From a virus (taxonomy: Duplodnaviria > Caudoviricetes), in IMG/VR virus record IMGVR_UViG_3300023108_000002: a stretch of 64,000 nt of DNA. The stretch is one strand, 5' to 3'. Position numbers and translations under genes: made by a program. Shown here in pieces: positions 1 to 64,000 of this stretch. How positions within the stretch are numbered: position 1 is the first letter of the stretch; every line of letters starts with the position of its first letter. The notes under the pieces were generated by a model. It was given only the letters and a program-made list of their open reading frames with translations. It searched no databases and was not told the origin of the DNA.

Positions 1-2698
1 ATGTACTAGATTTTTTGGCAAATTTAAGGTCGTATGGAGTACCGTTATAGCTATTTGCGGTAGTGTCCCATGTAACTGTACTTCCCACAGAAGTGAGAGT
101 GTGATTACTATCAATGGAGAATTGTCGTAGATATGAGTTAGAATTTGGATAAAACGAGAGATTGACTCGATATGCCGCAACAGCATTTCCACTGATTGGA
201 TCAATTCCTACTGCTGTAGCAATTGAATTTAGATTGAAACTACCACCAAAAGTTGCGGTTTGAGTATCCCAGTCAACAATACCTGCGACGATCGATGTAG
301 TTCCATCTTTTGCAATAAACTTACCTTCAGTATTGTGGTCAAAAGAAAATCCTGATTTTCCAGTAACATCAACGGGATCGCCATATGTTAGTGTGGTTCC
401 GTCCCATTCGATTCTAACGAGTTTTTTGTTTCCGCTAGCATCACTATATTCCATGATAAATTTGTCTGTTGTGCCTGGAGTACTTCCAGCATAATCGTAT
501 TGGAATCTTTGAGAGCCAGAAGAATAACCTTCGGTGTTGTAATCTGGATGTGTAATGTAAGTTCCATCCCAAGTAACAGCAGTTCCACTAACTGTACCCT
601 GCAATGACATAACTTGGTGTCCAGTTGCAGATGTGGACTTGCCTATAACTAAAATTCTATCTGGATCGACAGAACTAAAAAGAATATATGGTTCTTCTCC
701 TTGAGTGGTACTTAATCCTCTAGTACCGTTAGCTGCATTATAATCGCTAAAGAGGTATTCAGTACCATACGAAAAGGTTCCACTGTTGTTTATTTGAATA
801 CAACCATTCCATCCATTACTTTCTACCCACATTGTGAAATATTTGTCTGGTGTTGAAGAACCCCCAACAATTGCAGATTCTCCAGATGCATTATTTTCAG
901 TGCCTGCCGAGGTAATGTAATTTTCACCCTTATTCGCTATAAATGGATAATTTGTAGGTTCAACTACAGTCACAGTTCCATCAGTATTCAACATTACAAC
1001 ATCATTTACAGCAGCTGTATTTGTTGAAGTATATTCTACAACATTTCCACCAGAGACATTGTTTGCAACATAGTTTTGTACATATGTTTCTGTTGCAAGA
1101 CCTGTTAAGTCTGCGTTTGCAACGGTTTCAATCCATCCTGTAGTTTTATAGATATAGAGTTTTTGTGTATCTTCAACAAATGCAATGTCACCAACTGTGT
1201 TTCCGACGGCTGGAAGATACGTTGCATCACTATAGATGTTGACAGATGCAACCAAAGATGTTCCATCTGGTGCAATCAGAGTTGCAGTACCAGCAACTTC
1301 TTTAATCTTATTCTCAAAACTTGGAGTATTTTCTACATATGTTGCCAAGTCTTGTGGTACAAACTTGTTTGTCGATGAATCATACACTAGACACATTTGT
1401 GATGTAAGTGTTGGTAGAGGACGAAGTTCAATTGTCTGTACATGTCCTTCTTGGTTGTGCTGGCCATATATTAAATAGTTGCCATTCGCGTTTGTTTCAA
1501 CTGCCAAATCCTTAACGCGAATAATACCACGCATATTTGAATGATTTCCACACTGATAGTATAGAATATCTGGTGCGTTTGACGGCACAACAAATGTGAT
1601 TGTTCCAGTTTCATTTCTAGAACCAGTAACACCAGAAGTCCATTCACCAAAATATGTTCCTGCTGAAAAATTGGTGCCGTTGTCGGTTGTAAAGTAGAAT
1701 GGATGGCCAGCTGCATTGATATTGACAGTATATGTACCACCACGATAAAACGGCCCAATCTCTGGATTGTTTCCACTAGCAGTACCACTAAACACATAAG
1801 CTCCTGTGGTAGAAGTGACATCATAAGAAACAGACGGAGCAACGAGTGTAGGTAGTGTGATAGAAGAAGGAACACTCACAGCAAGTCTTTGAACATCTTG
1901 TGCAGTCCCGCCGTTGATGTCTGGGTGACTATCATTTACAATTGATGTAGTTACCCAAGGAACAAGGTTATCATCTCCAGCGCCCTCAATCCATTTCAAT
2001 TTGAAATCGTGCCTTTGCGTCATTGATCCATGAACAGTATGTGCAAAGTTATTGATTTGATATGTTCCCTCCAAATAAAGTGGAACAACGGTTTGTGGTG
2101 AATTTGTAATTGCAAGTCTGGCAAAAGGCAAAGCGGATTGTGTCCAAGTCCACTGCCATGCCGTTCCGTGGCCTGCTGTTGGATCATCTACTTGAATTTC
2201 GAGTGTTTCTGGTGTTACAGAAAGATCAAAGTTCAGAATATCATCTGAACTAAATGTTGTTTCTCCAAGATACAATGTGTTTGAACTCAGATATAAATCT
2301 CTAAATTTGTTCGTTGCAGAACCCAAATCAAGAGTTTCGTTAGTTGCAGGGATGATTGCAGAACCCAATGATTGCAGATTTGCATCTGACATATATTTGT
2401 TGGAAATTCCTTCTAGGATATCATCAGAGGTTACGGAAGGTGAAAGAGCAGATTGAGAAGTATTTCTAACTTGTTTTAGGGCCTGTGACAGTTTAATGAC
2501 TTCATCCGTAGTTGCACCAGAAGATAGAGTTTGTGCTCTCGAATCAATTGCAGCTTCAATGTCAGTATCTTCAGTCAAACCAACTGATTTTGCCGCCCTT
2601 GCAAGTGCCAAAAGTTCATCTACAGTTGCTGTAGGAATATCATTTAATAATCTTGTACGAATTCCACTAATCGATGTTGAAAGATTGGTATCTGCCAT
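1..2698 (-). CDS. Tail fibre / virion appendage protein, 3' end runs off the window (>=899 codons); contains a cupredoxin-like domain
   Basis: Hand-translated open frame from ATG at 2698 (MADTNLSTSISGIRTRLL...) to the window edge; not in the ORF track because no stop lies inside the window. Thr/Ser/Gly-rich; GHPFY...YYQCGNHSNMRG motif; last gene of the minus-strand tail operon. Confidence 0.8.
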   Translation of the reverse strand, partial: MADTNLSTSISGIRTRLLNDIPTATVDELLALARAAKSVGLTEDTDIEAAIDSRAQTLSSGATTDEVIKLSQALKQVRNTSQSALSPSVTSDDILEGISNKYMSDANLQSLGSAIIPATNETLDLGSATNKFRDLYLSSNTLYLGETTFSSDDILNFDLSVTPETLEIQVDDPTAGHGTAWQWTWTQSALPFARLAITNSPQTVVPLYLEGTYQINNFAHTVHGSMTQRHDFKLKWIEGAGDDNLVPWVTTSIVNDSHPDINGGTAQDVQRLAVSVPSSITLPTLVAPSVSYDVTSTTGAYVFSGTASGNNPEIGPFYRGGTYTVNINAAGHPFYFTTDNGTNFSAGTYFGEWTSGVTGSRNETGTITFVVPSNAPDILYYQCGNHSNMRGIIRVKDLAVETNANGNYLIYGQHNQEGHVQTIELRPLPTLTSQMCLVYDSSTNKFVPQDLATYVENTPSFENKIKEVAGTATLIAPDGTSLVASVNIYSDATYLPAVGNTVGDIAFVEDTQKLYIYKTTGWIETVANADLTGLATETYVQNYVANNVSGGNVVEYTSTNTAAVNDVVMLNTDGTVTVVEPTNYPFIANKGENYITSAGTENNASGESAIVGGSSTPDKYFTMWVESNGWNGCIQINNSGTFSYGTEYLFSDYNAANGTRGLSTTQGEEPYILFSSVDPDRILVIGKSTSATGHQVMSLQGTVSGTAVTWDGTYITHPDYNTEGYSSGSQRFQYDYAGSTPGTTDKFIMEYSDASGNKKLVRIEWDGTTLTYGDPVDVTGKSGFSFDHNTEGKFIAKDGTTSIVAGIVDWDTQTATFGGSFNLNSIATAVGIDPISGNAVAAYRVNLSFYPNSNSYLRQFSIDSNHTLTSVGSTVTWDTTANSYNGTPYDLKFAKKSST

Positions 2699-2734
2699 CT
2701 CTTTTGCCCTTTTTGTAATGTTTTCTTCTATTTA

Positions 2735-3328
2735 TTATTTGTGTGATTGGGGATTTATTAAAACCCTAACATAAGATTGATTTTTCAATACCTTTTTATA
2801 AACAATATAATCTATTCGATTATCATAACAAATTTTCAAAATTTCTTTCGGGCCCTTCCAATCAGAATCTTCCCCTAACAGTTCTGGTTCATCTGACGCA
2901 GCCTTTATATTTTTTGTACCCATTTGTTTCCATCGATCTATACTGATTCTATCTTCAATATTATTTTTGTATATCTTTGTTGTCCATATTCTGTCATTAT
3001 TGTTTATATAATATCCTCTTCCAGTGATCGATTGATGTGAAACTCTATAAGCCTCTGAATCAACATCCTTCCACGTTGATTCAGTTGTATAAAATCTCTT
3101 CTTATTTGTGGATAAACTTTCCAGATCTACTCCATATTTTATTTCTTCATTTGGATTGTCTTTGAATATTCTTGGCACATTATCGATCCCAATTGCCTTT
3201 ACAAGATTCTTATATCCTTTAACCATCAAACAAATTGAAAATTCTCCATTCCTATAAGAAAATATCAAGTCGGTGGCATCCGAATAGTCATATTCTGTTA
3301 AAAAAAATTTATTAAATAAATGTATCAT
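2735..3328 (-). CDS. Hypothetical protein, 197 aa
   Basis: Co-directional ORF overlapping the upstream stop; no motif recognised. Confidence 0.6.
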   Translation of the reverse strand: MIHLFNKFFLTEYDYSDATDLIFSYRNGEFSICLMVKGYKNLVKAIGIDNVPRIFKDNPNEEIKYGVDLESLSTNKKRFYTTESTWKDVDSEAYRVSHQSITGRGYYINNNDRIWTTKIYKNNIEDRISIDRWKQMGTKNIKAASDEPELLGEDSDWKGPKEILKICYDNRIDYIVYKKVLKNQSYVRVLINPQSHK

Positions 3329-4134
3329 AATGTCACCGTATATTCCCCTTCGGCCGAGTATATATATTCGTTGCTGTTAATTGTAATTTTAACATATCCC
3401 CCAGCGCCATTTCCCCCATTTGTGCCACCGTCGACCCCACCAAGGCCAGGAGCTCCAACTACTATTGTCATTATTGAACCGCTTGGAATTTCTATGGCAT
3501 AATTTTCAGAACTCACTTCCCGAATAGCTGCATCGCCGCCCTCTCCTGCTGGGTCTCGATTGTATATTCCTCCGTATGAGTTCGTCTGGACGCGGCCGCC
3601 GCCTCCACCGCCCCCCGCGCCATAGCTTGTGCCCGGCGCACCGCCTCCATTGGACTTTAATCCTCCGCCAGCACCACCAGAGCCATAATAAGAGGCGTCA
3701 CCAGTTCTGTCAGAAGATCCCCGATCAACCGAGCTCGCGATGCCTCCTTCGGCACCACTTGATGTTACTGATAAAATTGTAGTTACAACATCATTATCAT
3801 CTGTATGTTCAATTACAATACTGCTATCGCCACCCGTTTCTCCGTCCGTAACGCCGACTGTAGTTTGGCCATTATTCATTCCTGATCCACCGCCTCCACC
3901 ACCACCAATTAATTCATACTCAACTGGAATTGGAGATTCCGTTCCATAAAAATCATCAAAACTTATGGGATCTCCTTGGATTTCTGGGACCTCAGAATTC
4001 GCTGGCAAATCTTGAACATATCCAACTGTTCTATAATAATCTTCGAATGAAACCCTCTGCCAAGTAGGTGAAGCTGAATTATGAACTAATTGGATATCTC
4101 GTATTGATATAGCTCCAGAAGATTGTATTGGCAT
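3325..4134 (-). CDS. Glycine-rich tail-tip adhesin-like protein
   Basis: MPIQSSGAIS...ISFDDFYG N-terminus followed by poly-Gly motifs (GGGGGGGSG, GAGGGGGGG, GGNGAGGYV) typical of phage fibre-tip adhesins. Confidence 0.6.
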   Translation of the reverse strand: MPIQSSGAISIRDIQLVHNSASPTWQRVSFEDYYRTVGYVQDLPANSEVPEIQGDPISFDDFYGTESPIPVEYELIGGGGGGGSGMNNGQTTVGVTDGETGGDSSIVIEHTDDNDVVTTILSVTSSGAEGGIASSVDRGSSDRTGDASYYGSGGAGGGLKSNGGGAPGTSYGAGGGGGGGRVQTNSYGGIYNRDPAGEGGDAAIREVSSENYAIEIPSGSIMTIVVGAPGLGGVDGGTNGGNGAGGYVKITINSNEYIYSAEGEYTVTL

Positions 4135-4379
4135 TATGTCATATCCGAAAATGCAGTGAGATTGCCTCTGGTTTCAATATCACCAGTTGTTGATATTCTC
4201 ATCATTAATGTGCCGTTATATGTAAATAGTAGTCTATTTGATGAGTCTTGTGAAACTGTCCAATTTTCCAATCCAAACTGATCTACAACCCATTTATCAT
4301 CGGTTGCATTATATTCCCAAGTTTTGACACCAATTGTATGTTTATCTCCATTAGAAGGATTTGTAGGAAACTCTGCCAT
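4134..4379 (-). CDS. Small tail-fibre-associated protein, 81 aa
   Basis: FPTNPSNGD...TWEY...W motif typical of fibre modules; lies in the tail operon. Confidence 0.55.
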   Translation of the reverse strand: MAEFPTNPSNGDKHTIGVKTWEYNATDDKWVVDQFGLENWTVSQDSSNRLLFTYNGTLMMRISTTGDIETRGNLTAFSDMT

Positions 4380-4405
4380 TTATTTCTCCTTTTTCTATCT
4401 ATCCT

Positions 4406-7099
4406 TTATGAATAATATATATTTGTGCTGTGGGTGGTGTTTTTATCACTACTTGTTGATTGTGCCTGAACTTGAATAGAAGTTACTGCACCAGAACCAA
4501 CCCAAGCTGTGCCTGGCACCGTAACATTTCTACTATTGAGAAAATATGTTCCCGATCCAGTAGTGGCATCAATATAAATTAAATAATCAAAATCGATTAC
4601 ACTTCCATCGCCGTCGTTCTGCACTGATCCGGCCGCTCTTTGCGTGCCATTTACGAATAACCTTCCCTGACCTTGACTATTGTTTTGACTGCTTGTGCTT
4701 CCTTTTATTAGGATACCTTTAGTTCCAGATGGTATTGTTGCACTACTATTTGAGGTGCCATTATTACTACCTGTAGCACTTACGGTTTCGGTTGAACTCC
4801 ACGCACCAAAGACAACGGAAGAAGAAGTGTCAATAAAACTAAATGTTCCGCTTCCATCAGTTGATAAAACTTGACCATTAGTTCCATCTGTGATGCCTAA
4901 ATCTGTAAGAGAAGTAGCAGTGTCAATAAAACTAAATGTTCCGCTTCCATCAGTTGATAAAACTTGACCATTAGTTCCATCTGTGATGCCTAAATCTGTA
5001 AGAGAAGTAGCAGTGTCAATAAAACTAAATGTTCCGCTTCCATCAGTTGATAAAACTTGACCATTAGTTCCATCTGTGATGCCTAAATCTGTAAGAGAAG
5101 TTGGAATAATTCCATCAACATCCGTCAAATCATTAATATCATCTGGAATTTCTGTTGCTCCAGTAATCTCTAAAATTGCATCATCGACATATGTTTCAGT
5201 TGCATATCCAGTTAAGTCTGGCCCAACCGCTGGAGTGAATGTAAATTGGCCAGTTGTAGCACTATACGCTAATGCACCGCCACCAGAAGCAGTTGCAGTT
5301 ACAACAGATAAATCTGAAAATTCTACCATGTCTTGGATTGCAGTATTTAATGCAGTGGTTGTTACATATCCCGACAAGTCAGTAGAACCACCACCCCCGC
5401 CTGATGCTGGACTACCAACAACTCCAGTTAATTGTATCCAACTAAACCCATCCCACATTAACAATTCGCCGGCAGTTGCAGTATCAAACCAAAGTTCGCC
5501 CGGTTGTGGATCGGTTGGTGCGGTATCTCCGTATGTTGTAATAGTAAGATTATCAATTGTTGTTGATAAGTCAGTCTCGAGCGTGGTAATTCTCTCAATT
5601 ATGGTGTCATAAACAGCTGCGTCATCATTAATTGCTGCAGCTAGTTCATTTAGTGTATTGAGAGCGTCTGGAGCAGAATCTACAAGATTTGAAATTGCAG
5701 TATCTACATATGCCTTAATGCTTTCACTGCTAGCAATATTTGTTGCACTTGCAGCAGCAAAAGTATCATCATCTTGTAGTATTGCTGTAATACGCGAATC
5801 TGCTCTTGCGGCTGTATAGTAAAGATTAGTCGATCCCTCAGTTAAATCGTCAGTTGTTCCCGCTCCATTTAGATAAAGTTTAACCGTTCCTTCCGTTAAA
5901 TCGTCAGTTGTTCCCGCTCCATTTAGATAAAGATTATTGTCACCTTCTTTTACATCATCTGTAGTCAGTTGGCTTCGAACCACATTTTGCACTCTTCCAT
6001 CTGTATAATATAAATTTGTACCCTCTACAATAGTAGAAGTGTTGGGAATTTTAGTTTCATATCTTTCTGTAATGGAGTCATATTGTAAAATATGATTTTG
6101 ATCTGCTCCAAAAGTATTAAGATCTACAACTTGATTGCTTGAGATTTGCACGAATTCTGCTCCTATTTGTAATTCAACTGGATGAGCCCTTGCTTCGATT
6201 CCATAATTTTCTTTCAAATCTTCGATTTCTAATAGTGCCTGAGACATGTTCAAAACAACTCTCATGTGGCTTGTGTCTAAAATCAGAGCAGGCCCAGAAT
6301 AATTTCCTTGACGTTTTGCAACAGTTCTTTGAGATATGTGATGCGGGAGAACAACTACTGCTCTTGCTCGGAAATTATTTACTTCTGAAGGAATAATTCC
6401 TTCTACATTATAAAATTTATATCTACTTTCTTCATTAGTTGTCTGATTTTCAATAACAGTTTCAACTCTAGCTGGAATTATTTTTTTAACTTTATATGCA
6501 GTTGCTCCGCCTTGAGAATATGAGGATTGCCATCTAATGTATAGTGTGCCATCCGCAGCTTCAAAATATGGTTTATCCACAGCTCCATCATAATATCCAT
6601 CATATGTTAATGCGGTATTATTTGAAGTTAATATTGTATTATCGTATATAATCCCCCAAGTTTCACCATCAGTTAAAGTGCTCCAAATATCCCCTGCCGC
6701 CGAAAAGCTTCCGTCTGCATTTCCTTCGACCCATGCTGTTGTTGGATTTCTTCCACTACCTACAATTTGCGCGTCAAAGATTTGTGCTGGAATATCTTTG
6801 TCTACTGTGACTGCTGTTGTTGTTACTTTTGTATAAATTTCATCTTCTATTAAATCCCCCAATACAAACTTTGAACCATCGAGCTGAGAAAATTCTGGAG
6901 CTCCATTGAATGCTACGTTTTGTACTTTAACCACTCCATCTATTACTAGAGTCCAAGTCCCTTTGACAAATGATAGTGTCTGAAGATTCGAAGGAACTTC
7001 GGGATTCTGATCTCCGTCAAGATCTGAATCTGGGGTGTGATATATCCAGACAGTTGAGAAGTTTTGAGGATTTACATATTCAGTTAAATTAGTTGCCAT
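4406..7099 (-). CDS. Long tail fibre protein, 897 aa
   Basis: TDDLTEGxxNLYY repeats, APDALNTLNELAAAIND and PTDPQPGELWFDT fibre motifs, internal tandem repeats; late promoter upstream. Confidence 0.8.
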   Translation of the reverse strand: MATNLTEYVNPQNFSTVWIYHTPDSDLDGDQNPEVPSNLQTLSFVKGTWTLVIDGVVKVQNVAFNGAPEFSQLDGSKFVLGDLIEDEIYTKVTTTAVTVDKDIPAQIFDAQIVGSGRNPTTAWVEGNADGSFSAAGDIWSTLTDGETWGIIYDNTILTSNNTALTYDGYYDGAVDKPYFEAADGTLYIRWQSSYSQGGATAYKVKKIIPARVETVIENQTTNEESRYKFYNVEGIIPSEVNNFRARAVVVLPHHISQRTVAKRQGNYSGPALILDTSHMRVVLNMSQALLEIEDLKENYGIEARAHPVELQIGAEFVQISSNQVVDLNTFGADQNHILQYDSITERYETKIPNTSTIVEGTNLYYTDGRVQNVVRSQLTTDDVKEGDNNLYLNGAGTTDDLTEGTVKLYLNGAGTTDDLTEGSTNLYYTAARADSRITAILQDDDTFAAASATNIASSESIKAYVDTAISNLVDSAPDALNTLNELAAAINDDAAVYDTIIERITTLETDLSTTIDNLTITTYGDTAPTDPQPGELWFDTATAGELLMWDGFSWIQLTGVVGSPASGGGGGSTDLSGYVTTTALNTAIQDMVEFSDLSVVTATASGGGALAYSATTGQFTFTPAVGPDLTGYATETYVDDAILEITGATEIPDDINDLTDVDGIIPTSLTDLGITDGTNGQVLSTDGSGTFSFIDTATSLTDLGITDGTNGQVLSTDGSGTFSFIDTATSLTDLGITDGTNGQVLSTDGSGTFSFIDTSSSVVFGAWSSTETVSATGSNNGTSNSSATIPSGTKGILIKGSTSSQNNSQGQGRLFVNGTQRAAGSVQNDGDGSVIDFDYLIYIDATTGSGTYFLNSRNVTVPGTAWVGSGAVTSIQVQAQSTSSDKNTTHSTNIYYS
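4826..5101. repeat. Perfect 93-bp tandem repeat, about 3 copies (31-aa unit ATSLTDLGITDGTNGQVLSTDGSGTFSFIDT)
   Basis: Copies start at 4827, 4920 and 5013 and are nucleotide-identical. Confidence 0.95.
5841..5932. repeat. Two identical 38-bp cores at 54-bp period (LYLNGAGTTDDLTEG)
   Basis: GTTAAATCGTCAGTTGTTCCCGCTCCATTTAGATAAAG at 5841 and 5895. Confidence 0.9.
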
Positions 7100-7123
7100 T
7101 TATTGGTTCCATATTCTGTCTTT

Positions 7124-7131
7124 TATTTATA
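7124..7131 (-). promoter_or_regulatory. T4-type late promoter TATAAATA driving the tail-fibre operon
   Basis: TATTTATA on the + strand, 25 bp upstream of the 7099 start. Confidence 0.8.
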
Positions 7132-7138
7132 ATAGTTA

Positions 7139-7167
7139 TTGACAGGCGACTTGAAATAGTATATAGT
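7139..7167 (+). promoter_or_regulatory. Sigma70-type early promoter
   Basis: TTGACA-N17-TATAGT; no GANTC. Confidence 0.8.
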
Positions 7168-7197
7168 GAAAATATTATTATTTGAAAGGATTTATTT

Positions 7198-7476
7198 ATG
7201 GGAAAACCATTAAACAAATTACAACAACTAATGACTATCACTATGGAAGAATGTGGAGAACTGACACAGGCTTGTAGTAAAATTATTCGAAAATTCAGAT
7301 ATAGAGAAGAAATCTGGGAAGAGAAACGAAAAACTCTAATAGAAGAGATTGGTGATGTTCAGTGTATGATTGAACTGATGATAGATCATGGAATTGTGAC
7401 ACATAAAGAAATTGCTGAGAGGTCAGAGATAAAGAGAGATAAACTAAAAAAGTGGAGTGATTTGATCGATGGTTAG
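7198..7476 (+). CDS. mazG: MazG-like nucleotide pyrophosphohydrolase
   Basis: MEECGELTQACSK and LIEEIGDV EExxE/D motifs. Confidence 0.8.
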   Translation: MGKPLNKLQQLMTITMEECGELTQACSKIIRKFRYREEIWEEKRKTLIEEIGDVQCMIELMIDHGIVTHKEIAERSEIKRDKLKKWSDLIDG

Positions 7477-7633
7477 ATTGGGAAATTTTAAGAAACTGGA
7501 AGTGATTGATGAAGAATCAATACAACAATGGCCAGATATAAAAACAGTATTTTTGTCCATTGATGGAGATACCGTAAAAATTATTATCAATCCCGATGAA
7601 AGTGAATTTGAAGAAGAAGTTATAGGAGATTAA
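7469..7633 (+). CDS. Hypothetical protein, 54 aa
   Basis: Hand-found ORF (MVRLGNFKKLEVIDEE...) filling the gap between mazG and the next gene. Confidence 0.5.
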   Translation: MVRLGNFKKLEVIDEESIQQWPDIKTVFLSIDGDTVKIIINPDESEFEEEVIGD

Positions 7634-7634
7634 A

Positions 7635-8225
7635 ATGGCAAATAACGTATATGCAACATTAACTTTACATCAAGGAAATGATGAAGTAAAGCAATGGTGG
7701 AAAGACTTAGTAAGTAAAATGACATATCCAGAAGATGAGAGGCCCTCTGAATATGATTTTTACAAACCAATTCATGAAATGTTTTGGACAGATATAGATG
7801 AAGAATTTACAAGCACCAGAGGTTGGTATATTGACAATATTGGTGCAAAATGGTGTAACATTCAAGATGCCGATGATGAAATGTTATCTACATGTTCTGC
7901 CTGGGATATTCCAGAATATCTCTATGAAAGAATTGCAGAAGAGGCATATGAGGTGGATAAAAATGCAATCTTCACAGTTTCGTATGAAGATGAAATGCCA
8001 AACTTTTTTGGTTCTTCTGTGTATTTTGGTGGAGAATGTTTTGAAGATATTCGTCTTGAGTCAGATGATTTTGAAGAATATGACTTGGAATTTTATTGGG
8101 ATGAAGATGAAAAGGGCGAAGAACAGCCAGACGATTGGGAAGCCTCATGGGAACAGATGAATAACTTACAGTGGGATTGGATCGAAGAGGCCATATCTAA
8201 CATTCAGTTTGAGTTGGATGTATAA
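7635..8225 (+). CDS. Acidic protein with YubB/DUF1281-type ferredoxin-like fold
   Basis: WYIDNIGAKW...SAWDIP...YEDEM pattern resembles the WxxxNWGTKW...TAWxPP family signature. Confidence 0.5.
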   Translation: MANNVYATLTLHQGNDEVKQWWKDLVSKMTYPEDERPSEYDFYKPIHEMFWTDIDEEFTSTRGWYIDNIGAKWCNIQDADDEMLSTCSAWDIPEYLYERIAEEAYEVDKNAIFTVSYEDEMPNFFGSSVYFGGECFEDIRLESDDFEEYDLEFYWDEDEKGEEQPDDWEASWEQMNNLQWDWIEEAISNIQFELDV

Positions 8226-9400
8226 TGAGAATTGAACCAGAGTTAAAACTTGATTACAGTAGTGTCCTTATTCGACCAAAAAGAAGTGCTTTGACAAGTC
8301 GTAAAGAAGTTGATCTCACACGAAGGTTCATATTTAGAAACTACAGACCAACATATACTTCGTCTGAACTTCCACATGGATATCCAGCACATAAAGATTA
8401 TCATTATGAAGGCATTCCTATCATGGCTGCTAATATGGATGGTGTTGGAACATTCAAGATGGCAGATGTTTTGGGTAAATTAGGATTGTTTACTTGTTTA
8501 AAGAAAAATTATAAAGTTCCAGAGTTGGTGGATTTCTTTGATAATCCAAACTATCCATGGCGTCCTACACATACAGCATATTCTATGGGCATTGTGGAAG
8601 AAGATTTGAATAAGTTTCGCAAAGTTTATGAAATGACAGATAATAAAATATCATATGTCTGCGTGGATGTGGCAAATGGATACACAGAGAGATTTGTCAA
8701 TTTCATATCAGAACTGAGAAGCACATTTCCAGAATTAGTAATTATTGCCGGTAATGTAGTTACAGCAGATCAAACACAGGAGTTAATACTAAATGGAGCA
8801 GATATTGTCAAAGTTGGGATCGGGCCTGGTTCAGTTTGTACGACCCGTATACAAACTGGTGTTGGTTATCCTCAATTATCCGCAGTCATTGAGTGTGCGG
8901 ATGCTGCTCATGGGCTTGGTGGGCATATTATTGCTGATGGTGGTTGCACAACTCCTGGCGACATAGCCAAAGCATTTGCTGGTGGCGCAGATTTTGTTAT
9001 GTTAGGCGGAATGTTTGCCGGCCATAATGAAGGGGGTGGTGAAATCATTGAAAAATGGTATGAGACAGATGAGGTATTGGTTTATGCCACTAAGAATGAT
9101 TTTACTACACCAACCAAGAAATCGATTTATTCCAAACAATTTGTGCATTTTTATGGAATGAGTTCAGAGACTGCAAATAGAAAGCATTCTGGTGGATTAA
9201 AGAACTATCGTTCATCAGAAGGTAGAGAAGTAATGGTTCCATATCAGGGCCCCGTAGAAATGACTGTTCAAAATATTTTGGGTGGTATTAGGAGCACTTG
9301 TACTTATGTTGGAGCGTCAAAGCTAAAAAGACTAAGTAAGTGTACAACCTTTGTTATGTGTCAAGATACTCATAACCGAATCTACGAAGGGAAAAATTAA
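8225..9400 (+). CDS. guaC: GMP reductase
   Basis: [15 protein letters not shown]-terminus, DVANGY, catalytic [23 protein letters not shown]. Confidence 0.95.
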
Positions 9401-10134
9401 TGGAAAGAAAAAAATTAGATGCTTTACTTGCCAAAATGTCTGCAATTGCGTACCTACCACCAAAGGCTGCTGAAGAAAGATATCAAAAACTTGGGTTTCC
9501 AAGAGTAAAATATATTGATTGGGATGGAGCTCAATGTTATGCTGTTTGGAATCAAAATTATCTAATTATTTGTTTTCGGGGAACAGAAATGGGCAAAGAA
9601 TGGAATGACCTAAAAGCAGATTTGAGAGCATGGCCCCAGAAAGAAAAAAACGGCAGAGTACATAAAGGTTTTAATGGTGAAGTTCAAAAAGTTTTAGATA
9701 GAGTACAAATTACTATCGATCAGATGCGTCATAAAAAACAATTATATTTTACAGGACATTCTTTGGGTGGCGCAATGGCTACTATCGCAGCAGGATTGAT
9801 ACAAGACGTTGATTATCTCTGTACATTTGGATCTCCTAGAGTTGGATGGAATAAATATGTAAAATCTATCTCCTGTGAACATGTTAGATATGTCAACAAC
9901 AATGATATTGTTCCTAGTGTTCCACCATCATTTTTATGCTATAGACATCATGGAGAACTGAAATATATCAACTATCATGGAAATATTAGAAAAATGAGTT
10001 TGTGGCAGAGAATGAAAGATCAATGGAGAGGAAGAATTATGGCCCTTAAAAAGAAAGTTCCTTTTGATGGAATTTACGACCACGATATAAAGTATTATAT
10101 AAGATATACTGAAAAACTAGAAAAAGAGGAATAG
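9400..10134 (+). CDS. Class 3 lipase (alpha/beta hydrolase)
   Basis: FRGT, VHKGF, GHSLGGA nucleophile elbow, TFGSPRVG, NNNDIVP. Confidence 0.9.
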   Translation: MERKKLDALLAKMSAIAYLPPKAAEERYQKLGFPRVKYIDWDGAQCYAVWNQNYLIICFRGTEMGKEWNDLKADLRAWPQKEKNGRVHKGFNGEVQKVLDRVQITIDQMRHKKQLYFTGHSLGGAMATIAAGLIQDVDYLCTFGSPRVGWNKYVKSISCEHVRYVNNNDIVPSVPPSFLCYRHHGELKYINYHGNIRKMSLWQRMKDQWRGRIMALKKKVPFDGIYDHDIKYYIRYTEKLEKEE

Positions 10135-10137
10135 AAT

Positions 10138-10422
10138 ATGTGGGAAATGCTTGAAAGAATGGCCACAGATAGATTGTGGATTTATACAGGTATTGCCGGA
10201 GCATTGTTTGGTGCTGCATTTCTTGCATATTTTCGTTCAACACATGCTGGAATTTATCTATATGGTAAATTTGATGAATATTTAGATGCAATTCGTGATT
10301 ATTTTGGATGGACTTGGTTCGACCAACCAGAAGATGCGTGGAGAAAAAAGTATCCCCATGTAACAAAGAAAATAGATGAATTAGAAGAGAGAATATCAAA
10401 ACTTGAAAATGCTAAATTATAA
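10138..10422 (+). CDS. Hypothetical membrane protein, 94 aa
   Basis: One N-terminal hydrophobic helix and a coiled C-terminus. Confidence 0.65.
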   Translation: MWEMLERMATDRLWIYTGIAGALFGAAFLAYFRSTHAGIYLYGKFDEYLDAIRDYFGWTWFDQPEDAWRKKYPHVTKKIDELEERISKLENAKL

Positions 10423-10582
10423 ACATATAACAGACTTACATCGACAATTGATGAAAAAAGTTGATTTAGAAGTAATATATCTATTTTATGGAATGACAAT
10501 CATCTTTGGAGCCACAATATTCTTGAATTGGATTTTGTGGCTTATTTTTGGAATACATGAGTAAAAAAATTAGCAAAGGCCC

Positions 10583-10639
10583 TTGACATTGTGCTTGTCA
10601 GCACTTATATTAGTATTGTAAGAAGAAAGGACGAATCAT
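10583..10639 (+). promoter_or_regulatory. Early promoter/RBS cassette with GANTC
   Basis: CCTTGACA-N17-TATATTAGTA; GAAAGGA RBS; CGAATCA at 10632-10638 just before the ATG. Confidence 0.85.
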
Positions 10640-10867
10640 ATGAACACAACACCTGATGAAATAAAGTTCATTGAAAATGAAGAGTTCCGTATCTATCCAT
10701 TGACTGCTCAAGGCGAACTATCTACAATGATTCAACTTGACATGAAGGAATGGGCCCTTAAAGAGGGTCTATGGCCAGAGAAAGAATATGGAATAATCGT
10801 GTATGAACACGCGAAGGCTCGTGGGTGGACTCAAGAAGGGTTCACTGGTTTTGAATTAATCCACTAA
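10640..10867 (+). CDS. Hypothetical early protein, 75 aa
   Basis: Own promoter and RBS. Confidence 0.7.
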   Translation: MNTTPDEIKFIENEEFRIYPLTAQGELSTMIQLDMKEWALKEGLWPEKEYGIIVYEHAKARGWTQEGFTGFELIH

Positions 10868-10880
10868 TAGGAGATATAAT

Positions 10881-11204
10881 ATGCAAGTAGCAGTAATACA
10901 TGCCGCTTTTGAAGATGTACCACAAACTGTAGCGTTTGTAGAGGTTGGAAATAGAACTGGCGACGAGGCGCTTGAGTATGCGTATCGTTGGACTAATAAC
11001 GTAATGGGTTCTTGGAGTATCAAAGAACAATATCTTGGAGATGAAGTAAATGGTGATTATAACGATGATGTTACTGTCATGGCTCCTCTACATACAGACG
11101 AGAATGGAAAACAGTGGGGCTTGCGTTCAACCAGTGTTGGTGACCAAATGTTACTTGGAACAACAAAATACAAAGTTTCTGCTTTTGGGTTCAAAGAAAT
11201 CTAA
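10881..11204 (+). CDS. YodL-like domain protein
   Basis: LRSTSVGD motif resembles the YodL RSLSVGD signature; strong AGGAG RBS. Confidence 0.5.
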   Translation: MQVAVIHAAFEDVPQTVAFVEVGNRTGDEALEYAYRWTNNVMGSWSIKEQYLGDEVNGDYNDDVTVMAPLHTDENGKQWGLRSTSVGDQMLLGTTKYKVSAFGFKEI

Positions 11205-11213
11205 AAACAGCTA

Positions 11214-11270
11214 TTGACTCTTGGTTTCAGTTGTGTAATACTATATGTGTAATGAGAGAGGTGATTCGCA
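11214..11270 (+). promoter_or_regulatory. Early promoter/RBS cassette with two GANTC sites
   Basis: TTGACT overlapping GACTC (11216); GAGGTGATTCGCA before ATG 11271; the -10 element (TAATAC or TACTAT) is imperfectly spaced. Confidence 0.7.
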
Positions 11271-11474
11271 ATGATTGATACACTACTAGATGCAGAAACC
11301 TTGGAAAATGCAATCATTGCATTTGAAGAAGGTGCGAGCGATGAACGCCGTATGGCATTAGATTCTCTGCGTGGTATGTTAACACGAAAACGCACAGAAA
11401 TCATGGAATTTGAGGCTTGGTGTGACGAACAAGCTTCAATTCAAAACGAAATCTCTATGTGGGAGGAAATGTAA
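11271..11474 (+). CDS. Hypothetical early protein, 67 aa
   Basis: Cassette RBS; compact operon. Confidence 0.7.
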   Translation: MIDTLLDAETLENAIIAFEEGASDERRMALDSLRGMLTRKRTEIMEFEAWCDEQASIQNEISMWEEM

Positions 11475-12004
11475 TGAACCCTTTAGTTGCTCATATCGAG
11501 GCTCAAAACGCTGAATCTGCTGCATGGGCAGCAGAAGAAGAGGGACGCTGGGCAGGTGAAACTGTCACTGATCCAGAATTTTGGGCAGAATGTGGTGTCT
11601 ATACTGTAGAGGACTACGAAAAATATCAACTTGCGTGTAGTATTTCAGAGTCTGCAAAGACTGCATATGGACACAAATATTGGGTAGATTATGCAAACAT
11701 GTCTCTAGTGGAACTAGAGGAACTTGCAGATTCTTATGGAAACTCTGCAACCGAACAGCTTGAACGCGAAAGACAAGCAGAAGAAGAAGCAATTCTTGAG
11801 TTTGAATCTCGTATTCAAGATGTTATTAATCTTGGTGCGGGTGATCGTCAAACAGCTCTTCGTTGGATCACATCTCAAGAAACATTTTATCACCAACAGT
11901 GTGTTGAACATTTTGTTTGGGAATTGGGTGTATTATTTACTTCCTATGGCAAAGATCTCATAAAAGAACTTTTAGGAGTAGTCGAGTATAAGGAGATGGT
12001 ATGA
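11474..12004 (+). CDS. Hypothetical acidic protein, about 176 aa
   Basis: ATG overlapping the upstream stop; phage-like codon use. Confidence 0.75.
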   Translation: MNPLVAHIEAQNAESAAWAAEEEGRWAGETVTDPEFWAECGVYTVEDYEKYQLACSISESAKTAYGHKYWVDYANMSLVELEELADSYGNSATEQLERERQAEEEAILEFESRIQDVINLGAGDRQTALRWITSQETFYHQQCVEHFVWELGVLFTSYGKDLIKELLGVVEYKEMV

Positions 12005-12250
12005 GTGATTACCAATGAATTTGAGTTTGATTCGACCATAACAACTATCTTGGACGAACAAGGCAAGTTAGAAGATGTACAACTAATTATAGGCGACGAT
12101 GTTGTTTATATTCGGCAATTTAACGATCAAATTGCCGGAACAGACGTATATGATCTTATAGAAATGTCTCCGAAGATGTTTCAAGATATGATTACTGCTC
12201 TTTCTTTGGCCGATGGAGCCTTTGTAACTCTCTATAAGAGGGGAGTTTAG
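12005..12250 (+). CDS. Hypothetical protein, 81 aa
   Basis: Co-directional ORF abutting the upstream stop. Confidence 0.65.
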   Translation: MITNEFEFDSTITTILDEQGKLEDVQLIIGDDVVYIRQFNDQIAGTDVYDLIEMSPKMFQDMITALSLADGAFVTLYKRGV

Positions 12251-13001
12251 AATTACTTCCATCGAAGTTAAATTCTCCCGCCTTTCTTAAAACTTCAAGT
12301 CTCTTTCTCACCATAACTGCTTCTAATAGATCTCCATTTCCTTGAAGGACTGTTTTTGGCATATCTTTAAACTCCAAATACTCTGAATATGTCCTTTCTG
12401 GATGCATTAGAAAATAATTTAAATCTCTGGTGTTTAGAAACATTAGAAATGTGTCTCTATTTGTATATTGTGTAATTGTCATATACAATTGAGCTCTAAA
12501 TCCATTCAAAGCAAACCAGTATGATTGGACTGCTCCTGTATTCTGTCCCTGAGAATAGATATCCATTATCTTCATTCCACCATCATATGCTGGTAGCCAA
12601 GGTGCGTGAAATGCTAGGAGTCCACTTACCATATAGTTATCTCCACCAATGAACGCCAATGCACATGCTGAAATACATGCCTGATCTCTAGGAACCCATA
12701 CGGATACTCTGTAGTTTGACAAGAGGCGTCCAACCTCATATCCTTCATCAAGAAGGCCTCCGGGCGATGACATAGAAATAATTTTAGTTTTTGGATATAT
12801 AGTTAACATTCGCATGAAATCGTCTTTGAGTCCCTTTACAAAATTTCCTCTGAACTCTAACATTGGACCCCAAGGAGTTTCTTCCACATATTTAAAATGA
12901 TAATTGTTATTTATTGTGTGTGCATATGACATCGATGGATAAACAAAACCCATCATCATGACCATGAGAAAGATGAAATTTCTCATTTGTTTTCCTTTCA
13001 A
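12192..13001 (-). CDS. Exported ClpP/crotonase-fold protein (COG3904-like)
   Basis: Signal peptide; MSSPGG, ACISACALAFIGG and FHAPW align with the ClpP-fold Ser and His positions. Confidence 0.65.
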   Translation of the reverse strand: MKGKQMRNFIFLMVMMMGFVYPSMSYAHTINNNYHFKYVEETPWGPMLEFRGNFVKGLKDDFMRMLTIYPKTKIISMSSPGGLLDEGYEVGRLLSNYRVSVWVPRDQACISACALAFIGGDNYMVSGLLAFHAPWLPAYDGGMKIMDIYSQGQNTGAVQSYWFALNGFRAQLYMTITQYTNRDTFLMFLNTRDLNYFLMHPERTYSEYLEFKDMPKTVLQGNGDLLEAVMVRKRLEVLRKAGEFNFDGSNSKLPSYRELQRLHRPKKEQ

Positions 13002-13014
13002 AAAGAAGTATAGC

Positions 13015-13058
13015 TATTTATGTAAATTATAATTCACACTTATAAAATGAAATAAATA
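13015..13058. promoter_or_regulatory. Divergent late-like promoters (CATAAATA on -, AATAAATA on +)
   Basis: One-mismatch variants of TATAAATA between the divergent genes at 13001 and 13093. Confidence 0.4.
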
Positions 13059-13092
13059 GAAATATAAACTTAAAAACATAAAGGATATTGAA

Positions 13093-13557
13093 ATGGTATT
13101 TTGGAAATGGTGGACTACAATTGTAGTCTGTGTCGTATTAATTGGAATTGCAGAAACACAGATTGGAATTTCACATTATCTTCTAGTGCAAGACGGCACA
13201 AAAATTAGCATACTAATACTTACAATTTTATTATCATGTAGTTTATTTGTCGGTTATAAATCATATATCAAACAGTTTAAAAACCGTGTAGTAACACAAA
13301 GTTCAGTTGAACCAATTTGGTTTTTCTCTGATGCTGTATTATCTATTGGTATGGTAGGGACTCTTGTGGGATTTCTAATTGTTCTCACAACAACATTTAG
13401 CAATATAACGGATTATTCTCCCGAAGAGCTCAAAAATATAATAGGAACGCTTGCTTCTGGTATGGGGATCGCATTGATAACATCTTTGACAGGATTATTA
13501 TCTTCAATACTTCTCAAATTCCAGCTGGTGTTGTTAGATGGTGAAAGTAATGTGTGA
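13093..13557 (+). CDS. MotA/TolQ/ExbB proton-channel family membrane protein
   Basis: Four hydrophobic helices; SIGMVGTLVGF...LASGMGIALITSLTGL matches the ExbB/TolQ TM2-TM3 signature. Confidence 0.8.
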   Translation: MVFWKWWTTIVVCVVLIGIAETQIGISHYLLVQDGTKISILILTILLSCSLFVGYKSYIKQFKNRVVTQSSVEPIWFFSDAVLSIGMVGTLVGFLIVLTTTFSNITDYSPEELKNIIGTLASGMGIALITSLTGLLSSILLKFQLVLLDGESNV

Positions 13558-14297
13558 TGAGAAAATACAGCACAAATTTAGGTTTTGTTGACCTTTTATT
13601 CAATCTTCTTGTTGGTTTTGTTAGTCTATTGTTGATTGCATTTTTGCTAATCAATCCAATTGCAGACAAGGGTAAAATAGACCCAAAATCGGAGTTTCTT
13701 GTAATACTAACATGGCCCGACAGATCTATAATGGACATAGACTTGTGGGTAAGAGGCCCGAAAGATGATGATATAGTCAGTTTCAAGAGAAAAGATGCAA
13801 ACTGGATGGTTCTTGAACGAGATGATCTAGGAATCAGTAATGATTTCGTTATGGTTGATGGAATTCCTACAAAAATTCTTAGAAATATAGAAACGATATC
13901 AATCAACACTTTTGTGCCTGGCGAATATGTTGTAAATGTACATCATTACAACACAAATAAAGAAATACAAGAAGGTGAAATATATCCAACACCAGTACAA
14001 GTTGAAATTATAAAACTCAATCCATATAGAGTGATTTACACTGGTAGAGTTTCATTGACATTTAGGCAAGAACACACCATTGCAACTTTTTTGATGGACA
14101 AAAAAGGTAAAATCAGCGACCTTAGAACTGATATACAGATACCTTTATACTATAAATATGCAAATGCTGGTGGAGATGTTGAAATAACTCCATCTACTAG
14201 ATTACCACCAGCAATTCCACCAACATCTTTTCCTGGCAATACGCGAAATGAATATCCCAGTTGGGACGACACTAATTGGAAAGGGACTGGCCCATGA
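13557..14297 (+). CDS. MotB/TolR/ExbD-like single-pass partner with a periplasmic YfaP/DUF2135-like domain
   Basis: N-terminal TM FVDLLFNLLVGF with an intramembrane Asp; DIDLWV...ERDD...ETISI...PGEYVVNVHHY; ATGA coupling to the upstream gene. Confidence 0.6.
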   Translation: MRKYSTNLGFVDLLFNLLVGFVSLLLIAFLLINPIADKGKIDPKSEFLVILTWPDRSIMDIDLWVRGPKDDDIVSFKRKDANWMVLERDDLGISNDFVMVDGIPTKILRNIETISINTFVPGEYVVNVHHYNTNKEIQEGEIYPTPVQVEIIKLNPYRVIYTGRVSLTFRQEHTIATFLMDKKGKISDLRTDIQIPLYYKYANAGGDVEITPSTRLPPAIPPTSFPGNTRNEYPSWDDTNWKGTGP

Positions 14298-14737
14298 TTA
14301 CAACAATTATTTTGTCTGGAATTTTGCTATCACTAGTCATTGCAGTGATAATATATCTTGCAGATGTAGATTTTATCCTCAAACTCACAGTATTGCCCTT
14401 TGCAATATTCTTTTTATCTGTATCCGGCCTCTGGATTAAAGAAAATATAGGGTCTCCAATAGAGGGAATGCCTCAGGGCGAATTTGAAATGCTTCATTAT
14501 AAAATGAAGAGTTCTGATACAATTCATCTATGGGTTTGGGAAAAAACAAGAGGCAGTAGAGTATATTTTTTCCCATATGACAGAGAAACACTAAAGAAAT
14601 TAATGGCAGCCGAAGAAAGACAAAAGGCTGGGTTTAAGATAAGGGGGAAAATGATGCCACCAAATGGAGCTGGTGGTGAATTAAGAATGGAATTGGAAGC
14701 GACGATGCCCGATAGAACACAGGGACCATCAAAATAA
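14294..14737 (+). CDS. Membrane protein with two TM helices, coupled to the ExbBD-like pair
   Basis: Hydrophobic N-terminus; ATGA overlap. Confidence 0.7.
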   Translation: MITTIILSGILLSLVIAVIIYLADVDFILKLTVLPFAIFFLSVSGLWIKENIGSPIEGMPQGEFEMLHYKMKSSDTIHLWVWEKTRGSRVYFFPYDRETLKKLMAAEERQKAGFKIRGKMMPPNGAGGELRMELEATMPDRTQGPSK

Positions 14738-14752
14738 CATGAAAGGGAAGTT

Positions 14753-15724
14753 ATGTTTAGATTTTTTAAAGAGCGAAAGTGGTTATTATGGAGTTGGATT
14801 GGTTCCGCAATAATCTTATCATCACTTTGGGTACAAGTACAAATTGATGTAAAAATTAATGAATGGTTTGGACAGTTTTACGACATGATCCAAAGGGCAT
14901 TAGCAGAACCTAATGCCATTACAATAGGAGAATATTGGGCCAGTCTAGCGTCCTTTATTACACTCGCAGCAATATATGTTGCAATTGCAGTCGCAATATC
15001 GTTTTTCACAGCACATTATCTGTTTAGATGGCGAACCGCAATGGTAGAATGGTATCATTCTGTCTATGATAAGGCTAGAACTATCGAAGGTGCTGCTCAA
15101 CGTGTGCAAGAAGATACTATCAAGTTTAGTAGAATTATGGAAGGCCTTGGTACTAGTTTTATTGAGTCCATTATGGTATTGATACAATTTGTGCCTATTT
15201 TACTTGGATTGAGTGTGGGAATTCCCATCTTTTTCTTTGGTGATTGGCAATACGGACTTGTAACAGGTGCATTAGTCTGGTCGATTGGGGGCACATTATT
15301 CCTCGTTGGGTTGGGATGGTTGCTGAGACTTGTAGGTGTTGAATATGACTTGCAAAAGAAAGAGGCTGCATATCGTAAAATTCTGGTGATTGCAGAGGAC
15401 GATGAGACAGTCAGGCCTAAAACTATTGAAGAATTGTTTGAAGGTGTCAGAGGCATTCATTTTAAATCCTATATAAGATACCTATACTTCAATATAGGTA
15501 GAATTGCATACTTACAGGCAAATGTCTTGAGTGCTTATGTGTTTCTTGCCCCCGCTATTGTTGCTGGTGCAGTCACATTGGGTGTAATGCAACAAATTAT
15601 TCGGGCGTTTGGTAGAGTAGAAGGTTCTATGCAGTATTTACTAAAAGCATGGCCTACCATTATTGAATTAATGAGTGTCTACAAACGACTAAGAGAATTT
15701 GAAAGACAGATACAGGAGAAATAA
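14753..15724 (+). CDS. sbmA: SbmA/BacA-like peptide transporter
   Basis: INEWFGQFYDMIQRAL, YLFRWRTAM, IEGAAQRVQEDT, YLYFN motifs; multi-TM without an ATPase domain. Confidence 0.88.
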   Translation: MFRFFKERKWLLWSWIGSAIILSSLWVQVQIDVKINEWFGQFYDMIQRALAEPNAITIGEYWASLASFITLAAIYVAIAVAISFFTAHYLFRWRTAMVEWYHSVYDKARTIEGAAQRVQEDTIKFSRIMEGLGTSFIESIMVLIQFVPILLGLSVGIPIFFFGDWQYGLVTGALVWSIGGTLFLVGLGWLLRLVGVEYDLQKKEAAYRKILVIAEDDETVRPKTIEELFEGVRGIHFKSYIRYLYFNIGRIAYLQANVLSAYVFLAPAIVAGAVTLGVMQQIIRAFGRVEGSMQYLLKAWPTIIELMSVYKRLREFERQIQEK

Positions 15725-16192
15725 ATGAACAGTAAATTTAGCATTGGCGTTGTCATTGCTATTGTTCTACAGGTAAGTGCCTTTGTGTGGTGGACTGCAC
15801 AACAGGCACAAACCATAGATCAACTAGAAGGGCAAGTCGCCGAACTCACTGCAAAGAGTAAAATAGAAAAAGAAGTAACTCTTATTAATGATGTGAAGCA
15901 GCTGAGAAAAGAAGTTGACAAAATGAAAGAAGATATTTTGTCAAGTTTAACTAGTATTGATGATATGAGAATATCAGAAGATAATAGGTTGGGTGAATAT
16001 ATTGATCGGATATATGATGGTTTGATCAGCGACCTACAGGCAACTTTTGCAAAACATGAAGATTGGATTGATGAATTAGATAGTGATGTTGATGCAGTAT
16101 ATGTACATATTGATACACAATTAAAAGATTTAGATAAAAAACTAAGCGATAGGATTAGAGATAATGGCGGCCAAAACGAGCAAACCAAATAA
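15725..16192 (+). CDS. Membrane-anchored coiled-coil protein
   Basis: N-terminal TM helix and heptad-rich remainder. Confidence 0.65.
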   Translation: MNSKFSIGVVIAIVLQVSAFVWWTAQQAQTIDQLEGQVAELTAKSKIEKEVTLINDVKQLRKEVDKMKEDILSSLTSIDDMRISEDNRLGEYIDRIYDGLISDLQATFAKHEDWIDELDSDVDAVYVHIDTQLKDLDKKLSDRIRDNGGQNEQTK

Positions 16193-16832
16193 AAAGAAAA
16201 AAGAAGAAGAAAAGATTGATTTGATTCCAAATACAATCACTCAAACTCCACCACCAGAACCAATGCCAAGAGACCTGACATTTGAAAAACAGCCAGGCAC
16301 TGTATTGAAAGAAAATGGTATTCTCTTTATGGATAAGGAGTTCAATCAAGAAAATTGTATGCCATTAGTAAAAATGATTATGGAATATAATTTGATGCCC
16401 GCACCCAAAAGGCCTCCGATTATTCATCTATATATCAATTCGCCAGGCGGAGAGGTTGCATCTGCATTTCATCTTATAGATGTAATAAAACAGTCAAAAA
16501 TACCAGTTTATACCTATGGAATGGGCTCTATAGCGTCCTGTGGTGTGCTGCTAATGATGAGTGGAGAGAAGGGACACAGATACCTAACACAGAACACAAG
16601 CATCATGTCGCATCAATACAGCTGGGGGTCAAAGGGCAAGGAACATGAATTATATGCGAAAATAAAACAATTTGAAATCTCTTCAGAGAAATTAGTTGAA
16701 CATTATGTCAAGTGTACTGGAAAAAAGAAAGATTATATCAGAAAATATTTATTACCAGAGTCTGACATATGGATGACACCAGAAGAAGCAATAAAACATG
16801 GGATTGCTGATAAAATTATAGAAACTTATTGA
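16164..16832 (+). CDS. clpP: ClpP protease proteolytic subunit
   Basis: YINSPGG, IASCG (Ser), MSHQ (His), DIWMTPEEAIKHGIADKI (Asp). Confidence 0.9.
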   Translation: MAAKTSKPNKKKKEEEKIDLIPNTITQTPPPEPMPRDLTFEKQPGTVLKENGILFMDKEFNQENCMPLVKMIMEYNLMPAPKRPPIIHLYINSPGGEVASAFHLIDVIKQSKIPVYTYGMGSIASCGVLLMMSGEKGHRYLTQNTSIMSHQYSWGSKGKEHELYAKIKQFEISSEKLVEHYVKCTGKKKDYIRKYLLPESDIWMTPEEAIKHGIADKIIETY

Positions 16833-16857
16833 CACAAATAGAATCATATAGTATATT
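16829..16857 (+). promoter_or_regulatory. Early promoter with GANTC in the spacer
   Basis: TTGACA-N17-TATATT; GAATC at 16841. Confidence 0.8.
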
Positions 16858-16871
16858 GAAAGGAGTTTTAG

Positions 16872-17039
16872 ATGGCTACTGAGCTTACTGATAAATTGAC
16901 GGTAATCCTAGACGAACTAAAAGAAGTTATGGAACAACGTCAACTGAGAATTGAAGAATTGAGAAAAGAGATAGACGAAATAGAACAGCAAAATGCTGAA
17001 CTAGAAAAACAAGTCTCATCTCTTTTGAATTCATTTTGA
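16872..17039 (+). CDS. Hypothetical coiled-coil protein, 55 aa
   Basis: Hand-found (MATELTDKL...), AGGAG RBS, follows the promoter. Confidence 0.65.
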   Translation: MATELTDKLTVILDELKEVMEQRQLRIEELRKEIDEIEQQNAELEKQVSSLLNSF

Positions 17040-17051
17040 ATGGAATAAAAA

Positions 17052-17273
17052 ATGACTGAACAGCAAGAAAGATATCATGAGTATATGTTAAGGCGAATGA
17101 GAGAAGAAGATGAAAAGGATCGGTTTACTCTAACTGTCGAGCAGGACGGAGAAGAGCTAGTGTTGCCCTTTCCAGTTGATTTACTAAATCAAATGGGGTG
17201 GGATATAGGCGATACATTGTTATGGGAGACTACAGATGATGGATATGTTAGCGTTCGTAAAAAAGAAGATTAG
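17052..17273 (+). CDS. AbrB/MazE-type DNA-binding domain protein
   Basis: LVLPFPVDLLNQMGWDIGDTL swapped-hairpin signature. Confidence 0.7.
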   Translation: MTEQQERYHEYMLRRMREEDEKDRFTLTVEQDGEELVLPFPVDLLNQMGWDIGDTLLWETTDDGYVSVRKKED

Positions 17274-17751
17274 AAGTATTGCAGTTCTTTCTTTATTTGC
17301 ACTTACTACAAGCAGTGCATTGGCATCAGGTCCATACACCGTAGAAGATGAAAAGTCAATAGAGTGTTTGGCATTAAACATTTACTTTGAGACACATGCC
17401 TCATCTCTCGCGGATGCAATGGCTGTTTCAGATGTTGTTTTAAATCGAGCTCATCATTCTAAGTATCCAGATACAATATGTGGTGTTGTACATGATGGAT
17501 ATGAAGTAGGAAAACGAACTTGCCAGTTTAGTTGGTATTGTGATGGTAAATCAGATACCCCTTCTAATTCTGATATTTGGGAGAAATCTAGAAAATATGC
17601 TAGAGACTTTTATATTCATGGAGAATATGTTGGAATAACCGAAGGAGCAACACATTATCATGCAACATATGTAAAACCCTATTGGGCCCCTTCGTTGGAT
17701 CGAATAACTCGAATCGGTTCTCATATTTTTTACAGAATCAAAGGTAAATAA
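17236..17751 (+). CDS. SleB-family cell wall hydrolase (start may be 17245)
   Basis: CLALNIYFE, VVLNR, YPDTICGVV, CQFSW, GATHYHA, IGSHIFY. Confidence 0.9.
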   Translation: MMDMLAFVKKKIRSIAVLSLFALTTSSALASGPYTVEDEKSIECLALNIYFETHASSLADAMAVSDVVLNRAHHSKYPDTICGVVHDGYEVGKRTCQFSWYCDGKSDTPSNSDIWEKSRKYARDFYIHGEYVGITEGATHYHATYVKPYWAPSLDRITRIGSHIFYRIKGK

Positions 17752-17774
17752 ATATGATTGGAGAGGAAAAAAAC

Positions 17775-18032
17775 ATGGACCTAAAATTACATGACGTTCC
17801 AACAAAATATCATCATATTTTGAACGAACTCTGGAGCTGTAATTCTGATATGGATGTTGCAATATATCTTTATCAATGCCATCCTCAAAAAAGAAAAATT
17901 GCAGAATCACTAATAGAACTTATTAAGTTAGAAATTATTGACAGCAATTTTGAATCTCTTTCTAAAAAATACATACCAGAAGATTTCAACGATAAACTAA
18001 TGGATATTATTAAAAATGGCCCTTCAAGTTAG
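17775..18032 (+). CDS. Hypothetical protein
   Basis: GGAGAGG RBS; compact operon. Confidence 0.6.
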   Translation: MDLKLHDVPTKYHHILNELWSCNSDMDVAIYLYQCHPQKRKIAESLIELIKLEIIDSNFESLSKKYIPEDFNDKLMDIIKNGPSS

Positions 18033-18291
18033 AACAGTATCAGAACCAACATATGAAGAAGATGGTGTCAATTATGGCACACCAACCAATATGATTGAAA
18101 GAATTAAATATTTAGAAGATGAAGTAGCAAGGTTAGAGTCAGAGTTATCTCTTCTCAGTACTGGTTACAATCAATCTTGGCAAGAATATGAAACAAGAAC
18201 TAATGATATATATTCAAATAAATATCTCAGACAAAGAGGATTTGATGAATATGGATATTATGGAGAAAATAATGGCCCAGTTGGGGATTGA
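18016..18291 (+). CDS. Hypothetical protein, 91 aa
   Basis: Overlapping, co-directional. Confidence 0.6.
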   Translation: MALQVRTVSEPTYEEDGVNYGTPTNMIERIKYLEDEVARLESELSLLSTGYNQSWQEYETRTNDIYSNKYLRQRGFDEYGYYGENNGPVGD

Positions 18292-18305
18292 TTAGGAGAA
18301 GAAAT

Positions 18306-18524
18306 ATGGAAGATGGCCCACTAAAATATGCAGTAGAATGCCAGAAGTTTGATAAGGTTGTGTCTGAGGTATTCGAAAGAACTTATATATCGCAAGGACG
18401 CATGTATTCAACTAAGGTAAAAAGGTCATATTTTCCAAATGGAGATTATCAAGACACTTCAAATACAGAATTTGTAACAAAAGTAAGTGACTATGCTATG
18501 AAAGAGTGGCATGGGGAAAAATAA
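18306..18524 (+). CDS. Hypothetical protein
   Basis: AGGAG RBS; co-directional. Confidence 0.6.
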   Translation: MEDGPLKYAVECQKFDKVVSEVFERTYISQGRMYSTKVKRSYFPNGDYQDTSNTEFVTKVSDYAMKEWHGEK

Positions 18525-18760
18525 TGGACGAAATGGATGAATTTATAGACGAGCTGGAGTCAAAAGTTCGTTCTATTAGACAATCTATTAGAAAGTTTTA
18601 TTTAGACTTCCCTCAATACTCTCCAGAATTTCGAGGAAAAAGTAAAGAAGAAATAATGCATACTCAAAAAGTAAGAGACATGCAAAAACGGATGATGGAA
18701 CCCAAACAAATGTCGGATGCAGAGAAAATTCGGCGAGCCATCGCAAGACATAGTGAATAA
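18524..18760 (+). CDS. Hypothetical protein
   Basis: ATG overlapping the upstream stop. Confidence 0.6.
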   Translation: MDEMDEFIDELESKVRSIRQSIRKFYLDFPQYSPEFRGKSKEEIMHTQKVRDMQKRMMEPKQMSDAEKIRRAIARHSE

Positions 18761-18769
18761 GGTGATATT

Positions 18770-19333
18770 ATGGGTAAAAGAAGTAAATTTGAACACAGAA
18801 AAAATGACTTTTACCCAACTCCAATAGAAGCAGTCCAGCCTCTAGTGGAATTCCTTCCAAAACACATATTTAAGTTTTACGAGCCTTGTGCTGGTGATGG
18901 TAGACTTGTAAACCATCTACACAAATTGTCGCCAGGAATATCTATGGGCCACACAGATATAGACCCACAATGTGATTGGGTAGGAAAGAAAGATGCCTTT
19001 GAAGTAAAATTTCCACTCAATATAGACTATATCATCACAAATCCACCTTGGTCTCGGTGGTTGTTACATCCATTAATACTGCACTTTTCTAAACAAGCAC
19101 CCACTTGGCTACTGTTTGATGCTGACTGGATTCACACAAAACAGGCAGTCCAATATCTACCTCTTTGTAAAAAAGTGGTATCTATTGGGCGTGTTAAGTG
19201 GATAGAGGACAGTAAGCACACTGGTAAAGATAATAGTTGCTGGTATTTATTTGATTATAATGATACTACTAGTGAAACTACATTTCATCCAAACCCAAAA
19301 TGGACACAAGAATGCTTACAAATCCCGATTTAG
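18770..19333 (+). CDS. Orphan amino (N6-adenine-type) DNA methyltransferase
   Basis: NDFYPTP, motif I YEPCAGDG preceding motif IV IITNPPW. Confidence 0.85.
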   Translation: MGKRSKFEHRKNDFYPTPIEAVQPLVEFLPKHIFKFYEPCAGDGRLVNHLHKLSPGISMGHTDIDPQCDWVGKKDAFEVKFPLNIDYIITNPPWSRWLLHPLILHFSKQAPTWLLFDADWIHTKQAVQYLPLCKKVVSIGRVKWIEDSKHTGKDNSCWYLFDYNDTTSETTFHPNPKWTQECLQIPI

Positions 19334-19833
19334 AAGAATTGATAGAATTACTATCAAAGCTTACAACAAATACAAAAATATACCTTGGATGTGACTCGAT
19401 TAGATTTTTAGATAAAAGAGGTAAAAAAATGGGCAGATATGCCACCGTTCTTATTGTTCATATGGACGGAAAGCATGGATGTAGGATTTTTTCAAATATA
19501 TCTTACGAACCAGACTATGATGTAAAGAAATCCAGACCGAAAATCAGATTGTTGAATGAAGTGCGAAAGGTGTGCGAGCTATATCAACAAGTTATACCTT
19601 ATATAGATGAATTTGATATTGAAGTACATCTGGATATTAACACAGACCCAAAACATGGTAGTAATTGTGTTGCAAATGAAGCAGCAGGCTATGTTTTAGG
19701 TATGACAGGAATTGAACCAAAACTAAAACCAGAAAGTTGGGCTGCAAGTTTTGGAGCAGATGGGGTTGCTCACGGTAGACATAAGAGAGAGGCCCAAAAA
19801 CAACCAACATGGGCATATGAGGCAATCCTATGA
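19300..19833 (+). CDS. RNase H-like protein (DUF458 type)
   Basis: IYLGCDS, YATVLIVH, EVHLDIN, SWAASFGAD. Confidence 0.75.
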   Translation: MDTRMLTNPDLEELIELLSKLTTNTKIYLGCDSIRFLDKRGKKMGRYATVLIVHMDGKHGCRIFSNISYEPDYDVKKSRPKIRLLNEVRKVCELYQQVIPYIDEFDIEVHLDINTDPKHGSNCVANEAAGYVLGMTGIEPKLKPESWAASFGADGVAHGRHKREAQKQPTWAYEAIL

Positions 19834-20132
19834 TAAGATATCTTGGCAGAGTTACAATAGCATTTTCTATTTTTCTAAACAGTCTCTTTGGCGGTAGAAA
19901 TAATCAAACTCTATCAGCACAACAATATGAGAGACAAAGACAGGGAAAATGGAATTTATGTTGGATCATTGATAAATTATTTGCGTTTGAAGGCGACGGC
20001 CATTGTCTAGAAGCATGGATAAAATGGCAAATCATACACAGAGCAATGGATGATTATAAAAACATTGCAGAAAAGTACTATAGAAGAGAAGTCGGATATG
20101 AAAAACAAGAATCATTTAAGCGGATGTTGTGA
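19830..20132 (+). CDS. Hypothetical protein, 100 aa
   Basis: ATGA overlap; NQTLSA...W..ID.LF...HC pattern. Confidence 0.6.
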   Translation: MIRYLGRVTIAFSIFLNSLFGGRNNQTLSAQQYERQRQGKWNLCWIIDKLFAFEGDGHCLEAWIKWQIIHRAMDDYKNIAEKYYRREVGYEKQESFKRML

Positions 20133-20271
20133 TGATGTTGATATAATACAAACGGAAGGGGCAGTTTATACTCCCAATGGATGGAGAGTCAGATATATCT
20201 TGACAATTTGCGATAATTGTGGTAGTATAAAGGCAAGATCTAATTTTTATGATGCAGAGGAGCGAATATGA
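20098..20271 (+). CDS. Small Zn-ribbon-like protein
   Basis: GCC...CDNCG cysteines. Confidence 0.45.
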   Translation: MKNKNHLSGCCDDVDIIQTEGAVYTPNGWRVRYILTICDNCGSIKARSNFYDAEERI

Positions 20272-20627
20272 GTATGCATTTAGTTGGGCCATATATGACC
20301 ACAACAAATACCAAGAAAAGAAAATCTAAAAAGAAGTCAAAATCACTTCTACAAGCAGAAGCTGATCACGAAAAGTTCTTAAAACGCATGGGCGTGGGTA
20401 AAAGTAAGACAGAATATCGTGCTGACCTGCCGAGCTACAAGTGTATAAACACAAACATTGTTCCAACTTCTGATGTCATTTGTAGTAATGGATCAAGGAA
20501 AGAGAGAAACATATATAGTGGTGAACGTCAATTGATAGGAGTTGCCACAATGCACAAGTCAAATATGGTGCCTATTTTTGCAGACAAGAAAGAAGATGCT
20601 AAAGAAATTGCAAAAATGAGGCGATAA
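20268..20627 (+). CDS. Conserved hypothetical T4-like protein, 119 aa
   Basis: Basic N-terminus and MHKSNMVPIF motif recalled from marine T4-like phages. Confidence 0.65.
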   Translation: MSMHLVGPYMTTTNTKKRKSKKKSKSLLQAEADHEKFLKRMGVGKSKTEYRADLPSYKCINTNIVPTSDVICSNGSRKERNIYSGERQLIGVATMHKSNMVPIFADKKEDAKEIAKMRR

Positions 20628-20824
20628 TGAAAGACCCACTAGAGTTTCGTAAAAAATATCAGGGTATTATAGAAAACTTGACGAATAATGCAGATCAATG
20701 TGCATATCAGTGGGCTCTCAGTGGTGAAAATGAATGGTTGGCAGGATATTATATGTACGTGAAAAAGATTGAAGTCCTAAAGACATGGATAAAAGAACGC
20801 GAGAAAGAAGAAAATGACAAATGA
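20627..20824 (+). CDS. Hypothetical protein, 65 aa
   Basis: Stop/start overlap. Confidence 0.6.
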   Translation: MKDPLEFRKKYQGIIENLTNNADQCAYQWALSGENEWLAGYYMYVKKIEVLKTWIKEREKEENDK

Positions 20825-21065
20825 GACAAAGCTCATACTCATCACAGATTTTATCGAACAAAAATTGAGAAAAGAAAAAGAATTAGAATATTATTTGAAA
20901 GAATTGGAAGAACTTCAGCGTAAAATTGGATATTTGCGCCAAGAAGTAAATCTTACCAACACAATTATCAACATGATAAAGACAGATACGATATATGATA
21001 TCAAAGAAAAGATGCTCACTGAAGAAAAGGTGATACAATTACCAGAGGAAGATATAGATGCCTGA
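20814..21065 (+). CDS. Hypothetical coiled-coil protein, 83 aa
   Basis: Overlapping, co-directional. Confidence 0.65.
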   Translation: MTNETKLILITDFIEQKLRKEKELEYYLKELEELQRKIGYLRQEVNLTNTIINMIKTDTIYDIKEKMLTEEKVIQLPEEDIDA

Positions 21066-21157
21066 TTGGATGCTCATTGGATTGCTTGTTTTGGCTGTTT
21101 GTGTCATAATTCTTATCACGGAATTGATAGAATCATGGTGGACAGGAAGAAAATAAA

Positions 21158-21283
21158 ATGACAGATGATGAAATTCGTGAAATGATAGAAATGTTTCCAA
21201 ATCTACCTAACCCCACTCACTATCCACAGACATTTCTCTACTATGTGAACCTGTATCGTTTTCTAAAATCTTTCGGGAACTAA
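21158..21283 (+). CDS. Hypothetical protein, 41 aa
   Basis: Hand-found (MTDDEIREMIEMFPNLPNPTHYP...). Confidence 0.45.
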   Translation: MTDDEIREMIEMFPNLPNPTHYPQTFLYYVNLYRFLKSFGN

Positions 21284-21556
21284 TTTTGCAACAAATTGCT
21301 CATAGCCACCGACATATTCCCACTCTCCATTTACTTCTGCCCAGATTTGAGGCACAGTCTTAGGACGAGCTCCTGTTGAAAACTCTTTTTCATAATCATT
21401 GACAAGCATTGCTTTCACTCTGGTGGATTGAATATCATATTCATCAATCTCAATACCACGATCTTTACAGAGTGCTGCCGTTGCTTTACAGTATCCACAA
21501 TTCTCTTTTGTGTACATTCTAATTCGTGCTACATTCATCTTACAAATCTCCATCAT
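21263..21556 (-). CDS. Glutaredoxin
   Basis: CGYC active site, TVPQIW cis-Pro loop, YVGGY. Confidence 0.9.
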   Translation of the reverse strand: MMEICKMNVARIRMYTKENCGYCKATAALCKDRGIEIDEYDIQSTRVKAMLVNDYEKEFSTGARPKTVPQIWAEVNGEWEYVGGYEQFVAKLVPERF

Positions 21557-21568
21557 AATATATAGGGT

Positions 21569-21754
21569 ATGTCACAAGAGAAAAAAATAAGCATTGTCGA
21601 TAAAGTTCTGCTAGTCATCATTGTTGTTGTATGGCTAGATCAAGAATTTTTCAAATTCACAGAACCCTCTCATAAGAAATTTCTTTCATTCTTTGAGCCA
21701 ACAACTTCTGTTGTTCACGCTTTTCTTCGATTAGGTGAAAAACCGCTAAAATAG
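21569..21754 (+). CDS. Hypothetical membrane protein, 61 aa
   Basis: Single hydrophobic stretch; divergent from glutaredoxin. Confidence 0.45.
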   Translation: MSQEKKISIVDKVLLVIIVVVWLDQEFFKFTEPSHKKFLSFFEPTTSVVHAFLRLGEKPLK

Positions 21755-21757
21755 TTC

Positions 21758-21786
21758 TTGACACGAAAGAACGAATCATCTATACT
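21758..21786 (+). promoter_or_regulatory. Early promoter with GANTC 3 bp upstream of the -10 element
   Basis: TTGACA-N17-TATACT; CGAATCA at 21772-21778. Confidence 0.88.
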
Positions 21787-21815
21787 GATAATGTAGAAAG
21801 AAAAAGGAAATTCTT

Positions 21816-22022
21816 ATGAACCTACCTCTTGAAATTGGCCAGTCATTCATTCGTCGCTATTCAGACTATGTTGCAACAGGAGAGATCACTTCGATTTCCA
21901 CTGATGCCGATGACGAAACTCTGATCACTGTGATGTTTGACGATGGTGCGGTAAAAGTCTACACCGAAAACTGCATAGAGCAAAACTTGGGCCGCCGCAT
22001 GATAGTTTTAGATGATGCATAA
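21816..22022 (+). CDS. Hypothetical early protein, 68 aa
   Basis: Own promoter; AAGGA RBS. Confidence 0.7.
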   Translation: MNLPLEIGQSFIRRYSDYVATGEITSISTDADDETLITVMFDDGAVKVYTENCIEQNLGRRMIVLDDA

Positions 22023-22197
22023 TTTCTCGCTTCTAGATTGTATGATGATACTCATATTTTCTCACTTGCTTTATTTTAGTGTTCTACTTCTATTTCTCAC
22101 AGGAAGTCCAGGCGCAACAATTCTCGGCTGGTTCTTTTGGGAGATATGGAAAGGTTATGAAAAATGGAGATTGACAAATGACAACTATTTTACATAA
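22012..22197 (+). CDS. Hypothetical membrane protein, 61 aa
   Basis: Hydrophobic; overlapping operon. Confidence 0.5.
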   Translation: MMHNFSLLDCMMILIFSHLLYFSVLLLFLTGSPGATILGWFFWEIWKGYEKWRLTNDNYFT

Positions 22198-22438
22198 GTC
22201 TGGCCCACAACCTTGGGAAGCCAACAAACAAACTTCATCTTCCAACAAGCCTCCATACGCAATCATGATCGAGTTCGATAATGACGAATGGATGTATGTC
22301 TGTGAAGGATCACAATGGCAAGAATCAAAGGACAATCCAGTACTCTATGATACATATGAAGAAGCTCTAGAAGCATCTAAAGTCTGGAATAATCCTCGCA
22401 TAGTTTCTTATCATATTTCCGCTGCTGACCGCGGCTAG
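22178..22438 (+). CDS. Hypothetical protein, 86 aa
   Basis: GGAG RBS; co-directional. Confidence 0.6.
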   Translation: MTTILHKSGPQPWEANKQTSSSNKPPYAIMIEFDNDEWMYVCEGSQWQESKDNPVLYDTYEEALEASKVWNNPRIVSYHISAADRG

Positions 22439-22707
22439 ACCGGAGCCCATTTTCTCTCTTTCTAAGGAGTTTCAAATGATACGAGAAAGGGTTTCACAAT
22501 GAGGAAGAATTTTGCCTTTTTTGGAGTAAATTATATATAACTGTATGACAGGATTTATGAAGAAAAGAAAAGGTAAATATATTGCATATGACGCCAATGG
22601 AAAGGTGCTCATAATCTCACGATCTTTGACTGTATGTAAGGAAGTCTTAGCGAGTATAATGAATAATGAAAGAGAACATTTGAATGAATCAGAAAAAGAA
22701 AAATATT

Positions 22708-23007
22708 ATGCAAGGATACGACAAGAAGAAACATCCGATACTTGAGCTTGAACAGAACATCTTAGACTGTTGGAAAGTCTGTGATGATATTGACTTGGTC
22801 TGGAAGGAAATGTATGATGGAAATCCAGAACCAACTGAAGATCAGATTGCCAATGCTATGATAGGATTGAATCAGATCTATGAGTGGAAATTTCAGAGAC
22901 TTTGGAATAATTTCGAAGAAGTCTTGAAGAAGAATTCCGAGCCGCCGGATACCCATGAGAATGATGGCGAGAATTGGGAAAAATGGAGATTGAATGATGG
23001 AGATTGA
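22708..23007 (+). CDS. Hypothetical protein
   Basis: Helical acidic ORF; start uncertain (22684 or 22708). Confidence 0.6.
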   Translation: MQGYDKKKHPILELEQNILDCWKVCDDIDLVWKEMYDGNPEPTEDQIANAMIGLNQIYEWKFQRLWNNFEEVLKKNSEPPDTHENDGENWEKWRLNDGD

Positions 23008-23198
23008 TGGGAAAAGATGGGGAAAATTGGGATTCTTAGGGATATGATTTTCAGGAATCCGCTGCAGATTCTAGCTTTTGGGGGTTTAGCGAATATTTGA
23101 GACTGTTGAGTAAATCCCCCAGCCTTTTTTCTGAGCCGCCTGAGAGATGCCGCTGAGAATTTCTGCCAAAATATTTTAAAAAAAATGCCGAATTGCCC

Positions 23199-23227
23199 TT
23201 GACATTTCATTGCGAATCACTTATATT
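23199..23227 (+). promoter_or_regulatory. Early promoter with GANTC 3 bp upstream of the -10 element; no downstream ORF
   Basis: CCTTGACA-N17-TATATT; CGAATCA at 23213-23219. Confidence 0.88.
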
Positions 23228-23237
23228 AATATATGTA

Positions 23238-23454
23238 AGAAGAAAAGATTTTAGACTCTTTTCCTCATATGTCCGTGCGGAGGGCAGGCCACCTGAAAGC
23301 ACGATCTCTGGTGAATATATTCGCCCGTGAAATATCGGTGACGTGAAACCCAGAGATGTTAGTTTCAATCAAACTAGAGCGGCAACGTCAATAAGTCCGT
23401 GCGGAGAGATTGGAGATACTAGCTGGGCGTATGAGGAAAAAAGTTTTTCTTCTT
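23238..23454 (+). ncRNA. Candidate structured ncRNA, about 217 nt, family not identified
   Basis: 16-bp helix 23259-23274/23425-23440; outer helix 23238-23247/23445-23454; inner helices 23304-23311/23350-23357 and 23360-23365/23371-23376; GTCCGTGCGGAG twice; promoter upstream and terminator downstream. Confidence 0.7.
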
Positions 23455-23484
23455 TTCCCTGTCTCCTTTCTATATGGGTAACTT

Positions 23485-23517
23485 AGAGCAGTCCTTCTTT
23501 GGCTGCTCTTTTTTTTT
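23485..23517 (+). terminator. Intrinsic terminator
   Basis: AGAGCAG...CTGCTCT stem followed by a long T tract. Confidence 0.85.
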
Positions 23518-23538
23518 GAAAAAAGTTTTAAAAAGCTC

Positions 23539-23567
23539 TTGACAGTGGCCGATTATAATGTTACTAT
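23539..23567 (+). promoter_or_regulatory. Sigma70-type promoter
   Basis: TTGACA-N17-TACTAT; no GANTC. Confidence 0.75.
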
Positions 23568-23600
23568 GGCTATGCTAGCCAATAATGATTAGGAGATTAA

Positions 23601-23873
23601 ATGAGTATCGAATCATTAGCAGAAATTGCTGAATTAAATGCCTTACATGGAGTCTCTCCAGAAGAAGCTAGATTGAAATTCTTTGAGAATTTAAATGCTT
23701 CAATCATCAGAGATTACTTTGAAAAAGATATGGCATGTCCCTGTGATGAATGCCCATTAAGAGACTCTTGTGCAGAGAGTTATGCAGAGTGTTCAGCATT
23801 TAGAAACTGGGCAGTAAAAGGACAATACGATGAGGCCACAATTGGAAAACATTTGAGAGTTCCTAAAGACTGA
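23601..23873 (+). CDS. Cys-rich metal-binding hypothetical protein, 90 aa
   Basis: CPCDECPLRDSC...EC; monocistronic between a promoter and a terminator. Confidence 0.7.
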   Translation: MSIESLAEIAELNALHGVSPEEARLKFFENLNASIIRDYFEKDMACPCDECPLRDSCAESYAECSAFRNWAVKGQYDEATIGKHLRVPKD

Positions 23874-23894
23874 CCTTAGAAGAAAGTTTCTATC

Positions 23895-23926
23895 AAAAAA
23901 CCCTCTAGAGATTCTAGAGGGTTTTT
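23895..23926. terminator. Bidirectional intrinsic terminator
   Basis: AAAAACCCTCTAGA-GAT-TCTAGAGGGTTTTT. Confidence 0.85.
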
Positions 23927-24310
23927 GCGTATCTGGGGGTGACTTCAAGCTAAAAGCTTATGAGCAATTATTTATAATTCTGTGAATCTCATCTGCTAGA
24001 AATGAATAGAAAAGTTACAAAGAGTGCCCATATGAGCATCTTTTAGAGAGTTTCTGAGAGTTTCTGAAGTAGGGTCCCGGCAAAGCTTTCGTACAGCTTT
24101 AGCTCAGTTTAGCTTTCGTGACTTGAATTAGATACCCCCCTAAACCTCAGCGTGTATCTTTAAATTTGTGGGTTCCCATCTGGAATGAGGCGGAAGTGTA
24201 TAGCACCAGCCCCCCAGAATCTTTCAGTGTTTCTAAAAGTTTTTCCGAAAAAAATTTTTTTTGCTGGCTAAAAACCCAAAACCCTTTTTGGTAAGATCCT
24301 ACATATTCAC

Positions 24311-24652
24311 ATGGAAGTCAAAGAGGCATATCGTTTGTTCTGGCTCGTCAAGGGTCATTTGAATTCTCCACACGAAACCATCATGGCATCTGCGAATGGA
24401 TATTTCAAAAGAGTCTGGTATGATTTCGCGGGAGAGGATATGTCTATATGGGAAGTGGGGTTTGAAGAAGAATGGGAGAGAGTTATGTCTTTTCAAGCAC
24501 AAAAAGAAATCATCTATCATTTGACTTGTAAGGTCTGTAAGGGATATTTTACTTATGCTACTATGAATGAGCATTATGATATAGAAAGAGGCCACATGTA
24601 TTGTCCTACATGCGGCCATAGTGGTTCTGCTAAGTTAGAAGAAAGTGTTTAG
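24311..24652 (+). CDS. Hypothetical protein with a C-terminal Zn ribbon (possibly two fused small genes)
   Basis: CKVC...CPTC; internal Met (MSFQAQKE) could be a second start. Confidence 0.6.
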   Translation: MEVKEAYRLFWLVKGHLNSPHETIMASANGYFKRVWYDFAGEDMSIWEVGFEEEWERVMSFQAQKEIIYHLTCKVCKGYFTYATMNEHYDIERGHMYCPTCGHSGSAKLEESV

Positions 24653-24734
24653 TAGAGATACATAGAGATCAGTCCTATGATAAGGACGATTGAGAAAATT
24701 TCAGAAGAGACTTCTATCAAGAGGTCTTTTAGCA

Positions 24735-24905
24735 TCACTGTGTTCCTTCTAGTTGTTGTAGACACATTTCAAAATCGGCAATCATTCCTTCCGCGGCTTC
24801 TACAGCACGGGAATCTCCCATTGCGCGATACTCTAAGATATTTTGACGACAAGCATCAATGTATCCAAGGATTGAGTTACGAAAATTTTCAACTTCAGTA
24901 GACAT
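24735..24905 (-). CDS. Hypothetical early protein, 56 aa
   Basis: Hand-found (MSTEVENFRNSILGYIDAC...); own promoter and AAAGGTGATTCGAAATG RBS. Confidence 0.7.
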   Translation of the reverse strand: MSTEVENFRNSILGYIDACRQNILEYRAMGDSRAVEAAEGMIADFEMCLQQLEGTQ

Positions 24906-24963
24906 TTCGAATCACCTTTCTTTGTCACTCTACTATGTTATGATATTTGTAGAGAGCTGTCAA
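24906..24963 (-). promoter_or_regulatory. Early promoter/RBS cassette (inverted)
   Basis: TTGACA-N17-TAACAT; AGGTGATTCGAA before the ATG. Confidence 0.85.
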
Positions 24964-24971
24964 GAGCAAAA

Positions 24972-25169
24972 TTAGCAAAAGACAACTCTCAAAACTTCAC
25001 CTCTTTCGCCGAAGAGTGTGTGAACAACTCTGTGAAGATGCCTTTGTGCGAGTCTGCATTCGAACCATGCTTCCGCTTCTGCCAAAGTCTCAACAACAAG
25101 AGCAGGCATTGCCAAAGTTCCCATCACAGGACACAAAGTGGTGATCGTAGTTCTTACTTCATATGTCAT
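24972..25169 (-). CDS. Hypothetical early protein, 65 aa
   Basis: Own promoter/RBS cassette. Confidence 0.7.
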   Translation of the reverse strand: MTYEVRTTITTLCPVMGTLAMPALVVETLAEAEAWFECRLAQRHLHRVVHTLFGERGEVLRVVFC

Positions 25170-25227
25170 TTCGAATCACCTCTCTCTTATTATGTCTAAC
25201 TATACCACACAAAAAGGAATCTGTCAA
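25170..25227 (-). promoter_or_regulatory. Early promoter/RBS cassette (inverted) with two GANTC sites
   Basis: TTGACA-GATTC...N17-TATAGT; GAGGTGATTCGAA before the ATG. Confidence 0.88.
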
Positions 25228-25230
25228 CCC

Positions 25231-25458
25231 CTAAAATGACTCATAATACCAAGATGGTATCGGTTTATGGGTTATTTCAGTAACTCCCCAACTCTCAAAC
25301 CTTCCATTTTTGATTGCCTCTATGGCATTTTTCTTTGTTTTGAAAGGACAATTAGGCATCATGATTGGTTCGATGTTTTCATCCACAACAACCCAACCAT
25401 ACCAACCTTTTTTGGGAGTCGGCCATGTCCAAGTGTTTTTTACAACTCTTACTTTCAT
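25231..25458 (-). CDS. Hypothetical protein, 75 aa
   Basis: Downstream of the sigma region 4 gene in the same transcript. Confidence 0.55.
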   Translation of the reverse strand: MKVRVVKNTWTWPTPKKGWYGWVVVDENIEPIMMPNCPFKTKKNAIEAIKNGRFESWGVTEITHKPIPSWYYESF

Positions 25459-25470
25459 AATGTATCAGAC

Positions 25471-25716
25471 TTACGCAGCAATGTCAACTAAAATCGAGCG
25501 AAGATCCGCAGAACGCGAAGGATGTTTCAGTTTCCGTTCGGCTTTGGCTTGGATTTGACGAATGCGCTCAACAGACAAGTTCATAATGCATCCGATTTCG
25601 CCGAGAGTGTGCTGCCCGACACCGTTCAGTCCGTAGCGCATTCGAATGACACGCTCTTCTCTGGGGGAGAGAGTAAGAAGAGTTGTACGAAGAATGTCTG
25701 AGTCGTTCTTAATCAT
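25471..25716 (-). CDS. Stand-alone RpoD (sigma70) region 4 protein, 81 aa
   Basis: LSPREERVIRMRYGL...HTLGEIG...SVERIRQIQAKAERKLKHPSRS..LRSIL aligns end to end with primary-sigma region 4 including the C-terminal tail; no regions 1-3. Confidence 0.9.
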   Translation of the reverse strand: MIKNDSDILRTTLLTLSPREERVIRMRYGLNGVGQHTLGEIGCIMNLSVERIRQIQAKAERKLKHPSRSADLRSILVDIAA

Positions 25717-25774
25717 TTCGAATCACCTTTCTCTTATTACTCTTATAATCTAACAGATTCATAGAGAAAGTCAA
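25717..25774 (-). promoter_or_regulatory. Early promoter/RBS cassette (inverted) with two GANTC sites
   Basis: CCCTTGACT-N16-TAGATT with TG extension; GAATC 3 bp before the -10; AAAGGTGATTCGAA before the ATG. Confidence 0.85.
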
Positions 25775-26039
25775 GGGCTTTTTTTAGCCTGCTTGAATGT
25801 AGATGTATTCGGAATTTTCTAGAGTAGGAAAGTTGGAAACATTTTGCAGATCGACTTTGCGAACAAAGTGGCCGTGGTGAATGACATACCACCACCTTTG
25901 TTGATCTGGAATGCTGTCTCCTTGAAGATATATCTTTCCCATACTGAAACATATTTATTTTTAGCGGTCAAAAGCAGCGGGTCAAATCCAAGGAATTCTA
26001 ACATAAATTATATTGTGAGGTATTAGAAGGAAATACTCT

Positions 26040-26525
26040 ATGGAAAATCAGAATCAAAATAAGAAACTTTGGAAAAAGGTAAAGAAAATGGATTTAGGAA
26101 ACCCTGCCGTCACGGCACTAGTAGGTCTGGTAATATTCTATATCGGATTAAAAACATTCTCTGGGGGCATGAAGGCCATGGGAAACATGGAGCATCTTTC
26201 GTTTTTCTTGGGAAATCCACTGTATATGTTCTTTGGTGGAATCATCATGACTTTGTTGTGGCAATCGTCAAGCTTGAGTACAACCGCCATCATTGCGTTG
26301 GTTGCGTCTGGTGCCTTGCCGCTTCCGGCAGCGATTGGAGCAGTTCTAGGAGCGAACATCGGAACAACAGGAACCATCTGGCTTGCGGGAATTTTTGTTT
26401 CTGATGGCATGCCGAAGGGAGACACACTACGAATTGCGATGGCACATACAGGAGCGAACCTTCTAATGGCTATCATGTTGTTGCCGTTTGTTGGCCAGAT
26501 TGCTAAATATTTGAGCAAATTTTAG
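26040..26525 (+). CDS. Na+/Pi cotransporter family protein, single repeat (161 aa)
   Basis: WQSSSLST and GANIGTT signature motifs; hydrophobic. Confidence 0.88.
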   Translation: MENQNQNKKLWKKVKKMDLGNPAVTALVGLVIFYIGLKTFSGGMKAMGNMEHLSFFLGNPLYMFFGGIIMTLLWQSSSLSTTAIIALVASGALPLPAAIGAVLGANIGTTGTIWLAGIFVSDGMPKGDTLRIAMAHTGANLLMAIMLLPFVGQIAKYLSKF

Positions 26526-26826
26526 CCACAGGCCCTTGACTTCTTTGCTCAAATGACTTATATTAGTAGTGTAAGTAATGAAAGGTGATTCGTAATGACA
26601 AGAGAGGAATTTTTTGAGTGGTTGGAGACTTGCCCCACGCATAAACACAACATTACATTTGATGAGTTTGATTTTGTGACTGTGTGCTTTCCAATTGAAG
26701 AAGAGGAAGAAGAGAGCGCGGCATAAACCGAACACATCCCCCAAATTTTAGCCACAGGCCCTTGACTTTTGAGTTCGAATCGCATATATTAGTAGTATAA
26801 GTAATGAAAGGTGATTCGTAATGACA
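26517..26826 (+). repeat. Two 84-bp direct repeats (26517-26600 and 26743-26826) each carrying promoter, RBS and start codon
   Basis: AAATTTTAGCCACAGGCCCTTGACTT...TATATTAGTAGTRTAAGTAATGAAAGGTGATTCGTAATGACA; copies differ almost only in the -35/-10 spacer. Confidence 0.92.
26595..26726 (+). CDS. Hypothetical acidic peptide, 43 aa
   Basis: Hand-found (MTREEFFEWLETCPTHKH...) between the two repeats. Confidence 0.65.
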   Translation: MTREEFFEWLETCPTHKHNITFDEFDFVTVCFPIEEEEEESAA

Positions 26827-27162
26827 CAGACTGCTAAAGAATTCATAGATGAAATGAACTACTTCGATACATATGGAAGTGGTTGTGGATTTGAGACACG
26901 TTGGTCTATCTATGGTGAAAATATCAAAATGGGAGAGAACCATCCCTTTCAAACTCCCATGACGATTCAGAACAAATGTGATGTTTGGGGATATGATTCC
27001 TCTGCTGTTTGTAATGGTAAAACGTGGGGAGATCTCTGGCAGACATGTGAAACTGTCATACGCAATTCAGTGGATAGTGATGGTAATAGAGATCATCACA
27101 TCTTTATTGAAGATTTAGAAGCGCAAGGTAATGGCGTTTGGAACTTGGTAACAGGGAGCTAA
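26821..27162 (+). CDS. Hypothetical early protein, 113 aa
   Basis: Own cassette; HHIFIE motif. Confidence 0.75.
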   Translation: MTQTAKEFIDEMNYFDTYGSGCGFETRWSIYGENIKMGENHPFQTPMTIQNKCDVWGYDSSAVCNGKTWGDLWQTCETVIRNSVDSDGNRDHHIFIEDLEAQGNGVWNLVTGS

Positions 27163-27165
27163 ATT

Positions 27166-27357
27166 ATGAACTCTAACTTAAAAACTTTTATGGATTCTGT
27201 GTGGACTGCTACACAAATCTCCGGCAACACTGTTGTTGATCGTCGTGTTTGTTTTGGTGGAAATCCAGACATTCAATTCACTGTCGAACTTCCCAATGGG
27301 GAATTTGATTTTGTATCTGCTGTTGACATGTTTGAAGTGGGGGTAGAATTCTCATGA
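27166..27357 (+). CDS. Hypothetical protein, 63 aa
   Basis: Compact operon. Confidence 0.6.
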   Translation: MNSNLKTFMDSVWTATQISGNTVVDRRVCFGGNPDIQFTVELPNGEFDFVSAVDMFEVGVEFS

Positions 27358-27584
27358 CCATATATCCTGATTTTGATATCATTGTAACTGATGGCATTCC
27401 TTTACATGGCAGCCCTCAAGACAGAGGTTCTGCCGATCGTTATTATCACCGTTCTTTTGACCCCCACTACTGGCCACTAGGCACATACAAAGGTGAGCGT
27501 GTTGAAAAAGATAACATGACTGTTGGTGAGATTGAGGCTTATCGTTATGGCTGGGATAACGAAAAAGATCGTAAGGAGTGGTAA
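27354..27584 (+). CDS. Hypothetical protein, 76 aa
   Basis: ATGA overlap; HGSPQDRGSAD.YY pattern. Confidence 0.65.
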   Translation: MTIYPDFDIIVTDGIPLHGSPQDRGSADRYYHRSFDPHYWPLGTYKGERVEKDNMTVGEIEAYRYGWDNEKDRKEW

Positions 27585-27784
27585 TGTTTCGAATAATATT
27601 TTACTCGGCTGCGTTTGGCCTGGGCGGAGCAATGATTGTGAATTCGTTTTTGAACATGTTGGAAATGCCTGACGTGCATTTTTCATATTCAAGTGGCGAA
27701 TGTGTTCGAGTTCTGAATTACACTGATGAAGTTTTCACTTGTGAAAACCTTCCAGAGAGATTTCATCATGTGTGGGTCGAATAA
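27584..27784 (+). CDS. Hypothetical membrane-anchored protein
   Basis: N-terminal TM helix; C...C pair. Confidence 0.6.
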   Translation: MFRIIFYSAAFGLGGAMIVNSFLNMLEMPDVHFSYSSGECVRVLNYTDEVFTCENLPERFHHVWVE

Positions 27785-27929
27785 TTTTTTTCAAGAAGGC
27801 GTAGATGCACATGCTTCTGGCCTTCTTTGGAAAGATAATCCATATAAAGAAGATTCTTTTGAATATTCTGAGTGGAAAAAAGGTTGGGATGCTCGTATGA
27901 CGTGGTGTTTAGAAAATGCATACACATAA
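27768..27929 (+). CDS. Rmf/CrpP-like small protein
   Basis: EGVDAHASG...NPY...W..GW resembles the ribosome modulation factor fold signature. Confidence 0.45.
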   Translation: MCGSNNFFQEGVDAHASGLLWKDNPYKEDSFEYSEWKKGWDARMTWCLENAYT

Positions 27930-27958
27930 ATATTTTAATGAAACTGAAGGTGACAGTA

Positions 27959-28279
27959 ATGACGCAAATGAATTTTGATTTTTTTGATGAAAAATCTACA
28001 CAAATGTCAGAAAATCTTGTAAATTTAAATGAGGCACTTGATGGAACGGCAACTTTAACTGACTTCGAAACATATTTGAAAGAAAGAATGTATGATGCTG
28101 AGTATAAATTGCATCTTTCAGAACAAGCTCTTACAAACATTGGACTTGAACTCAAAAATTTTCTAGAAATTTATGAACATTCTTGGAATGGATCGCATGA
28201 AGTCAAAGAAATGATTGAGACAATAGACAATTATTTTGATATTAGTTCTAAAATTACAATCAAAGAGGAAAAAAAATGA
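27959..28279 (+). CDS. Hypothetical protein
   Basis: Helical ORF; GAAGG RBS. Confidence 0.6.
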   Translation: MTQMNFDFFDEKSTQMSENLVNLNEALDGTATLTDFETYLKERMYDAEYKLHLSEQALTNIGLELKNFLEIYEHSWNGSHEVKEMIETIDNYFDISSKITIKEEKK

Positions 28280-28497
28280 TTTCTATGTCAGTTGTAATCG
28301 GGTTCGGCATTTATCTTTGTGTCGCACTATACTTTAGTATGAAATCTGCCCATAAAACTGGATATGTACAAGGACTACAGGATATATTAACTTCAGTTGA
28401 AGAGGCTCTCGACCATGATAGGTCAAAAATTGATAGTCTTTATGAAAAAATGGCAAAAAATAAAGGAATGAGAGTAGAAATTTCAGAAGAAATTTAA
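28276..28497 (+). CDS. Hypothetical membrane-anchored protein, 73 aa
   Basis: N-terminal TM helix; ATGA overlap. Confidence 0.6.
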   Translation: MISMSVVIGFGIYLCVALYFSMKSAHKTGYVQGLQDILTSVEEALDHDRSKIDSLYEKMAKNKGMRVEISEEI

Positions 28498-28506
28498 TAA
28501 AAGCCC

Positions 28507-28536
28507 TTGACAAATCCCCTCAAATGTGACAGAATC
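28507..28536 (+). promoter_or_regulatory. Probable early promoter with GANTC overlapping the -10 region
   Basis: GCCCTTGACA -35; weak TG-N-CAGAAT -10; GAATC at 28532. Confidence 0.55.
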
Positions 28537-28565
28537 ATATTGTATTTGATGATAGAGGTAAAAAA

Positions 28566-29000
28566 ATGGTTCACTTCGACAATTTATATGTCTCTGGTTC
28601 CGGCTCTCGCAAAAGAAAACTCGCATATCAAGTTGCTGAGTTCGTAAAATCTCAAATTTTCCCTAGAACACAAGGTGTGATGCTGGAAATTCAGCTCATT
28701 TCGAAGCTTTCTGAGAAAGAAGGCGTCCTTGGCGATTGTATGGATGAAGATGATCGCGAATATACAGTCAGAATTGATAGTTCTTTGGATAGAGAAACTT
28801 TTATCAAGACTCTTTGTCATGAATTAGTTCATGTAAAACAATATGCAAAGAATGAACTACGTCAAATTACTTTCAAAACACACAAATGGCATCGTAAAAC
28901 TTTGATGGGCGATCTAGAATATCATGAGCGTCCTTGGGAAATCGAAGCATTTTCAATGGAAGATGAATTAGCTGAAAAATTTGGAGAAAATAATGAGTAA
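28566..29000 (+). CDS. Zincin-type (HExxH) metallopeptidase-like protein
   Basis: TLCHELVHVKQY...PWEIEAF. Confidence 0.75.
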   Translation: MVHFDNLYVSGSGSRKRKLAYQVAEFVKSQIFPRTQGVMLEIQLISKLSEKEGVLGDCMDEDDREYTVRIDSSLDRETFIKTLCHELVHVKQYAKNELRQITFKTHKWHRKTLMGDLEYHERPWEIEAFSMEDELAEKFGENNE

Positions 29001-29322
29001 AATGGGAAATTATGTTGTAGAATTAATGGAAACTGGACTTTGGGAAGAGGACGAAAATCCTTCTGAACCAAATTTTGATGAATATTATAGCGAACAGCTG
29101 TCTAGATTCAAGCATGAATTGAGAGATTGTATGCAATCTAGAAATATTACTTGGAAAGAGGCACTAACTTTTTTATATCAAACCGAAGAAGATGATTATG
29201 AACTCTTTGATATAGAGGAAGATGCATATTGTTACCAAAAACTTGAACATTTTCTTTATAAATGGGATTTACAGGAAAGAAAAATTGATGAAATATGTAA
29301 AAAATTCTTCATTAGCCCTTGA
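28993..29322 (+). CDS. Hypothetical acidic protein
   Basis: Overlapping, co-directional. Confidence 0.65.
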   Translation: MSKMGNYVVELMETGLWEEDENPSEPNFDEYYSEQLSRFKHELRDCMQSRNITWKEALTFLYQTEEDDYELFDIEEDAYCYQKLEHFLYKWDLQERKIDEICKKFFISP

Positions 29323-29386
29323 CTTCTTTGCTCAAATGACTTATATTAGTAGTGTAAGGTAAAAAAACATAGGAGATTCTTACGTT
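29315..29386 (+). promoter_or_regulatory. Early promoter cassette; 44 bp identical to 26532-26575
   Basis: GCCCTTGACTTCTTTGCTCAAATGACTTATATTAGTAGTGTAAG; AGGAGATTC RBS containing GANTC. Confidence 0.9.
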
Positions 29387-29812
29387 ATGGCATATGTTTC
29401 ACAAGACATGAAAAAAGCTCTTGCCCCTGCAATTAAAAATGTACTAAAACAGTACGGTATGAAAGGCACGATTGGTGTTAACAACCATTCTTCTTTGGTT
29501 GTGAATATTAAAGAAGGTGTTCTTGACTTGATTGGAATTGCAAATGCAAAAAATCAAGAGATTGCTGAACGGCGGAATATGCCTTACTATGAATGTAACG
29601 GATACTTTCAGGCAAATCCCTACCATTCCGATCAATATGGAGAAGCTTCTTCTTTCTTTGAAGATTTGGTTGCGGCAATGAAAGGTGCGTTTACAAACGG
29701 TGGTCCCAAATGGTATGATAACAGTGATGCAATGATTGATTACTTTGATACTGCATACTATTTGGACATCAATGTTGGAAAATGGAACAAGCCTTACGTT
29801 TGTACGGCTTAA
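29387..29812 (+). CDS. Conserved hypothetical early protein, 141 aa
   Basis: Own cassette; DAMIDYFDTAYY motif resembles polyvalent-protein-associated domains. Confidence 0.75.
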   Translation: MAYVSQDMKKALAPAIKNVLKQYGMKGTIGVNNHSSLVVNIKEGVLDLIGIANAKNQEIAERRNMPYYECNGYFQANPYHSDQYGEASSFFEDLVAAMKGAFTNGGPKWYDNSDAMIDYFDTAYYLDINVGKWNKPYVCTA

Positions 29813-29829
29813 ACAATAAGGAGTGATAT

Positions 29830-29988
29830 ATGTGGTATGTTCAGTATGAACTTGCTGATGGTTCAAATGAAACTTTTCGATATGAGGGCTTGACACAAGA
29901 GCAGGCGCGTGAAATCCATCGTCAATGGTCTGGTTGGAACACCAAATATGTCCAATCAGGAAGGATGGATTTAGGATATGGTAAATAA
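29830..29988 (+). CDS. Hypothetical protein, 52 aa
   Basis: Hand-found (MWYVQYELADGSNETF...); AGGAG RBS. Confidence 0.55.
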   Translation: MWYVQYELADGSNETFRYEGLTQEQAREIHRQWSGWNTKYVQSGRMDLGYGK

Positions 29989-30193
29989 AATACAGCGCAT
30001 GGTCGTCCCGCTAATGGACGAATTGCAATGGTGCATGGAGAACAACGCACACTTGGAAGACCCCGATAGGGTCTCTGCTATAATTGATAGGGTCAGTATC
30101 TATATTGCACATTTAACAGATGAAGATAGTGACTATCTACATGCTGCTCAAGATGCGATAGAGGAAGGTCGCGAATGGAACGTGAAGAAATAA
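29978..30193 (+). CDS. Hypothetical protein, 71 aa
   Basis: Overlapping, co-directional. Confidence 0.6.
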   Translation: MVNKIQRMVVPLMDELQWCMENNAHLEDPDRVSAIIDRVSIYIAHLTDEDSDYLHAAQDAIEEGREWNVKK

Positions 30194-30322
30194 CACAGTT
30201 AAAAGAAATTCGTGATGTTTTTTTAAAAATGTATCATGAAACTAAAAAACCTGATATAAGTATTGATATGTCTTTTTTAAGGCTTCATAATATTATATCA
30301 AGATTAGAAGAGGATACATTAA

Positions 30323-30517
30323 ATGGCAGATAAAGAAATTTCTATTAGAGTTGGAAAACTTTATTCTAAAGGACTTGATTATGATGATGCTCAGAAAGAA
30401 TTTTTGAGCCATGCTTCTGATAAAGAAAAATCATTATTAGAAAATCAATTTGATGAAGTTTGGAATGAATATGAGCACATGTATCTTTCAACTCTTTCTT
30501 TTATGAGTAACAAATGA
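30323..30517 (+). CDS. Hypothetical protein, 64 aa
   Basis: GAGGA RBS. Confidence 0.55.
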   Translation: MADKEISIRVGKLYSKGLDYDDAQKEFLSHASDKEKSLLENQFDEVWNEYEHMYLSTLSFMSNK

Positions 30518-30708
30518 GCATAGATTATTACGCAGACAAATTATATGATGTGCAGATAGATACCGTAAAAGGAGATGTTATTTTAGGTGGTGTTTTCTTT
30601 ATAGAAGATAGTCCAAAAGAGGCATATATTTTTGAGCGAGCTTACATTATGGGAAGAGAACATAAAAAAGCTCAAGTGATTAATATTCTTTCAAAGAAAA
30701 CTTCTTGA
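30514..30708 (+). CDS. Hypothetical protein, 64 aa
   Basis: ATGA overlap. Confidence 0.55.
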   Translation: MSIDYYADKLYDVQIDTVKGDVILGGVFFIEDSPKEAYIFERAYIMGREHKKAQVINILSKKTS

Positions 30709-30733
30709 CAGAATCGGAGTTATTTGATATAAA
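30705..30733 (+). promoter_or_regulatory. Sigma70 promoter of the tRNA cluster with GANTC right after the -35
   Basis: TTGACA-GAATC...N17-TATAAA. Confidence 0.85.
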
Positions 30734-30741
30734 GAAAATAT

Positions 30742-30818
30742 CCGCTCGTAGATCAACTGGATAGATCAACTGACTTCTAATCAGTAGGTTGAGGGTTCGA
30801 GTCCTTCCGAGCGGGCCA
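30742..30818 (+). tRNA. tRNA-Arg(TCT)
   Basis: Cloverleaf; anticodon loop CTTCTAA; TTCGAGT T-loop; encoded CCA. Confidence 0.95.
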
Positions 30819-30831
30819 GATAAATAGGGGA

Positions 30832-30937
30832 GACTACTAGGAAGAGGTAGAAACCAGTAAGGCAGAAATGGTTCTGATTTTATTGAAGCGACCTGAATCC
30901 CCTCAAACCGCGCACCAGAAAGGAACACCTAGTAGTC
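30832..30937 (+). ncRNA. Candidate structured leader or small RNA
   Basis: 10-bp closing helix GACTACTAGG/CCTAGTAGTC with internal hairpins, upstream of the 30961 gene. Confidence 0.4.
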
Positions 30938-30960
30938 GTTAATTTAGAAAGGATAATGAA

Positions 30961-31260
30961 ATGGGTGTAACACCATCGACAGGAATGCCATTTGATGTTT
31001 ATCAAGTGATGCAGGCGACAATGTATGGAACTCCACAAGCTCCACATTATCCTAATAGTGAAAATGTTAGACCCCCAGCGGGTAAAGATTCAAAACGTGT
31101 AGTAGAACCATCTACAAGGACTGATGTAAATATAGATGTTTTACGAAGATGGGTTGAACAAAAAGATAGAATTGATGATAGTTTAGAAGATCTAAGACTT
31201 AGGACTTATTTCAATAAAGAACAAATTGAACAAGGAGCAATCTTAGATATAGAAGTTTAA
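30961..31260 (+). CDS. Hypothetical protein, 99 aa
   Basis: GAAAGGA RBS. Confidence 0.7.
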   Translation: MGVTPSTGMPFDVYQVMQATMYGTPQAPHYPNSENVRPPAGKDSKRVVEPSTRTDVNIDVLRRWVEQKDRIDDSLEDLRLRTYFNKEQIEQGAILDIEV

Positions 31261-31334
31261 GCGGGTATAGCATAGTGGTAATGTTACAGCCTTCCAAGCT
31301 GAAGATAGGAGTTCGATTCTCCTTACCCGCTCCA
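31261..31334 (+). tRNA. tRNA-Gly(TCC)
   Basis: Cloverleaf; loop CTTCCAA; CCA end. Confidence 0.95.
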
Positions 31335-31363
31335 AATAAAAATCCATGGCGACGGCCTATGGA

Positions 31364-31513
31364 TTGTGGTGACTGAATAAGTGGTAAGCGTGCCACTAAG
31401 GTATACACAAAGAGGGTAGCACCCTGTCTTAGCGGATGCAGTGTAGTTTGAAAGCGAGTTAGCCCGAGCGCTCAGTGCGAGTAGATGTAGGTAATCGGTA
31501 ATCCTACCCACAA
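31364..31513 (+). ncRNA. Candidate manA-like structured RNA between tRNAs
   Basis: TTGTGG/CCACAA closing stem; GACTGAATAA-hairpin-TAAGGT...ACACA layout recalled for the manA motif; hairpins GTGG/CCAC, AGGGT/ACCCT, GTAGG/CCTAC. Confidence 0.5.
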
Positions 31514-31521
31514 CTTATAAA

Positions 31522-31598
<77 letters not shown>

Positions 31599-31610
31599 AA
31601 CAGAAATTAT

Positions 31611-31685
31611 TCCGGCGTAGCTCAGCGGTAGAGCAGTTGACTGTTAATCAATTGGTCGTAGGTTCGATCCCTACCGCCGGAGCCA
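31611..31685 (+). tRNA. tRNA-Asn(GTT)
   Basis: Cloverleaf; loop CTGTTAA; CCA end. Confidence 0.95.
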
Positions 31686-31698
31686 GAAAGAGGCAAAA

Positions 31699-31986
31699 AT
31701 GTATAAACCTTTACCTGATAGCGTTACTATTAAAAAATCTGAAATCAATGGATTAGGACTCTTTGCAGTTGAACCTATTAAGGAAGGAACCGAAATAGGA
31801 TTGTCTCATTTTTATTGGGGCGATCAGTTACAGAGAACACCTTTAGGTGCTTTCTATAATCATTCCGAAGAACCTAATATCTTAAAGGTTCAAAGGGATA
31901 GTAGATTCTTTATTGTGGCTACAAGAGATATTTTGCCAGATGAAGAAATAACATGTAGATATACTTTTTATAATGTGGAGAAGTGA
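31699..31986 (+). CDS. Minimal SET-domain protein (putative protein-lysine methyltransferase)
   Basis: SEINGLGLFA, FYNHSEEPN, ATRDILPDEEITCRY. Confidence 0.88.
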   Translation: MYKPLPDSVTIKKSEINGLGLFAVEPIKEGTEIGLSHFYWGDQLQRTPLGAFYNHSEEPNILKVQRDSRFFIVATRDILPDEEITCRYTFYNVEK

Positions 31987-32171
31987 AAATGACTCGTTAT
32001 GGTTCAAGCACAAATGTAAAAGATACTTGGAGTACTGATGATGATGGAAACATTCGTTTATCGTCATCTAAAGATTTCAAATCTTTAGGTATTCAAGATG
32101 CTGATACATTTGCAGCAGTAAACATCAACGGAAGTGTAGTGTTGGTTAAAATAGATATGGTATTGAAATAA
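31983..32171 (+). CDS. Hypothetical protein, about 60 aa
   Basis: GGAG RBS; co-directional. Confidence 0.5.
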   Translation: MKMTRYGSSTNVKDTWSTDDDGNIRLSSSKDFKSLGIQDADTFAAVNINGSVVLVKIDMVLK

Positions 32172-32247
32172 GCCGCTCTAGCTCAGCTGGTAGAGCAACT
32201 GATTTGTAATCAGTGGGTCGGGGGTTCGAGTCCCTCGAGCGGCACCA
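32172..32247 (+). tRNA. tRNA-Thr(TGT)
   Basis: Cloverleaf; loop TTTGTAA; CCA end. Confidence 0.95.
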
Positions 32248-32249
32248 CC

Positions 32250-32335
32250 GCCTCTGTGGTGAAATAGGTAGACACAAGAGACTTAAAATCTCTCGACCTT
32301 AGGTCGTCCCAGTTCGAGTCTGGGTGGAGGCACCA
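32250..32335 (+). tRNA. tRNA-Leu(TAA)
   Basis: Class II cloverleaf with a long variable arm; loop CTTAAAA; CCA end. Confidence 0.95.
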
Positions 32336-32354
32336 ATCAATCTTGGAGATTATT

Positions 32355-32948
32355 ATGCCAAAGTTTAGAGACATTTTTGATGTCTTAGAAGAAAAACCAA
32401 AAAAGAAACGCAAACGCCGAACCAAGGCGGAAATGGCAGCTGCCCGTGAAAAAGAAGCGCAGTTGGAAGCAGAAAAGAATTTTGTGGTTCCACAAAATAC
32501 AACTGTATATTCTAATAGGCCCATACCAACTAAATCATCCAGGCCTATAAAAAAATATCCACCACCCCCACCAAAACCAAAATTTGATCTTTCTAAAATA
32601 GAAGAAGAAATAGTCTTGCCAGGCGGGGCAAAATATGGTATAACTAAAGAAACAAAACATGGTAAACATATGATCTACTACTGTAGTGCTGCAAAAGATT
32701 GGAGCATATTATATGATGCAAGATATAATGATGTATCGAAACATTGGAATTTTTATAACAAATTAAAAGTTAGATTAGAGAGTGAAAAAAATGGAAGCAC
32801 AAAAAAATCCGTGGCATCTAGAAATAGAACCAGCAAAACTAAAACTTCTGCTAAGCGAAAAAGTACAAAAGGTGGTGTTCGAAAAAGCAGACGGAACGAT
32901 TCGGGAGATGATGTGTACAACAAATCCAAATATAGTGCCGTGGCCTGA
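32355..32948 (+). CDS. Hypothetical basic, Pro-rich protein
   Basis: GGAG RBS; KPKKKRKRRTKAEM and PPPPPKP; C-terminal tail overlaps the next gene. Confidence 0.65.
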   Translation: MPKFRDIFDVLEEKPKKKRKRRTKAEMAAAREKEAQLEAEKNFVVPQNTTVYSNRPIPTKSSRPIKKYPPPPPKPKFDLSKIEEEIVLPGGAKYGITKETKHGKHMIYYCSAAKDWSILYDARYNDVSKHWNFYNKLKVRLESEKNGSTKKSVASRNRTSKTKTSAKRKSTKGGVRKSRRNDSGDDVYNKSKYSAVA

Positions 32949-33087
32949 TAACCCTACTGAAGCAGAAGGGCGCATTTCCGAAAAAAGAAATAAAGATGAA
33001 AATCTTTTTTCAGTATGGGACGTGGAAAAGGAAGGATGGAGATCCTTTCGATTTGAAAGACTTATTAAATACGGAGATCCAGAATAA
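32791..33087 (+). CDS. WYL_2 / DUF2693-type SH3-fold protein
   Basis: VFEKADGTIREM...VWDVEKEGWRSFR. Confidence 0.8.
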   Translation: MEAQKNPWHLEIEPAKLKLLLSEKVQKVVFEKADGTIREMMCTTNPNIVPWPDNPTEAEGRISEKRNKDENLFSVWDVEKEGWRSFRFERLIKYGDPE

Positions 33088-33350
33088 TGGGAAAGAAAAA
33101 ACTAAGAGATAAATATACTTCTAAGGGCGAACGTAGAAGTGTTGCTAAGCACAACCGCACACCAATGCCAAAGAATACAATCGGTCGTTTGATTCGTCAG
33201 AGGGATGCCTGGAAAGAGGGCAAGAATGTTGTTATCACTATGGCAAATCCAAATCCAAATGAAACAAACAAAAAATTTATTAGAGTAAATGCTAGAGAAC
33301 TTTGGGGAGATCCAAAGAAACAAAGAGCTTACTCCATGAAAGATGCTTGA
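33087..33350 (+). CDS. Conserved hypothetical basic protein, 87 aa
   Basis: YTSKGERR...NPNPNETNKKFIRV pattern. Confidence 0.7.
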   Translation: MGKKKLRDKYTSKGERRSVAKHNRTPMPKNTIGRLIRQRDAWKEGKNVVITMANPNPNETNKKFIRVNARELWGDPKKQRAYSMKDA

Positions 33351-34156
33351 TGGTTGAATTTGACATAAAACCTTTGCATAAGAATAAAGCCTCTTTGTTT
33401 GTCGCAGAGAGGCACTATTCTGCTGTTATGCCTAGATTGACTAAACATTATCTTGGTTTTTTTGTCAAAGAAGAATTGATGGGTGTACTAACATTAGGGT
33501 GGGGCACAAATCCAATGGGAACAATAAAGAAAATGTTTCCAGACTTGACAACAAAAGATTACTTTGAAATTGGCAAGATGTGTATGGACGAGACAATGCC
33601 AAGAAATTCTGAAAGTCAGATGTTATCGCAAACAGTTAAATGGATGAAACAGAATACTCCAGATATCAAATTTTTATACACTTGGGCAGATGGAATTGTG
33701 GGCAAGCCTGGCTATGTTTATCAATCTGCTAACTTCTTGCATGGCGGTTTTATTTGGTCTGATGTTTATGTTTCAGAAACAGGAGAGAAAGTACACTTTA
33801 GAACCATCCAAAGACAAATGAAAAAAGAGATGGGTAGATTTGATACAAAATATGGCCCACGACCAAATGATGAAAAAATGGGTCAGCTAGGGTTTTCTAG
33901 AGTTTGGGGAAAGCAGTTTAGATATATCTATCCATTGACTAAAAAAGATAGAAAGTATATGAATAGATACTCGACTTGTAGTTGGGATAATAATTATCCT
34001 AAAGATAGTGATCTACAATGGAAGATAAAAAAACCAGGCGAAACAGAATATACTATCACTGATACAATGCCTTTTATACATAGTAAAGATGTTAAACACA
34101 ATACTGCAAATATAAGAAGGTATAAATCAGAAATAAGTATTGACGATTTTTTATAA
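33350..34156 (+). CDS. Mom-like (GNAT-fold) DNA adenine modification protein
   Basis: FVAERHYS, EIGKMCMDETMPRNSESQ, LYTWAD...GKPGYVYQSANF match the Mu Mom-like layout. Confidence 0.7.
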   Translation: MVEFDIKPLHKNKASLFVAERHYSAVMPRLTKHYLGFFVKEELMGVLTLGWGTNPMGTIKKMFPDLTTKDYFEIGKMCMDETMPRNSESQMLSQTVKWMKQNTPDIKFLYTWADGIVGKPGYVYQSANFLHGGFIWSDVYVSETGEKVHFRTIQRQMKKEMGRFDTKYGPRPNDEKMGQLGFSRVWGKQFRYIYPLTKKDRKYMNRYSTCSWDNNYPKDSDLQWKIKKPGETEYTITDTMPFIHSKDVKHNTANIRRYKSEISIDDFL

Positions 34157-34166
34157 GGAGAATGAT

Positions 34167-34721
34167 ATGGTTGAATTGCCAGAATGGAAATCTTTCTATA
34201 AATTTAGTTATATAGAAACAGAAAATGGAAGTGAGAGTCAAAAGATTGATTATAAGTTTGATTCTTCTGAATTTGCATTACCAGAAGTACTAGCTAAGAT
34301 CGAAGATTTTCTTATTGCGTCTGGATATGATTGGATTCAGAGAGGTACTTTATCTGTAAAAAATAAAAGAAATGATTTGTTTACAAGCACCGAATTAGGA
34401 TCATTACCAGACGATTTGGAATTAGAATTAGCAGATTCATTGAAGAGTGCTCTAGAAGAACTCAAAAGACAGAATAATATTGAGATTGGTGAGAGAATGA
34501 TGGGAATAGACAGAACTGCAAAGGTTGTAAGTATAAATGATGGAAAAGAAATTCCAGAGTTTAATATGGATACATCATTTCAGCATATAACACCAGAAAC
34601 CCTTAATGTTAGATGGGATGAATATGATCAAACTATCACATATGGTGGAATTCCAATTGAAGAAATAGATTTTTCAAAACATGAATATGAAGTAGACGAA
34701 GAAGATAATATTTTACATTAG
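34167..34721 (+). CDS. Hypothetical acidic protein
   Basis: AAGGAG RBS. Confidence 0.7.
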   Translation: MVELPEWKSFYKFSYIETENGSESQKIDYKFDSSEFALPEVLAKIEDFLIASGYDWIQRGTLSVKNKRNDLFTSTELGSLPDDLELELADSLKSALEELKRQNNIEIGERMMGIDRTAKVVSINDGKEIPEFNMDTSFQHITPETLNVRWDEYDQTITYGGIPIEEIDFSKHEYEVDEEDNILH

Positions 34722-34733
34722 AAAGGATTATAA

Positions 34734-35201
34734 ATGGGATTTAATTTATCAAATAGATCGAAGGCAAAACTAGAAGGAGTGCATCCAGATATGGTTGCAG
34801 TCGTTGAGCGAGCCATAGAGCTCACTAAAGTTGATTTTGGTGTCACTTATGGAGTTAGAACGCTTGAAGAACAGGAGAGACTTGTAGCAAGTGGTCGCTC
34901 ACAGACTATGAAGTCTAAACATCTTATTCAAGACTCTGGTTATTCACATGCGGTGGATGTGGTAGCTTATGATGGTCCTGATGTAGTTTGGGAAATTAAT
35001 GTATATGACGATATTTGTGATGCTTTCAAACAGGCCGCTGAAGAGCTTGGAGTAGCGATCAAGTGGGGTGCTGCTTGGTCAGAAGGCGATATCAGATCTT
35101 ATTCTGGTACTGCTGAAGATGCTATGAATGCATACATAGATCTTCGTCGCAGTCAAGGTCGGAGGCCTTTTATCGATGGGCCACACTTTGAACTTATGTG
35201 A
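34734..35201 (+). CDS. Peptidase M15 endolysin (L-Ala-D-Glu peptidase type)
   Basis: RTLEEQ, SKHL...HAVDV, DGPHFEL zinc-peptidase motifs. Confidence 0.88.
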   Translation: MGFNLSNRSKAKLEGVHPDMVAVVERAIELTKVDFGVTYGVRTLEEQERLVASGRSQTMKSKHLIQDSGYSHAVDVVAYDGPDVVWEINVYDDICDAFKQAAEELGVAIKWGAAWSEGDIRSYSGTAEDAMNAYIDLRRSQGRRPFIDGPHFELM

Positions 35202-35227
35202 TATATTTGCAATACTTTAAAAAAGTG

Positions 35228-35258
35228 TTGACATGTCGTAATAATTGTGGTATAAATA
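35228..35258 (+). promoter_or_regulatory. Combined sigma70 and T4 late promoter upstream of the tmRNA
   Basis: TTGACA-N17-TATAAA, where the -10 is part of TATAAATA. Confidence 0.85.
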
Positions 35259-35261
35259 AAT

Positions 35262-35585
35262 TCGTAATTGTTGATGCAATTCAAAACACATACTGGACTT
35301 GGGGGCAGTACCCAACGCCTCCACCATAAATGCACTATGTCCTGCTGCATCAGGAAGTTATGCAGAACATAGGTTGCCCACGATGGGACGCCGAAGTTAG
35401 TGCATTTTTGATGGGGGCGAACTAGGATCGACAGGTGAGTAGAGATGAGTGGAGATTACCGTGGTGGCTTACGATATTCGGCCAACTAAACTAAATGCAA
35501 ACGATAATTTTGCACCTTCTGAGTTCGCTCTAGCAGCGTAACCACAGGGGGTTGGCCACTCACCTAGCAACAGAAGAAGTGGCGC
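35262..35585 (+). ncRNA. ssrA: Two-piece (circularly permuted) tmRNA; outer ends approximate
   Basis: Acceptor piece ends GGGGGCAGTACCCAACGCCTCCACCA (35326); coding piece starts GGGGGCG (35413) giving the G3:U70 pair; tag frame 35497-35541 reads ANDNFAPSEFALAA*. Confidence 0.92.
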
Positions 35586-35609
35586 TCATAATAAAAAGGA
35601 ATAACAAAA

Positions 35610-35963
35610 ATGAGAAGTATTATTTTGTCAGGTGCATTTGCACTTGTATTGGCAAGTTCGGCCGCAGCGATGGAACTTGGAAACGGTCTTTCATGGAACA
35701 ATGAAGTGACAGCAGAAAGAAATTTGGAAACAGAAACAAATAGCTTTACATTTGAAACTGATGTTGCATGGGATTTTGGATTGGGTACTTTAGAAGTCGG
35801 CCCAAATGTATTTGATCTTGAAAATATTGAATGGACTTCAACAGAATACCAAGTAACTATGCCAGTCAAATTTCTTGATGGCGCAGAAGTTTTTACAAAA
35901 ACATCTACCAATAGTGATTGGGAAATTGGTGACGTAACAATCGGCGCATCTTTCACATTCTAA
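35610..35963 (+). CDS. Small outer-membrane beta-barrel-like protein
   Basis: Signal peptide ending AAA, amphipathic beta pattern, C-terminal GASFTF (terminal Phe). Confidence 0.65.
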   Translation: MRSIILSGAFALVLASSAAAMELGNGLSWNNEVTAERNLETETNSFTFETDVAWDFGLGTLEVGPNVFDLENIEWTSTEYQVTMPVKFLDGAEVFTKTSTNSDWEIGDVTIGASFTF

Positions 35964-36045
35964 ATATTTACAGGGTTGCTACTTAATAAGCACGCCTCCC
36001 CCCACGGTTAGGGGGAGATTTTACACACAGACACAGGAGAAAAAA

Positions 36046-36267
36046 ATGTCTAATAAAAATCCTTTTGAAATTCGTTCCGAAATGCTTCAACTTGCCAAAG
36101 ATTATATGGATCAGCAATATCACATGAATCGTGAGTTCGCGGAGAAAATGTATGAAGCAGGTAAAAGCTCTATGGAAGAGTGGCAAAAAGCCAATCAAAT
36201 GTATTCAATGGATGAACTAATGGAAAAAGCAAAAGAAATGTATTCTTTTGTTTCTAAAAAAGACTAG
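36046..36267 (+). CDS. Conserved hypothetical protein, 73 aa
   Basis: NPFEIRSEMLQLAKDY pattern; AGGAG RBS. Confidence 0.75.
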   Translation: MSNKNPFEIRSEMLQLAKDYMDQQYHMNREFAEKMYEAGKSSMEEWQKANQMYSMDELMEKAKEMYSFVSKKD

Positions 36268-36404
36268 CTGAAATGCGGATGTCGGATACAAGTAAATCAT
36301 ATATATTTTAGTGGTTATGAATTTCTAAGATTGAAATATCAATAAACGGAAAATATAATTGAATAAAGCTTGTATCCAACATCTAAAAGTGAATAGAGGT
36401 AATA

Positions 36405-36692
36405 ATGCCATTATATACATTTAGATGTAAAAGTTGTAATCACGAATTTGAACATTCGTGTAAAATATCAGAGAGGGACGAAGCCCTACGTGGTTCTTGT
36501 CCGTCTTGCGTTCACCCCGAAAAATGTACATTAGAACAGATCATTACCAAAGTAAACATTGGTGATCCAACTGGTCGTGCAAAAGTTCCCCTTGAATTTA
36601 AAGAAAAAGTATTAGATAAGGTTGATGCTGTGCCAGGCGCTGCAAAACGTGAATCTAAATTTAATGTAGAGAGATCTGCCTCGGGGTATTAG
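36405..36692 (+). CDS. FmdB-family Zn-ribbon protein
   Basis: MPLYTFRCKSCNHEFE...CPSC. Confidence 0.8.
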   Translation: MPLYTFRCKSCNHEFEHSCKISERDEALRGSCPSCVHPEKCTLEQIITKVNIGDPTGRAKVPLEFKEKVLDKVDAVPGAAKRESKFNVERSASGY

Positions 36693-36741
36693 ATATTTAC
36701 AAGCTTACAATTAGTTTTCCCCCAACAATAGGAGTCTGATC

Positions 36742-37461
36742 GTGAGCAGAAGGTCTAAGAAAAATAGAAGTAGTAACAATAGATTAATTGGTTTAGATAG
36801 CAGGAGTACAGATTTAAAAAAAATTTTTCCAATGACACCAGCACAAGATAAAGTATTTTCTTCATTTGAACAAGGAAATCATTTATTCTTACATGGAGTT
36901 GCAGGCACAGGTAAAACTTTCGTTTCATTATATCTTGCATTGAATGAATTGCTTTCTAAAAGATCGATGTATAGAGAAATACAGATAATCAGAAGTGTAG
37001 TTCCAACAAGAGATATGGGATTCTTGCCCGGCACAGAAAAACAGAAAACAGAATCATATGAAGCACCATATAAAACAATTGTAAACGAATTGTTTCAGTG
37101 TGGCACAGCATATGAAAGTTTAAGAAAAACCAATTTAATTAATTTTAGTTCTACATCATTTATTCGTGGCCAAACATTTTACGATAGCATAATAATTGTT
37201 GATGAATGTCAAAATATGAACTTTCATGAACTAGATTCAGTAATTACTAGAATAGGAGATAATTGTTTAATAATATTCTGTGGAGACTTTAGACAGTCTG
37301 ACTTCAGATGGGAAGATGAGAAAAATGGCATCAAAGAATTTATGAAAATTATCAGAAAGATGTCACAGTTTTCATTCATAGAATTTGGCCAAGAGGACAT
37401 TGTAAGGAGCGCACTAGTTAAAGATTACATTATAAATAAACTAGAACTAGGAATTGCGTAA
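36742..37461 (+). CDS. phoH: PhoH-family ATPase
   Basis: GVAGTGKT Walker A, MGFLPG, IRGQTF, DECQN, RIG, GDFRQSD, IVRS. Confidence 0.95.
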   Translation: MSRRSKKNRSSNNRLIGLDSRSTDLKKIFPMTPAQDKVFSSFEQGNHLFLHGVAGTGKTFVSLYLALNELLSKRSMYREIQIIRSVVPTRDMGFLPGTEKQKTESYEAPYKTIVNELFQCGTAYESLRKTNLINFSSTSFIRGQTFYDSIIIVDECQNMNFHELDSVITRIGDNCLIIFCGDFRQSDFRWEDEKNGIKEFMKIIRKMSQFSFIEFGQEDIVRSALVKDYIINKLELGIA

Positions 37462-37785
37462 ATGTCAAATGTAATAGATGCAGCAGAGTATTTCAGTATT
37501 AAGAAAGAACAGGGCCTCCCAACACTGGAGTCGATCAAAGATTATATTGACTATGGAGATGAATCAGATCAAATTTGTCAGCATGTTATGTTGGATTTAA
37601 TCGAAACATTATCTGTAGAATATGAATTTGAAACACAGGATTTGAGGTTCTTAGATGAATTAGCTTTTCTGCATCTAATACTACAAGCAATTGTTGACAG
37701 ACAATTAGATATTGATAATCCATTTATTGAAGAGATGAATGTAGCAATTAGTAATTTGAAAAGGGAACATAAGAAAGAAGTATAA
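37462..37785 (+). CDS. Hypothetical protein, 107 aa
   Basis: Compact operon. Confidence 0.7.
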   Translation: MSNVIDAAEYFSIKKEQGLPTLESIKDYIDYGDESDQICQHVMLDLIETLSVEYEFETQDLRFLDELAFLHLILQAIVDRQLDIDNPFIEEMNVAISNLKREHKKEV

Positions 37786-38459
37786 TGTTTAATCATGTTG
37801 ATGTTGACTTACCGATTAATAAGCTTAGTCGAGTAAATGAAAATGGTAAAAGATGGTATCTAACACCAGACGGAAATAAGTATCCATCTATAACAACAGT
37901 CCTTTCGTGGTTTTCTGCGAAAGGACTTATGGAATGGAGAAAAAGAGTTGGTGAAGAGGTTGCCAATAAAATCACTACTCAAGCTGCCCGAAGTGGAACT
38001 AGTGTTCATCAAATGGCAGAAGATCATCTAAACAATTTAGAATGGAAATCAAAAAAGACTATGCCTAATGACATAGAAACTTTTTTGAAAATAAAACCTG
38101 TCTTAGATGAAAGAATTGATAATGTGTATGCACAGGAACATCCATTATATTCAGATCATTTAGGACTGGCTGGGACGGTTGACTGTGTTGCCGAATTTGA
38201 TGGTAAACTATCCATAATTGACTTCAAGACTTCTAGGCAAAGCATGATTGGAGATAAATATGGTAAGTTAGAAAAATATTTTTGTCAGGCTTCTGGTTAC
38301 GCAGTGATGTTTGAGGAGAGATATAAAATGCCCATAAATAATTTAGTCATTATTGCGGCGGTGGCAGACAAAGACGAACCAGAGGTTTTTGTGTCTAAAC
38401 GAGATGTTCATATAAAAGAACTAATAAATATGACAGAAGAATATAAAAATAGGTTTTAG
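37785..38459 (+). CDS. PD-(D/E)XK exonuclease
   Basis: YPSITTVL, GTSVH, LAGTVDC, IIDFKTS, QASGYA. Confidence 0.9.
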   Translation: MFNHVDVDLPINKLSRVNENGKRWYLTPDGNKYPSITTVLSWFSAKGLMEWRKRVGEEVANKITTQAARSGTSVHQMAEDHLNNLEWKSKKTMPNDIETFLKIKPVLDERIDNVYAQEHPLYSDHLGLAGTVDCVAEFDGKLSIIDFKTSRQSMIGDKYGKLEKYFCQASGYAVMFEERYKMPINNLVIIAAVADKDEPEVFVSKRDVHIKELINMTEEYKNRF

Positions 38460-38469
38460 GAAAAAATAA

Positions 38470-39261
38470 ATGTCCAGAGTAGTTAGATTGGTTAGCGACA
38501 GAATTCCATTGGGAATTGAGCATCATCTTGGAGTTCTCTATGAGCCCCAATATGAGGATGGGGCCCCTTTTGTTTGGGGGAATTTTTATTTATTTGGTGT
38601 TACCAGATTGGATAAAAACACTGATGATCTTGAGATTGTTCCAGAAAAAACAGTTACTCTTAATTCACAAATTAGAGAAAAGAGAGTGACACTCGCGCCT
38701 GGCCAGACTGTAAAGTTAAAAGTTAATAATTCTTCTGTAGGAATTGCTAGAGTTGCTTTACTCATAAGTGCTAGCACTAGTGATGGGAGTGTGGATATAA
38801 TTTTTGATGATAAAAATAAAACAGTTGTTCATACAAACGAAACTTCATGGATGCAATATATTGATTTAACTCTGACGCCCGTAAAAGATTTTCCTACAGT
38901 TACATATTCCCTTTCGATAGATAGACAAATCGGAGAATGGGGATACAATTTAATTAATTCTACAAGTCCATATCCAAAATTTCCATCATCTCCACAATTA
39001 GTTGCTCAATGGGATACTAAAAAATTTGAAAATGTGAGTTGTACTATAGTTTTTGGACAAAGATTCGGAGAACGTCTGGGACAAACAAAAATTCATATCA
39101 ATTCTATAGAAAGTAAATTTTTGATTTTGCCATATAGATGGAAAAATAGTGGATGTAGCAAAGCAGATATTGTATGTCATTTTGATGTATTGTCTGAAAA
39201 TGGAGATGTTGCTAAATTTAAATGTAAAGAATTAGCAGGTATAGACGGCATAAGTTATTAA
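38470..39261 (+). CDS. Hypothetical protein, 263 aa
   Basis: Long co-directional ORF; no motif recognised. Confidence 0.7.
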   Translation: MSRVVRLVSDRIPLGIEHHLGVLYEPQYEDGAPFVWGNFYLFGVTRLDKNTDDLEIVPEKTVTLNSQIREKRVTLAPGQTVKLKVNNSSVGIARVALLISASTSDGSVDIIFDDKNKTVVHTNETSWMQYIDLTLTPVKDFPTVTYSLSIDRQIGEWGYNLINSTSPYPKFPSSPQLVAQWDTKKFENVSCTIVFGQRFGERLGQTKIHINSIESKFLILPYRWKNSGCSKADIVCHFDVLSENGDVAKFKCKELAGIDGISY

Positions 39262-39322
39262 AGCCGTATATTAATTACTATGTGAATTTGAAAAACAACT
39301 TAAAAACGAAAGGAGGTAATAC

Positions 39323-39553
39323 ATGGATATTATCAACAAAGTAAAAGGTTGGGCTGGCGCACTAGCTGAATTAGGTATTAGTGTCGCCGCGCTTATGATT
39401 GTAGTAGAAGTACTAGGTTTAGGTGCAATCCCATTCTTTCCAGAAGTGAGTGTAGTAAGCAATGTGAGTAATATGCTTGCTGTACTAGGCGCAGAAGGTC
39501 TTATGGGCTTGATTGCGATTTGGGTATTATGGGGAATTTGGAATCGCAAGTGA
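39323..39553 (+). CDS. Small two-TM membrane protein
   Basis: AGGAGG RBS; two hydrophobic helices. Confidence 0.75.
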   Translation: MDIINKVKGWAGALAELGISVAALMIVVEVLGLGAIPFFPEVSVVSNVSNMLAVLGAEGLMGLIAIWVLWGIWNRK

Positions 39554-39590
39554 TTCCAGACAATTAACTGATTAACAGAAAGGAGGTCAT

Positions 39591-39764
39591 ATGGTCGATA
39601 AGTTAAAAGACTGGACTATGGCTAGAAAAAATGAAAGAACTACTTGGGATGGTATTCTTTTAGTAGTATTTGGAGTTTTATTGTTAATGGGAAGTCCATT
39701 AGTAAAACTCGCCGCATGGATAGCAATTCTTTGGGGCGTATGGACAATCTGGAAGTCAGAATAA
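39591..39764 (+). CDS. Small membrane protein, 57 aa
   Basis: Hand-found (MVDKLKDWTMARKNERTTWDG...); AGGAGG RBS. Confidence 0.7.
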   Translation: MVDKLKDWTMARKNERTTWDGILLVVFGVLLLMGSPLVKLAAWIAILWGVWTIWKSE

Positions 39765-39768
39765 AGTC

Positions 39769-39797
39769 TTGACATAACTTGTATTATAGCGTATACT
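39769..39797 (+). promoter_or_regulatory. Sigma70 promoter for gp33-gp59
   Basis: TTGACA-N17-TATACT; no GANTC. Confidence 0.85.
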
Positions 39798-39832
39798 GTA
39801 AAAATATACGCTATAATACGAAAGGAGATAGA

Positions 39833-40057
39833 ATGTTAAAATTAAAAAGTTCAAAAGAATTTTGTGATGAAATTGAAAAGAATGTAAGTGAAATGAAAAT
39901 GTCTTACATCGAAACAATCACGCATTACTGCGAAACTAATAATTTAGAAGTTGAAAATGTGACTCCACTTTTGAGTTCATTTATAAAAGAGAAAATCAAA
40001 TACGAAGCAGAGGGTTTAAACTTAGTCAGAAAATCGACTCAGCGGCTACCTTTATGA
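39833..40057 (+). CDS. gp33: Late transcription coactivator gp33
   Basis: EIEK...SYIETITHYCETNNLEVE...IKEKIKYEA..LNL; T4 gene order 33-59-32. Confidence 0.85.
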   Translation: MLKLKSSKEFCDEIEKNVSEMKMSYIETITHYCETNNLEVENVTPLLSSFIKEKIKYEAEGLNLVRKSTQRLPL

Positions 40058-40737
40058 GATACATGTCTAGTAGAAAAATAGATGATTTTGAAGCCTTTAA
40101 GATATATTTGGCAATGAAGAATCATTTCGCTGGTAAGTTTGATTTTAAGAAGTATAATGGTAAAGTAAATACAAAAAAAGAAACATATCTGAATAGAAAA
40201 GATAAAAAAACTTTTGAAGAACTTTCTAAAAGATATGACAAAAAAACCTTAGAAGAATTTTTACTTTCAGTTTTTGTTAATGTTACTGATAGTGGAAATT
40301 TAGCAATACATAGAAATGAATATATGTATTCTAAAAATCTACTTGATAAAGAATCGATTGAGATCTATAAAAACTGGAAAAAAAGAATACATAGTATCAG
40401 ATACACTTTTAAATCGGATTGTGAAATTCTATTTTCTAGTGCATCAAATAAAGACTTAGAATTTCAAGATATTTTTAGGTCTTTAAAAGGACACTATCCT
40501 TTTATAGTACAACTGGAACAAAAAGGTGAAATTTGTTTAGAAACCTTAGTAATCTTTGAAAAGATTTTTGGTTTCTTGAAAAAAGTAAAGATTGATGATA
40601 CAACTTACTGGCCGGTTTATTGTAAGAAGATAGACAAGTACATGTCTTTTTTAGATGTGGAACTTGATTATTATGTTGGAGTTATAAAGACTCTTTTGAT
40701 TGAAGATTATTATGAAAATTATGGTAAATATATTTAA
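40054..40737 (+). CDS. gp59: Helicase loader gp59
   Basis: YLAMKNHF...FDFKKYNGK; position between gp33 and gp32. Confidence 0.88.
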   Translation: MRYMSSRKIDDFEAFKIYLAMKNHFAGKFDFKKYNGKVNTKKETYLNRKDKKTFEELSKRYDKKTLEEFLLSVFVNVTDSGNLAIHRNEYMYSKNLLDKESIEIYKNWKKRIHSIRYTFKSDCEILFSSASNKDLEFQDIFRSLKGHYPFIVQLEQKGEICLETLVIFEKIFGFLKKVKIDDTTYWPVYCKKIDKYMSFLDVELDYYVGVIKTLLIEDYYENYGKYI

Positions 40738-40745
40738 TTTACATC

Positions 40746-40774
40746 TTGACATACAACGAATATTGAGTTATATT
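40746..40774 (+). promoter_or_regulatory. Sigma70 promoter for gp32
   Basis: TTGACA-N17-TATATT; no GANTC. Confidence 0.85.
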
Positions 40775-40820
40775 AGAAAAATAAACAAACGCATACAACG
40801 CATATTAAGGAGAAAAATAT

Positions 40821-41726
40821 ATGTCTTTTGCAGCATTAAAAAAGAATCGTACCAACTTTAGTAAACTTACAGAAGAGTTGGAAAAAACATCTCAACCACA
40901 ATCAAATACATCATCTGTAGATGATCGTTTTTGGAAACCAACTATTGATAAGTCTGGTAACAGTTATGCTGTTATTCGATTTCTTCCACCAACTGATGGT
41001 GAAGACCTTCCTTGGGTTCGAGTTTTCAATCATGGGTTCAAAGGCCCTGGCGGTTGGTTAATTGATAATTGTCTTACTACTATTGGAAAGCCATGTCCTG
41101 TTTGTGAAAGCAATACAGAACTTTGGGGAACTGGTTCTCAAGACAATCAAAATCTGGCTAGGGATCGTAAACGTAAACTGAAATATATGTCTAATATTTA
41201 CGTTGTTAAGGATCCAGCAAATCCAGAAAACGAAGGTAAAGTTTTCCTTTATTCTTTCGGTAAAAAAATCTTTGATAAACTGAACGATATCATGCGTCCA
41301 CAATTCGAAGATGAAGATCCAGTAAATCCATTTGATTTTTGGGAAGGTGCTAATTTTAAATTGAAGTATCGTACTGTTGATGGATATGGTAATTATGATA
41401 AATCTGAATTTGATCGCCAGTCTGCACTGTCAGAAGATGATGCAGAATTGGAATCAATTTATAATCAACAACACTCTTTAGAAGAGTTTGTAAGTCCTAG
41501 TAACTTTAAGTCTTATGAACAACTTAAAGAGCGTCTTGATAGAGTTCTTGGTAATACTGCTTCTATGACAAATGCAGATTATGATATGGATGAGTCAATC
41601 TCTGATACTCCAAGTTTTGCGAAACCTTCATTCAAGGAAGTACCAACACCAGAACTCGCTTCAGCATCTAGTGATGATGAAGATGATTCAATTTCATACT
41701 TCACACGTCTTGCTGAAGAAACTTAA
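40821..41726 (+). CDS. gp32: ssDNA-binding protein gp32
   Basis: DDRFWKP, AVIRFLP, HGFKGPGG...NC.TT...CPVC zinc site, acidic C-terminal tail. Confidence 0.97.
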   Translation: MSFAALKKNRTNFSKLTEELEKTSQPQSNTSSVDDRFWKPTIDKSGNSYAVIRFLPPTDGEDLPWVRVFNHGFKGPGGWLIDNCLTTIGKPCPVCESNTELWGTGSQDNQNLARDRKRKLKYMSNIYVVKDPANPENEGKVFLYSFGKKIFDKLNDIMRPQFEDEDPVNPFDFWEGANFKLKYRTVDGYGNYDKSEFDRQSALSEDDAELESIYNQQHSLEEFVSPSNFKSYEQLKERLDRVLGNTASMTNADYDMDESISDTPSFAKPSFKEVPTPELASASSDDEDDSISYFTRLAEET

Positions 41727-41798
41727 AGGGTATACTAGATAGAATATCCCTGATGGCAGAGTAAGCCTCGCATCGAAAAGACTAGGTACACCAGAGCG

Positions 41799-41831
41799 GA
41801 AGGTAGAGATTATATCTCTACCTTCTTTTTT
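41799..41831 (+). terminator. Intrinsic terminator after gp32
   Basis: GAAGGTAGAGAT-TAT-ATCTCTACCTTC plus T6. Confidence 0.9.
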
Positions 41832-41942
41832 ACATAACGGGCATTCTCAAATTTCATAGCTTAAACCCTTTTTTTTCTGCAATTGCAAACTACATAATAA
41901 TGTATCAGATACACACATTTATCACATTAGGAGAATAAAAAA

Positions 41943-42188
41943 ATGTTTGAGACATTTGTAAGATTATATTCAAATTGGCAAAATAGATACGAGGCTGCTC
42001 GTAGTAAAAAAATTACTATTGATGAGTTGAGTAAACTTAACGATAAAGATTTAGAAGATATTGGAATAAACAGAGGTGATATTCGTTTCATTGCAGATAA
42101 ACATTATAACGACATTAGAGAAGAATATTTCAGAGATATTAGAGCTAGAGCAGATATGATAAATTCTAATTTAAGAGGATGGGTATAA
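41943..42188 (+). CDS. DUF1127 (YjiS-like) small protein
   Basis: TIDELSKLNDKDLEDIGINRGDI signature. Confidence 0.85.
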   Translation: MFETFVRLYSNWQNRYEAARSKKITIDELSKLNDKDLEDIGINRGDIRFIADKHYNDIREEYFRDIRARADMINSNLRGWV

Positions 42189-42373
42189 TGACAGATACTT
42201 TATTTCATTTAAGAAATGAGATGTCCTCTATGGCGTCTAGTGTTTGGTCTGGGTTTTATAAATTCTGTGAAATTTCTGGTTATGCAAGAGCAGCATCAGC
42301 ACTAGCCAGACAGGGATTGCACGAAGAAGCAAAAGCTTGCATGATGCAAGCGAAAAAACTGCGTACTAATTAA
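42188..42373 (+). CDS. Hypothetical protein coupled to DUF1127
   Basis: Stop/start overlap; GYARAASALARQG.HEEAK. Confidence 0.65.
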   Translation: MTDTLFHLRNEMSSMASSVWSGFYKFCEISGYARAASALARQGLHEEAKACMMQAKKLRTN

Positions 42374-45082
42374 TTAGAATGCTCCATGTAAACCTCTGGT
42401 CGCATCTCTGATTGCTTGGTCAGTGTGTCTGACTTCTGGCTTCTGTACTGCTGTAGTTGTATTGTTATTGACTACATTATTTGTAGTTGATTGCGGAGCA
42501 ACAACTACATTTGCAGCACCGCCTGCAGGGCCCGCTGAATCTAGTGCATTTGTATTCATAAATTCACTTGCTGCAAGTTTTTGTTGAGCAGAGTTTAATT
42601 CATTGGCAGATGTATTGGAAACGTCTGTAGTTAAGCCCGATGCGTTTAGAGTGTTTGTTGGTGTTATGTCTTGAATAGCTGAAAGCTTTTCTCTTTCTGC
42701 ATTCAAAAGTTCTGTTGTTTTATTCACTCGAATTTGACGTGCTTCTTTCACTGGATCGGGTCCTCTTTTGGGACTTTTTGTGTTGTCCAATGCTGCTTGT
42801 TCTTTTGCTAGTGTACTTTCCAATCTCTTTATGTTTTCTTCAATTTTCGCTTTTTCTTTTGCTTGTAGTATTTGGTTTTGTTTTTCGATATTATTTTCTG
42901 CTCCAGAAATCATTTCTTTTGCTAATTGAGTCAGTTCGTCTGTTCTTTGTTTAAAGAGTTCTGGATTTGTTGTAGAATCTGTATCAAATGGGCGCGGATT
43001 TTCTGGGGTGCGATACATATCATTATAAGTATCTCTTACCATCAATCCAATATCCAATGGAGCTCCCGCTAAGCTTGGTAAAAATATTCCAGCACCTTCG
43101 GCTGCAGCCCCGGCGAAATCTCCCTCAAACAATCTTCCTAATGCAAAAATTCCTCCAGCAGCAATTCCAAGAGCAGGTATTGCTTTTACTGCAACGCCTG
43201 CTGCATTTTTTGCCAGAATTTTCATTGCTAGTTTTTTATCGATTGATGATGCTACTTTTGCTACACTACCTGTTTGGTTTCCGGCCGCACTGGCAGCACT
43301 ATCGATTGCACTAACGACACCTCTATTGTTGCTCGCAATTATTTTTCTTGCCTCTTCTAATCCACCATCTCCCGCTCTTGGTGCTGCAGATGGTTTTGAT
43401 ATGGCCGGATCGACTTTTGTATTGACGCCATCCGACACTGCGACTTTTATATCGTTATTCTGGCGCAATCTCACTCGTTCATCGTTTATTAGGTCAGTCT
43501 GAGTTTTTCTTTGGTCAAATTTCTTAATTTCGGCATCTTGTGCTTTTTTTGCCAACGCCTCTCTTTCTAATCTTCGAAACTCTAAATCGGCCCGCTGTCT
43601 TTGTTTCATTTTTTCAATTTCTGCCTGTTGTTTCGCTTTTGCTCTTTTCTCTGCTTCTGCATCGGCGTCAGTTTTTTTCGTATTATCGGCGTCAGTTTTT
43701 TTCGTATTATCGGCGTCAGTTTTTTTCGTATTATCGACGTTGTCAACATTAGGTTCTGGTAAATCGGGTGCTCTAAACATTGATGTAAGTAGAGATCCGC
43801 CACCAATCGCAGCAGTCAATGCTAAAAGACCTTTTCCTAATTTTCCTCTAGTCAGTGCTTTTGTTAAATTTTTCAATCCGCCTAAAAGGCCTTTTCCCTT
43901 TCCTTTTCCTTTTCCTCCGAAAAGATTTCCTAAAAAAGAGCCCCCTGCAACTGCGCCAAAGAGATCAACTCCACTTCCATCTCCATCGCCGCCGGGCCCA
44001 GGCCCACCGCTTTCAGCAATCTCTTTGTTGGTTTTTGCAAGTGCTTGTAATGCTTTCAGTTGTGCAAGTTCTATTTGTTGATCTTTTTTTCTTTCTCTTC
44101 TGAGTTCTCTCTGTTCTTCTATTTCTAATGATGTTGGATTACCATCATTATCTTTCATCCATTGTAGGAGATCTCTTATTTCTGCTAGATATGGTTCATT
44201 AGGCCCAAGTTTTGTATCTATTTCATCAAGTGCATCTTTATTTCCTGTGAGTTTATCTTCTATTCCAGAATTATCTACAGGTTCTGGTTTATTCTCTGGT
44301 TGTGATACTGAAGGTTCACCATCTAATCCAAATTTTGACTTGAGTGCTTCAATCTCATCCAGTTCTGCTTTTTTAATTTCTCTATCTTGTTTGTCTGCTT
44401 GTGCTTTTCTAATGATGTTGTCTTTGATTTCATTTATGACTTCATCTTCAGATACGCCTCTACGTCTTGCCTCTTCTTGGATTTTTTCTTGATCCATATT
44501 AGAACGAGCAATCGCATCTTCGTTTGATATTTGGGTTCGTAGTACTTCGAATTCTTTTTTCTCTAGAGCTCTTTGTGCTGCAATTCTTTCTTCTCTTTGT
44601 GCATTTTCTTCTTTAGCAGCTTTGCGTCTTTCTCTGAATTGTTTTACTCTTTGTCCAATAAAACTTGCTCCCATTGCGAGAAGTGGACTTTGTGATAATG
44701 CTCCCGTTACAAGGCCTCCTATTCCATCAAGACTTCCTTTGACAGTATCAGATACTAAATCTTTGACGCCTGCTTTAAATCCAGCATTTTCTTTGATGCT
44801 TGCTTGAGAATTTTGAAGAACTTGTTCTAAGATTTGTCTTTCTCTATTAGAAACACCTTCCATATTTTCAAGTGTTGCACTTAATGCATCAATTCTTTTT
44901 CTAGTTTCCGTGAATTGTTTTACAGAAACATCTGATTGTTGTTCAAAAATAGAACCTATTTCATTCAATGCCTGTCTTGCACCGGCAGACTGAAGAGAAG
45001 CGCTCGCGTCTTTTACAGACTTCGCGAGCTCTTCTTGATTTTGTTTTACTAATTTTTCAGTTACTGATGCAAGATCTGCCAT
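42374..45082 (-). CDS. Tape-measure / gp29-like tail protein, 902 aa
   Basis: Long coiled-coil and Ala/Gly-rich helical protein downstream of gp26-gp51. Confidence 0.7.
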   Translation of the reverse strand: MADLASVTEKLVKQNQEELAKSVKDASASLQSAGARQALNEIGSIFEQQSDVSVKQFTETRKRIDALSATLENMEGVSNRERQILEQVLQNSQASIKENAGFKAGVKDLVSDTVKGSLDGIGGLVTGALSQSPLLAMGASFIGQRVKQFRERRKAAKEENAQREERIAAQRALEKKEFEVLRTQISNEDAIARSNMDQEKIQEEARRRGVSEDEVINEIKDNIIRKAQADKQDREIKKAELDEIEALKSKFGLDGEPSVSQPENKPEPVDNSGIEDKLTGNKDALDEIDTKLGPNEPYLAEIRDLLQWMKDNDGNPTSLEIEEQRELRRERKKDQQIELAQLKALQALAKTNKEIAESGGPGPGGDGDGSGVDLFGAVAGGSFLGNLFGGKGKGKGKGLLGGLKNLTKALTRGKLGKGLLALTAAIGGGSLLTSMFRAPDLPEPNVDNVDNTKKTDADNTKKTDADNTKKTDADAEAEKRAKAKQQAEIEKMKQRQRADLEFRRLEREALAKKAQDAEIKKFDQRKTQTDLINDERVRLRQNNDIKVAVSDGVNTKVDPAISKPSAAPRAGDGGLEEARKIIASNNRGVVSAIDSAASAAGNQTGSVAKVASSIDKKLAMKILAKNAAGVAVKAIPALGIAAGGIFALGRLFEGDFAGAAAEGAGIFLPSLAGAPLDIGLMVRDTYNDMYRTPENPRPFDTDSTTNPELFKQRTDELTQLAKEMISGAENNIEKQNQILQAKEKAKIEENIKRLESTLAKEQAALDNTKSPKRGPDPVKEARQIRVNKTTELLNAEREKLSAIQDITPTNTLNASGLTTDVSNTSANELNSAQQKLAASEFMNTNALDSAGPAGGAANVVVAPQSTTNNVVNNNTTTAVQKPEVRHTDQAIRDATRGLHGAF
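43661..43736. repeat. Perfect 24-bp tandem repeat x3 (DNTKKTDA)
   Basis: ATCGGCGTCAGTTTTTTTCGTATT at 43661, 43685 and 43709. Confidence 0.92.
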
Positions 45083-45384
45083 TATTTTCTACTCATGTAA
45101 GCTTGAGCACCAAAATAAAAACCAACAATAGATGCCTGTGCAATATAAAATAATCCGAATAAATCAGATAAAGCATTTACTCTAGAGTCTGATAAAACTG
45201 GTGTGAATAATACAATAGTAAAAATTAACATAGAAGCCAAAGATATCCAACTCATTTTCTTTTGAGTCTCTGCCTTTTCTTCGGCTCTTTCTATTTCAAG
45301 CATTTCTTTTTTCAATGCGATTTCTTCTTGACTCACTTTTCCATCTCCATGTAGGTCAAAATTAATTTCCTCTGCTGGTGCCAT
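45082..45384 (-). CDS. Small two-TM membrane protein
   Basis: Two hydrophobic helices; lies in the tail operon. Confidence 0.7.
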   Translation of the reverse strand: MAPAEEINFDLHGDGKVSQEEIALKKEMLEIERAEEKAETQKKMSWISLASMLIFTIVLFTPVLSDSRVNALSDLFGLFYIAQASIVGFYFGAQAYMSRK

Positions 45385-45393
45385 TTGATTTCC

Positions 45394-45582
45394 TTATTGA
45401 TTTTGTTCTCTTCGTTTCTTTTCTTCGTTTAAATAATTAATCAATAAATTAAGATAGATTTCTCTTTCCCACGGAATCATATTTTCCAATTCACTCAAAC
45501 TATATTTATGATGATGCATTAACGCAAAGTTATTCCTATACAAAGACGCGAGGGATTCATGATTTAAGGTTAGGAAAAAAAA
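45394..45582 (-). CDS. gp51: Baseplate hub assembly protein gp51 frame (no canonical start; probably reached by -1 frameshift from gp26)
   Basis: NFALMHHHKYSLSELENMIPWEREIYLNLL signature. Confidence 0.85.
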   Translation of the reverse strand, partial: FFFLTLNHESLASLYRNNFALMHHHKYSLSELENMIPWEREIYLNLLINYLNEEKKRREQNQ

Positions 45583-46295
45583 TCGGAAATGCCTCTTACT
45601 TTCATTTCTTTTTGAAATCCACACTTAGGACATCTAATATTCACTTCACATACTGTTTCTGGCATATTTTCAAAGAAGTCATTTATTAAATCTAATTGTT
45701 TTTGTGTCAGATTTTCAATAAACTCCGATACTTCTTCAATAGTATAATCTGAAACATTGTGCATATCATCTGCATCCCAGATAAATTCTACGCAACTTGC
45801 AATTAATTTCACCAAATCATCATAATCTTCTGCTGATAAAAGCCTATTTAATGTTTCAAAATCAGGATATTTCATTATAAGACCAATTTCATCTGTTAGT
45901 TCTATTTTATTTGAATATCCTTCTTGTTCTGTGTTGACTCTAACTTGGTCTAAGTCAAGCAAAAAAGGTAATTGACAATCCCCTGGCCCGTTTTCCTTTT
46001 CTGAACAATTTTCTTTTTTATAATTCAAATTAATAATATTTCCAACAGATTTTGATCTGAGTTGAATGAATAGATATTCTATATCAAATGTAGATAATTT
46101 TTCTACATCAATATCATTTAATACGCAATTTCTTATTATTTGTTTAACTGCATCAATTTTTTCTTCTACTGTCTCTCCTTCTTGAGCCATCAAAAGAATT
46201 TTCTCTTCTTTGACCAGAAATGGCCTATATCTTATTTTTTTATTTGTCGATGGCAACTTCAATTCATAAGTTGGTGTATCAATTTTTGGTAACAT
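45570..46295 (-). CDS. gp26: Baseplate hub assembly protein gp26
   Basis: MLPKIDTPTYELKLPS...YRPFLVKEEKILL, DIEYLFIQLRSKSVG, CPKCG, ends GISDFFS. Confidence 0.92.
   Translation of the reverse strand: MLPKIDTPTYELKLPSTNKKIRYRPFLVKEEKILLMAQEGETVEEKIDAVKQIIRNCVLNDIDVEKLSTFDIEYLFIQLRSKSVGNIINLNYKKENCSEKENGPGDCQLPFLLDLDQVRVNTEQEGYSNKIELTDEIGLIMKYPDFETLNRLLSAEDYDDLVKLIASCVEFIWDADDMHNVSDYTIEEVSEFIENLTQKQLDLINDFFENMPETVCEVNIRCPKCGFQKEMKVRGISDFFS
45575..45582 (-). other. Candidate -1 ribosomal frameshift site (U8 run, U-UUU-UUU)
   Basis: Minus strand reads GAT TTT TTT TCC TAA; the -1 frame continues TTC CTA ACC into gp51. Confidence 0.65.
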
Positions 46296-46317
46296 AATTT
46301 CCTCACAAAATTAATTA

Positions 46318-47112
46318 TTAAAATGGTATTCTAAAAGATGAACGTAAATTTGAAATTCTATTATTTATTTGGTTTTGTGTAGCTTGAAATCTCTGACTTA
46401 CTTGGGACTGTAAGTTGGTAACTTGTCCTTGAATATTGTTACCTACAGTATTACGAAATTCTCCGACATAATCTCTCCCGGCCCTTTCAGCCAATTGGTC
46501 GAGTGTCGCAAATGGTAGTGAGCTCACTGGAGAATTTGCTGGGTATCCAGATGAAAATTGCCCCGTTTCTGTTGTTCTATTCTCCAAAACCGTTTCTGAA
46601 CTATATTTTAGATATGACATGGTAATTTGGCATTGTGCAACATCATCATTTCCATATGCAAATGAAACCTCTCCTATTGATAATGGAAATGCGTCTTGAA
46701 ACTCATGCACACTCATAAGAACATCTTTTTCATTGAAAACTAGCAATCTAAGTTTTCCATTATATTCTGTTGAATATCTTATTTTATGGTCTTGATAATC
46801 GATAACATAATGCATCCAGTTTTCAAACCATTCTCTCTCTTTTAGTCCTTCGCTCAAATAAATACTAAAAGTCAATTGGTCATATGTGGTGGAATATGGT
46901 GCTTGTCTTACAGGCCCATATACTTTTGTCTCTGTTGTTGCTAATGATTTTTGCGGAAGAGTTATGGATGGAACTCTAAATCTCAGATCTTGAGATCCCA
47001 TTTCTCTAATGTTATTTACTGCAATAGGAGGATGAACAAACAATTCATATCTATTTGCTTTTGTAAATCCAAGTTTTCCTACATTACTTATGAATTCAGA
47101 TATTGAGGCCAT
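46318..47112 (-). CDS. gp54: Tail tube initiator gp54-like protein
   Basis: KANRYE, LP...VYGP.R.APY...YD..TF, WFENW, DAFP.SI...Y tube-family motifs. Confidence 0.75.
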   Translation of the reverse strand: MASISEFISNVGKLGFTKANRYELFVHPPIAVNNIREMGSQDLRFRVPSITLPQKSLATTETKVYGPVRQAPYSTTYDQLTFSIYLSEGLKEREWFENWMHYVIDYQDHKIRYSTEYNGKLRLLVFNEKDVLMSVHEFQDAFPLSIGEVSFAYGNDDVAQCQITMSYLKYSSETVLENRTTETGQFSSGYPANSPVSSLPFATLDQLAERAGRDYVGEFRNTVGNNIQGQVTNLQSQVSQRFQATQNQINNRISNLRSSFRIPF

Positions 47113-47120
47113 TTATCTTC

Positions 47121-47696
47121 CTATCTTGCCTTAGCAGAATCTGACCAAACTTTTGATGCAGCTGCTTTTTTAAATTTTTGTACTGGTAAAAACAGAGCAA
47201 TGTCCCATTCATTTGCGTCTATTTTTACAAAGTTACCTTTTACATGTGTATATAGATATTTCTTCACACACGGTTTTATCATGTTATATTTAGACAAACC
47301 TTTTAGGACATTATAAGAAATTGCCAATTTTGTTTTGGCATCATAATTCTTTCCTTGAACTGTTCTGGTTAAAGCATCCATGATTACAATTCTGTTTCTT
47401 GGAGAAACATAATGAAGATTGATTCCCACAAATCCGCCAGGAATTTTATCTATCATGAATATGAGAGGAAATTCGTCATAGTAAGGTAATTTTTTTGCAT
47501 ATTTTGGGTCATAGTAATAGCAATACATTGAACCAATCTGTGGTCCGCTGACTTTTCTGTCAGATGCATTTGCTAGTGTGTTTCTACTAATCCTAGTTTC
47601 TCTAACCTTTTTTCGAAACCATTCTCTTGCTTTGTTTGTATTTGGTGTAATACCCTGAGCGGCAAGTCTATTTAATAGTGGTGCAAAATTTGCCAT
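47121..47696 (-). CDS. gp2: DNA end protector protein gp2
   Basis: YDPKYAKKLPYYDEFPLIF, GINLHY, CVKKYL, EWDIALFLP. Confidence 0.92.
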   Translation of the reverse strand: MANFAPLLNRLAAQGITPNTNKAREWFRKKVRETRISRNTLANASDRKVSGPQIGSMYCYYYDPKYAKKLPYYDEFPLIFMIDKIPGGFVGINLHYVSPRNRIVIMDALTRTVQGKNYDAKTKLAISYNVLKGLSKYNMIKPCVKKYLYTHVKGNFVKIDANEWDIALFLPVQKFKKAAASKVWSDSAKAR

Positions 47697-47697
47697 G

Positions 47698-48138
47698 TTA
47701 TCTTCCTAACTGATCTTCTGTCATAATTTTAAATTCCCAACTTCTGTCTTTACAGAATTCTTCTGCGGCTTTCCATTTTGCTTCATTTACAGACCAAGTT
47801 TTCATTTCGCTCAAATATCTAGGTGTAATTTTTTGTCTTTTTCTGGGTGCCTTGGTTTCTTTTTTGGGTTTTACTTCTACTATAATTGTTTTTGGCTTTC
47901 CTTCTCTATTCACCTTAACTAGAAAGTCAGGATAATATCTATGTACTTTTTTATCTAAAGGAGATAAATAAGGAATAACTAGTTCTTCACTAGACCAAAT
48001 TAAAACATCAGGATTTTCATCACAATACTTCATGAATCGTCTTTCCCACATAGAACGATACACAATATTTTTTACATTCCCAACGTATTTTTGTGGGTTA
48101 TTTGGGTTGTATTTTCCTTTATATGTAAATCTTCTCAT
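47698..48138 (-). CDS. gp4: Head completion nuclease gp4
   Basis: YRSMWE..FMKYCD, WSSEE..IPY, HRYYPDF, VEVKP, NEAKW. Confidence 0.95.
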   Translation of the reverse strand: MRRFTYKGKYNPNNPQKYVGNVKNIVYRSMWERRFMKYCDENPDVLIWSSEELVIPYLSPLDKKVHRYYPDFLVKVNREGKPKTIIVEVKPKKETKAPRKRQKITPRYLSEMKTWSVNEAKWKAAEEFCKDRSWEFKIMTEDQLGR

Positions 48139-48156
48139 TTAGATGAAAAAAACCTT

Positions 48157-48164
48157 TATAAATA
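48157..48164 (+). promoter_or_regulatory. T4 late promoter for the baseplate operon
   Basis: TATAAATA 27 bp upstream of gp48. Confidence 0.85.
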
Positions 48165-48190
48165 TATTTAACTATTTAGGAGAAAAATAG

Positions 48191-49015
48191 ATGTATCAAG
48201 AAGCAGGAAGAACAAACGCTTATGATATTGGCCTGTATAGTCAATTTGAAGGATCATATCCAATAGACGGACCTAATGCTATTGAAAATGATTATATTCT
48301 TTTTACTGGATATGAAGGAAAAGTTCCTGGCTATACAAAAATAAAAAGTCGAGGTGCTGCTTCTGCCAGGGCAACTGGAACTGTGAAACTTTATATTCCA
48401 GAAAATGTTAAAAATTCTACAAAATCAAATTATGAAGGAACAAACGGCGGAACTCTCTTATCGGCCGGTGTAAACGCTGGTGGAAATGTTGATGACCCTG
48501 CTTCTCTCAGTGGGGTTACGAAGTATTTGAAACAATTAGGCATTGATGCCATCACCGCGGTCGGTAATGCTGCCATTGGCGACAACGCAGCTGTAACTTC
48601 TCAGGCAGTAGGAGTTTCTGGTGCAGCAGCAAATAGACATGTTCTTTTTCAGGGTGTAGATTATAGACAATTTACATATCAATATAACATGATGCCAAAA
48701 ACAGCAGGCGAATCTCAACAACTAACAAATATAATTAAATATTTTAGAGCACAAATGTCACCCGAATTGACGGCGGGCGGAAACTTTTTTACTCCACCAA
48801 ACTTTTTTGGAATTAAATATTATATTGATGGAAGAGAATCTTCGCATTTAAATAAAATCAAACCCTGCGTATTAACTGACTGCGAAGTTGAATATGGTGG
48901 AAATGGTTCGTTTGGAATGTTTAGAGAAACTGGAGCTCCAGCGGTTGTTAACTTAACTCTTACTTTCCAAGAAGTTCAACTTATAACAAAATCAGACGTA
49001 CAGGTGGGTTTCTAA
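48191..49015 (+). CDS. gp48: Baseplate tail-tube cap gp48
   Basis: LYIP, LFQGVDYRQFTYQYNMMPK...ES..L..IIKYF, CVLTDCEV.Y, LTLTFQE. Confidence 0.85.
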   Translation: MYQEAGRTNAYDIGLYSQFEGSYPIDGPNAIENDYILFTGYEGKVPGYTKIKSRGAASARATGTVKLYIPENVKNSTKSNYEGTNGGTLLSAGVNAGGNVDDPASLSGVTKYLKQLGIDAITAVGNAAIGDNAAVTSQAVGVSGAAANRHVLFQGVDYRQFTYQYNMMPKTAGESQQLTNIIKYFRAQMSPELTAGGNFFTPPNFFGIKYYIDGRESSHLNKIKPCVLTDCEVEYGGNGSFGMFRETGAPAVVNLTLTFQEVQLITKSDVQVGF

Positions 49016-49016
49016 A

Positions 49017-50252
49017 ATGTTTAAAAATATTCAAAATATAGTATATGATATGAACCTTGATGGTAGGGTTCGCCCAGTAAAGAATATTTTTAAATATTCT
49101 TACATAATTCAATCATATGTAAATAATCCATTGTCAACTTTTGACTATACTGTTTCTGACAGCGATTCAGCAGAATTGATTGCAGCTCGTTATTATGGAG
49201 ATCCAGAATTATCTTGGATAATATTACTTCTAAATGATATTAAAGATATTTACAGCGAATGGCCAAAATCAGAATATTCTTTGATGAATTATTTAAAGAG
49301 AAATTATAATCCCGAAAGATTATCATATTTTGACCTAAAAAGAGTAAAGGCGCTGACAAAGAAAAATAATATTCCTGATCCAAAAGACGGCGATGTAATA
49401 TATTTGGAAGATTTGGATCAGACTCATAAGTTTGATGGCCCAAGTCAAAATTGGAATTTTATTTCTAATGGAAAACCACAATCAAGAATTTACAATAAAG
49501 AATATTTTATAACTTTAAACCAATATGATACTCCACAGTCATTTGTAGTTTCTTCAAAAACCTCAAAAATACCTGTCACAAATATGACTCTTAGAATTTA
49601 TAGAGGTTCTACTGTAAATATAAACTTTACAGGACAAGATGTTTCTAGATTATACATTACTAGAGATGATGGTGGTAGTTTCACTTCTGAGAATTATTTT
49701 AGAGAATATAGAGAAGGGATTGAAAATAATAGATTGTCAAATGGATTATTGACATTTAATGTTCCTATGGATGCGCCTAATAGATTATATTATCAATCTT
49801 CTAAGTATAGAGATGTGAGAGGTTCTATTGATATTTTAAATAGGGAAGATGAGTATTATGTTGAACATTCTGATAAAAATTCCTTACAGCAAAGAAGCGG
49901 CAATAGAGTAGGACAACTTGCTAGAGTTGGAAGTGATTTTTATATTTGGAACGGAAATATTAAAACTATAAACAATTTTATTAGTACTTGGGAAAAATTG
50001 ACAACTGATAGTAAAGTTCTTCATTTAGACATTGCAAAAAAAATTCCTAAACATTATATACACACAGAATATGACCATATTATTTCTTCCGAAACATATA
50101 CACATTTATCCGATCAAGAAAAAAAATTATATAAAAAATATTCATCATATGAATATGAATTTGATCTAAATGAAAATAATAGAATAATAAAAATTATGAG
50201 AAGAGAAGTTCTTTCAGAATTTTTGAAAGAATGGGAAAGGATTTCTAAGTAA
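49017..50252 (+). CDS. gp53: Baseplate wedge gp53, enlarged by a central insertion
   Basis: IAARYYGDPELSWIILLLN (LysM-like) and C-terminal YEYEFDLNENNRIIK, separated by about 200 extra residues. Confidence 0.85.
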   Translation: MFKNIQNIVYDMNLDGRVRPVKNIFKYSYIIQSYVNNPLSTFDYTVSDSDSAELIAARYYGDPELSWIILLLNDIKDIYSEWPKSEYSLMNYLKRNYNPERLSYFDLKRVKALTKKNNIPDPKDGDVIYLEDLDQTHKFDGPSQNWNFISNGKPQSRIYNKEYFITLNQYDTPQSFVVSSKTSKIPVTNMTLRIYRGSTVNINFTGQDVSRLYITRDDGGSFTSENYFREYREGIENNRLSNGLLTFNVPMDAPNRLYYQSSKYRDVRGSIDILNREDEYYVEHSDKNSLQQRSGNRVGQLARVGSDFYIWNGNIKTINNFISTWEKLTTDSKVLHLDIAKKIPKHYIHTEYDHIISSETYTHLSDQEKKLYKKYSSYEYEFDLNENNRIIKIMRREVLSEFLKEWERISK

Positions 50253-51529
50253 TGTCTGATTTTGCAAAGTTAGGTGATTATCAAATAAATGATTTGACAA
50301 TAACATCACACAATGGATTTCAAAGAAGTCTAATACCAATGGCAATGTCTATTCAAGTTTTTGAAGATATATTCTCTCCAAACATGACATGTAGAATTAG
50401 TATTAGTGATGATGGTGGAATGTTAAATTATTTGCCGATTATTGGACAGGAAAAGGTATCTTTTTCTTTTGTGACTATGGGTGGTACAACATCTATTAAT
50501 ATGAATATGATTGTTCATAAAATATCTGGCCTCACTGCCGATGGATTGTCTCAGTTATATAATTTAGAACTAGTTACCGAAGATATGATAAAAAATTTCG
50601 AAATGAGAATATCAGAAAGATTTGAGGGTAGTGTTACAGAAATAGCACAACAAGTCTTTAGTAAAATGGGAACAACAAAACAGTTGGAAGTTGAGCCCAG
50701 CGATGATAGATATGATGCAGAAACTGGAATCGTAATTCCAAATATGACTCCGATAAAGGCTTTAGATTTTTTAAGTGGAAAGGCATTTTCTGATACTTAT
50801 AAAAGTTCTTCTTATACATTTTTTGAAAATTCTAAAGGATATCATTTAAAACCTATTGAAGCTTTGGCACAAGGAGCCTCAAAAAATAAATTTTATCTTG
50901 GAGATTTGAAAAATGTTGATGGGCCAGGAGGACAGAATTCGGAAAACAAGAAAGTAATTGATTATTCTTTTGATTCTAATTTTTCTGTTATCGATAACAT
51001 AATGAGAGGAATGTATGTCGGAAATTTAATTACCGTTGACCTTCTTACAAGAAATTTCAAAACTTTAGAACATTCATATTGGGATAATTATATGGATTAT
51101 CAATATATGAATGATGGCCCTATACATGATGTTAGCGGAACAGGTGTTCAATATAATCCAAGCACATTATATATTGCTCCCGAAACAGAACTAGAAACTG
51201 GAAAGCCTTTGCAGAATCAAGAAAAGATATTTCTTCAAAGAAAGTTTCACAGACAATTGATGCAGAACATAAAATGCACAATAAGTGTATATGGAGATAG
51301 TGATTTGACAGTTGGGGATTGTATTGATTTGAATGTTCCATTATTTAGTTCGACAGACCCAGATGAAATAGATAAATATTACAGTGGTAAATATTTAATC
51401 ATGGCAATTCGGCACAGATTGCAATTTGGTAGATATATTACAGATATAGAAGTTGTTAAAGATTCTTTCAACGATTCGTTGCCATCTCCAATACCAATTC
51501 CAGTAGAAAATCGAGGAAACGCCAGATGA
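50252..51529 (+). CDS. Baseplate hub protein (gp27-like position)
   Basis: FEDIFSP...GMLNYLPIIGQE; YTFFENSKGY; GD..LTVGD.I; SGKYLI..IRH; lies between gp53 and gp5. Confidence 0.7.
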   Translation: MSDFAKLGDYQINDLTITSHNGFQRSLIPMAMSIQVFEDIFSPNMTCRISISDDGGMLNYLPIIGQEKVSFSFVTMGGTTSINMNMIVHKISGLTADGLSQLYNLELVTEDMIKNFEMRISERFEGSVTEIAQQVFSKMGTTKQLEVEPSDDRYDAETGIVIPNMTPIKALDFLSGKAFSDTYKSSSYTFFENSKGYHLKPIEALAQGASKNKFYLGDLKNVDGPGGQNSENKKVIDYSFDSNFSVIDNIMRGMYVGNLITVDLLTRNFKTLEHSYWDNYMDYQYMNDGPIHDVSGTGVQYNPSTLYIAPETELETGKPLQNQEKIFLQRKFHRQLMQNIKCTISVYGDSDLTVGDCIDLNVPLFSSTDPDEIDKYYSGKYLIMAIRHRLQFGRYITDIEVVKDSFNDSLPSPIPIPVENRGNAR

Positions 51530-53844
51530 TGAATTTTATGGGTAGAGAAGGTATGGTCTGGTGGCAGGGTATCATCGAAGATATCAAAGACCCTGAGGCT
51601 TTAGGTAGAGTTCGAGTCCGTATTATCGGATACCATACCGAAGATAGACAACAATTACCTACAGATGCGTTACCTTGGGCATCTCCAATTATGCCAATTA
51701 CCTCTGCTGCGATAGCCGGTATAGGACAATCTCCTACTGGTGCATTGCCTGGCGCATGGGTTATGGGTTTCTTTAGAGATGGTGAGGCAGCTCAAGATCC
51801 TATTATATTTGGAACAGTTTATGGGCGTCCAAACGATACATCACAGACAACAGAAGATGGTTCATATCCATCTTCAGATGAGAGGGTGCCTGGCGCGTCC
51901 ACAAACAACGAGACAGATGTTAACAGACTTGCAAGGGGAACTGGCGTCAGTGAAGAATCTGGTGGCTCTGGTGATGCTAATGGTGTCAGTGATGGTGCTG
52001 CAAATACTGGAGATCAAACTGCACATGGAAAAGTGGATCAAGACGGAACGCCATCAGATTCTGAAAACAAAAAAAGACTTTCAAAGATTACTACTAAAAA
52101 TGGAAAATCAACATATGTAGCTACAATATTTGCAGAAAATTTTCAAAATTTTATCAATGAACTAGAAAAAACACCAGCACCAAATCATCCAAATGGATAT
52201 ACGATTTATAGTATAGGTGGGTATAATCATAGAAAATCCGCAGCGGGAAGTGGTGCATGGAGTTATCATGCGTCTGGTGCATCTATCGATATCAATCCTA
52301 GAGAAAATCCATATAGTTCGCAATTTATAACTGATATGCCATCAAACACTTCAGCTATTGCAGCAAAATATGGATTGGGTTGGGGCGGTGATTGGACAAG
52401 CAAAAAAGATACAATGCATTTTAGTATGGCTTCGGCAGAGCGCGGTTCTGTAAAATTAAAAAGAAATGGTGTTGTCCCAGATCCAAACACTGGTAGTCAA
52501 GAAGGTAGTCCAAGTTCTTCAGGTTCGTCCAGTGTTTATGGTAAAGGGAGTCCATTCCTTGGCGAAGGAAACACAAGGTATACTGCTCCGCAAAATCAAC
52601 CGAAAATACAGACACAAGCACGTCCGGCCGTGAACGCGCAAGATTGGCAGTCTGGAAAAACTTATCAGGTTGGAGATGTTGTAAAAAGTCCAGTTCTTTC
52701 AAAGGGGCAAAATTCCACAGGAGGCCCGCCACATACAATGAAAAGCGGAATTATCTCTTCTGCTTCAGCATTGGGAATTTCTGCCGTTGATTTGGCTACA
52801 GTAATATCATACGAAACTGCTGGAACATTCAATCCAAGAAAACCTGGCCCTACAACCAAATGGGGTCAACACAAAGGGTTAATTCAATTTGGAGAACCTC
52901 AGGCTACACAGTATGGAGTAGACTTTACTACAGAACAATCTGCAATAGATACTCAATTAGGATCAAATGGCGCAGTAGTGAAATATCTACGAGATGCTGG
53001 TGTGAAGCCAGGAATGGGACGATTGGAAGTTTATTCTGCAATCAATGCCGGTGGAATTGGAGAGAAATACTATGGAAGAAGCGATAGTTCTTCTGGTGGA
53101 GCTGCTGGTACAGTCAGAGATAAAGTAAACAACCAAATGGCCGGACATGAAGTCAAAGCAAATAGACTCCTGCAAGGTACTGACGAGGCCAAATTTGTTG
53201 AACAAACTGTATTTATCGCAAGGAAGGCTGGTATTTCTGGAAGTGATGGTGGGCCTAGAAAATCTAATCTAACTGATGGTGATGTTCTTTGGGAAGTTGC
53301 AAATAACGAAATTCAACAACAATCTGTGAGTGAACAATTTGCAGAAGCCGAAGCAGCAGCTGCAACAACCTCAGATGGATATACCACAAACAATAAAGGA
53401 ATTTCCAATACTCCTGCTGAAAACAAACCAGCGGCTGTACAACAAAAAGAAAATAGTATTGATGAAACGGATTTGTTTAAAGAACCAGATAATCCTTATG
53501 CAGCAGAATATCCATACAATAAAGTTTTGTTTACTGAGTCGGGACATATTCAAGAATTTGACGATACGCCTGGTGCAGAAAGAATACATACTATGCACAA
53601 GTCAGGAACATTTCAAGAGATACATCCAGACGGCACGACAGTAACAAAGGTTGTGAAGGATAATTATCAGATTGTCTTTGGAGAAAATAACATATATGTG
53701 AAAGGGAATCTGAACATAGTCGTAGATAAAGATGTAAATATAAAAGTGAGTGGCGCTGTTGATGCCCAGATTGGTAAAACTCTGAATTCGCAGAGTGGTG
53801 GAAATACAACAATCAAAGCACCAAGAATAGATCTAAACCCATAG
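51526..53844 (+). CDS. gp5: Baseplate spike gp5 with M15 peptidase and lysozyme-like domains
   Basis: OB-fold N-terminus (WWQGIIEDIKDPEALGRVRVR, LPWASPIMP); C-terminal YPYNKV..TESGHIQEFDDTPGAERI beta-helix start. Confidence 0.92.
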   Translation: MMNFMGREGMVWWQGIIEDIKDPEALGRVRVRIIGYHTEDRQQLPTDALPWASPIMPITSAAIAGIGQSPTGALPGAWVMGFFRDGEAAQDPIIFGTVYGRPNDTSQTTEDGSYPSSDERVPGASTNNETDVNRLARGTGVSEESGGSGDANGVSDGAANTGDQTAHGKVDQDGTPSDSENKKRLSKITTKNGKSTYVATIFAENFQNFINELEKTPAPNHPNGYTIYSIGGYNHRKSAAGSGAWSYHASGASIDINPRENPYSSQFITDMPSNTSAIAAKYGLGWGGDWTSKKDTMHFSMASAERGSVKLKRNGVVPDPNTGSQEGSPSSSGSSSVYGKGSPFLGEGNTRYTAPQNQPKIQTQARPAVNAQDWQSGKTYQVGDVVKSPVLSKGQNSTGGPPHTMKSGIISSASALGISAVDLATVISYETAGTFNPRKPGPTTKWGQHKGLIQFGEPQATQYGVDFTTEQSAIDTQLGSNGAVVKYLRDAGVKPGMGRLEVYSAINAGGIGEKYYGRSDSSSGGAAGTVRDKVNNQMAGHEVKANRLLQGTDEAKFVEQTVFIARKAGISGSDGGPRKSNLTDGDVLWEVANNEIQQQSVSEQFAEAEAAAATTSDGYTTNNKGISNTPAENKPAAVQQKENSIDETDLFKEPDNPYAAEYPYNKVLFTESGHIQEFDDTPGAERIHTMHKSGTFQEIHPDGTTVTKVVKDNYQIVFGENNIYVKGNLNIVVDKDVNIKVSGAVDAQIGKTLNSQSGGNTTIKAPRIDLNP

Positions 53845-53853
53845 GAAACTAAA

Positions 53854-54315
53854 ATGGCAACACTTCAGACGAATAAAGATTTTGATTTGAAATTCACCAG
53901 AATGCCTAGTGGTGATGTGAAAATTAAAACAGATAAACCACAACTAAATCAATTTCCGGCAATAGAACAGAGTTTAATTAATATTTTGTTAACAAATAAA
54001 GGAGAAAAACCTTTTAATCCGGCTTTCGGTGGTGATTTATATGCAAGTTTGTTTGAACTCATTCCAGATATTGAGTTTTTATCTATTCCAGGCCAGATAA
54101 ATATAAAAGAAAATATAAAATTAGTTCTAGAAGAATATGAACCAAGAATCAATGTAATGGAAGTTAATTTTGTTGGAGATGGAGAAAATAGATATGGCAA
54201 AGGTTCAGTTCATAAATCTACTGATAATAATCAGATCAACATTGAAATTAAATATATTGTTCCACCAGCAACACAAATGTATGAATATACACTACAAGTA
54301 AAAAGAGTAAGATAA
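53854..54315 (+). CDS. gp25: Baseplate wedge gp25
   Basis: AIEQSLINILLTNKGEKPFNPAFG...YEPRI. Confidence 0.92.
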   Translation: MATLQTNKDFDLKFTRMPSGDVKIKTDKPQLNQFPAIEQSLINILLTNKGEKPFNPAFGGDLYASLFELIPDIEFLSIPGQINIKENIKLVLEEYEPRINVMEVNFVGDGENRYGKGSVHKSTDNNQINIEIKYIVPPATQMYEYTLQVKRVR

Positions 54316-56358
54316 ATGGCCAAGAACATTAACATATCCGAATTAGATTTCAATTCAATTAAACAATCTATCAAGGCATATATGCAGTCAGACGAGACTT
54401 TCAAAGATTATAATTTTGAAGGATCTGCCCTTAATACTCTTACTGATATATTAGGATACAATACATATTATAATTCATTTTATTTGAATATGATGGCAAA
54501 TGAAATGTTTCTTGAGACTGCAAGGTTGAGAGATAATGTTGTTTCTAAGGCGAAATTGCTGGGTTATACACCGACATCAAACAAATCTTCTGAAGCAACT
54601 ATTGTTGCTACATTCGTGATAGAAAATTCTGTGAGCGATAGATTAAATTCAAAATATACAAATATTAAAATTGATAGAAATTTTGTTTTCAAATTGAATG
54701 CAGATGGCGCAGAGTATAGATTTGTCCCTAAAATTAATAGAGTTGTAAATCGTTCTCAAAATCCTATAGATATGGGTAACGGAAAATATCGCCACATATA
54801 TGAAATATTTGATTTGGAATTGATTCAAGGAAACGAAGTTCAAGAAATGTATACAGTAGATACTTCTGATCCAAATCAGAAATTTTATATTTCAAATCAA
54901 AATGTAGACATATCCTCTCTTAAAGTTTATGTAAAAGAAAATCAATTTAGCGATACAATTGAAGAATATAGCATCAATACAGATACAATGTCGTTAACAG
55001 ATATTTCTACAAGATATTTTTTACAAGAATCTACTGATGGAAAATATGAAATATTATTTGGAGATGGTGTTCTAGGAAAAGAATTAGTGTCTGGTAATGT
55101 GATAACTATAAAATATATTACTACTGCTGGTGCAGCAGCAAATGGTTTTGGTGGAAAAATGACTTTGTTGGGTAAAAGTATTCCAGACGGAATCAAACCA
55201 GCATCATCTACTTTGGTTCCAAACAACCTTGAAATTGTCGGAAGAACTTACAATGGCGCAGATAAAGAAAGCATAGAATCTATCAAGTTTTATGCTCCAA
55301 GAACTTTTGAAGGACAAAATAGGGCAGTAACTGCTAGAGATTATATGACAATTGTTCCAAAAATATATCCACAGACTGCATCAATGAATATTTGGGGAGG
55401 AGAAGATAATAACCCACCCCAATACGGTAGGGTTTTTATTTCAATTAAACCTAATACTGGATTATATCTTTCACAACTTGAAAAACAATCGCTTCAAAAT
55501 AATTTGATAAAGAATTATTCAGTATTGGGGCTGACTCCTGTCATTGAAGATCCAGATTTTATTAAACTAAAATTAAACATTCAAGTTAAATATGATAATG
55601 AAGCAACACTTTTAGATGAAGCAGATTTACTAGGCGCAGTAAAAAATTCTATTGTAGATTTTAATGAAAAGTTTTTAAATGATTTCAATAGTTATTTTAG
55701 ATATTCTCAATTTTTGGCTAAAATTGACCAAACAGATGAGTCCATCACAAACAACTTGACTACCATGATTTTAATTAATGAACAAATAGCAACACTCAAT
55801 ACTGCTTCTGCATATAACTTTAACTTCAGTAATGCAGTTTCTCCAAACTCAATTTATTCTAATGCTGTTTATGTGTCTGGTGGAGATGTTCCATATTATA
55901 TTGATGATAATGGACTTGGTTCTATTAGAATGTATTATATCAATAATTTTAATACAAGAGTATATAATACTCTTCCAATCGGAACTATAAATTACACTAC
56001 AGGAACGATCAATATTCCAGATTTAAATATATCTGGAGTTTTAGGTGGAGATGTGTTTGGGGTTGCATGTACTCCAGCATCAAATGATATCTTTCCCGTA
56101 AGAAATCAAATTATATTTATTGATATGGAAGAACTGGATGTAACTATGTTGCCAGACACAGACGAATTCAACGAGAACTATGATATTTCAACTCAGAGAG
56201 TTGTTGTAAGTAGAAATGTTTCTACAACATATAACACAGGAAATTCATCTATTTCATCATCTGGAGCAAATTCTTCAATAACGAGAGTTTATAGTGACAG
56301 CGGGCAAACAAGTTCTGGTTCGTCTGGAACCAATACTGGTACTGGTAGTGGATACTAA
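54316..56358 (+). CDS. gp6: Baseplate wedge gp6
   Basis: ELDFNSIK...DYNFEGS, NEMFLETA..R.NVVS.AKLLGY, QNRAVTARDY, WGGEDNNPPQYGRVFISIKP. Confidence 0.95.
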   Translation: MAKNINISELDFNSIKQSIKAYMQSDETFKDYNFEGSALNTLTDILGYNTYYNSFYLNMMANEMFLETARLRDNVVSKAKLLGYTPTSNKSSEATIVATFVIENSVSDRLNSKYTNIKIDRNFVFKLNADGAEYRFVPKINRVVNRSQNPIDMGNGKYRHIYEIFDLELIQGNEVQEMYTVDTSDPNQKFYISNQNVDISSLKVYVKENQFSDTIEEYSINTDTMSLTDISTRYFLQESTDGKYEILFGDGVLGKELVSGNVITIKYITTAGAAANGFGGKMTLLGKSIPDGIKPASSTLVPNNLEIVGRTYNGADKESIESIKFYAPRTFEGQNRAVTARDYMTIVPKIYPQTASMNIWGGEDNNPPQYGRVFISIKPNTGLYLSQLEKQSLQNNLIKNYSVLGLTPVIEDPDFIKLKLNIQVKYDNEATLLDEADLLGAVKNSIVDFNEKFLNDFNSYFRYSQFLAKIDQTDESITNNLTTMILINEQIATLNTASAYNFNFSNAVSPNSIYSNAVYVSGGDVPYYIDDNGLGSIRMYYINNFNTRVYNTLPIGTINYTTGTINIPDLNISGVLGGDVFGVACTPASNDIFPVRNQIIFIDMEELDVTMLPDTDEFNENYDISTQRVVVSRNVSTTYNTGNSSISSSGANSSITRVYSDSGQTSSGSSGTNTGTGSGY

Positions 56359-56360
56359 GA

Positions 56361-59300
56361 ATGTCAAGCAACATCAAAGATATATCAAATTATATAAGAC
56401 AACAACTTCCTTACTATATTTCTTCTGATGAAGATTATGGTAAGTTTGTAAGATTTCTAGAATTATATTATGAGTGGTTATCTCAACCATCAAATGTATC
56501 TGATGTAACAGGAAAAATTATTGATTATACCGATTTAGACCAAACTCTTGACCTTTTTGTTTCTATGTTCAAAAGCGAACTGGCTGATAGTTTTCCAAAC
56601 ATTACCAGAATAAAAGGTATTGAGTTTTCAAATGAAAATACAGAAAATAATACACAATCTGCAACTATTACAACTTCAGATCAAAATTTCTTTGCAGATG
56701 GGTCGAATCATACTTTTAAATTAAATTATTTCAATCCTCTTTATTATCTTGGAAACCCAGATGATAATAGTAAAGTTGTAGAGATTAAGGTTTTCACAAA
56801 TTTAGCAGGATCGGCGAGAGGGACAGATAGTTCTTTGGATGGGGTTCTTGATTTCTTAACATCTCCTGATGTCGATCCAAATGGTTCTGCTGGTTCATAT
56901 AATTTACTCGTAGAAAATACTGATTATGTTTTGATTGACAATACAATTAAATTTATTGATATTAATGGTGACCCTGAAGCTCCAACCAATAATGATTTAA
57001 TTAAAGTTAGATTTTATATTGAGTCTATATTACAGACAACAGGAACTGCTGATAGTGAAGATGATGTTAAGAAAATTGTCTCTGATGCATCTATCAAAAA
57101 AACTAGTTACACAAATCAAAAAAACTTTTTGAAATTTATGAAAGATTTCTATCAATCAAAAGGAACAGAACCATCATATAAATTTTTGTTTCGTTCTATT
57201 TTCAATGAAGATATAGATATCTATTATCCAAAAAATAATTTATTCAAGCTGAGCAACAATGTTTGGGACAGCACTAGAAGTTTAAGAGCAATTCCATATT
57301 CTCCTTCAAAGGTTACTGATCCTAAAGTAGAAACTCCATATAGAATAAAAGGTAAAACATCTAATGCAACCGCTACAGTAGAATATTATAATGATGTTAC
57401 TATTGGTTCATATTCGGTTAGAGAATATTTTATAACAAATATCTCTGGTGATTTTACAAATAAAGAAAAAATTGAAATTCTTCAAACAAATAACACAACA
57501 TATGAAGAGGAATTATATGTATGTGTGGTTGGATTTGATATTATTGAGCCCGGCCAAAACTATCCAAGAAATAGACCTCTCACAAGTTATGTTTCTGATG
57601 CTGGTTCTGGGACTGGATTTTCTGCAATGATTCAACACACAACGATGGGTTCTCTTGATGAAATTGAAATCATTGGATCTGGTTCTAACTATATTACTGG
57701 CGAACAAATAGATTTTGCAGAAACTGGTTCGTTAGGATCTGGTGCTCTTGGTGAAGTGAGCGAAATTGACTCAGTTACTACAGACTATGAGGTTGTTTTC
57801 AATCAAAATCCAGAGTCTTTAGAATATCCTGTTCTGTCATTTGATATTTCTCTTTCTGGTGATATATATCCTTCAAATTCCACAAATACAATAGTTTCAA
57901 TTGAAAATATTGATTCTAAAACAAACGATGTTTTAATTTTATATGATTATGAAAATTTAATTCGTGATAGAAGAGTATATCAAAATGGAATGTCATTTCA
58001 TGGGTTTTTGTTGGATAAAAAGTCAAATACAATTGCATATAGACACAAAGCATCTCTAATGCCTGTGGAAAATCCACTCGATACTGTAGTAAATACAAAT
58101 TTTGGAGAAGTTACTGATACTAGAATTAGACAAGATTTGGATATTAGAGTCGATTCTGTAGATGCAAATGGTGGTATTACTTCAGCATCTGTTATTACTC
58201 CTGCGGCTAATCCAACTTCGATTTTTCCTAATATAATTCAATTAACTAACCAAACAGCAGTCTTAAACAATGGCCTTGGATTTGGAGCCAGTTTTGATGT
58301 TGTTGTTGAGAATAATACTATTACTAGTCTCACTTTAAATGCCGATGATAATTCTCAATTATATTCAATTAATGATATTGTAAAAATTGATGGTTCTACT
58401 TTTAGACCAGATGGCGAGAGCATTAATGATGATGTATTCATTAAGATCACAGCTGTTGCGGGTGGAGTTGTTGTGACTGATATTGAAAGCGATGCATATA
58501 CAACAACTAGTGTAAACGGTACTGGCGCAGTTTGGGATATTGATACTACACAAGCAACATATCCAAAACTAATATCAGTTTTATTGAGTGATGCAGATTC
58601 TAATGGAAATCCATCTCCTACTAGTGGATATGAAGTGGGAGATTCATTTACGATACCTGGCTCAGTTATCAACGGCACTGATGGTGAACACGATCTGACG
58701 ATTGAAGTTACTGAAGTGGATAATAATGGAAGAATTCACAGTTTCCAAACGCTAGGTCGTCCACAGGGCGGACAGATATCATCATTTACACAAGAAAATT
58801 TTCCAACACTACCAGATGCAAAACATGAATTCTATAATCCAACATTTGTTGCAAACAATCCAAACGGCGGGCCCGTTGGTGTTGGATTAAAATTTTCTGT
58901 GAATGTAGATGGAAGTTCATATTCTGTTATAAATCCTTTTGGTGTGTCTCGTGGCTCAGGATATGAGGTGGGAACTACTCTTACTATCAATGGTGAATTA
59001 TTGGGAGGAACTACTGGTGTAAATGACCTTGTAATTCGAATTGATGATGTAGTGGACAATATTAGAGATGGAGAGTTTATTTCTGGACAAGTAAAAGAGT
59101 TGTCTGTTGTTAGTGGAACAGCTGTAAATAAAACAACATATAGAAATGTAAGTGTACAAAATGGAAAAGGAAGGGGTGCTAGATTTGATGTTGCTGTTAA
59201 TTCTGGAACCTATTCTATTACAATTCCAGCGGGAAAAGAGGGAACTGGATATTCTATAGACCAAACTCTTACTATTCCTGGCCAAGTTCTTGGTGCCCAA

Positions 59301-62225
59301 TGGATTAAAGATGGATTTGTGGCTGGTTTGGATCAAGTTGGAGAGTATGCTCTTCACACAGATTTTGGATATGCCAGAACAGATGATGTCGATGAAATTC
59401 TATCAAATAGCTTAACAAATAATGAATTGACTTTAGATTTTTGGTATTTTAGAAAATCAACATCCATAACTGATTTAAATTCTCCTGGCTCATCAATATT
59501 TTCTTTCAATGTTGAAGATGGTGGAGATCAAAAAACAATTCTTTGGCAAAAAACAGACGGAACACTTTTATTAGAAGATAGTCTTGGAAATCAATTAACA
59601 ACTGCACAATTAGAATTTGGAAAATGGCATCATATCGCTGTTTATTTTAGCGACAATGCAACTACAATATATGTTGATGGAAAAAAAGAAGATACTATTG
59701 CGTCCACAAACATGCTTGAATATACTACAGGTACTAATTTTTATGTCGGCGCTAGACAAGACGCTGGACCAGACTATGTAATACTTGATTATACTTTAGG
59801 TTTCTTTGGTAGTATGAGATTTACCAAAGGACAGAGATATGAGGAACAACCAATTAATGGGGATGGTAATATTTTAGTTGAAGATTTGGGAACAGAAAAC
59901 GCATTATCTGGAAATGGACTAAATCCAATATATGTAAATCCAGTTCCAAGTTATAGAAATATTAGAAATTCAGTAAAATTGACAAACTCCTTTGTTGCAA
60001 CAGAAGGACAAACTGTATATGCATTAGATTATGACTCAACACAACAGATTGTAATTACTATCAATGATTCTCCAACAACCGCATTTTCTGCGACAGATGG
60101 ATATGAAATTACTTTTGATAGTGGTTTGACTGCTGGTGATGTTGTAGTTATTTCTTCATATTCTGTTATAAATGATGATCTTGAATATATCATTTACGAT
60201 TCAAATAATGCAGTTGCTGCGAATACGATCCTTTTAAGAAGAATGGATTCTGATGGAATCTATTCGTCATATCAACTTCCAGATGGACATTCATTGAGAG
60301 TAAAATATTCTGCGCGGCCACCGGCGGGAGTAAGCAAAACAAGACTTATTACTGGTGGTAGTAATTATATTCGTTATTTGTATGGTTATGTAAAAGACAA
60401 AACTATGGATTATAATTCAATTGGTGATGGCGCATTTTTCTTAGGCAAAGGAAAAACTGTTGGCGGGATTAGTAAAATCAATATTTATGAAAGCAATATT
60501 CAAGATCAGTATGATGGGTTTGGAGTTGGTTACGATACACCACCGACTCTAGACCTATCTCAACTTGGAGATGGTACTGCACAAGTAAATGTTTTGACAG
60601 GGCCGGTTTGTGTTAGAGAAGGACAATATATTAATGATGAAGGTTTCTTATCGGCAGATAATAGAATAACTGACAGTTATTTGTGGCAAGATTATTCATA
60701 TGTTATCAAAGTTGGTAGATATATTGATGAGTGGAGAAAAATCGTTAAGAAAGTAGTTCATCCGGCCGGACTAATGATGTTTGGTGAATACTCAATTACT
60801 ACCACGGCGGAATTGAGAAAGACTGCAAATGCAGCATGGAGTCAATTGATATATGAGATTATCAAAAATATCAACTTAAAAGTCAGAAATATGGATGGTT
60901 TGGGAAGATGGACATATGGATCTTCATTTCCAATGAACACCAATGACTTAAATTCTTATGGGTATAAAATTGTCTATGATAATAGACAACCAACAATAAA
61001 CAGCACGATTGATGGATTGTATCAGGGCGTGGGTACTGGAGAGGTATCTGATGATACAATTGGAGCAGCCACAGTTGACACGGGTTCTGGTAGATATGCA
61101 CTTTTAGATGAAAATCAAGATGATGCATACCAATGGAATGTTGTAAAATATATTGCATTGAACTACAAAGATGCGTTTGGAAAAGATTATGAAAATTATT
61201 ACGAATCAGAACTTATTGGAAATACAGTAACTGTATATGATTTGTCTGATACTGAAATTACAAATGATGAATACATAAACACACGTCCTTGGGCGAAATA
61301 TCAAATCACTTCAATTGAATTTGATGATGATGCTGAAGATAGAATAGTCACATTTACTGTGAAATATTTGAAACATTATAAAAATATTCCAACACTTTCC
61401 CCAGAAAACAAAGTAGAATTCAGATGGGATAATATCTTTAGAGGAAATGTGGACAGAATGAACAACTATTGGGTCGGTTCTACTCTAGATGGTGCCAATC
61501 CAAGAGATGAAAAAATGATCATAAATATTTCTGGAAGATATAATAATAACAAAGAAGGAGATGTGCCTACTTTACATACAACCTATCGTTCTCTAGAAAG
61601 ATTTAAATTCTACTTTACAGCATATTATCCTTGGCAAAATCTAGCAGCACTGTTGTTTAGTCCACAGAGAGAAATGGAAGCTTCCCCATACTGGAATAGA
61701 AGAAAATTAATTCAAGGCAATCAACTCACTCATGTTCCAAGACGGCCTACAGAATTTAATATGTGGTATTTCTTGCCAGTTGAGGTTGCTGGAGATTATG
61801 ATTGGATTGCAAATACGGATGGAACTGACCATCAATGGACTAATACTAGAATTTCTGAAATTACAGAAAAATCGGATAGAAAATATAGAGCAGTTCTAGA
61901 TTCACATTTAGATTTGAATCCTGTATATTTGGTAATGAGTGAAGAAAATCCTAATTCTAGTACTAGAAAAAGAATGGGCCCTACTAATTTATCAGTAGAA
62001 AGAGCTAAATTCAATGAAAAAACTCAGATGATAGATTATAATGTAGACAGAATTGATTATAACGAAAATGAGTTGTATATGAACACATTTGGAAAATATA
62101 TCGTTCCCGGCGGGTTACATAATAAAACTAATTTTGCTTCTGAATCGAGCATAATAAAATTCCGTTCAGAACCAACCACATTGGAAGAATTGAATAATAT
62201 GATAAGTTCAACTATGATTGACTAA
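56361..62225 (+). CDS. gp7: Baseplate wedge initiator gp7-like protein, 1954 aa, with LamG domain
   Basis: FLELYYEWL; FYQSKGTEPSYKFLFR; DSYLWQDYSYVIK...VVHPAG; internal GKWHHIAV...IYVDG LamG motif. Confidence 0.85.
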   Translation: MSSNIKDISNYIRQQLPYYISSDEDYGKFVRFLELYYEWLSQPSNVSDVTGKIIDYTDLDQTLDLFVSMFKSELADSFPNITRIKGIEFSNENTENNTQSATITTSDQNFFADGSNHTFKLNYFNPLYYLGNPDDNSKVVEIKVFTNLAGSARGTDSSLDGVLDFLTSPDVDPNGSAGSYNLLVENTDYVLIDNTIKFIDINGDPEAPTNNDLIKVRFYIESILQTTGTADSEDDVKKIVSDASIKKTSYTNQKNFLKFMKDFYQSKGTEPSYKFLFRSIFNEDIDIYYPKNNLFKLSNNVWDSTRSLRAIPYSPSKVTDPKVETPYRIKGKTSNATATVEYYNDVTIGSYSVREYFITNISGDFTNKEKIEILQTNNTTYEEELYVCVVGFDIIEPGQNYPRNRPLTSYVSDAGSGTGFSAMIQHTTMGSLDEIEIIGSGSNYITGEQIDFAETGSLGSGALGEVSEIDSVTTDYEVVFNQNPESLEYPVLSFDISLSGDIYPSNSTNTIVSIENIDSKTNDVLILYDYENLIRDRRVYQNGMSFHGFLLDKKSNTIAYRHKASLMPVENPLDTVVNTNFGEVTDTRIRQDLDIRVDSVDANGGITSASVITPAANPTSIFPNIIQLTNQTAVLNNGLGFGASFDVVVENNTITSLTLNADDNSQLYSINDIVKIDGSTFRPDGESINDDVFIKITAVAGGVVVTDIESDAYTTTSVNGTGAVWDIDTTQATYPKLISVLLSDADSNGNPSPTSGYEVGDSFTIPGSVINGTDGEHDLTIEVTEVDNNGRIHSFQTLGRPQGGQISSFTQENFPTLPDAKHEFYNPTFVANNPNGGPVGVGLKFSVNVDGSSYSVINPFGVSRGSGYEVGTTLTINGELLGGTTGVNDLVIRIDDVVDNIRDGEFISGQVKELSVVSGTAVNKTTYRNVSVQNGKGRGARFDVAVNSGTYSITIPAGKEGTGYSIDQTLTIPGQVLGAQWIKDGFVAGLDQVGEYALHTDFGYARTDDVDEILSNSLTNNELTLDFWYFRKSTSITDLNSPGSSIFSFNVEDGGDQKTILWQKTDGTLLLEDSLGNQLTTAQLEFGKWHHIAVYFSDNATTIYVDGKKEDTIASTNMLEYTTGTNFYVGARQDAGPDYVILDYTLGFFGSMRFTKGQRYEEQPINGDGNILVEDLGTENALSGNGLNPIYVNPVPSYRNIRNSVKLTNSFVATEGQTVYALDYDSTQQIVITINDSPTTAFSATDGYEITFDSGLTAGDVVVISSYSVINDDLEYIIYDSNNAVAANTILLRRMDSDGIYSSYQLPDGHSLRVKYSARPPAGVSKTRLITGGSNYIRYLYGYVKDKTMDYNSIGDGAFFLGKGKTVGGISKINIYESNIQDQYDGFGVGYDTPPTLDLSQLGDGTAQVNVLTGPVCVREGQYINDEGFLSADNRITDSYLWQDYSYVIKVGRYIDEWRKIVKKVVHPAGLMMFGEYSITTTAELRKTANAAWSQLIYEIIKNINLKVRNMDGLGRWTYGSSFPMNTNDLNSYGYKIVYDNRQPTINSTIDGLYQGVGTGEVSDDTIGAATVDTGSGRYALLDENQDDAYQWNVVKYIALNYKDAFGKDYENYYESELIGNTVTVYDLSDTEITNDEYINTRPWAKYQITSIEFDDDAEDRIVTFTVKYLKHYKNIPTLSPENKVEFRWDNIFRGNVDRMNNYWVGSTLDGANPRDEKMIINISGRYNNNKEGDVPTLHTTYRSLERFKFYFTAYYPWQNLAALLFSPQREMEASPYWNRRKLIQGNQLTHVPRRPTEFNMWYFLPVEVAGDYDWIANTDGTDHQWTNTRISEITEKSDRKYRAVLDSHLDLNPVYLVMSEENPNSSTRKRMGPTNLSVERAKFNEKTQMIDYNVDRIDYNENELYMNTFGKYIVPGGLHNKTNFASESSIIKFRSEPTTLEELNNMISSTMID

Positions 62226-62232
62226 AAAAGAT

Positions 62233-62240
62233 TATAAATA
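62233..62240 (+). promoter_or_regulatory. T4 late promoter for gp8
   Basis: TATAAATA 34 bp upstream of the start. Confidence 0.85.
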
Positions 62241-62273
62241 GTAAAAACTTACAAAGACTTAAAAGGTAAAAAA

Positions 62274-63944
62274 ATGGCAGCAATTATCACAAACAAATTG
62301 AGGATTTTCAACGCACAAGAATTCCTACAATCAATAAACCGTTCTTCTCCTGTCTGGACAACTAATAGAGCATATTCTGCTGGGGATTCTGTAGTAAATA
62401 ACAGAAACCTTTTCATTGCAGTCTCTAATGGAACTTCTGCAGCAACAGGAACAGGGCCTACGCCATCTTCTCTTACAGATGGTACTGTAACATGGGTACA
62501 TCAAGGTCTTGCAGTATATAACAATCTGTATATGTCAGTTGCAAGACACACTCCTTGGGTGAATGATGCAAATCCTCCAACTCCACAAGATTCTATTGGA
62601 TATGGTTATTCAGTAAATGCAGATGCGATTGCAATGAAAAAGATCAATTATGCTGATATGACTCTCGCTATTCCAAGAATTAATTGGACTTCTGGAAGAG
62701 TTTATACAATGTTTGAACACGATTCCCCAGAAGAAATCATTCCAAACAATTATGTAATTACTGATTCTGGAAATCAATACAATGTCTACAAATGTATTAG
62801 TAACCAAAGATATATTGACGATTCAGTTGGTGTTCAAGCTGTCGCATCTACTGTCAAACCTACTTCTACTTCTACTACTTCATTTGAGACAACTTCAGAC
62901 GGATATGTGTGGAAGTATATGTATTCTATTGAACTTTCAAAGGCCTTAAAGTTTTTGACTAAAGACTATATTCCAGTCGATTCTGTTTTATATGAACCCG
63001 TTGATACTACTAGTGCAGAGTATGTACAGTGGCAAATTCAACAAAATGCGGCATCAGTTGATGGAGAAATTGAATTTATTAAAATTGAACCAAACGAACC
63101 AGGCGGCGCTGTCTCTGGTGGTGCTGGTTATCATCCAAATATTAATAAAACTGGTGTAACTTTAAGTGGAAATACTCTAAGTATTACAAATTTACCAAAC
63201 AATTCTCTTGATTATACAGGATATTTTGTAGTTGATTTAGGTAATAACGAACAGTTTGAAATCACAGAATGGAATGTAACTGGAACAACTGCTAATGTTA
63301 CGGTCAATGGAACATTTACTGGTGGTGCAGACAGAAATATTATTGTTGCCCCAGGCGTATCTATTGCTGGTAATGGTTCTGGTTTCTCTGCATATGGTCT
63401 TGTAACTATTGACAAAATTTCAGAAATGAGAATTACCGCTCAAGGTGCAAATTGGAGCGCAGTTGATAGTGCAACTATTGATACTGTAAATGTTCCAGCA
63501 TTTGGCGGTGATGGAAATCCAAATGTAAATGCGTGTAAAATCAAACCTATTATTTCTCCAGATTTTGGTCATGGTTATAATGCCATTGAAGAGCTTGCTG
63601 GATATTATGTCATGATTTCAATGAGATTAGAATATGATGAACAATCCACAAGAAATAACAGTTTGGGTAATAGTGAAACCAAAGTAATGTTCCCTGTTTC
63701 TGGAGATGAAGCACAATTCAGACAAATTGCTGTTGTTGCAGACCCACTAGAAGCAACCACAGACAATCCACCAGCTACGGAAGAATCTTATAGGGGCCCA
63801 CAACACCCAGATTTTGGTACAGCAGACGAAGAACCTTTTGACATATTGACAGGTTCTGGTAAAGTACTTTATACAGAAAACAGACAGCCGGTTGCCAGAG
63901 CAATCGACCAAATTGAAGATATTAAAATAGTATTCGAATTCTAA
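62274..63944 (+). CDS. gp8: Baseplate wedge gp8
   Basis: MAAIITNKLRIFNA, PRINWTSG, NVYKCISN, DGYVWKYMY, SGKVLYTENR.PV.RA.DQ.EDIKIVFEF. Confidence 0.92.
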   Translation: MAAIITNKLRIFNAQEFLQSINRSSPVWTTNRAYSAGDSVVNNRNLFIAVSNGTSAATGTGPTPSSLTDGTVTWVHQGLAVYNNLYMSVARHTPWVNDANPPTPQDSIGYGYSVNADAIAMKKINYADMTLAIPRINWTSGRVYTMFEHDSPEEIIPNNYVITDSGNQYNVYKCISNQRYIDDSVGVQAVASTVKPTSTSTTSFETTSDGYVWKYMYSIELSKALKFLTKDYIPVDSVLYEPVDTTSAEYVQWQIQQNAASVDGEIEFIKIEPNEPGGAVSGGAGYHPNINKTGVTLSGNTLSITNLPNNSLDYTGYFVVDLGNNEQFEITEWNVTGTTANVTVNGTFTGGADRNIIVAPGVSIAGNGSGFSAYGLVTIDKISEMRITAQGANWSAVDSATIDTVNVPAFGGDGNPNVNACKIKPIISPDFGHGYNAIEELAGYYVMISMRLEYDEQSTRNNSLGNSETKVMFPVSGDEAQFRQIAVVADPLEATTDNPPATEESYRGPQHPDFGTADEEPFDILTGSGKVLYTENRQPVARAIDQIEDIKIVFEF

Positions 63945-63965
63945 TTAATTTGAGAGAAGAAAAAC

Positions 63966-64000
63966 ATGGCCTTAAATCTTAATGTAGCTCCTTATTTTGA
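63966..64000 (+). CDS. Start of a VrlC-like structural protein (partial)
   Basis: MALNLNVAPYF matches the N-terminus of the large gene that follows gp8 in marine T4-like phages; only 35 bp are visible. Confidence 0.55.
   Translation, partial: MALNLNVAPYF

Follow-up and report, generated by a model that had tools for sequence, protein, structure and literature searches.

An uncultured, estuarine T4-like phage carries, at a subset of its σ70-type early promoters, an element with a GANTC core. On balance, we read this element as a GcrA box that would recruit the host GcrA–RNA polymerase. The DNA analysed is a stretch of 64,000 bp (the window), and its promoter GANTC sites are, judging from the sequence, probable GcrA boxes. 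The results suggest that this phage and diverged relatives use the host cell-cycle machinery for early-gene switch-on. For early-gene timing in cyanophage-like T4 phages without MotA/AsiA, a host-cofactor box offers a concrete, testable mechanism. If true, this would be the first use of GcrA/CcrM epigenetic control by a lytic phage via cis sites alone. The box could also be of use in linking abundant uncultured marine phages to their hosts.

GANTC sites in the early promoters of the window

Over the full 64,000 bp of the window, GANTC is slightly rarer than expected (198 sites seen versus 222–258), and an earlier, sequence-only reading of this DNA had been correct in its estimate of about 0.2 chance sites per 60 bp. 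In counts that are inflated by cassette copies, the promoter spacers and leaders hold 18 GANTC sites versus 4.4 expected (P ~1e-6); the six copies in ribosome-binding sites (RBS) and some promoters are not independent, because they are members of near-identical cassettes. Counted in promoters against background, as had been proposed, GANTC ranks first among the 136 abNcd pentamer classes in the window promoter segments. The window has 22 copies of the 7-mer YGAKTCG (~12–15 expected), 10 of which fall between a −35 box and the start codon downstream, versus ~0.2 expected in the ~1.2 kb of promoter-to-ATG DNA. Four sites are left there without the RBS copies, which is still significant against ~0.2 expected. 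The GANTC enrichment is real but local to promoter-proximal DNA.

Between 7 and 41 kb we count 20 credible σ70-type promoters, 13 of which have GANTC between the −35 box and the start codon; the earlier reading had listed 18 TTGAC(A/T) promoters, 13 with the motif. All GANTC coordinates given earlier are confirmed, among them 10633, 11216, 16841, 28532, and 29375. On the plus strand, the TTGACA-17-TATATT early promoter at 10583–10611 (feature 10583–10638) has CGAATCA (10632–10638) between the Shine–Dalgarno (SD) and the ATG of a 75-aa gene (10640–10867). The promoter at 11214–11268 has GACTC (11216–11220) overlapping the −35 box and TGATTCG (11262–11268) in the RBS of a 67-aa gene (start 11271). 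Spacer sites are found at 16829–16857 (AGAATCA, with GAATC at 16841–16845 centred at about −21; 55-aa gene, start 16872), at 21758–21786 (CGAATCA, 21772–21778; 68-aa gene, start 21816), and at 23199–23227 (CGAATCA, 23213–23219). In the latter two, GAATC (from 21773 and from 23214) ends 3 bp before the −10 box and is centred at about −18. The promoter at 23199–23227 drives an ORF-less unit of ~250 nt with a terminator (23485–23509) at its end. Assembled metatranscriptome contigs show that the early region is present in RNA libraries, and they cover 23283–23471 of this unit.

Further downstream on the same strand, two twin cassettes (26536–26592 and 26762–26818) have TGATTCG in the RBS of a 43-aa gene (26586–26592; start 26595) and of a 113-aa gene (26812–26818; start 26821), respectively. 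The first is without a spacer box and the second has CGAATCG at 26776–26782 (GAATC from 26777 ends 3 bp before the −10 box, centre about −18), so the two form a natural twin/control pair. At 28507–28536, AGAATCA (GAATC, 28532–28536) overlaps the presumed −10 box of a gene starting at 28566. The cassette at 29319–29379 has a leader GATTC (29375–29379) with flanks off the GcrA consensus, ahead of a 141-aa gene (start 29387), and the tRNA-cluster promoter (30705–30733) has GAATC (30711–30715, within AGAATCG) directly after the −35 box, centred at about −27.

Three promoters on the minus strand have TGATTCG in the RBS. The promoter at 25774–25747 (feature 25719–25774) has GAATC (25756–25760) 3 bp before the −10 box and TGATTCG (25719–25725) in the RBS of the gene (25471–25716) for an 81-aa protein that consists of σ70 region 4 only. 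The promoter at 25227–25199 (feature 25172–25227) has GATTC (25217–25221) abutting the −35 box and TGATTCG (25172–25178) in the RBS of a 65-aa gene (start 25169), and that at 24963–24935 (feature 24908–24963) has TGATTCG (24908–24914) in the RBS of a 56-aa gene (start 24905). The motif-less promoter class described earlier, which includes gp32 and tmRNA, is borne out: from the −35 box to the start there is no GANTC at the gp32 promoter (40746–40774, plus strand) or at those at 7139, 20200, 23539, 35228 (tmRNA), and 39769. The claim of fixed positions was overstated for the window alone, in which sites lie at −27, −21, −18, over the −10 box, and at about +17 to +38.

Position, flanks and orientation in pooled promoters

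Positions are numbered from presumed starts, counting the −10 box as −12 to −7. In the pooled unique promoters of the phage clade (n = 428), GANTC is most often centred at −19 (26 sites) or −18 (9 sites); minor modes are found at −26/−27 and at +17 to +21. Clustering at 70% identity gives 317 promoter clusters, 26 of which have GANTC at −21 to −17, versus 4.0 expected. These clustered spacer sites fit YGAKTCK in 23 of 26 cases (background 27%, P 6e-11) and YGAKTCG in 15 of 26 (background 10%, P 4e-9). GAGTC is also accepted by GcrA, whereas the centre base is W (GAATC/GATTC) in nearly all promoter GANTC sites of the phages.

The Caulobacter GcrA boxes are centred at −20 ± 1, −30 ± 2, or +5 to +30; that of PcsM, GAATC on the same strand, occupies −22 to −18 (PMC9976885). 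TGATTCG is the MEME consensus and top motif of GcrA-bound Caulobacter sites (PMC4647560). In the usual numbering from presumed starts, the phage modes at −18/−19 and −26/−27 are 1–3 bp off the Caulobacter modes.

The spacer boxes occur in spacers that are otherwise unrelated. Orthologous promoters of relatives L341, L321, and L334 have TGATTCG, CGATTCG, or CGAATCA in the same place, and L295 reads TGATTCG at the position of the window's CGAATCA. Flips of orientation with the consensus kept are the behaviour expected of a near-palindromic site that acts at the DNA level. The box of the G411 lineage forms part of a longer conserved string, MGAATCR-TGn-TATAAT.

Relatives and candidate hosts

Besides the window, relatives G411, G001, and G409 have the promoter-box trait; GANTC ranks 2, 4, and 6, respectively, among the 136 classes in their promoter segments, and the box-bearing lineages have diverged to ~40% protein identity. 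The trait is absent from G002–G004 and from Melnitz, which infects OM43 (GANTC rank 129 of 136 in promoter segments), and the YGAKTCG 7-mer is missing in some close relatives (L287–L292, G002, and G003). Promoter boxes are missing from HTVC008M, the only cultured SAR11 relative, whose genome is also purged of GANTC (43 seen versus 299 expected). HTVC008M grows on a CcrM-positive host; therefore, such a host alone does not produce the trait. The patchy distribution, with four diverged lineages positive, the OM43 phage negative, and the SAR11 phage purged of GANTC, suggests that the box tracks host biology. INPHARED contains no near-identical phage, an exact-protein look-up of the predicted genes gave no entry, and the best gp32 match (57% identity) is to cyanophages. 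In a rough look at Sinorhizobium phage phiM12, GANTC is 2-fold depleted and adjoins the −35 box in a few promoters; neither phiM12 nor phiN3 contains the fixed pattern TTGAC-N14-GAWTC.

The window, five relatives, Melnitz, and HTVC008M yielded no homologue of gcrA or ccrM. We infer an alphaproteobacterial host for the window phage. Its tmRNA is of the alpha type, as is that of Melnitz, which infects a non-alphaproteobacterium (PMC9004378). Its SbmA/BacA-like gene shares 83–91% protein identity with genes of marine Alphaproteobacteria, a match that fails to single out one lineage because SbmA is so conserved. GcrA is encoded in seven of the nine genomes bearing the matching SbmA genes, with a DNA-binding domain close to that of Caulobacter, and full-length CcrM is encoded in the SbmA-matching genomes as well. 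Candidate-host groups with both proteins are SAR11 and another group of ~2 Mb and 38% GC. In candidate-host DNA, GANTC is ~2-fold and the 7-mer 4–5-fold depleted. Three other routes to the host were uninformative: matches to the σ region-4 mimic are scattered (Acidobacteria, Rickettsiales, and others), the tmRNA, compared with 400 alphaproteobacterial genomes, gives matches in the conserved tRNA-like core only, and gp32 has only 47–57% matches in bacterial genome bins, to mis-binned contigs. The phage also carries a Mom-like gene, and base modification could prevent CcrM or GcrA from acting.

Possible readers of the box

In Alphaproteobacteria, GcrA rides on σ70 region 2, reads sites of this kind at comparable promoter positions once they are N6-methylated by CcrM, and assists RNA polymerase in promoter binding and opening. 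At the core of the putative phage box is GANTC, nearly always as GAATC or GATTC, and its flanks fit YGAKTCK. It would be positioned just upstream of the −10 box (centre −19/−18), sometimes against the −35 box (centre about −27), and/or within the leader, some 17–21 nt past the presumed start, overlapping the SD. In a phage without gcrA or ccrM, the boxes most likely call in the host's GcrA-loaded polymerase. Its targets would be accessory early genes, a small RNA, and the tRNA cluster, and the core replication promoters (gp32, gp59, and tmRNA) would need no box. Methylation of the phage boxes, GcrA binding to them, and an effect on transcription would follow if they behave as their Caulobacter counterparts do.

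The proposal of the sequence-only reading, that CcrM/GcrA-type sites in early promoters are read at the DNA level, is supported in part. In its favour are the flank fit, a position near the −20 ± 1 of Caulobacter, the flips between orthologous promoters, recurrence in diverged phages together with absence from the relative with a non-alphaproteobacterial host, and candidate hosts that encode GcrA and CcrM. The methylation timer that it suggested is weakened, because methylation shifts GcrA binding to duplex DNA only ~1.4–2-fold in vitro (PMC4647560). More speculatively, and doubtful as a whole, the marine/estuarine T4-like clade without MotA/AsiA may have evolved a GcrA-fired, CcrM-tuned class of early promoters. 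Accessory early genes would then follow the host cell-cycle or epigenetic state, possible decay with unmethylated phage DNA would give an epigenetic early shut-off, and the box would mark a GcrA-positive alphaproteobacterial host from sequence.

In the leaders, AGGTGATTCGNAATG precedes six start codons (11271, 26595, and 26821; 24905, 25169, and 25716 on the minus strand), which confirms the invariant, GANTC-containing RBS described earlier. These copies might act at the RNA level, as an extended SD or as a target through which an RNase or a translational repressor acts on early mRNAs. This explanation, limited to the leader copies and compatible with reading at the DNA level, is tenable though rather unlikely. 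Judging by its sequence and the conserved 3' end of 16S rRNA, AGGUGAUUC can pair with the 16S tail 3'-UCCACUAGG-5' through eight Watson–Crick pairs and one G-U pair, leader TGATTCG is in the sense orientation in 13 of 13 copies (window, G001, G409, and L295), and its spacing to the ATG is constant. However, the TTCG extension, which gives GGTGATTCG, never occurs on the GGTGA-type SDs of operon-internal genes; this form is found only just after promoters. In addition, G001 and G409 keep TGATTCG without the AGG prefix, after AAAG instead, and the identical 7-mer is present in untranscribed spacers. A 15-mer RBS scan of IMG/VR gave mostly single chance matches, with two copies only in the known relative G001.

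Alternatively, the box could be a real DNA-level promoter element with a reader other than GcrA, namely a transcription factor encoded by the phage or injected from the virion, a host protein other than GcrA, or RNA polymerase itself recognising a lineage-specific element in the spacer, with methylation playing no part. We consider this unlikely. Position and conservation show function and not the identity of the reader, the G411-lineage string may represent a promoter consensus of extended length, HTVC008M has no boxes on a GcrA-positive host, and many early ORFs are without known function. On the other hand, the flanks fit a consensus derived independently from Caulobacter GcrA ChIP data, and one 7-mer is used in spacer and leader alike, as in GcrA boxes. 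Two orientations at one position would be unusual for an asymmetric polymerase contact, the trait is missing from Melnitz, and early promoters fire before phage protein synthesis, unless the factor is injected.

The GcrA reading places these promoters beside several known systems. Dam-dependent phage promoters (Mu mom and P1 cre) couple activity to host N6-adenine methylation through GATC and exclusion of an OxyR-type repressor, in Gammaproteobacteria; here the site is GANTC, the proposed reader is a σ-bound activator, and a whole promoter class would be affected. With the GcrA/CcrM σ70 promoters of Caulobacter crescentus (Haakonsen 2015, PMC4647560; Wu 2023, PMC9976885; Fioravanti 2013, PMC3667746), the phage promoters have in common the GANTC core, the YGAKTCK flanks, TGATTCG as best site, a single box in either orientation, in the −35/−10 spacer ~20 bp ahead of the start (presumed, in the phage) or a short way beyond it, and an otherwise ordinary σ70 promoter. 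In contrast to them, the phage promoters are on a lytic T4-like genome rather than the host chromosome, have −35 and −10 boxes near the E. coli consensus in AT-rich DNA, and have putative boxes with a centre base of almost only A/T, modes at −19/−18 and −26/−27 (presumed starts), and leader copies fused to the SD. Phages with CtrA-box promoters (Mascolo 2022, PMC9437464) and phiCbK-like phages with GcrA homologues (Gill 2012, PMC3556154) tie expression to cell-cycle regulators of Alphaproteobacteria, as the present phages would; unlike these, the present marine T4-like myophages have putative GcrA rather than CtrA sites, and cis sites without a gcrA gene.

The 10 aligned promoter-leader cassettes have a mean column identity of 64%, with near-identical pairs among them. 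That the sites have no function, hitch-hiking in cassettes spread by duplication or gene conversion with the remainder due to chance, is very improbable and largely refuted by the pentamer rank, position peak, and clustered flank fit: the cassettes at 26536, 26762, and 29319 are near-identical, the minus-strand trio is similar, and a related-phage metatranscriptome contig shares only the promoter core (23198–23228), but enrichment persists without the RBS copies and after 70%-identity clustering, and the otherwise unrelated spacers, the orientation flips, and the recurrence across diverged lineages also speak against it. The cassettes resemble the PeSL cassettes of T4-like phages (Arbiol 2010, PMC2839356; Comeau 2014, PMC4122927) as conserved early-promoter cassettes bordering small ORFan genes in hyperplastic regions, although a GANTC box does not figure in descriptions of PeSL. 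When the 60-nt stretches ahead of 13 promoters were folded, no shared PeSL-type hairpin emerged. The similarity of the cassettes and the chimeric metatranscriptome contig indicate that they probably mediate shuffling, as PeSL do.

GANTC sites in the early promoters

The sequence-only reading had placed GANTC sites at fixed positions in early promoters, and all of the sites that it listed are present where it put them. Between 7 and 41 kb there are 20 credible σ70-type promoters, 13 of which carry GANTC between the -35 element and the start codon. GANTC is absent from this interval at promoters 7139, 20200, 23539, 35228 (tmRNA), 39769, and 40746 (gp32). Compared with background, GANTC is enriched locally in promoters but not across the whole window, which contains 198 sites (222–258 expected from Markov models of order 1–3). 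Taken together, promoter spacers and 50 nt of leader contain 18 sites versus 4.4 expected from the genome density of GANTC itself, leaving out sites that overlap the hexamers (P about 1e-6), and GANTC ranks first among the 136 reverse-complement abNcd classes in the promoter segments of the window. With both strands searched, the window has 22 copies of the 7-mer YGAKTCG (about 12–15 expected); ten of these copies fall within roughly 1.2 kb of DNA between -35 elements and start codons, and nine of the ten read TGATTCG or its complement CGAATCA.

Almost all promoter sites are GAATC or GATTC. AT-rich spacers may be the cause of this bias; avoidance of Mom-type target contexts is only a guess. 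The target context reported for Mu Mom would take in GASTC, not GAWTC. The window encodes a Mom-like protein (33302–34156, plus strand; Mom family PF25680, E 4e-48), which suggests adenine hypermodification of the phage DNA, and such an enzyme could interfere with the GANTC methyltransferase CcrM or with the host σ70 cofactor GcrA.

A transcription unit without an ORF is located at 23199–23517 (plus strand), with CGAATCA in its consensus promoter and a strong terminator at 23485–23509. Metatranscriptome contigs cover 23283–23471, where the depth is the highest within 21000–29000 (37x, run X18). The unit is likely a small RNA.

Position, flanks, and proposed reader of the box

For alignment, promoter-like sites were pooled from the window and 83 related loci, giving 428 distinct sequences, and each was anchored on its -10 hexamer, numbered -12 to -7. 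GANTC is centred most often at -19 (26 sites) and -18 (9 sites), in a sharp peak; a second mode falls at -26/-27, the leader has a broad one at +17 to +21, and a trivial peak at -31 comes from TTGACTC. The -19/-18 sites are found in many unrelated spacers; about a dozen such promoters are in the related contig G411, and some have a site directly against the -35 element as well as one at -19. Single-linkage clustering at 70% identity yields 317 clusters, and in 26 of these a site has its centre between -21 and -17 (4.0 expected). YGAKTCK, read on one strand, is present in 23 of these 26 clustered spacer sites (background 27%, P 6e-11) and YGAKTCG in 15 (background 10%, P 4e-9), the background being all GANTC sites in the same genomes.

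Orthologous promoters of the same gene read TGATTCG, CGATTCG, and CGAATCA in the related loci L341, L321, and L334, respectively, and locus L295 has TGATTCG where the window reads CGAATCA. The orientation therefore flips while the consensus is kept, which points to a near-palindromic recognition site at the DNA level and speaks against both an RNA signal and asymmetric contact by polymerase. The distance from the box to the -10 element is steadier than that to the -35 element; its first base is spacer base 8 when the spacer has 16 bp and base 10 when it has 17 bp. A distance held to the -10 element agrees with the tethering of GcrA on σ70 region 2, which binds this element.

Among CcrM-methylated GANTC sites, GcrA prefers TGATTCG and, more broadly, YGAKTCK (Haakonsen et al., PMC4647560). 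In activated promoters, GcrA boxes within the spacer have their centres at -20 ± 1 or -30 ± 2, and others lie at +5 to +30 (Wu et al., PMC9976885), and the PcsM box GAATC is at -22 to -18 (PMC9976885). The phage boxes share the core, flanks, and prevailing strand of Caulobacter GcrA promoters, and their positions agree to within 1–3 bp, with the phage +1 set by numbering from the -10 element. GAGTC is also accepted by GcrA. A search for gcrA and ccrM homologues detected no GcrA-family or CcrM-type protein encoded in the window, the fetched relatives, or the isolates examined, so a reader of that kind would have to be the host's. The best explanation, toward which we lean slightly, is a class of early promoters with putative GcrA boxes that would recruit host GcrA–RNA polymerase. 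Recognition of the same box by another reader is the main rival, and we consider it rather improbable. A timer set by falling promoter methylation and a reading of the host cell cycle are both speculation. The timer is weakened because methylation lifts the affinity of GcrA for duplex DNA only 1.4–2-fold in vitro (PMC4647560), and the dilution of methylation during replication is a difficulty for it, since packaged genomes would begin the next infection largely unmethylated.

No paper in the searchable library was found to link GANTC to early promoters of phages. As related precedents, phages of Alphaproteobacteria have CtrA boxes (PMC9437464), and some phages encode GcrA homologues themselves (PMC3556154).

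Cassette copies and leader sites

Several window promoters are copies of a promoter-leader cassette of about 75 nt. Cassettes 26536 and 26762 are the same except for the spacer and one further base, and cassette 29319 has its first 45 nt in common with 26536. Because the promoters are copied as cassettes, the six AGGTGATTCGNAATG ribosome-binding sites represent fewer than six events. An added role of the leader copies at the RNA or translational level is possible, as AGGUGAUUC is able to pair with the 3' end of 16S rRNA, but this pairing leaves the TTCG extension and the untranscribed spacer copies unexplained.

The non-RBS 7-mers at 10632, 21772, 23213, and 26776 have flanks unrelated to one another (four versus about 0.2 expected). 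The GGTGATTCG extension is never found on the GGTGA-type Shine-Dalgarno sequences of operon-internal genes (e.g. 18770 and 27959), and the extended form occurs only just downstream of promoters, in the window as in relatives. The GANTC signal therefore exceeds cassette copying, and hitch-hiking in cassettes is largely ruled out as the whole explanation.

A contig from metatranscriptome run X16 matches the window only over the 31-bp promoter core 23198–23228, which contains CGAATCA; to either side the sequences diverge. The contig comes from a related phage with the same promoter in another gene context, consistent with cassette-mediated shuffling.

Related phages, candidate host, and gene content

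Relatives were drawn from IMG/VR via gp32 and a 141-aa protein (29387–29812); the full-length set comprises four large contigs, Melnitz, and HTVC008M. The window has 23 promoter-like sites, 11 with GANTC (4.2 expected) and 8 with the 7-mer (0.5 expected). The corresponding numbers are 16, 8 (2.5), and 4 (0.25) for contig G001, whose gp32 is 86% identical; 43, 19 (7.6), and 6 (0.7) for the 141-kb contig G409; and 52, 17 (6.2), and 7 (0.7) for the 161-kb contig G411. Melnitz, which infects the non-alphaproteobacterium OM43, has 51 promoter-like sites, 4 with GANTC (9.2 expected) and none with the 7-mer, and the Pelagibacter phage HTVC008M has 40 with neither. Promoter GANTC is at expectation in contigs G002–G004. 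Among the 136 pentamer classes, GANTC ranks by promoter-segment enrichment 1 in the window, 2 in G411, 4 in G001, 6 in G409, and 129 in Melnitz. The promoter-box observation holds, and it applies to a clade of phages.

The genome of HTVC008M (NC_020484.1) contains 43 GANTC sites versus about 299 expected and no YGAKTCG, a purge far stronger than that in the SAR11 host sample (0.55); this phage is apparently under selection against GANTC from some factor in SAR11 cells. Since HTVC008M is boxless and GANTC-purged although its host has CcrM and GcrA, the box is one strategy, not a rule. Sinorhizobium phage phiM12 (NC_027204.1) shows a genome-wide two-fold depletion (540 versus 1084 expected). In a phiM12 promoter family with a common TCATAGAGAG leader, GANTC follows CTTGAC directly in several copies (e.g. 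minus-strand sites near 57968, 158441, and 192371), and the phenomenon may reach rhizobiophages whose known host has both CcrM and GcrA.

An SbmA/BacA-like protein (14753–15724, plus strand; Pfam, 465 bits) shares 83–91% identity with proteins encoded on the chromosomes of marine Alphaproteobacteria; the identity is 84–86% for genes in complete Pelagibacter genomes and 88–91% for genes in a group of roughly 2-Mb single-cell genomes. Its homologues occur in SAR11, SAR116-like, and other marine Alphaproteobacteria, and ClpP-fold and MotA/ExbB-like genes adjoin it in the window. The DNA on either side of the matching loci has no relation to the phage, so these are host loci rather than phage contigs, and the gene appears to be recently acquired from a host. 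GcrA is encoded in seven of nine matching genomes, with DNA-binding and σ-binding domains that align closely with Caulobacter GcrA, and full-length CcrM in all five tested (E 1e-138 to 4e-151 versus PDB 6PBD). Genome samples of candidate hosts are depleted about 2-fold in GANTC and 4–5-fold in the 7-mer, in agreement with Gonzalez et al. (PMC3973325), who recorded CcrM in SAR11; Brilli et al. (PMC2877005) placed Pelagibacter in a cluster having both CcrM and GcrA. These clues make an alphaproteobacterial, GcrA-positive host likely. The alpha-type tmRNA (two-piece, permuted; 35213–35586, plus strand; tag ANDNFAPSEFALAA) is a weak host clue because Melnitz, whose host is not an alphaproteobacterium, carries the same type (PMC9004378). 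Its promoter, 35228, is of the extended -10 type without a box, and a small gene (35610–35963) lies directly downstream, as in Melnitz-like phages.

The window (36% G+C) is part of a large T4-like (Kyanoviridae-type) myophage, with gp32 (40821–41726), gp59 (40063–40737), PhoH (36742–37461), six tRNAs, and baseplate and tail genes at both ends. A near-identical phage was not found in INPHARED; among isolates, gp32 matches cyanophages best (57% identity). The window DNA occurs in metagenomes from salt marsh and from 'freshwater' (probably estuarine) samples, and stretches of the early region turn up in metatranscriptome assemblies. The early hyperplastic region is immediately preceded by a gene of the GMP reductase/IMPDH family (PF00478) and one for a class-3 lipase (PF01764) (8225–10134, plus strand). 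An 81-aa protein (25471–25716, minus strand) consists of σ70 region 4 alone (Pfam PF04545, 54 bits) and may compete for -35 recognition or the β flap, or serve there as a decoy; its own early promoter bears the box.

Follow-up and report, generated by a model that had tools for sequence, protein, structure and literature searches.

The DNA analysed here, a stretch of 64,000 nucleotides (64 kb) that we refer to as the window, is part of the genome of an uncultured T4-like myophage, in which Pfam identifies the baseplate proteins gp5, gp6, gp8 and gp53. Among cultured phages, Ochrobactrum phage vB_OspM_OC is the closest by gp8, at 32% amino-acid identity. Few viruses on Earth are as abundant as the uncultured T4-like phages that infect marine, estuarine and freshwater bacteria, and to our knowledge almost nothing is known of their non-coding RNAs. 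Metagenomes from salt marsh and fresh water contain near-identical DNA, and metatranscriptomes from salt marsh, sea and fresh water contain parts of it. The window also contains a two-piece (permuted) tmRNA of the alphaproteobacterial type at 35213–35632, whose tag ANDNFAPSEFALAA is nearly identical to one in locus L048, and six tRNAs (Arg, Gly, Pro, Asn, Thr and Leu) between 30742 and 32335. Among its protein genes are those for an SbmA/BacA-like transporter (14753–15724; E 1e-139), an enzyme of the IMPDH/GMP-reductase family (8225–9400) and a small MazG-like pyrophosphohydrolase (7201–7473).

The segment 23199–23518 is confirmed to consist of a sigma-70-type promoter, a structured RNA region without an ORF, and an intrinsic terminator (Table 1). 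A first-pass annotation had proposed that a GANTC-bearing promoter and a strong terminator bracket a dedicated transcription unit at this site, and both signals were recovered by our scans, with the GANTC word (GAATC) at 23214–23218 within the promoter spacer. The 7-kb early region that surrounds the unit is rich in such promoters, with 39 sigma-70-like sites against 19.8 expected, twice the expected frequency. The predicted primary transcript is about 283 nt long (about 23235–23518) and encloses a conserved core of 192 nt (23254–23445); these two figures replace the RNA size of roughly 217 nt given at first.

Table 1. Predicted features of the RNA transcription unit, in window coordinates.
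Feature	Position	Strand	Description	Basis
Promoter	23199–23227	+	sigma-70-type early promoter, TTGACA-17-TATATT	promoter scan, 11/12 matches
5′ leader	23234–23253	+	leader of the predicted transcript	fold and inverted-repeat scan; not kept in relatives
P1, 5′ strand	23254–23274	+	21 nt; base ACU and top AUAUGUCC fit the conserved positions of the family	alignment, covariation
P2	23275–23302	+	GUGC/GCAC stem, internal loop GGA opposite GAAA, 3-bp stem, variable loop	comparative
P3	23303–23357	+	long accessory arm, AUCUCUGG/CCAGAGAU closing an inner module	comparative
P4	23358–23363 / 23418–23423 (within 23358–23423)	+		comparative
P4a	23364–23370 / 23408–23414 (within 23358–23423)	+		comparative
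P5	23379–23382 / 23397–23400 (within 23358–23423)	+	conserved loop AACGUCAAUAAG	comparative
P1, 3′ strand	23425–23445	+	GAGGAAAAAAG in the window, GAGGAAAGGAG in close relatives	alignment
Tail	23446–23484	+	C/U-rich, including UCUCCUUUC; spacer between core and terminator	sequence; not kept in relatives
Terminator	23485–23518	+	intrinsic; 9-bp stem (23485–23509, five G–C pairs), 7-nt loop, U9	terminator scan

Folding of the plus strand gives a minimum free energy of −95.6 kcal/mol (z = −4.5), and none of 200 shuffled sequences folds as well. The first-pass annotation had described a long terminal helix, and this proved to be the dominant feature of the RNA: its arms, 23242–23274 and 23425–23457, are the longest inverted repeat in the whole window, and 21 bp of it (23254–23274 / 23425–23445) are conserved in the family described below. 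We refer to these 21 bp as P1. The outward extension of the helix, in which leader nucleotides 23242–23248 pair with 23451–23457, is specific to the window and is missing from the relatives. The 12-mer GTCCGTGCGGAG does occur twice, at 23271 and 23395, as had been noticed, with 0 occurrences expected by chance. An exact search of IMG/VR for both 12-mers together gave no match; because relatives differ in the second copy, only the window has the repeat in its perfect form.

The inner helices originally suggested fared unequally when related sequences were compared. The helix 23304–23311 / 23350–23357 is supported by covariation and forms part of P3. The local hairpin 23360–23365 / 23371–23376 finds no support, the comparative data favouring the long-range helices P4 and P4a, and the GGTGAATATATTCGCC hairpin has a register that relatives do not keep. 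We therefore rejected both hairpins and replaced them with long-range helices.

Two complementarities are recorded here as side observations. The P5 loop, which reads AAYGUCAAUAAG family-wide (23384–23395 in the window), complements a TTGACR −35-type word (CTTATTGACRTT) exactly, and this may be coincidence. The single-stranded tail at 23446–23484, with its UCUCCUUUC motif, is complementary to the GAAAGGAGA ribosome-binding sites usual in this phage; this window-specific tail also looks like a second, truncated 5′ strand of P1.

The starting lead to relatives came from RNA-library contigs of two studies that are identical to 23283–23466; being assembled contigs, they cannot show transcript ends or rank expression, and DNA carry-over is possible, and we drew no evidence from their depth or from window parts that they leave uncovered. 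Variant metatranscriptome contigs keep the core within other flanks, including some with a Shine–Dalgarno sequence plus ATG, and run into a downstream ORF. A 26-mer from the invariant part retrieved three IMG/VR contigs in which 193 nt (23254–23446) are 92–97% identical to the window copy and the flanks do not align. A degenerate pattern over the top of P1 and P2 then found the RNA in 79 stretches of IMG/VR and in at least 120 from metagenomes. Among the matches listed from IMG/VR and metagenomes, 194 instances have an intact terminal helix and represent 118 distinct cores of 102–217 nt; the family is also present in Tara and GOS-type assemblies.

Searches of phage records and of cellular genomes returned nothing. 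Distant-mode blastn of 22000–25000 against 50,697 phage records gave no match, and the family model found no copy in T4, Pelagibacter phage HTVC008M or Ochrobactrum phage vB_OspM_OC, with a tool that recovered the RNA from all five positive contigs. The motif had 0 matches in one genome per species from 185,579 bacterial and archaeal species, an exact-pattern search that diverged copies could escape. Loci found via two neighbouring small proteins contain no copy of the RNA by nhmmer or blastn, and synteny with these proteins is not conserved. Run with filters off, the family model detects the RNA once in the 64-kb window, and there is one copy in each of five phage contigs of 87–275 kb, one of which is 91% complete. 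Locus L043 has two tandem paralogues, the shorter directly behind the first, so single copy is not absolute. The many copies that would mark a repeated cassette or mobile repeat of the PeSL or MITE type were not found in these genomes.

The RNA is also absent from the catalogues. No Rfam 15 family reaches its gathering threshold for the element, and the whole window yields only the tRNAs and the tmRNA. When the limit was relaxed to E up to 10, the best hit in the region was GcvB, at 21 bits against a 42-bit cutoff and driven by the terminator; the minimal and three-way variants described below returned miRNA-precursor noise only. The Rfam covariance models thus matched neither the window copy nor the two other variants, as the first reading had been unable to match it to a tRNA, tmRNA, RNase P or riboswitch, and literature searches found no description of such an RNA. 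We conclude that 23254–23445 is the gene of a new phage-specific, single-copy family of structured non-coding RNA. This uncatalogued family is common to well over a hundred uncultured T4-like aquatic phages.

RNAalifold together with a covariance model defined 47 base pairs. In the model-based alignment 98.9% of 2534 cells hold standard pairs, against 39–45% when the partners are slid by 1–3 columns. Eleven pairs have changes on both sides (120 cells), a level that 0 of 500 shuffles reached, and the signal is strand-specific, the window scoring 166 bits on the plus strand versus 20 bits on the minus strand. The comparison of homologues that had been suggested as a check thus came out in favour of a selected RNA fold.

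P1 is the backbone of the architecture. Of its 21 pairs, seven show double changes and 99% of the cells are paired; over the 118 distinct cores among the matches listed, 97.5% of 2478 cells are paired, 333 of them as G–U. The top (AUACGUCY / RGGCGUAU) and the base (ACU / AGU, UU / AA) of the helix are invariant. The middle varies freely and always in pairs, as seen in one pair that is CG in 29 sequences, UA in 24 and AU in 2, and in the next, which is UA in 26, AU in 15 and GC in 14. The length of P1 is fixed: 55 sequences have no indel in it, except that L073 has deleted one pair from both strands.

P1 carries a three- or four-way junction whose arms are retained to different degrees. P2 has a 4-bp stem, an internal loop of RGA opposite RAAA, a 3-bp stem that switches between G–C and C–G, and a loop of free sequence; 23 P2 variants among the matches listed keep this stem and loop pattern. 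P3 is optional and takes three forms: some members have a long arm there, like the window copy, others have a 15-nt hairpin bearing one of various tetraloops, and where the arm is absent a three-way junction is left. P4, P4a and P5 are strongly conserved and reducible, being trimmed to a 16-nt hairpin in some phages. In P5, additional metagenome variants among the matches listed have GCGG/CCGU changed on both sides, to GUGG/CCAU or to GCAG/CUGU, and they add double changes in P3 and P4. The head is the most conserved part of the RNA. Its helices near the junction are kept in sequence as well as in pairing, and the junction itself has almost no unpaired conserved bases. A kissing interaction between the P2 and P5 loops was rejected as a general feature: the loops are complementary in one P2-loop variant only, and the P5 loop does not follow the type of P2 loop.

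Parts of this architecture recur in other RNAs of these phages. The inner module of P3 (CUGGUGAAUAUACCGCCCGUGAAAUACCGGUGACGUGAAAACCAG) is also found in a different, larger unannotated RNA located beside tRNAs in L044, L045, L046, L047, L048 and L049, for example at about 6200–6470 of L048 on the minus strand. Contigs of this larger RNA occur in a marine metatranscriptome, and it has no Rfam match at gathering level or at E up to 1. Just before tRNA-Thr in the same locus (L048:6067–6200, minus strand) lies another RNA, which has a 23-bp closing stem (GACUCUG...CAGAGUU) and a head with a tRNA-type T arm (CAAGGUUCGAUUCCUUG); ARAGORN does not call this RNA. The foot of its stem is ACU/AGU, the same as that of P1, suggesting that a long-stem handle is common to several RNAs of these phages.

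The family comparison also bears on coding. The plus-strand ORFs inside the element are only 25–47 aa long in the ORF list, and we saw no Shine–Dalgarno sequence before them on reading the sequence. Homologues differ by one 2-nt and one 1-nt indel, and across the range of core lengths among the matches listed whole arms are gained or lost; these changes break every frame, so no reading frame is conserved. Neither mark of a small-protein gene, a frame kept in homologues and a ribosome-binding site, was found in the element, which upholds the proposal that the region lacks a gene for a protein. With the family, the strand-specific covariation, the lack of a conserved frame and the RNA-library contigs taken together, the idea of a phage non-coding RNA with its own transcription unit is well supported.

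We examined the genomic surroundings of the RNA in 136 distinct flank sets among the matches listed. On the upstream side, an ORF stops close to the base of P1 in 82 of the 136, in 73 of them at −2 to +10 nt; a sigma-70-type promoter of the RNA's own is present in 12, and the other 42 have something else, a tRNA or the contig end. On the downstream side, an ORF starts within about 6 nt of P1 in 38 flank sets and lies further on in 39, so that an ORF stands behind the element in 77 of 136 contexts (about 57%). In 11 flank sets a tRNA follows 2–9 nt away, mostly tRNA-Pro and otherwise tRNA-Thr or tRNA-Trp. No ORF was called in 43, where the next feature is mostly another early promoter within about 15 nt and in four a terminator, and five end with the contig. 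Stand-alone units with promoter and terminator occur in the window and also in L087/L098, where the TATAAT-type promoter was read by eye.

The downstream ORFs belong to several unrelated families and there is no constant neighbouring gene; the commonest flanking ORFs carry no Pfam or PHROG name. Directly behind the RNA the commonest genes are the 67–68-aa families MRTVHYVGM.. and MLHFVGFRNDNDY.. (the MLHFVGF.. relative), for example L055:982–1185 and L060:13378–13578. The window has no convincing homologue of this 67–68-aa family, nor does it contain the basic 92-aa family found upstream in relatives. The gene downstream of the RNA in the closest relatives has a homologue of 34% identity at 24972–25169 of the window, on the minus strand and 1.5 kb from the RNA, with its own TTGACA-17-TATAGT promoter (25227–25199). 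Its opposite orientation and separate promoter are consistent with cassette shuffling in the early region. The RNA has stayed 92–97% identical, while the protein formerly adjacent to it is only 34% identical.

Some neighbours of the RNA are themselves non-coding. One conserved non-coding piece, with the hairpin GGGGAGGGGCACUGCAGAAAGUCCCUCCC at its end, lies directly before the RNA in L043 (800–1000, minus strand), in L051 (upstream of 6358) and in L077/L097; its 5′ part is similar to the 3′ portion of the larger L045 RNA. In L040 (1530–1660, minus strand) a hairpin-rich insert of ~130 nt lies between the RNA and an MTWTV.. gene, whose start codon there is TTG, and the same insert is also present in several metagenome loci. 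L050 has a MazG-like gene directly behind the RNA.

The variety of contexts argues for an autonomous, processed, trans-acting stable RNA over a switch for one gene, and the single copy, the 92–97% identity amid scrambled flanks and the varied contexts together favour a stand-alone RNA gene. Our preferred reading, to which we assign a probability of roughly 0.55, is that a stable RNA is excised from early transcripts and acts in trans through its head. The phage of the window would make it from an early transcription unit of its own, and in relatives the RNA would be co-transcribed with small ORFs or tRNAs. Release could occur by an RNase III-type cut within the two-turn P1 duplex, by RNase P trimming of the 3′ side where a tRNA sits 2–9 nt behind, or, as in the window, through a dedicated promoter and terminator. 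P1 has the property expected of an RNase III substrate, a near-perfect duplex of about 20 bp or more, at a fixed 21 bp, and with its conserved ends it may serve as a handle for an RNase III-like nuclease or a binding protein. Acting through its conserved head, the RNA would then most likely either form a complex with protein or serve as a decoy to a protein of host or phage origin. The very high identity across divergent phages could also reflect recent horizontal spread rather than functional constraint.

The closest competitor, which we regard as unlikely on balance, is a cis-acting mRNA device in which P1 hides the Shine–Dalgarno sequence of the next gene until it is opened. Opening would come either from a ribosome that finishes the upstream ORF and melts the foot of P1, a form of long-range translational coupling, or from RNase III cutting P1; the head would merely join the strands or recruit the nuclease, and the window copy would be an orphan of cassette shuffling. 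The fit of stop codon, P1 and downstream Shine–Dalgarno sequence is indeed tight in many relatives. Where an ORF starts within about 6 nt of P1, its Shine–Dalgarno sequence is part of the P1 3′ strand, and GAGGAAAGGAG in close relatives is the Shine–Dalgarno sequence of their next gene. The usual GGAAAGGAG has decayed in the window to GGAAAAAAG, leaving a C–A mismatch, and the homologue of the usual downstream gene lies on the other strand. However, a plain hairpin would suffice for such a device, yet the head is the most conserved part. P1 is also fully kept, among the matches listed, before the 11 tRNAs, before a promoter in most of the 43 contexts without an ORF, and before the four terminators. 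Stand-alone units exist, and the window copy is 96–97% identical to its relatives with no gene to control.

Masking of a neighbour's ribosome-binding site would instead be a secondary, lineage-specific use of P1 by an RNA that acts in trans. In the relatives with a Shine–Dalgarno sequence in the P1 3′ strand, about a quarter to a third, excision of the RNA would also switch the next gene on, as would a ribosome that terminates translation of the upstream ORF at the P1 foot.

Tentatively, the RNA could also form the core, catalytic or protein-capturing, of a phage function that has so far not been described. Under this reading it could represent a new class of ribozyme. It could equally be a viral decoy, in which the exact two-turn duplex and the head disarm a host RNA-binding defence or RNase by a logic comparable to that of adenovirus VA RNA, or a bridge that carries ribosomes between genes across an embedded RNA gene.

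A riboswitch or protein-responsive leader, in which the junction and the P2 and P4a loops bind a metabolite or protein, stabilise P1 and shut off the downstream gene, appears improbable. The sense orientation, the multi-helix junction, the Shine–Dalgarno sequence inside P1 in many copies and the frequent 67–68-aa downstream family (MRTVHYVG.. and its relative MLHFVGF..) would all suit it. Set against these are a downstream ORF in little more than half of the contexts among the matches listed, from unrelated families, and the common tRNA, promoter and terminator contexts. Genes of one coherent function were not found downstream of the RNA in these 136 contexts. Moreover, P1 is 21 bp long, nearly perfect and far more stable than typical switch helices, the junction offers almost no unpaired conserved bases, and the window has no convincing homologue of the 68-aa gene.

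Equally doubtful is a self-cleaving ribozyme of a new class that would cut polycistronic early transcripts between genes. The RNA shares with twister, pistol, hatchet and hammerhead an intergenic, sense-strand position in phages and a conserved core with swappable arms, and its junction-near helices are conserved in sequence beyond pairing. But the universally conserved unpaired bases are few, essentially those of the P2 internal loop only, and one copy per genome allows one cut only. No Rfam model of a known ribozyme (hammerhead, twister, twister-sister, pistol, hatchet, HDV-like or hairpin) matched any of three variants at E up to 10.

The primer or R-loop RNA for a T4-style replication origin that the first-pass annotation offered would fit the single copy per genome and the early promoter, but it is very improbable, since selection keeps a folded sense-strand RNA with many G–U pairs, the element changes genome position and is frequently fused to tRNAs or ribosome-binding sites, and the relatives compared have no conserved AT-rich unwinding element adjoining.

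The RNA is widespread, occurs once per genome, is modular in the manner of ribozymes and RNP RNAs, and has hardly changed amid neighbouring genes that have diverged past recognition, which makes it a well-defined candidate for a new class of functional RNA. The natural variants form a series from minimal (about 100 nt) to full (about 215 nt) that lends itself to biochemical and structural work, and the overlap of P1 with the ribosome-binding sites of neighbours makes it possible to test, in phage early operons, a coupling between RNA processing and translation.

Several known RNAs resemble the present one in part. RNase III sites of phage early mRNAs, of the T7 R0.3/R1.1 type or in the lambda N leader, are simple hairpins that occur several times per genome. 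Like P1 they are sense-strand duplexes of about two turns between early genes, and cutting can free a masked ribosome-binding site; the present RNA differs in occurring once per genome and in having a conserved multi-helix head, and its cleavage by RNase III is only predicted. The pRNA of phi29, at 120–170 nt, is likewise a phage RNA that is transcribed from an early promoter of its own, contains a three-way junction and has its 5′ and 3′ ends joined in a long helix. Here, however, there is no Rfam pRNA match and the host phage is T4-like, not phi29-like; as far as is known to us, the packaging motor of T4-like phages needs no RNA. Y-like RNAs (YrlA), which some phages carry, also combine a long terminal stem with a multi-helix head, but in the present RNA there are neither T nor D loops like those of tRNA, Rfam gives no match, and a TROVE/Ro domain was not found by Pfam among ten large window ORFs scanned.

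The nearest parallels are orphan RNAs of phages. T4 rnaC and rnaD (the stable RNAs species 1 and 2) are small RNAs whose ends pair and which a T4-type phage encodes in association with its tRNA cluster. However, T4 rnaC folds with a tRNA-type T arm, and the present RNA has no T-loop and a fixed 21-bp stem; the family model matched neither rnaC nor rnaD in T4 69000–75000 with filters off or in the whole T4 genome. The manA, GOLLD and ROOL RNAs are, like ours, widespread in aquatic and phage metagenomes, often located beside tRNAs, strongly covarying and orphan in function. They differ in size and fold, and their Rfam models are not matched. The RNA described here is thus a new family within the orphan structured phage RNAs that T4 rnaC/rnaD, manA, GOLLD and ROOL exemplify.

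Follow-up and report, generated by a model that had tools for sequence, protein, structure and literature searches.

What use does a T4-like phage have for region 4 of a bacterial primary sigma factor and for no other part of it? The question is raised by a gene of 81 amino acids found as an open reading frame, with its translation, at 25471..25716 on the minus strand of the window, by which we mean the whole stretch of 64,000 nucleotides from the IMG/VR record that was analysed. Residues 13-65 of the product, P0001, match Pfam Sigma70_r4 (PF04545) at 54.4 bits and E 9e-15 over profile positions 2-50 of 50, well above the curated gathering cut-off of 24.1 bits for this family. The PHROG matches of P0001 are phrog_351 ('RNA polymerase sigma factor', E 1.7e-15), 11306 and 36 only, without phrog_254, the gp33 family, and the GerE family is not among the matches listed in the Pfam scan. 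In a search against solved structures, residues 12-78 align without a gap with residues 547-613 of E. coli sigma70. Therefore position i of P0001 corresponds to position i+535 of sigma70, and by this offset V49 is the equivalent of R584, Q56 of E591 and E60 of L595. The best solved-structure match, a 652-aa RpoD (7ye1_F), carries REERV, HTL and KLKHPSRS in identical form, the three motifs that an earlier note on this DNA had singled out. An AF2 model built from the family alignment (pLDDT 76.7) has five helices, at 3-14, 18-28, 38-45, 49-63 and 72-80, the last of low confidence, and Foldseek places it with the region 4 chains of sigma-A (6onu, 4g6d) at a probability of 1.00 and TM-scores of 0.72 by query and 0.88 by target. 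Sigma regions 1-3 (1.2, 2 and 3) are absent from the ORF and from its vicinity, and the ORF is bounded by a promoter and a stop codon. The reading of the gene as a stand-alone RpoD region 4, made in the earlier note from the letters alone, is thus confirmed: the ORF encodes a primary-sigma region 4 and no further part of a sigma factor.

The gene is not peculiar to this phage. A search among proteins of similar length recovered at least 32 protein clusters of 74-81 aa and 68-99% identity on contigs of up to 123 kb, beneath which identity falls to ~60-66%, and three clusters of the ESM Atlas, mostly viral and with 50, 66 and 171 members of 72-74 aa, consist of the region-4 domain alone. A search among longer proteins returned no fused phage form; its matches were all bacterial RpoD, none above 67% identity. 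A tblastn search against 50,697 cultured phage records returned no stand-alone copy; the family is seen here only in related uncultured T4-like myoviruses. Weaker short proteins matching PF04545 only, P0046 and P0037 among them, were checked and discarded as pieces of frameshifted bacterial rpoD, not stand-alone genes. In the literature searched we found no prior description of a stand-alone sigma region 4 in a phage.

The donor is less plain than the family. Among 5.8 billion proteins no bacterial RpoD exceeded ~67% identity. A genome search, biased by its chosen patterns, put an Alphaproteobacteria MAG first at 63%, with Acidobacteriota and others at 57-62%. The alphaproteobacterial origin that the likeness noted earlier suggests is thus only weakly supported. 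The GC-richer codons reported for the gene are borne out, with a GC of 0.484 and a GC3 of 0.476 against 0.359 for the GC of the window and 0.19-0.30 for the GC3 of core genes. In a domain that hardly varies across bacteria, divergence of at least 33% from every known RpoD, together with a composition that is still foreign, argues for fast change after capture and not for decay.

We aligned 32 family members with the C-termini of 80 bacterial RpoD proteins. R584, an arginine in 80/80 bacterial proteins, is V, P or F in 32/32 family members; E591, likewise invariant in the 80, is Q (Q56) in all 32; and L595, a leucine in 77/80, is E (E60) in every family member. The last two are fixed departures within codons 56-60 (25537..25551, minus strand), present in 32/32 of the family and 0/80 RpoD. 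Two of the three had been read earlier from the motifs SVERIRQ (R584 to V) and AKAERK (L595 to E), and structure alignment places them at V49 and E60; the change of E591 is added here. Among the residues that read the −35 element (R584, E585, R586, R588 and Q589) R584 alone is altered and the other four are retained, as part of a kept ERIRQ core (E585, R586, I587, R588, Q589, I590). The position of F580 varies, that of F610 holds I and that of K593 either K or R. Helix 4.1 (S17-G29, sigma70 552-564) is invariant in the family and has the bacterial majority residue at 11 of 13 positions. The N-terminal helix has fixed hydrophobic gains at I8, L9 and L14, in place of the bacterial S/T, C/T and S/A respectively. 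Its hydrophobic residues I8, L9, A12 and L13 follow an i, i+1, i+4, i+5 pattern that resembles the patch of the flap-tip helix, and speculatively this helix might cap, in cis, the pocket of the flap. In 12/32 alleles the H4-H5 loop is short of seven residues (HPSRSxDL), L607 included, and two are missing in 8 more; the seven-residue deletion allele is also predicted to fold (pLDDT 83). L595E sits on the hydrophobic face of the recognition helix. Isolated region 4 of E. coli has been reported as disordered, aggregation-prone and poorly folded alone (PMC4236625), and both L595E and the greater hydrophobicity of the N-terminal helix may have adapted the domain to existence on its own.

The gene is equipped for expression of its own. 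A sequence read and a consensus scan identify a sigma70-type promoter at 25745..25774 (minus strand) with TTGACT as its −35 and two possible −10 registers, either a 16-nt spacer and TAGATT with an upstream TG (ending at 25747) or an 18-nt spacer and GATTAT (ending at 25745). It is followed by AAGGTGATTCGAAATG (25714..25729, minus strand), a leader, Shine-Dalgarno and start motif that is common to the neighbouring cassettes and of which the motif count gives 6 copies in the window, where 0.09 are expected. The early cassette formerly ascribed to the gene is recovered in this promoter, TTGACT-16-TAGATT, and its leader. GANTC sites occur in both, as GAATC in the promoter spacer (25756-25760, minus strand) and as GATTC in the shared leader (25719-25723, minus strand), and may hint at a host with CcrM-type methylation. 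At the other end, the last codons of the gene (L-V-D-I-A-A-stop) double as −35 and spacer in the promoter of the following cassette, TTGACA-17-TACATT (25459..25487, minus strand). This promoter precedes the gene immediately downstream, a 75-aa gene of no known family (25231..25458, minus strand; no Pfam or PHROG match), which accompanies the sigma-4 gene in some phages and whose copy in the window is 100% identical to that of locus L017, while the other genes of the two are 48-83% identical. In L017 a 31-bp direct repeat of the promoter overlapping the sigma-4 stop flanks the 75-aa gene (L017:5226-5256 and 5487-5517; window 25449-25494), and on its sequence it appears to be the footprint of a cassette insertion. 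Two salt-marsh RNA libraries contain contigs over 25435-25669 at ~100% identity, which is a hint only, as DNA carry-over is possible; gaps in the RNA contigs elsewhere in the stretch are not evidence of silence.

In every locus the sigma-4 gene occupies one syntenic position and runs antisense to the arrays of small early genes around it; it is the upstream neighbour that changes. In the window the divergent neighbour is a 161-aa fragment of a Na/Pi-cotransporter (26040..26525, plus strand; PF02690, E 3.8e-16, profile positions 1-103 of 137), which is shared with L001 and L002 and has a 159-aa homologue in L003. In its place stand PstS and a 76-aa gene in L004, L006 and L016-L018, and a 321-aa gene in L005, L014 and L015. 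The 321-aa gene (L014:1920-2885, minus strand) has no Pfam or PHROG match. The Na/Pi fragment is of foreign composition (GC3 0.475) and under strong purifying selection (dN/dS 0.04 against L001), and it is odd that a truncated transporter should be kept intact. Short contigs with a phage-type short Na/Pi gene at 74-78% identity (JAKMFX010000021.1, NYWG01000234.1) are assigned to MAGs of Flavobacteriales and Verrucomicrobiales, and are probably mis-binned phage DNA. A GC-rich hairpin precedes the sigma-4 cassette in L017. In the PstS context a hairpin terminator and the gene's own promoter lie between the two genes, which are therefore not co-transcribed; in the window a scan found no terminator-like site beside the cassette. 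Upstream of the phage PstS (L017:3380-3480) there is no TTGACA promoter, and TTAC(A)-type repeats at ~8-13 bp spacing stand before a TATATA-like box, which from their sequence may form a pho-box-type, PhoB-dependent promoter. Elsewhere in the window, positions 24311-24652 (plus strand) encode an early protein of 113 aa that matches a Trm112p-like zinc ribbon (PF03966, E 4e-5), and a non-coding block at 23255-23447 is 88-89% identical in related phages despite far more diverged adjacent genes.

The main new result is the evolutionary behaviour of the gene. By blastn of the window against the loci and by comparison of dS, it belongs to a mobile block (25449..25778, minus strand) that keeps 84-90% nucleotide identity in most related loci, where the flanks are 66-83% identical or unalignable, and the conserved block starts exactly at the −35 (25778). 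Between the window and L001 the flanking early genes show 40-94% protein identity with a silent divergence of 0.56 to >2, and the Na/Pi gene resembles them (dS 0.70, dN/dS 0.04), whereas the sigma-4 gene is 87.7% identical with a dS of 0.155. Against L017, the sigma-4 and 75-aa genes form a 558-bp block of 95.5% identity within DNA that is 66-82% identical. The reverse holds for L004 and L017, whose flanks are nearly identical (PstS dS 0.018) and whose sigma-4 genes, 85% identical (dN 0.081, dS 0.249), are nevertheless the most divergent of all. Near-identity amid silently saturated flanks, divergence amid identical flanks and a block that begins at the −35 all show that the cassette is exchanged between phages. 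Moreover, variation within the gene is concentrated in a hot spot at codons 43-49 (25570..25590, minus strand; sigma70 578-584), which covers the end of an HTH helix, the turn and the R584 position. Of the 26.42 bits of column entropy, 9.16 fall in its 7 columns (permutation p < 1e-4), and dN/dS is 1.08 within it and 0.41 in the rest of the gene. The types of the hot spot are combined in many ways with the indel states of the C-terminus, which points to intragenic recombination or recurrent deletion. P0001 is thus a mobile derivative of sigma region 4 that is phage-specific and looks functional.

The phage is uncultured, estuarine and T4-like, and the window carries T4-type baseplate genes, gp5 and gp6 among others. 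Among cultured phages the nearest to its gp6 are Methylophilales phage Melnitz and Pelagibacter phage HTVC008M, at only ~36% identity, no cultured phage matched positions 24000-28000 by megablast, and the public runs that contain this stretch are mostly salt-marsh metagenomes. It also encodes a canonical T4-type gp33 late co-activator of 74 aa (39833..40054, plus strand), 93% identical to the protein of IMG/VR contig 3300024264_000029, which matches phrog_254 at E 9.8e-20. We rejected the sigma-4 gene as a replacement for gp33, because the window has this separate canonical gene and P0001 does not belong to phrog_254. Of the seven TATAAATA late boxes in the window, six have nothing like a −35 at the proper distance; the seventh, with TTGACA 17 bp upstream, is an ordinary early promoter. 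The presence of canonical gp33 and of six late boxes without a −35 makes both a replacement of gp33 and a split sigma with gp55 unlikely.

Our preferred explanation, tentative and short of an even chance, is that P0001 is an early-made competitor for the docking site of region 4 on RNA polymerase. The gene is region 4 of a bacterial primary sigma, captured by a phage and reshaped afterwards, and it rides on a self-contained cassette with an early promoter, from which the host sigma70 holoenzyme would make the protein early in infection. P0001 retains the parts that dock (N-terminal helix, helix 4.1 and the HTH scaffold) onto the beta flap and the RNA exit channel and, without the invariant arginine that contacts a −35 base, would act as a competitive, dominant-negative mimic. 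With the site occupied, sigma70's own region 4 would be displaced or mis-positioned and −35-dependent transcription of host and early phage genes lowered, while late transcription by gp55 and gp33, needing no −35, would be spared. The identity of the gene, its fold, conservation and substitutions, the mobility of its cassette and the presence of gp33 are shown here, while we infer both the binding to RNA polymerase and the effect on transcription.

Several features speak for such a competitor. Helix 4.1 lies in the RNA exit channel (PMC7948647) and flap contacts are in or near H1, H2 and H5 (PMC2988021), and the most conserved stretch of P0001 falls within the parts assigned to flap and exit-channel docking. 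The invariance of helix 4.1, the hydrophobic gains of the N-terminal helix and a position 584 that is never R in 32 members all count for it. The strong early-type promoter with its Shine-Dalgarno sequence and the late boxes without a −35 would fit as well, and the absence of a copy from the cultured phage records searched by tblastn is counted on the same side, as is, weakly, the cover by salt-marsh RNA contigs. Against it, 12/32 alleles lack the seven residues of the H4-H5 loop, L607 among them, F610 is I and L595 is E. In E. coli, L607 matters for flap binding. H5 and the loop are the least secure part of the protein, with a C-terminal helix modelled at low confidence and codons that are constrained by the overlapping promoter. 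Moreover, a domain on its own has to compete with one that is tethered, gp33 of the same phage would need the site later, and the retained E585, R586, R588 and Q589 would seem unneeded by a pure protein competitor. A complex prediction from the family alignment and E. coli beta 825-945 scored 0.09 against a mark of 0.32, which is neither for nor against flap binding.

The hot spot gives weight to another explanation, which we judge unlikely on the whole but the strongest of the rivals: that P0001 is a decoy, inert towards DNA and polymerase, that soaks up a protein which binds region 4, such as an activator of the PhoB/OmpR type, an anti-sigma of the host or the anti-sigma of another phage. 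Variation concentrated in seven residues resembles the pattern of an interface in conflict, and it lies in the HTH helix that, by rpoD genetics, is contacted by PhoB-type activators. The swapping of alleles between otherwise identical phages and the many combinations of hot spot and indel fit the same picture, as do the phosphate-uptake neighbours (PstS or the Na/Pi fragment), and loss of R584 and L595 suits a mimic that must not act as a sigma. However, the classical activator patch at 593-603 is eroded in many alleles (R596Q, deletion of HPSR), the named Rsd contacts D570 and E591 (PMC3089606) are changed, and a terminator and its own promoter split the sigma-4 gene from PstS. Since the phosphate cargo changes from phage to phage beside a constant sigma-4 gene, their adjacency may reflect no more than an insertion hot spot, and titration of PhoB would harm a PhoB-dependent phage pstS too. 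A competitor on the flap and a decoy for regulators are inseparable by computation.

Rather more unlikely is a small DNA-binding regulator of the GerE type, which would bind a −35-like element, its reading altered at the R584 position, and repress or activate promoters of phage or host. P0001 is basic and retains most of the residues that contact DNA in the structure of Taq sigma-4 on the −35 element, namely R554, R562, L573, T/S583, E585, R586, R588, Q589 and K/R593. Phage late activators with sigma-4-like domains exist (PMC3753634), which counts in its favour. Set against these points, the key base-contact arginine is missing from every allele, and inverted or direct pairs of TTGA/TTGAC at spacings of 0 to 14 are not enriched in the window over shuffled controls. 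L004 and L017 have identical flanks and promoters and very different alleles, so the alleles do not track the promoter sequence of the phage, and region 4 of E. coli is poorly folded in isolation (PMC4236625). The first three of these findings weaken the earlier note's suggestion of a repressor of the phage −35 cassettes, in favour of which four other DNA-contact residues are kept.

It is improbable that the gene is a passenger, a fragment of a host gene picked up by cassette shuffling and carried without function. Its composition is still foreign, its pairwise dN/dS of 0.3-1.4 is above that of most neighbours, and its conservation is partly due to regulatory DNA at both ends. Yet it is found in at least 32 clusters, residues invariant in bacteria carry fixed substitutions, and it holds its position while neighbouring cargo changes. 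A check for pseudogene decay in homologues, as had been proposed for this gene, found none: the frame is open in 16/16 fetched loci without a stop or frameshift, length differences are all multiples of three, and dN/dS is 0.41 outside the hot spot. The cassette has spread, moreover, between phages whose silent divergence is saturated. Intact frames, in-frame indels and near-identical cassettes across divergent phages argue that the gene is useful. Last, gp55-type sigmas lack region 4, which is counted for a trans-acting region 4 that partners gp55 as a split sigma, once put forward for this gene, or as a stimulator of initial transcription. Region 4 does stimulate early RNA extension in the E. 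coli holoenzyme (PMC7948647), but this reading is very improbable, given a canonical gp33, the known occupant of the flap in late transcription, at 39833-40054 and −35 elements at 1/7 TATAAATA boxes only, the one being an ordinary early promoter.

There is also a wider hypothesis, which we hold to be possible and yet on the unlikely side: marine and estuarine T4-like phages without AsiA and MotA would shut −35-dependent transcription by means of a captured, re-engineered region 4 that outcompetes the tethered original, and would exchange hot-spot alleles as cassettes to match their hosts or to escape a counter-measure. A free, altered, early region 4 is a simple and testable candidate for the shut-off of host and early genes in such phages, and, if true, would show plainly how a virus in nature turns a single domain of a host protein into a dominant-negative. 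The alleles are also a natural mutational series at positions invariant in bacteria (R584V/P/F, E591Q, L595E and loss of the H4-H5 loop), with which the requirements of region 4 for folding in isolation, for docking on the flap, for reading DNA and for binding regulators could be separated.

With region 4 of RpoD/SigA, P0001 shares homology over its whole length, the five-helix fold, helix 4.1, the ERIRQ core and, in long alleles, the KLKHPSR loop. It differs in having no regions 1-3, in the replacement of R584, E591 and L595, in a more hydrophobic N-terminal helix and in last residues that are encoded by a promoter, and a third of the phage alleles are without the H4-H5 loop. Phage factors that stop −35 recognition through the axis of sigma-4 and the flap are known in T4 AsiA and in gp39 of Thermus phage P23-45 (PMC2988021, PMC3950348), and the role proposed for P0001 would be analogous, that of a small early phage protein selectively disabling −35-dependent promoters. 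There is no relation of sequence or fold, however: AsiA acts by remodelling sigma-4, and gp39 by binding to the flap and moving sigma-4 elsewhere, whereas the agent proposed here would compete as a copy of sigma-4 in its own right. T4 gp33 is likewise a small phage protein thought to stand in for region 4 on the beta flap, but it is of another family and this phage has a separate gp33 (phrog_254). GerE/LuxR-type HTH proteins and the RinA/ArpU late activators (PMC3753634) share with P0001 a small stand-alone sigma-4-like HTH domain and are distant from RpoD, whereas P0001 is 55-67% identical to region 4 of RpoD. Finally, in the PeSL cassettes of T4-type phages early-promoter motifs shuffle small genes within a hyperplastic region (PMC2839356, PMC4122927). 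A repeated early-promoter motif flanks the sigma-4 gene in the same way, with breakpoints of gain and loss at the motif, but the repeated unit here is the promoter with its leader and Shine-Dalgarno sequence, and a stem-loop is seen only in some contexts. Moreover, the cargo is a host-derived regulatory domain and not an ORFan, and the recombining sigma-4 cassette adds regulatory cargo to the shuffling known from PeSL-type elements.
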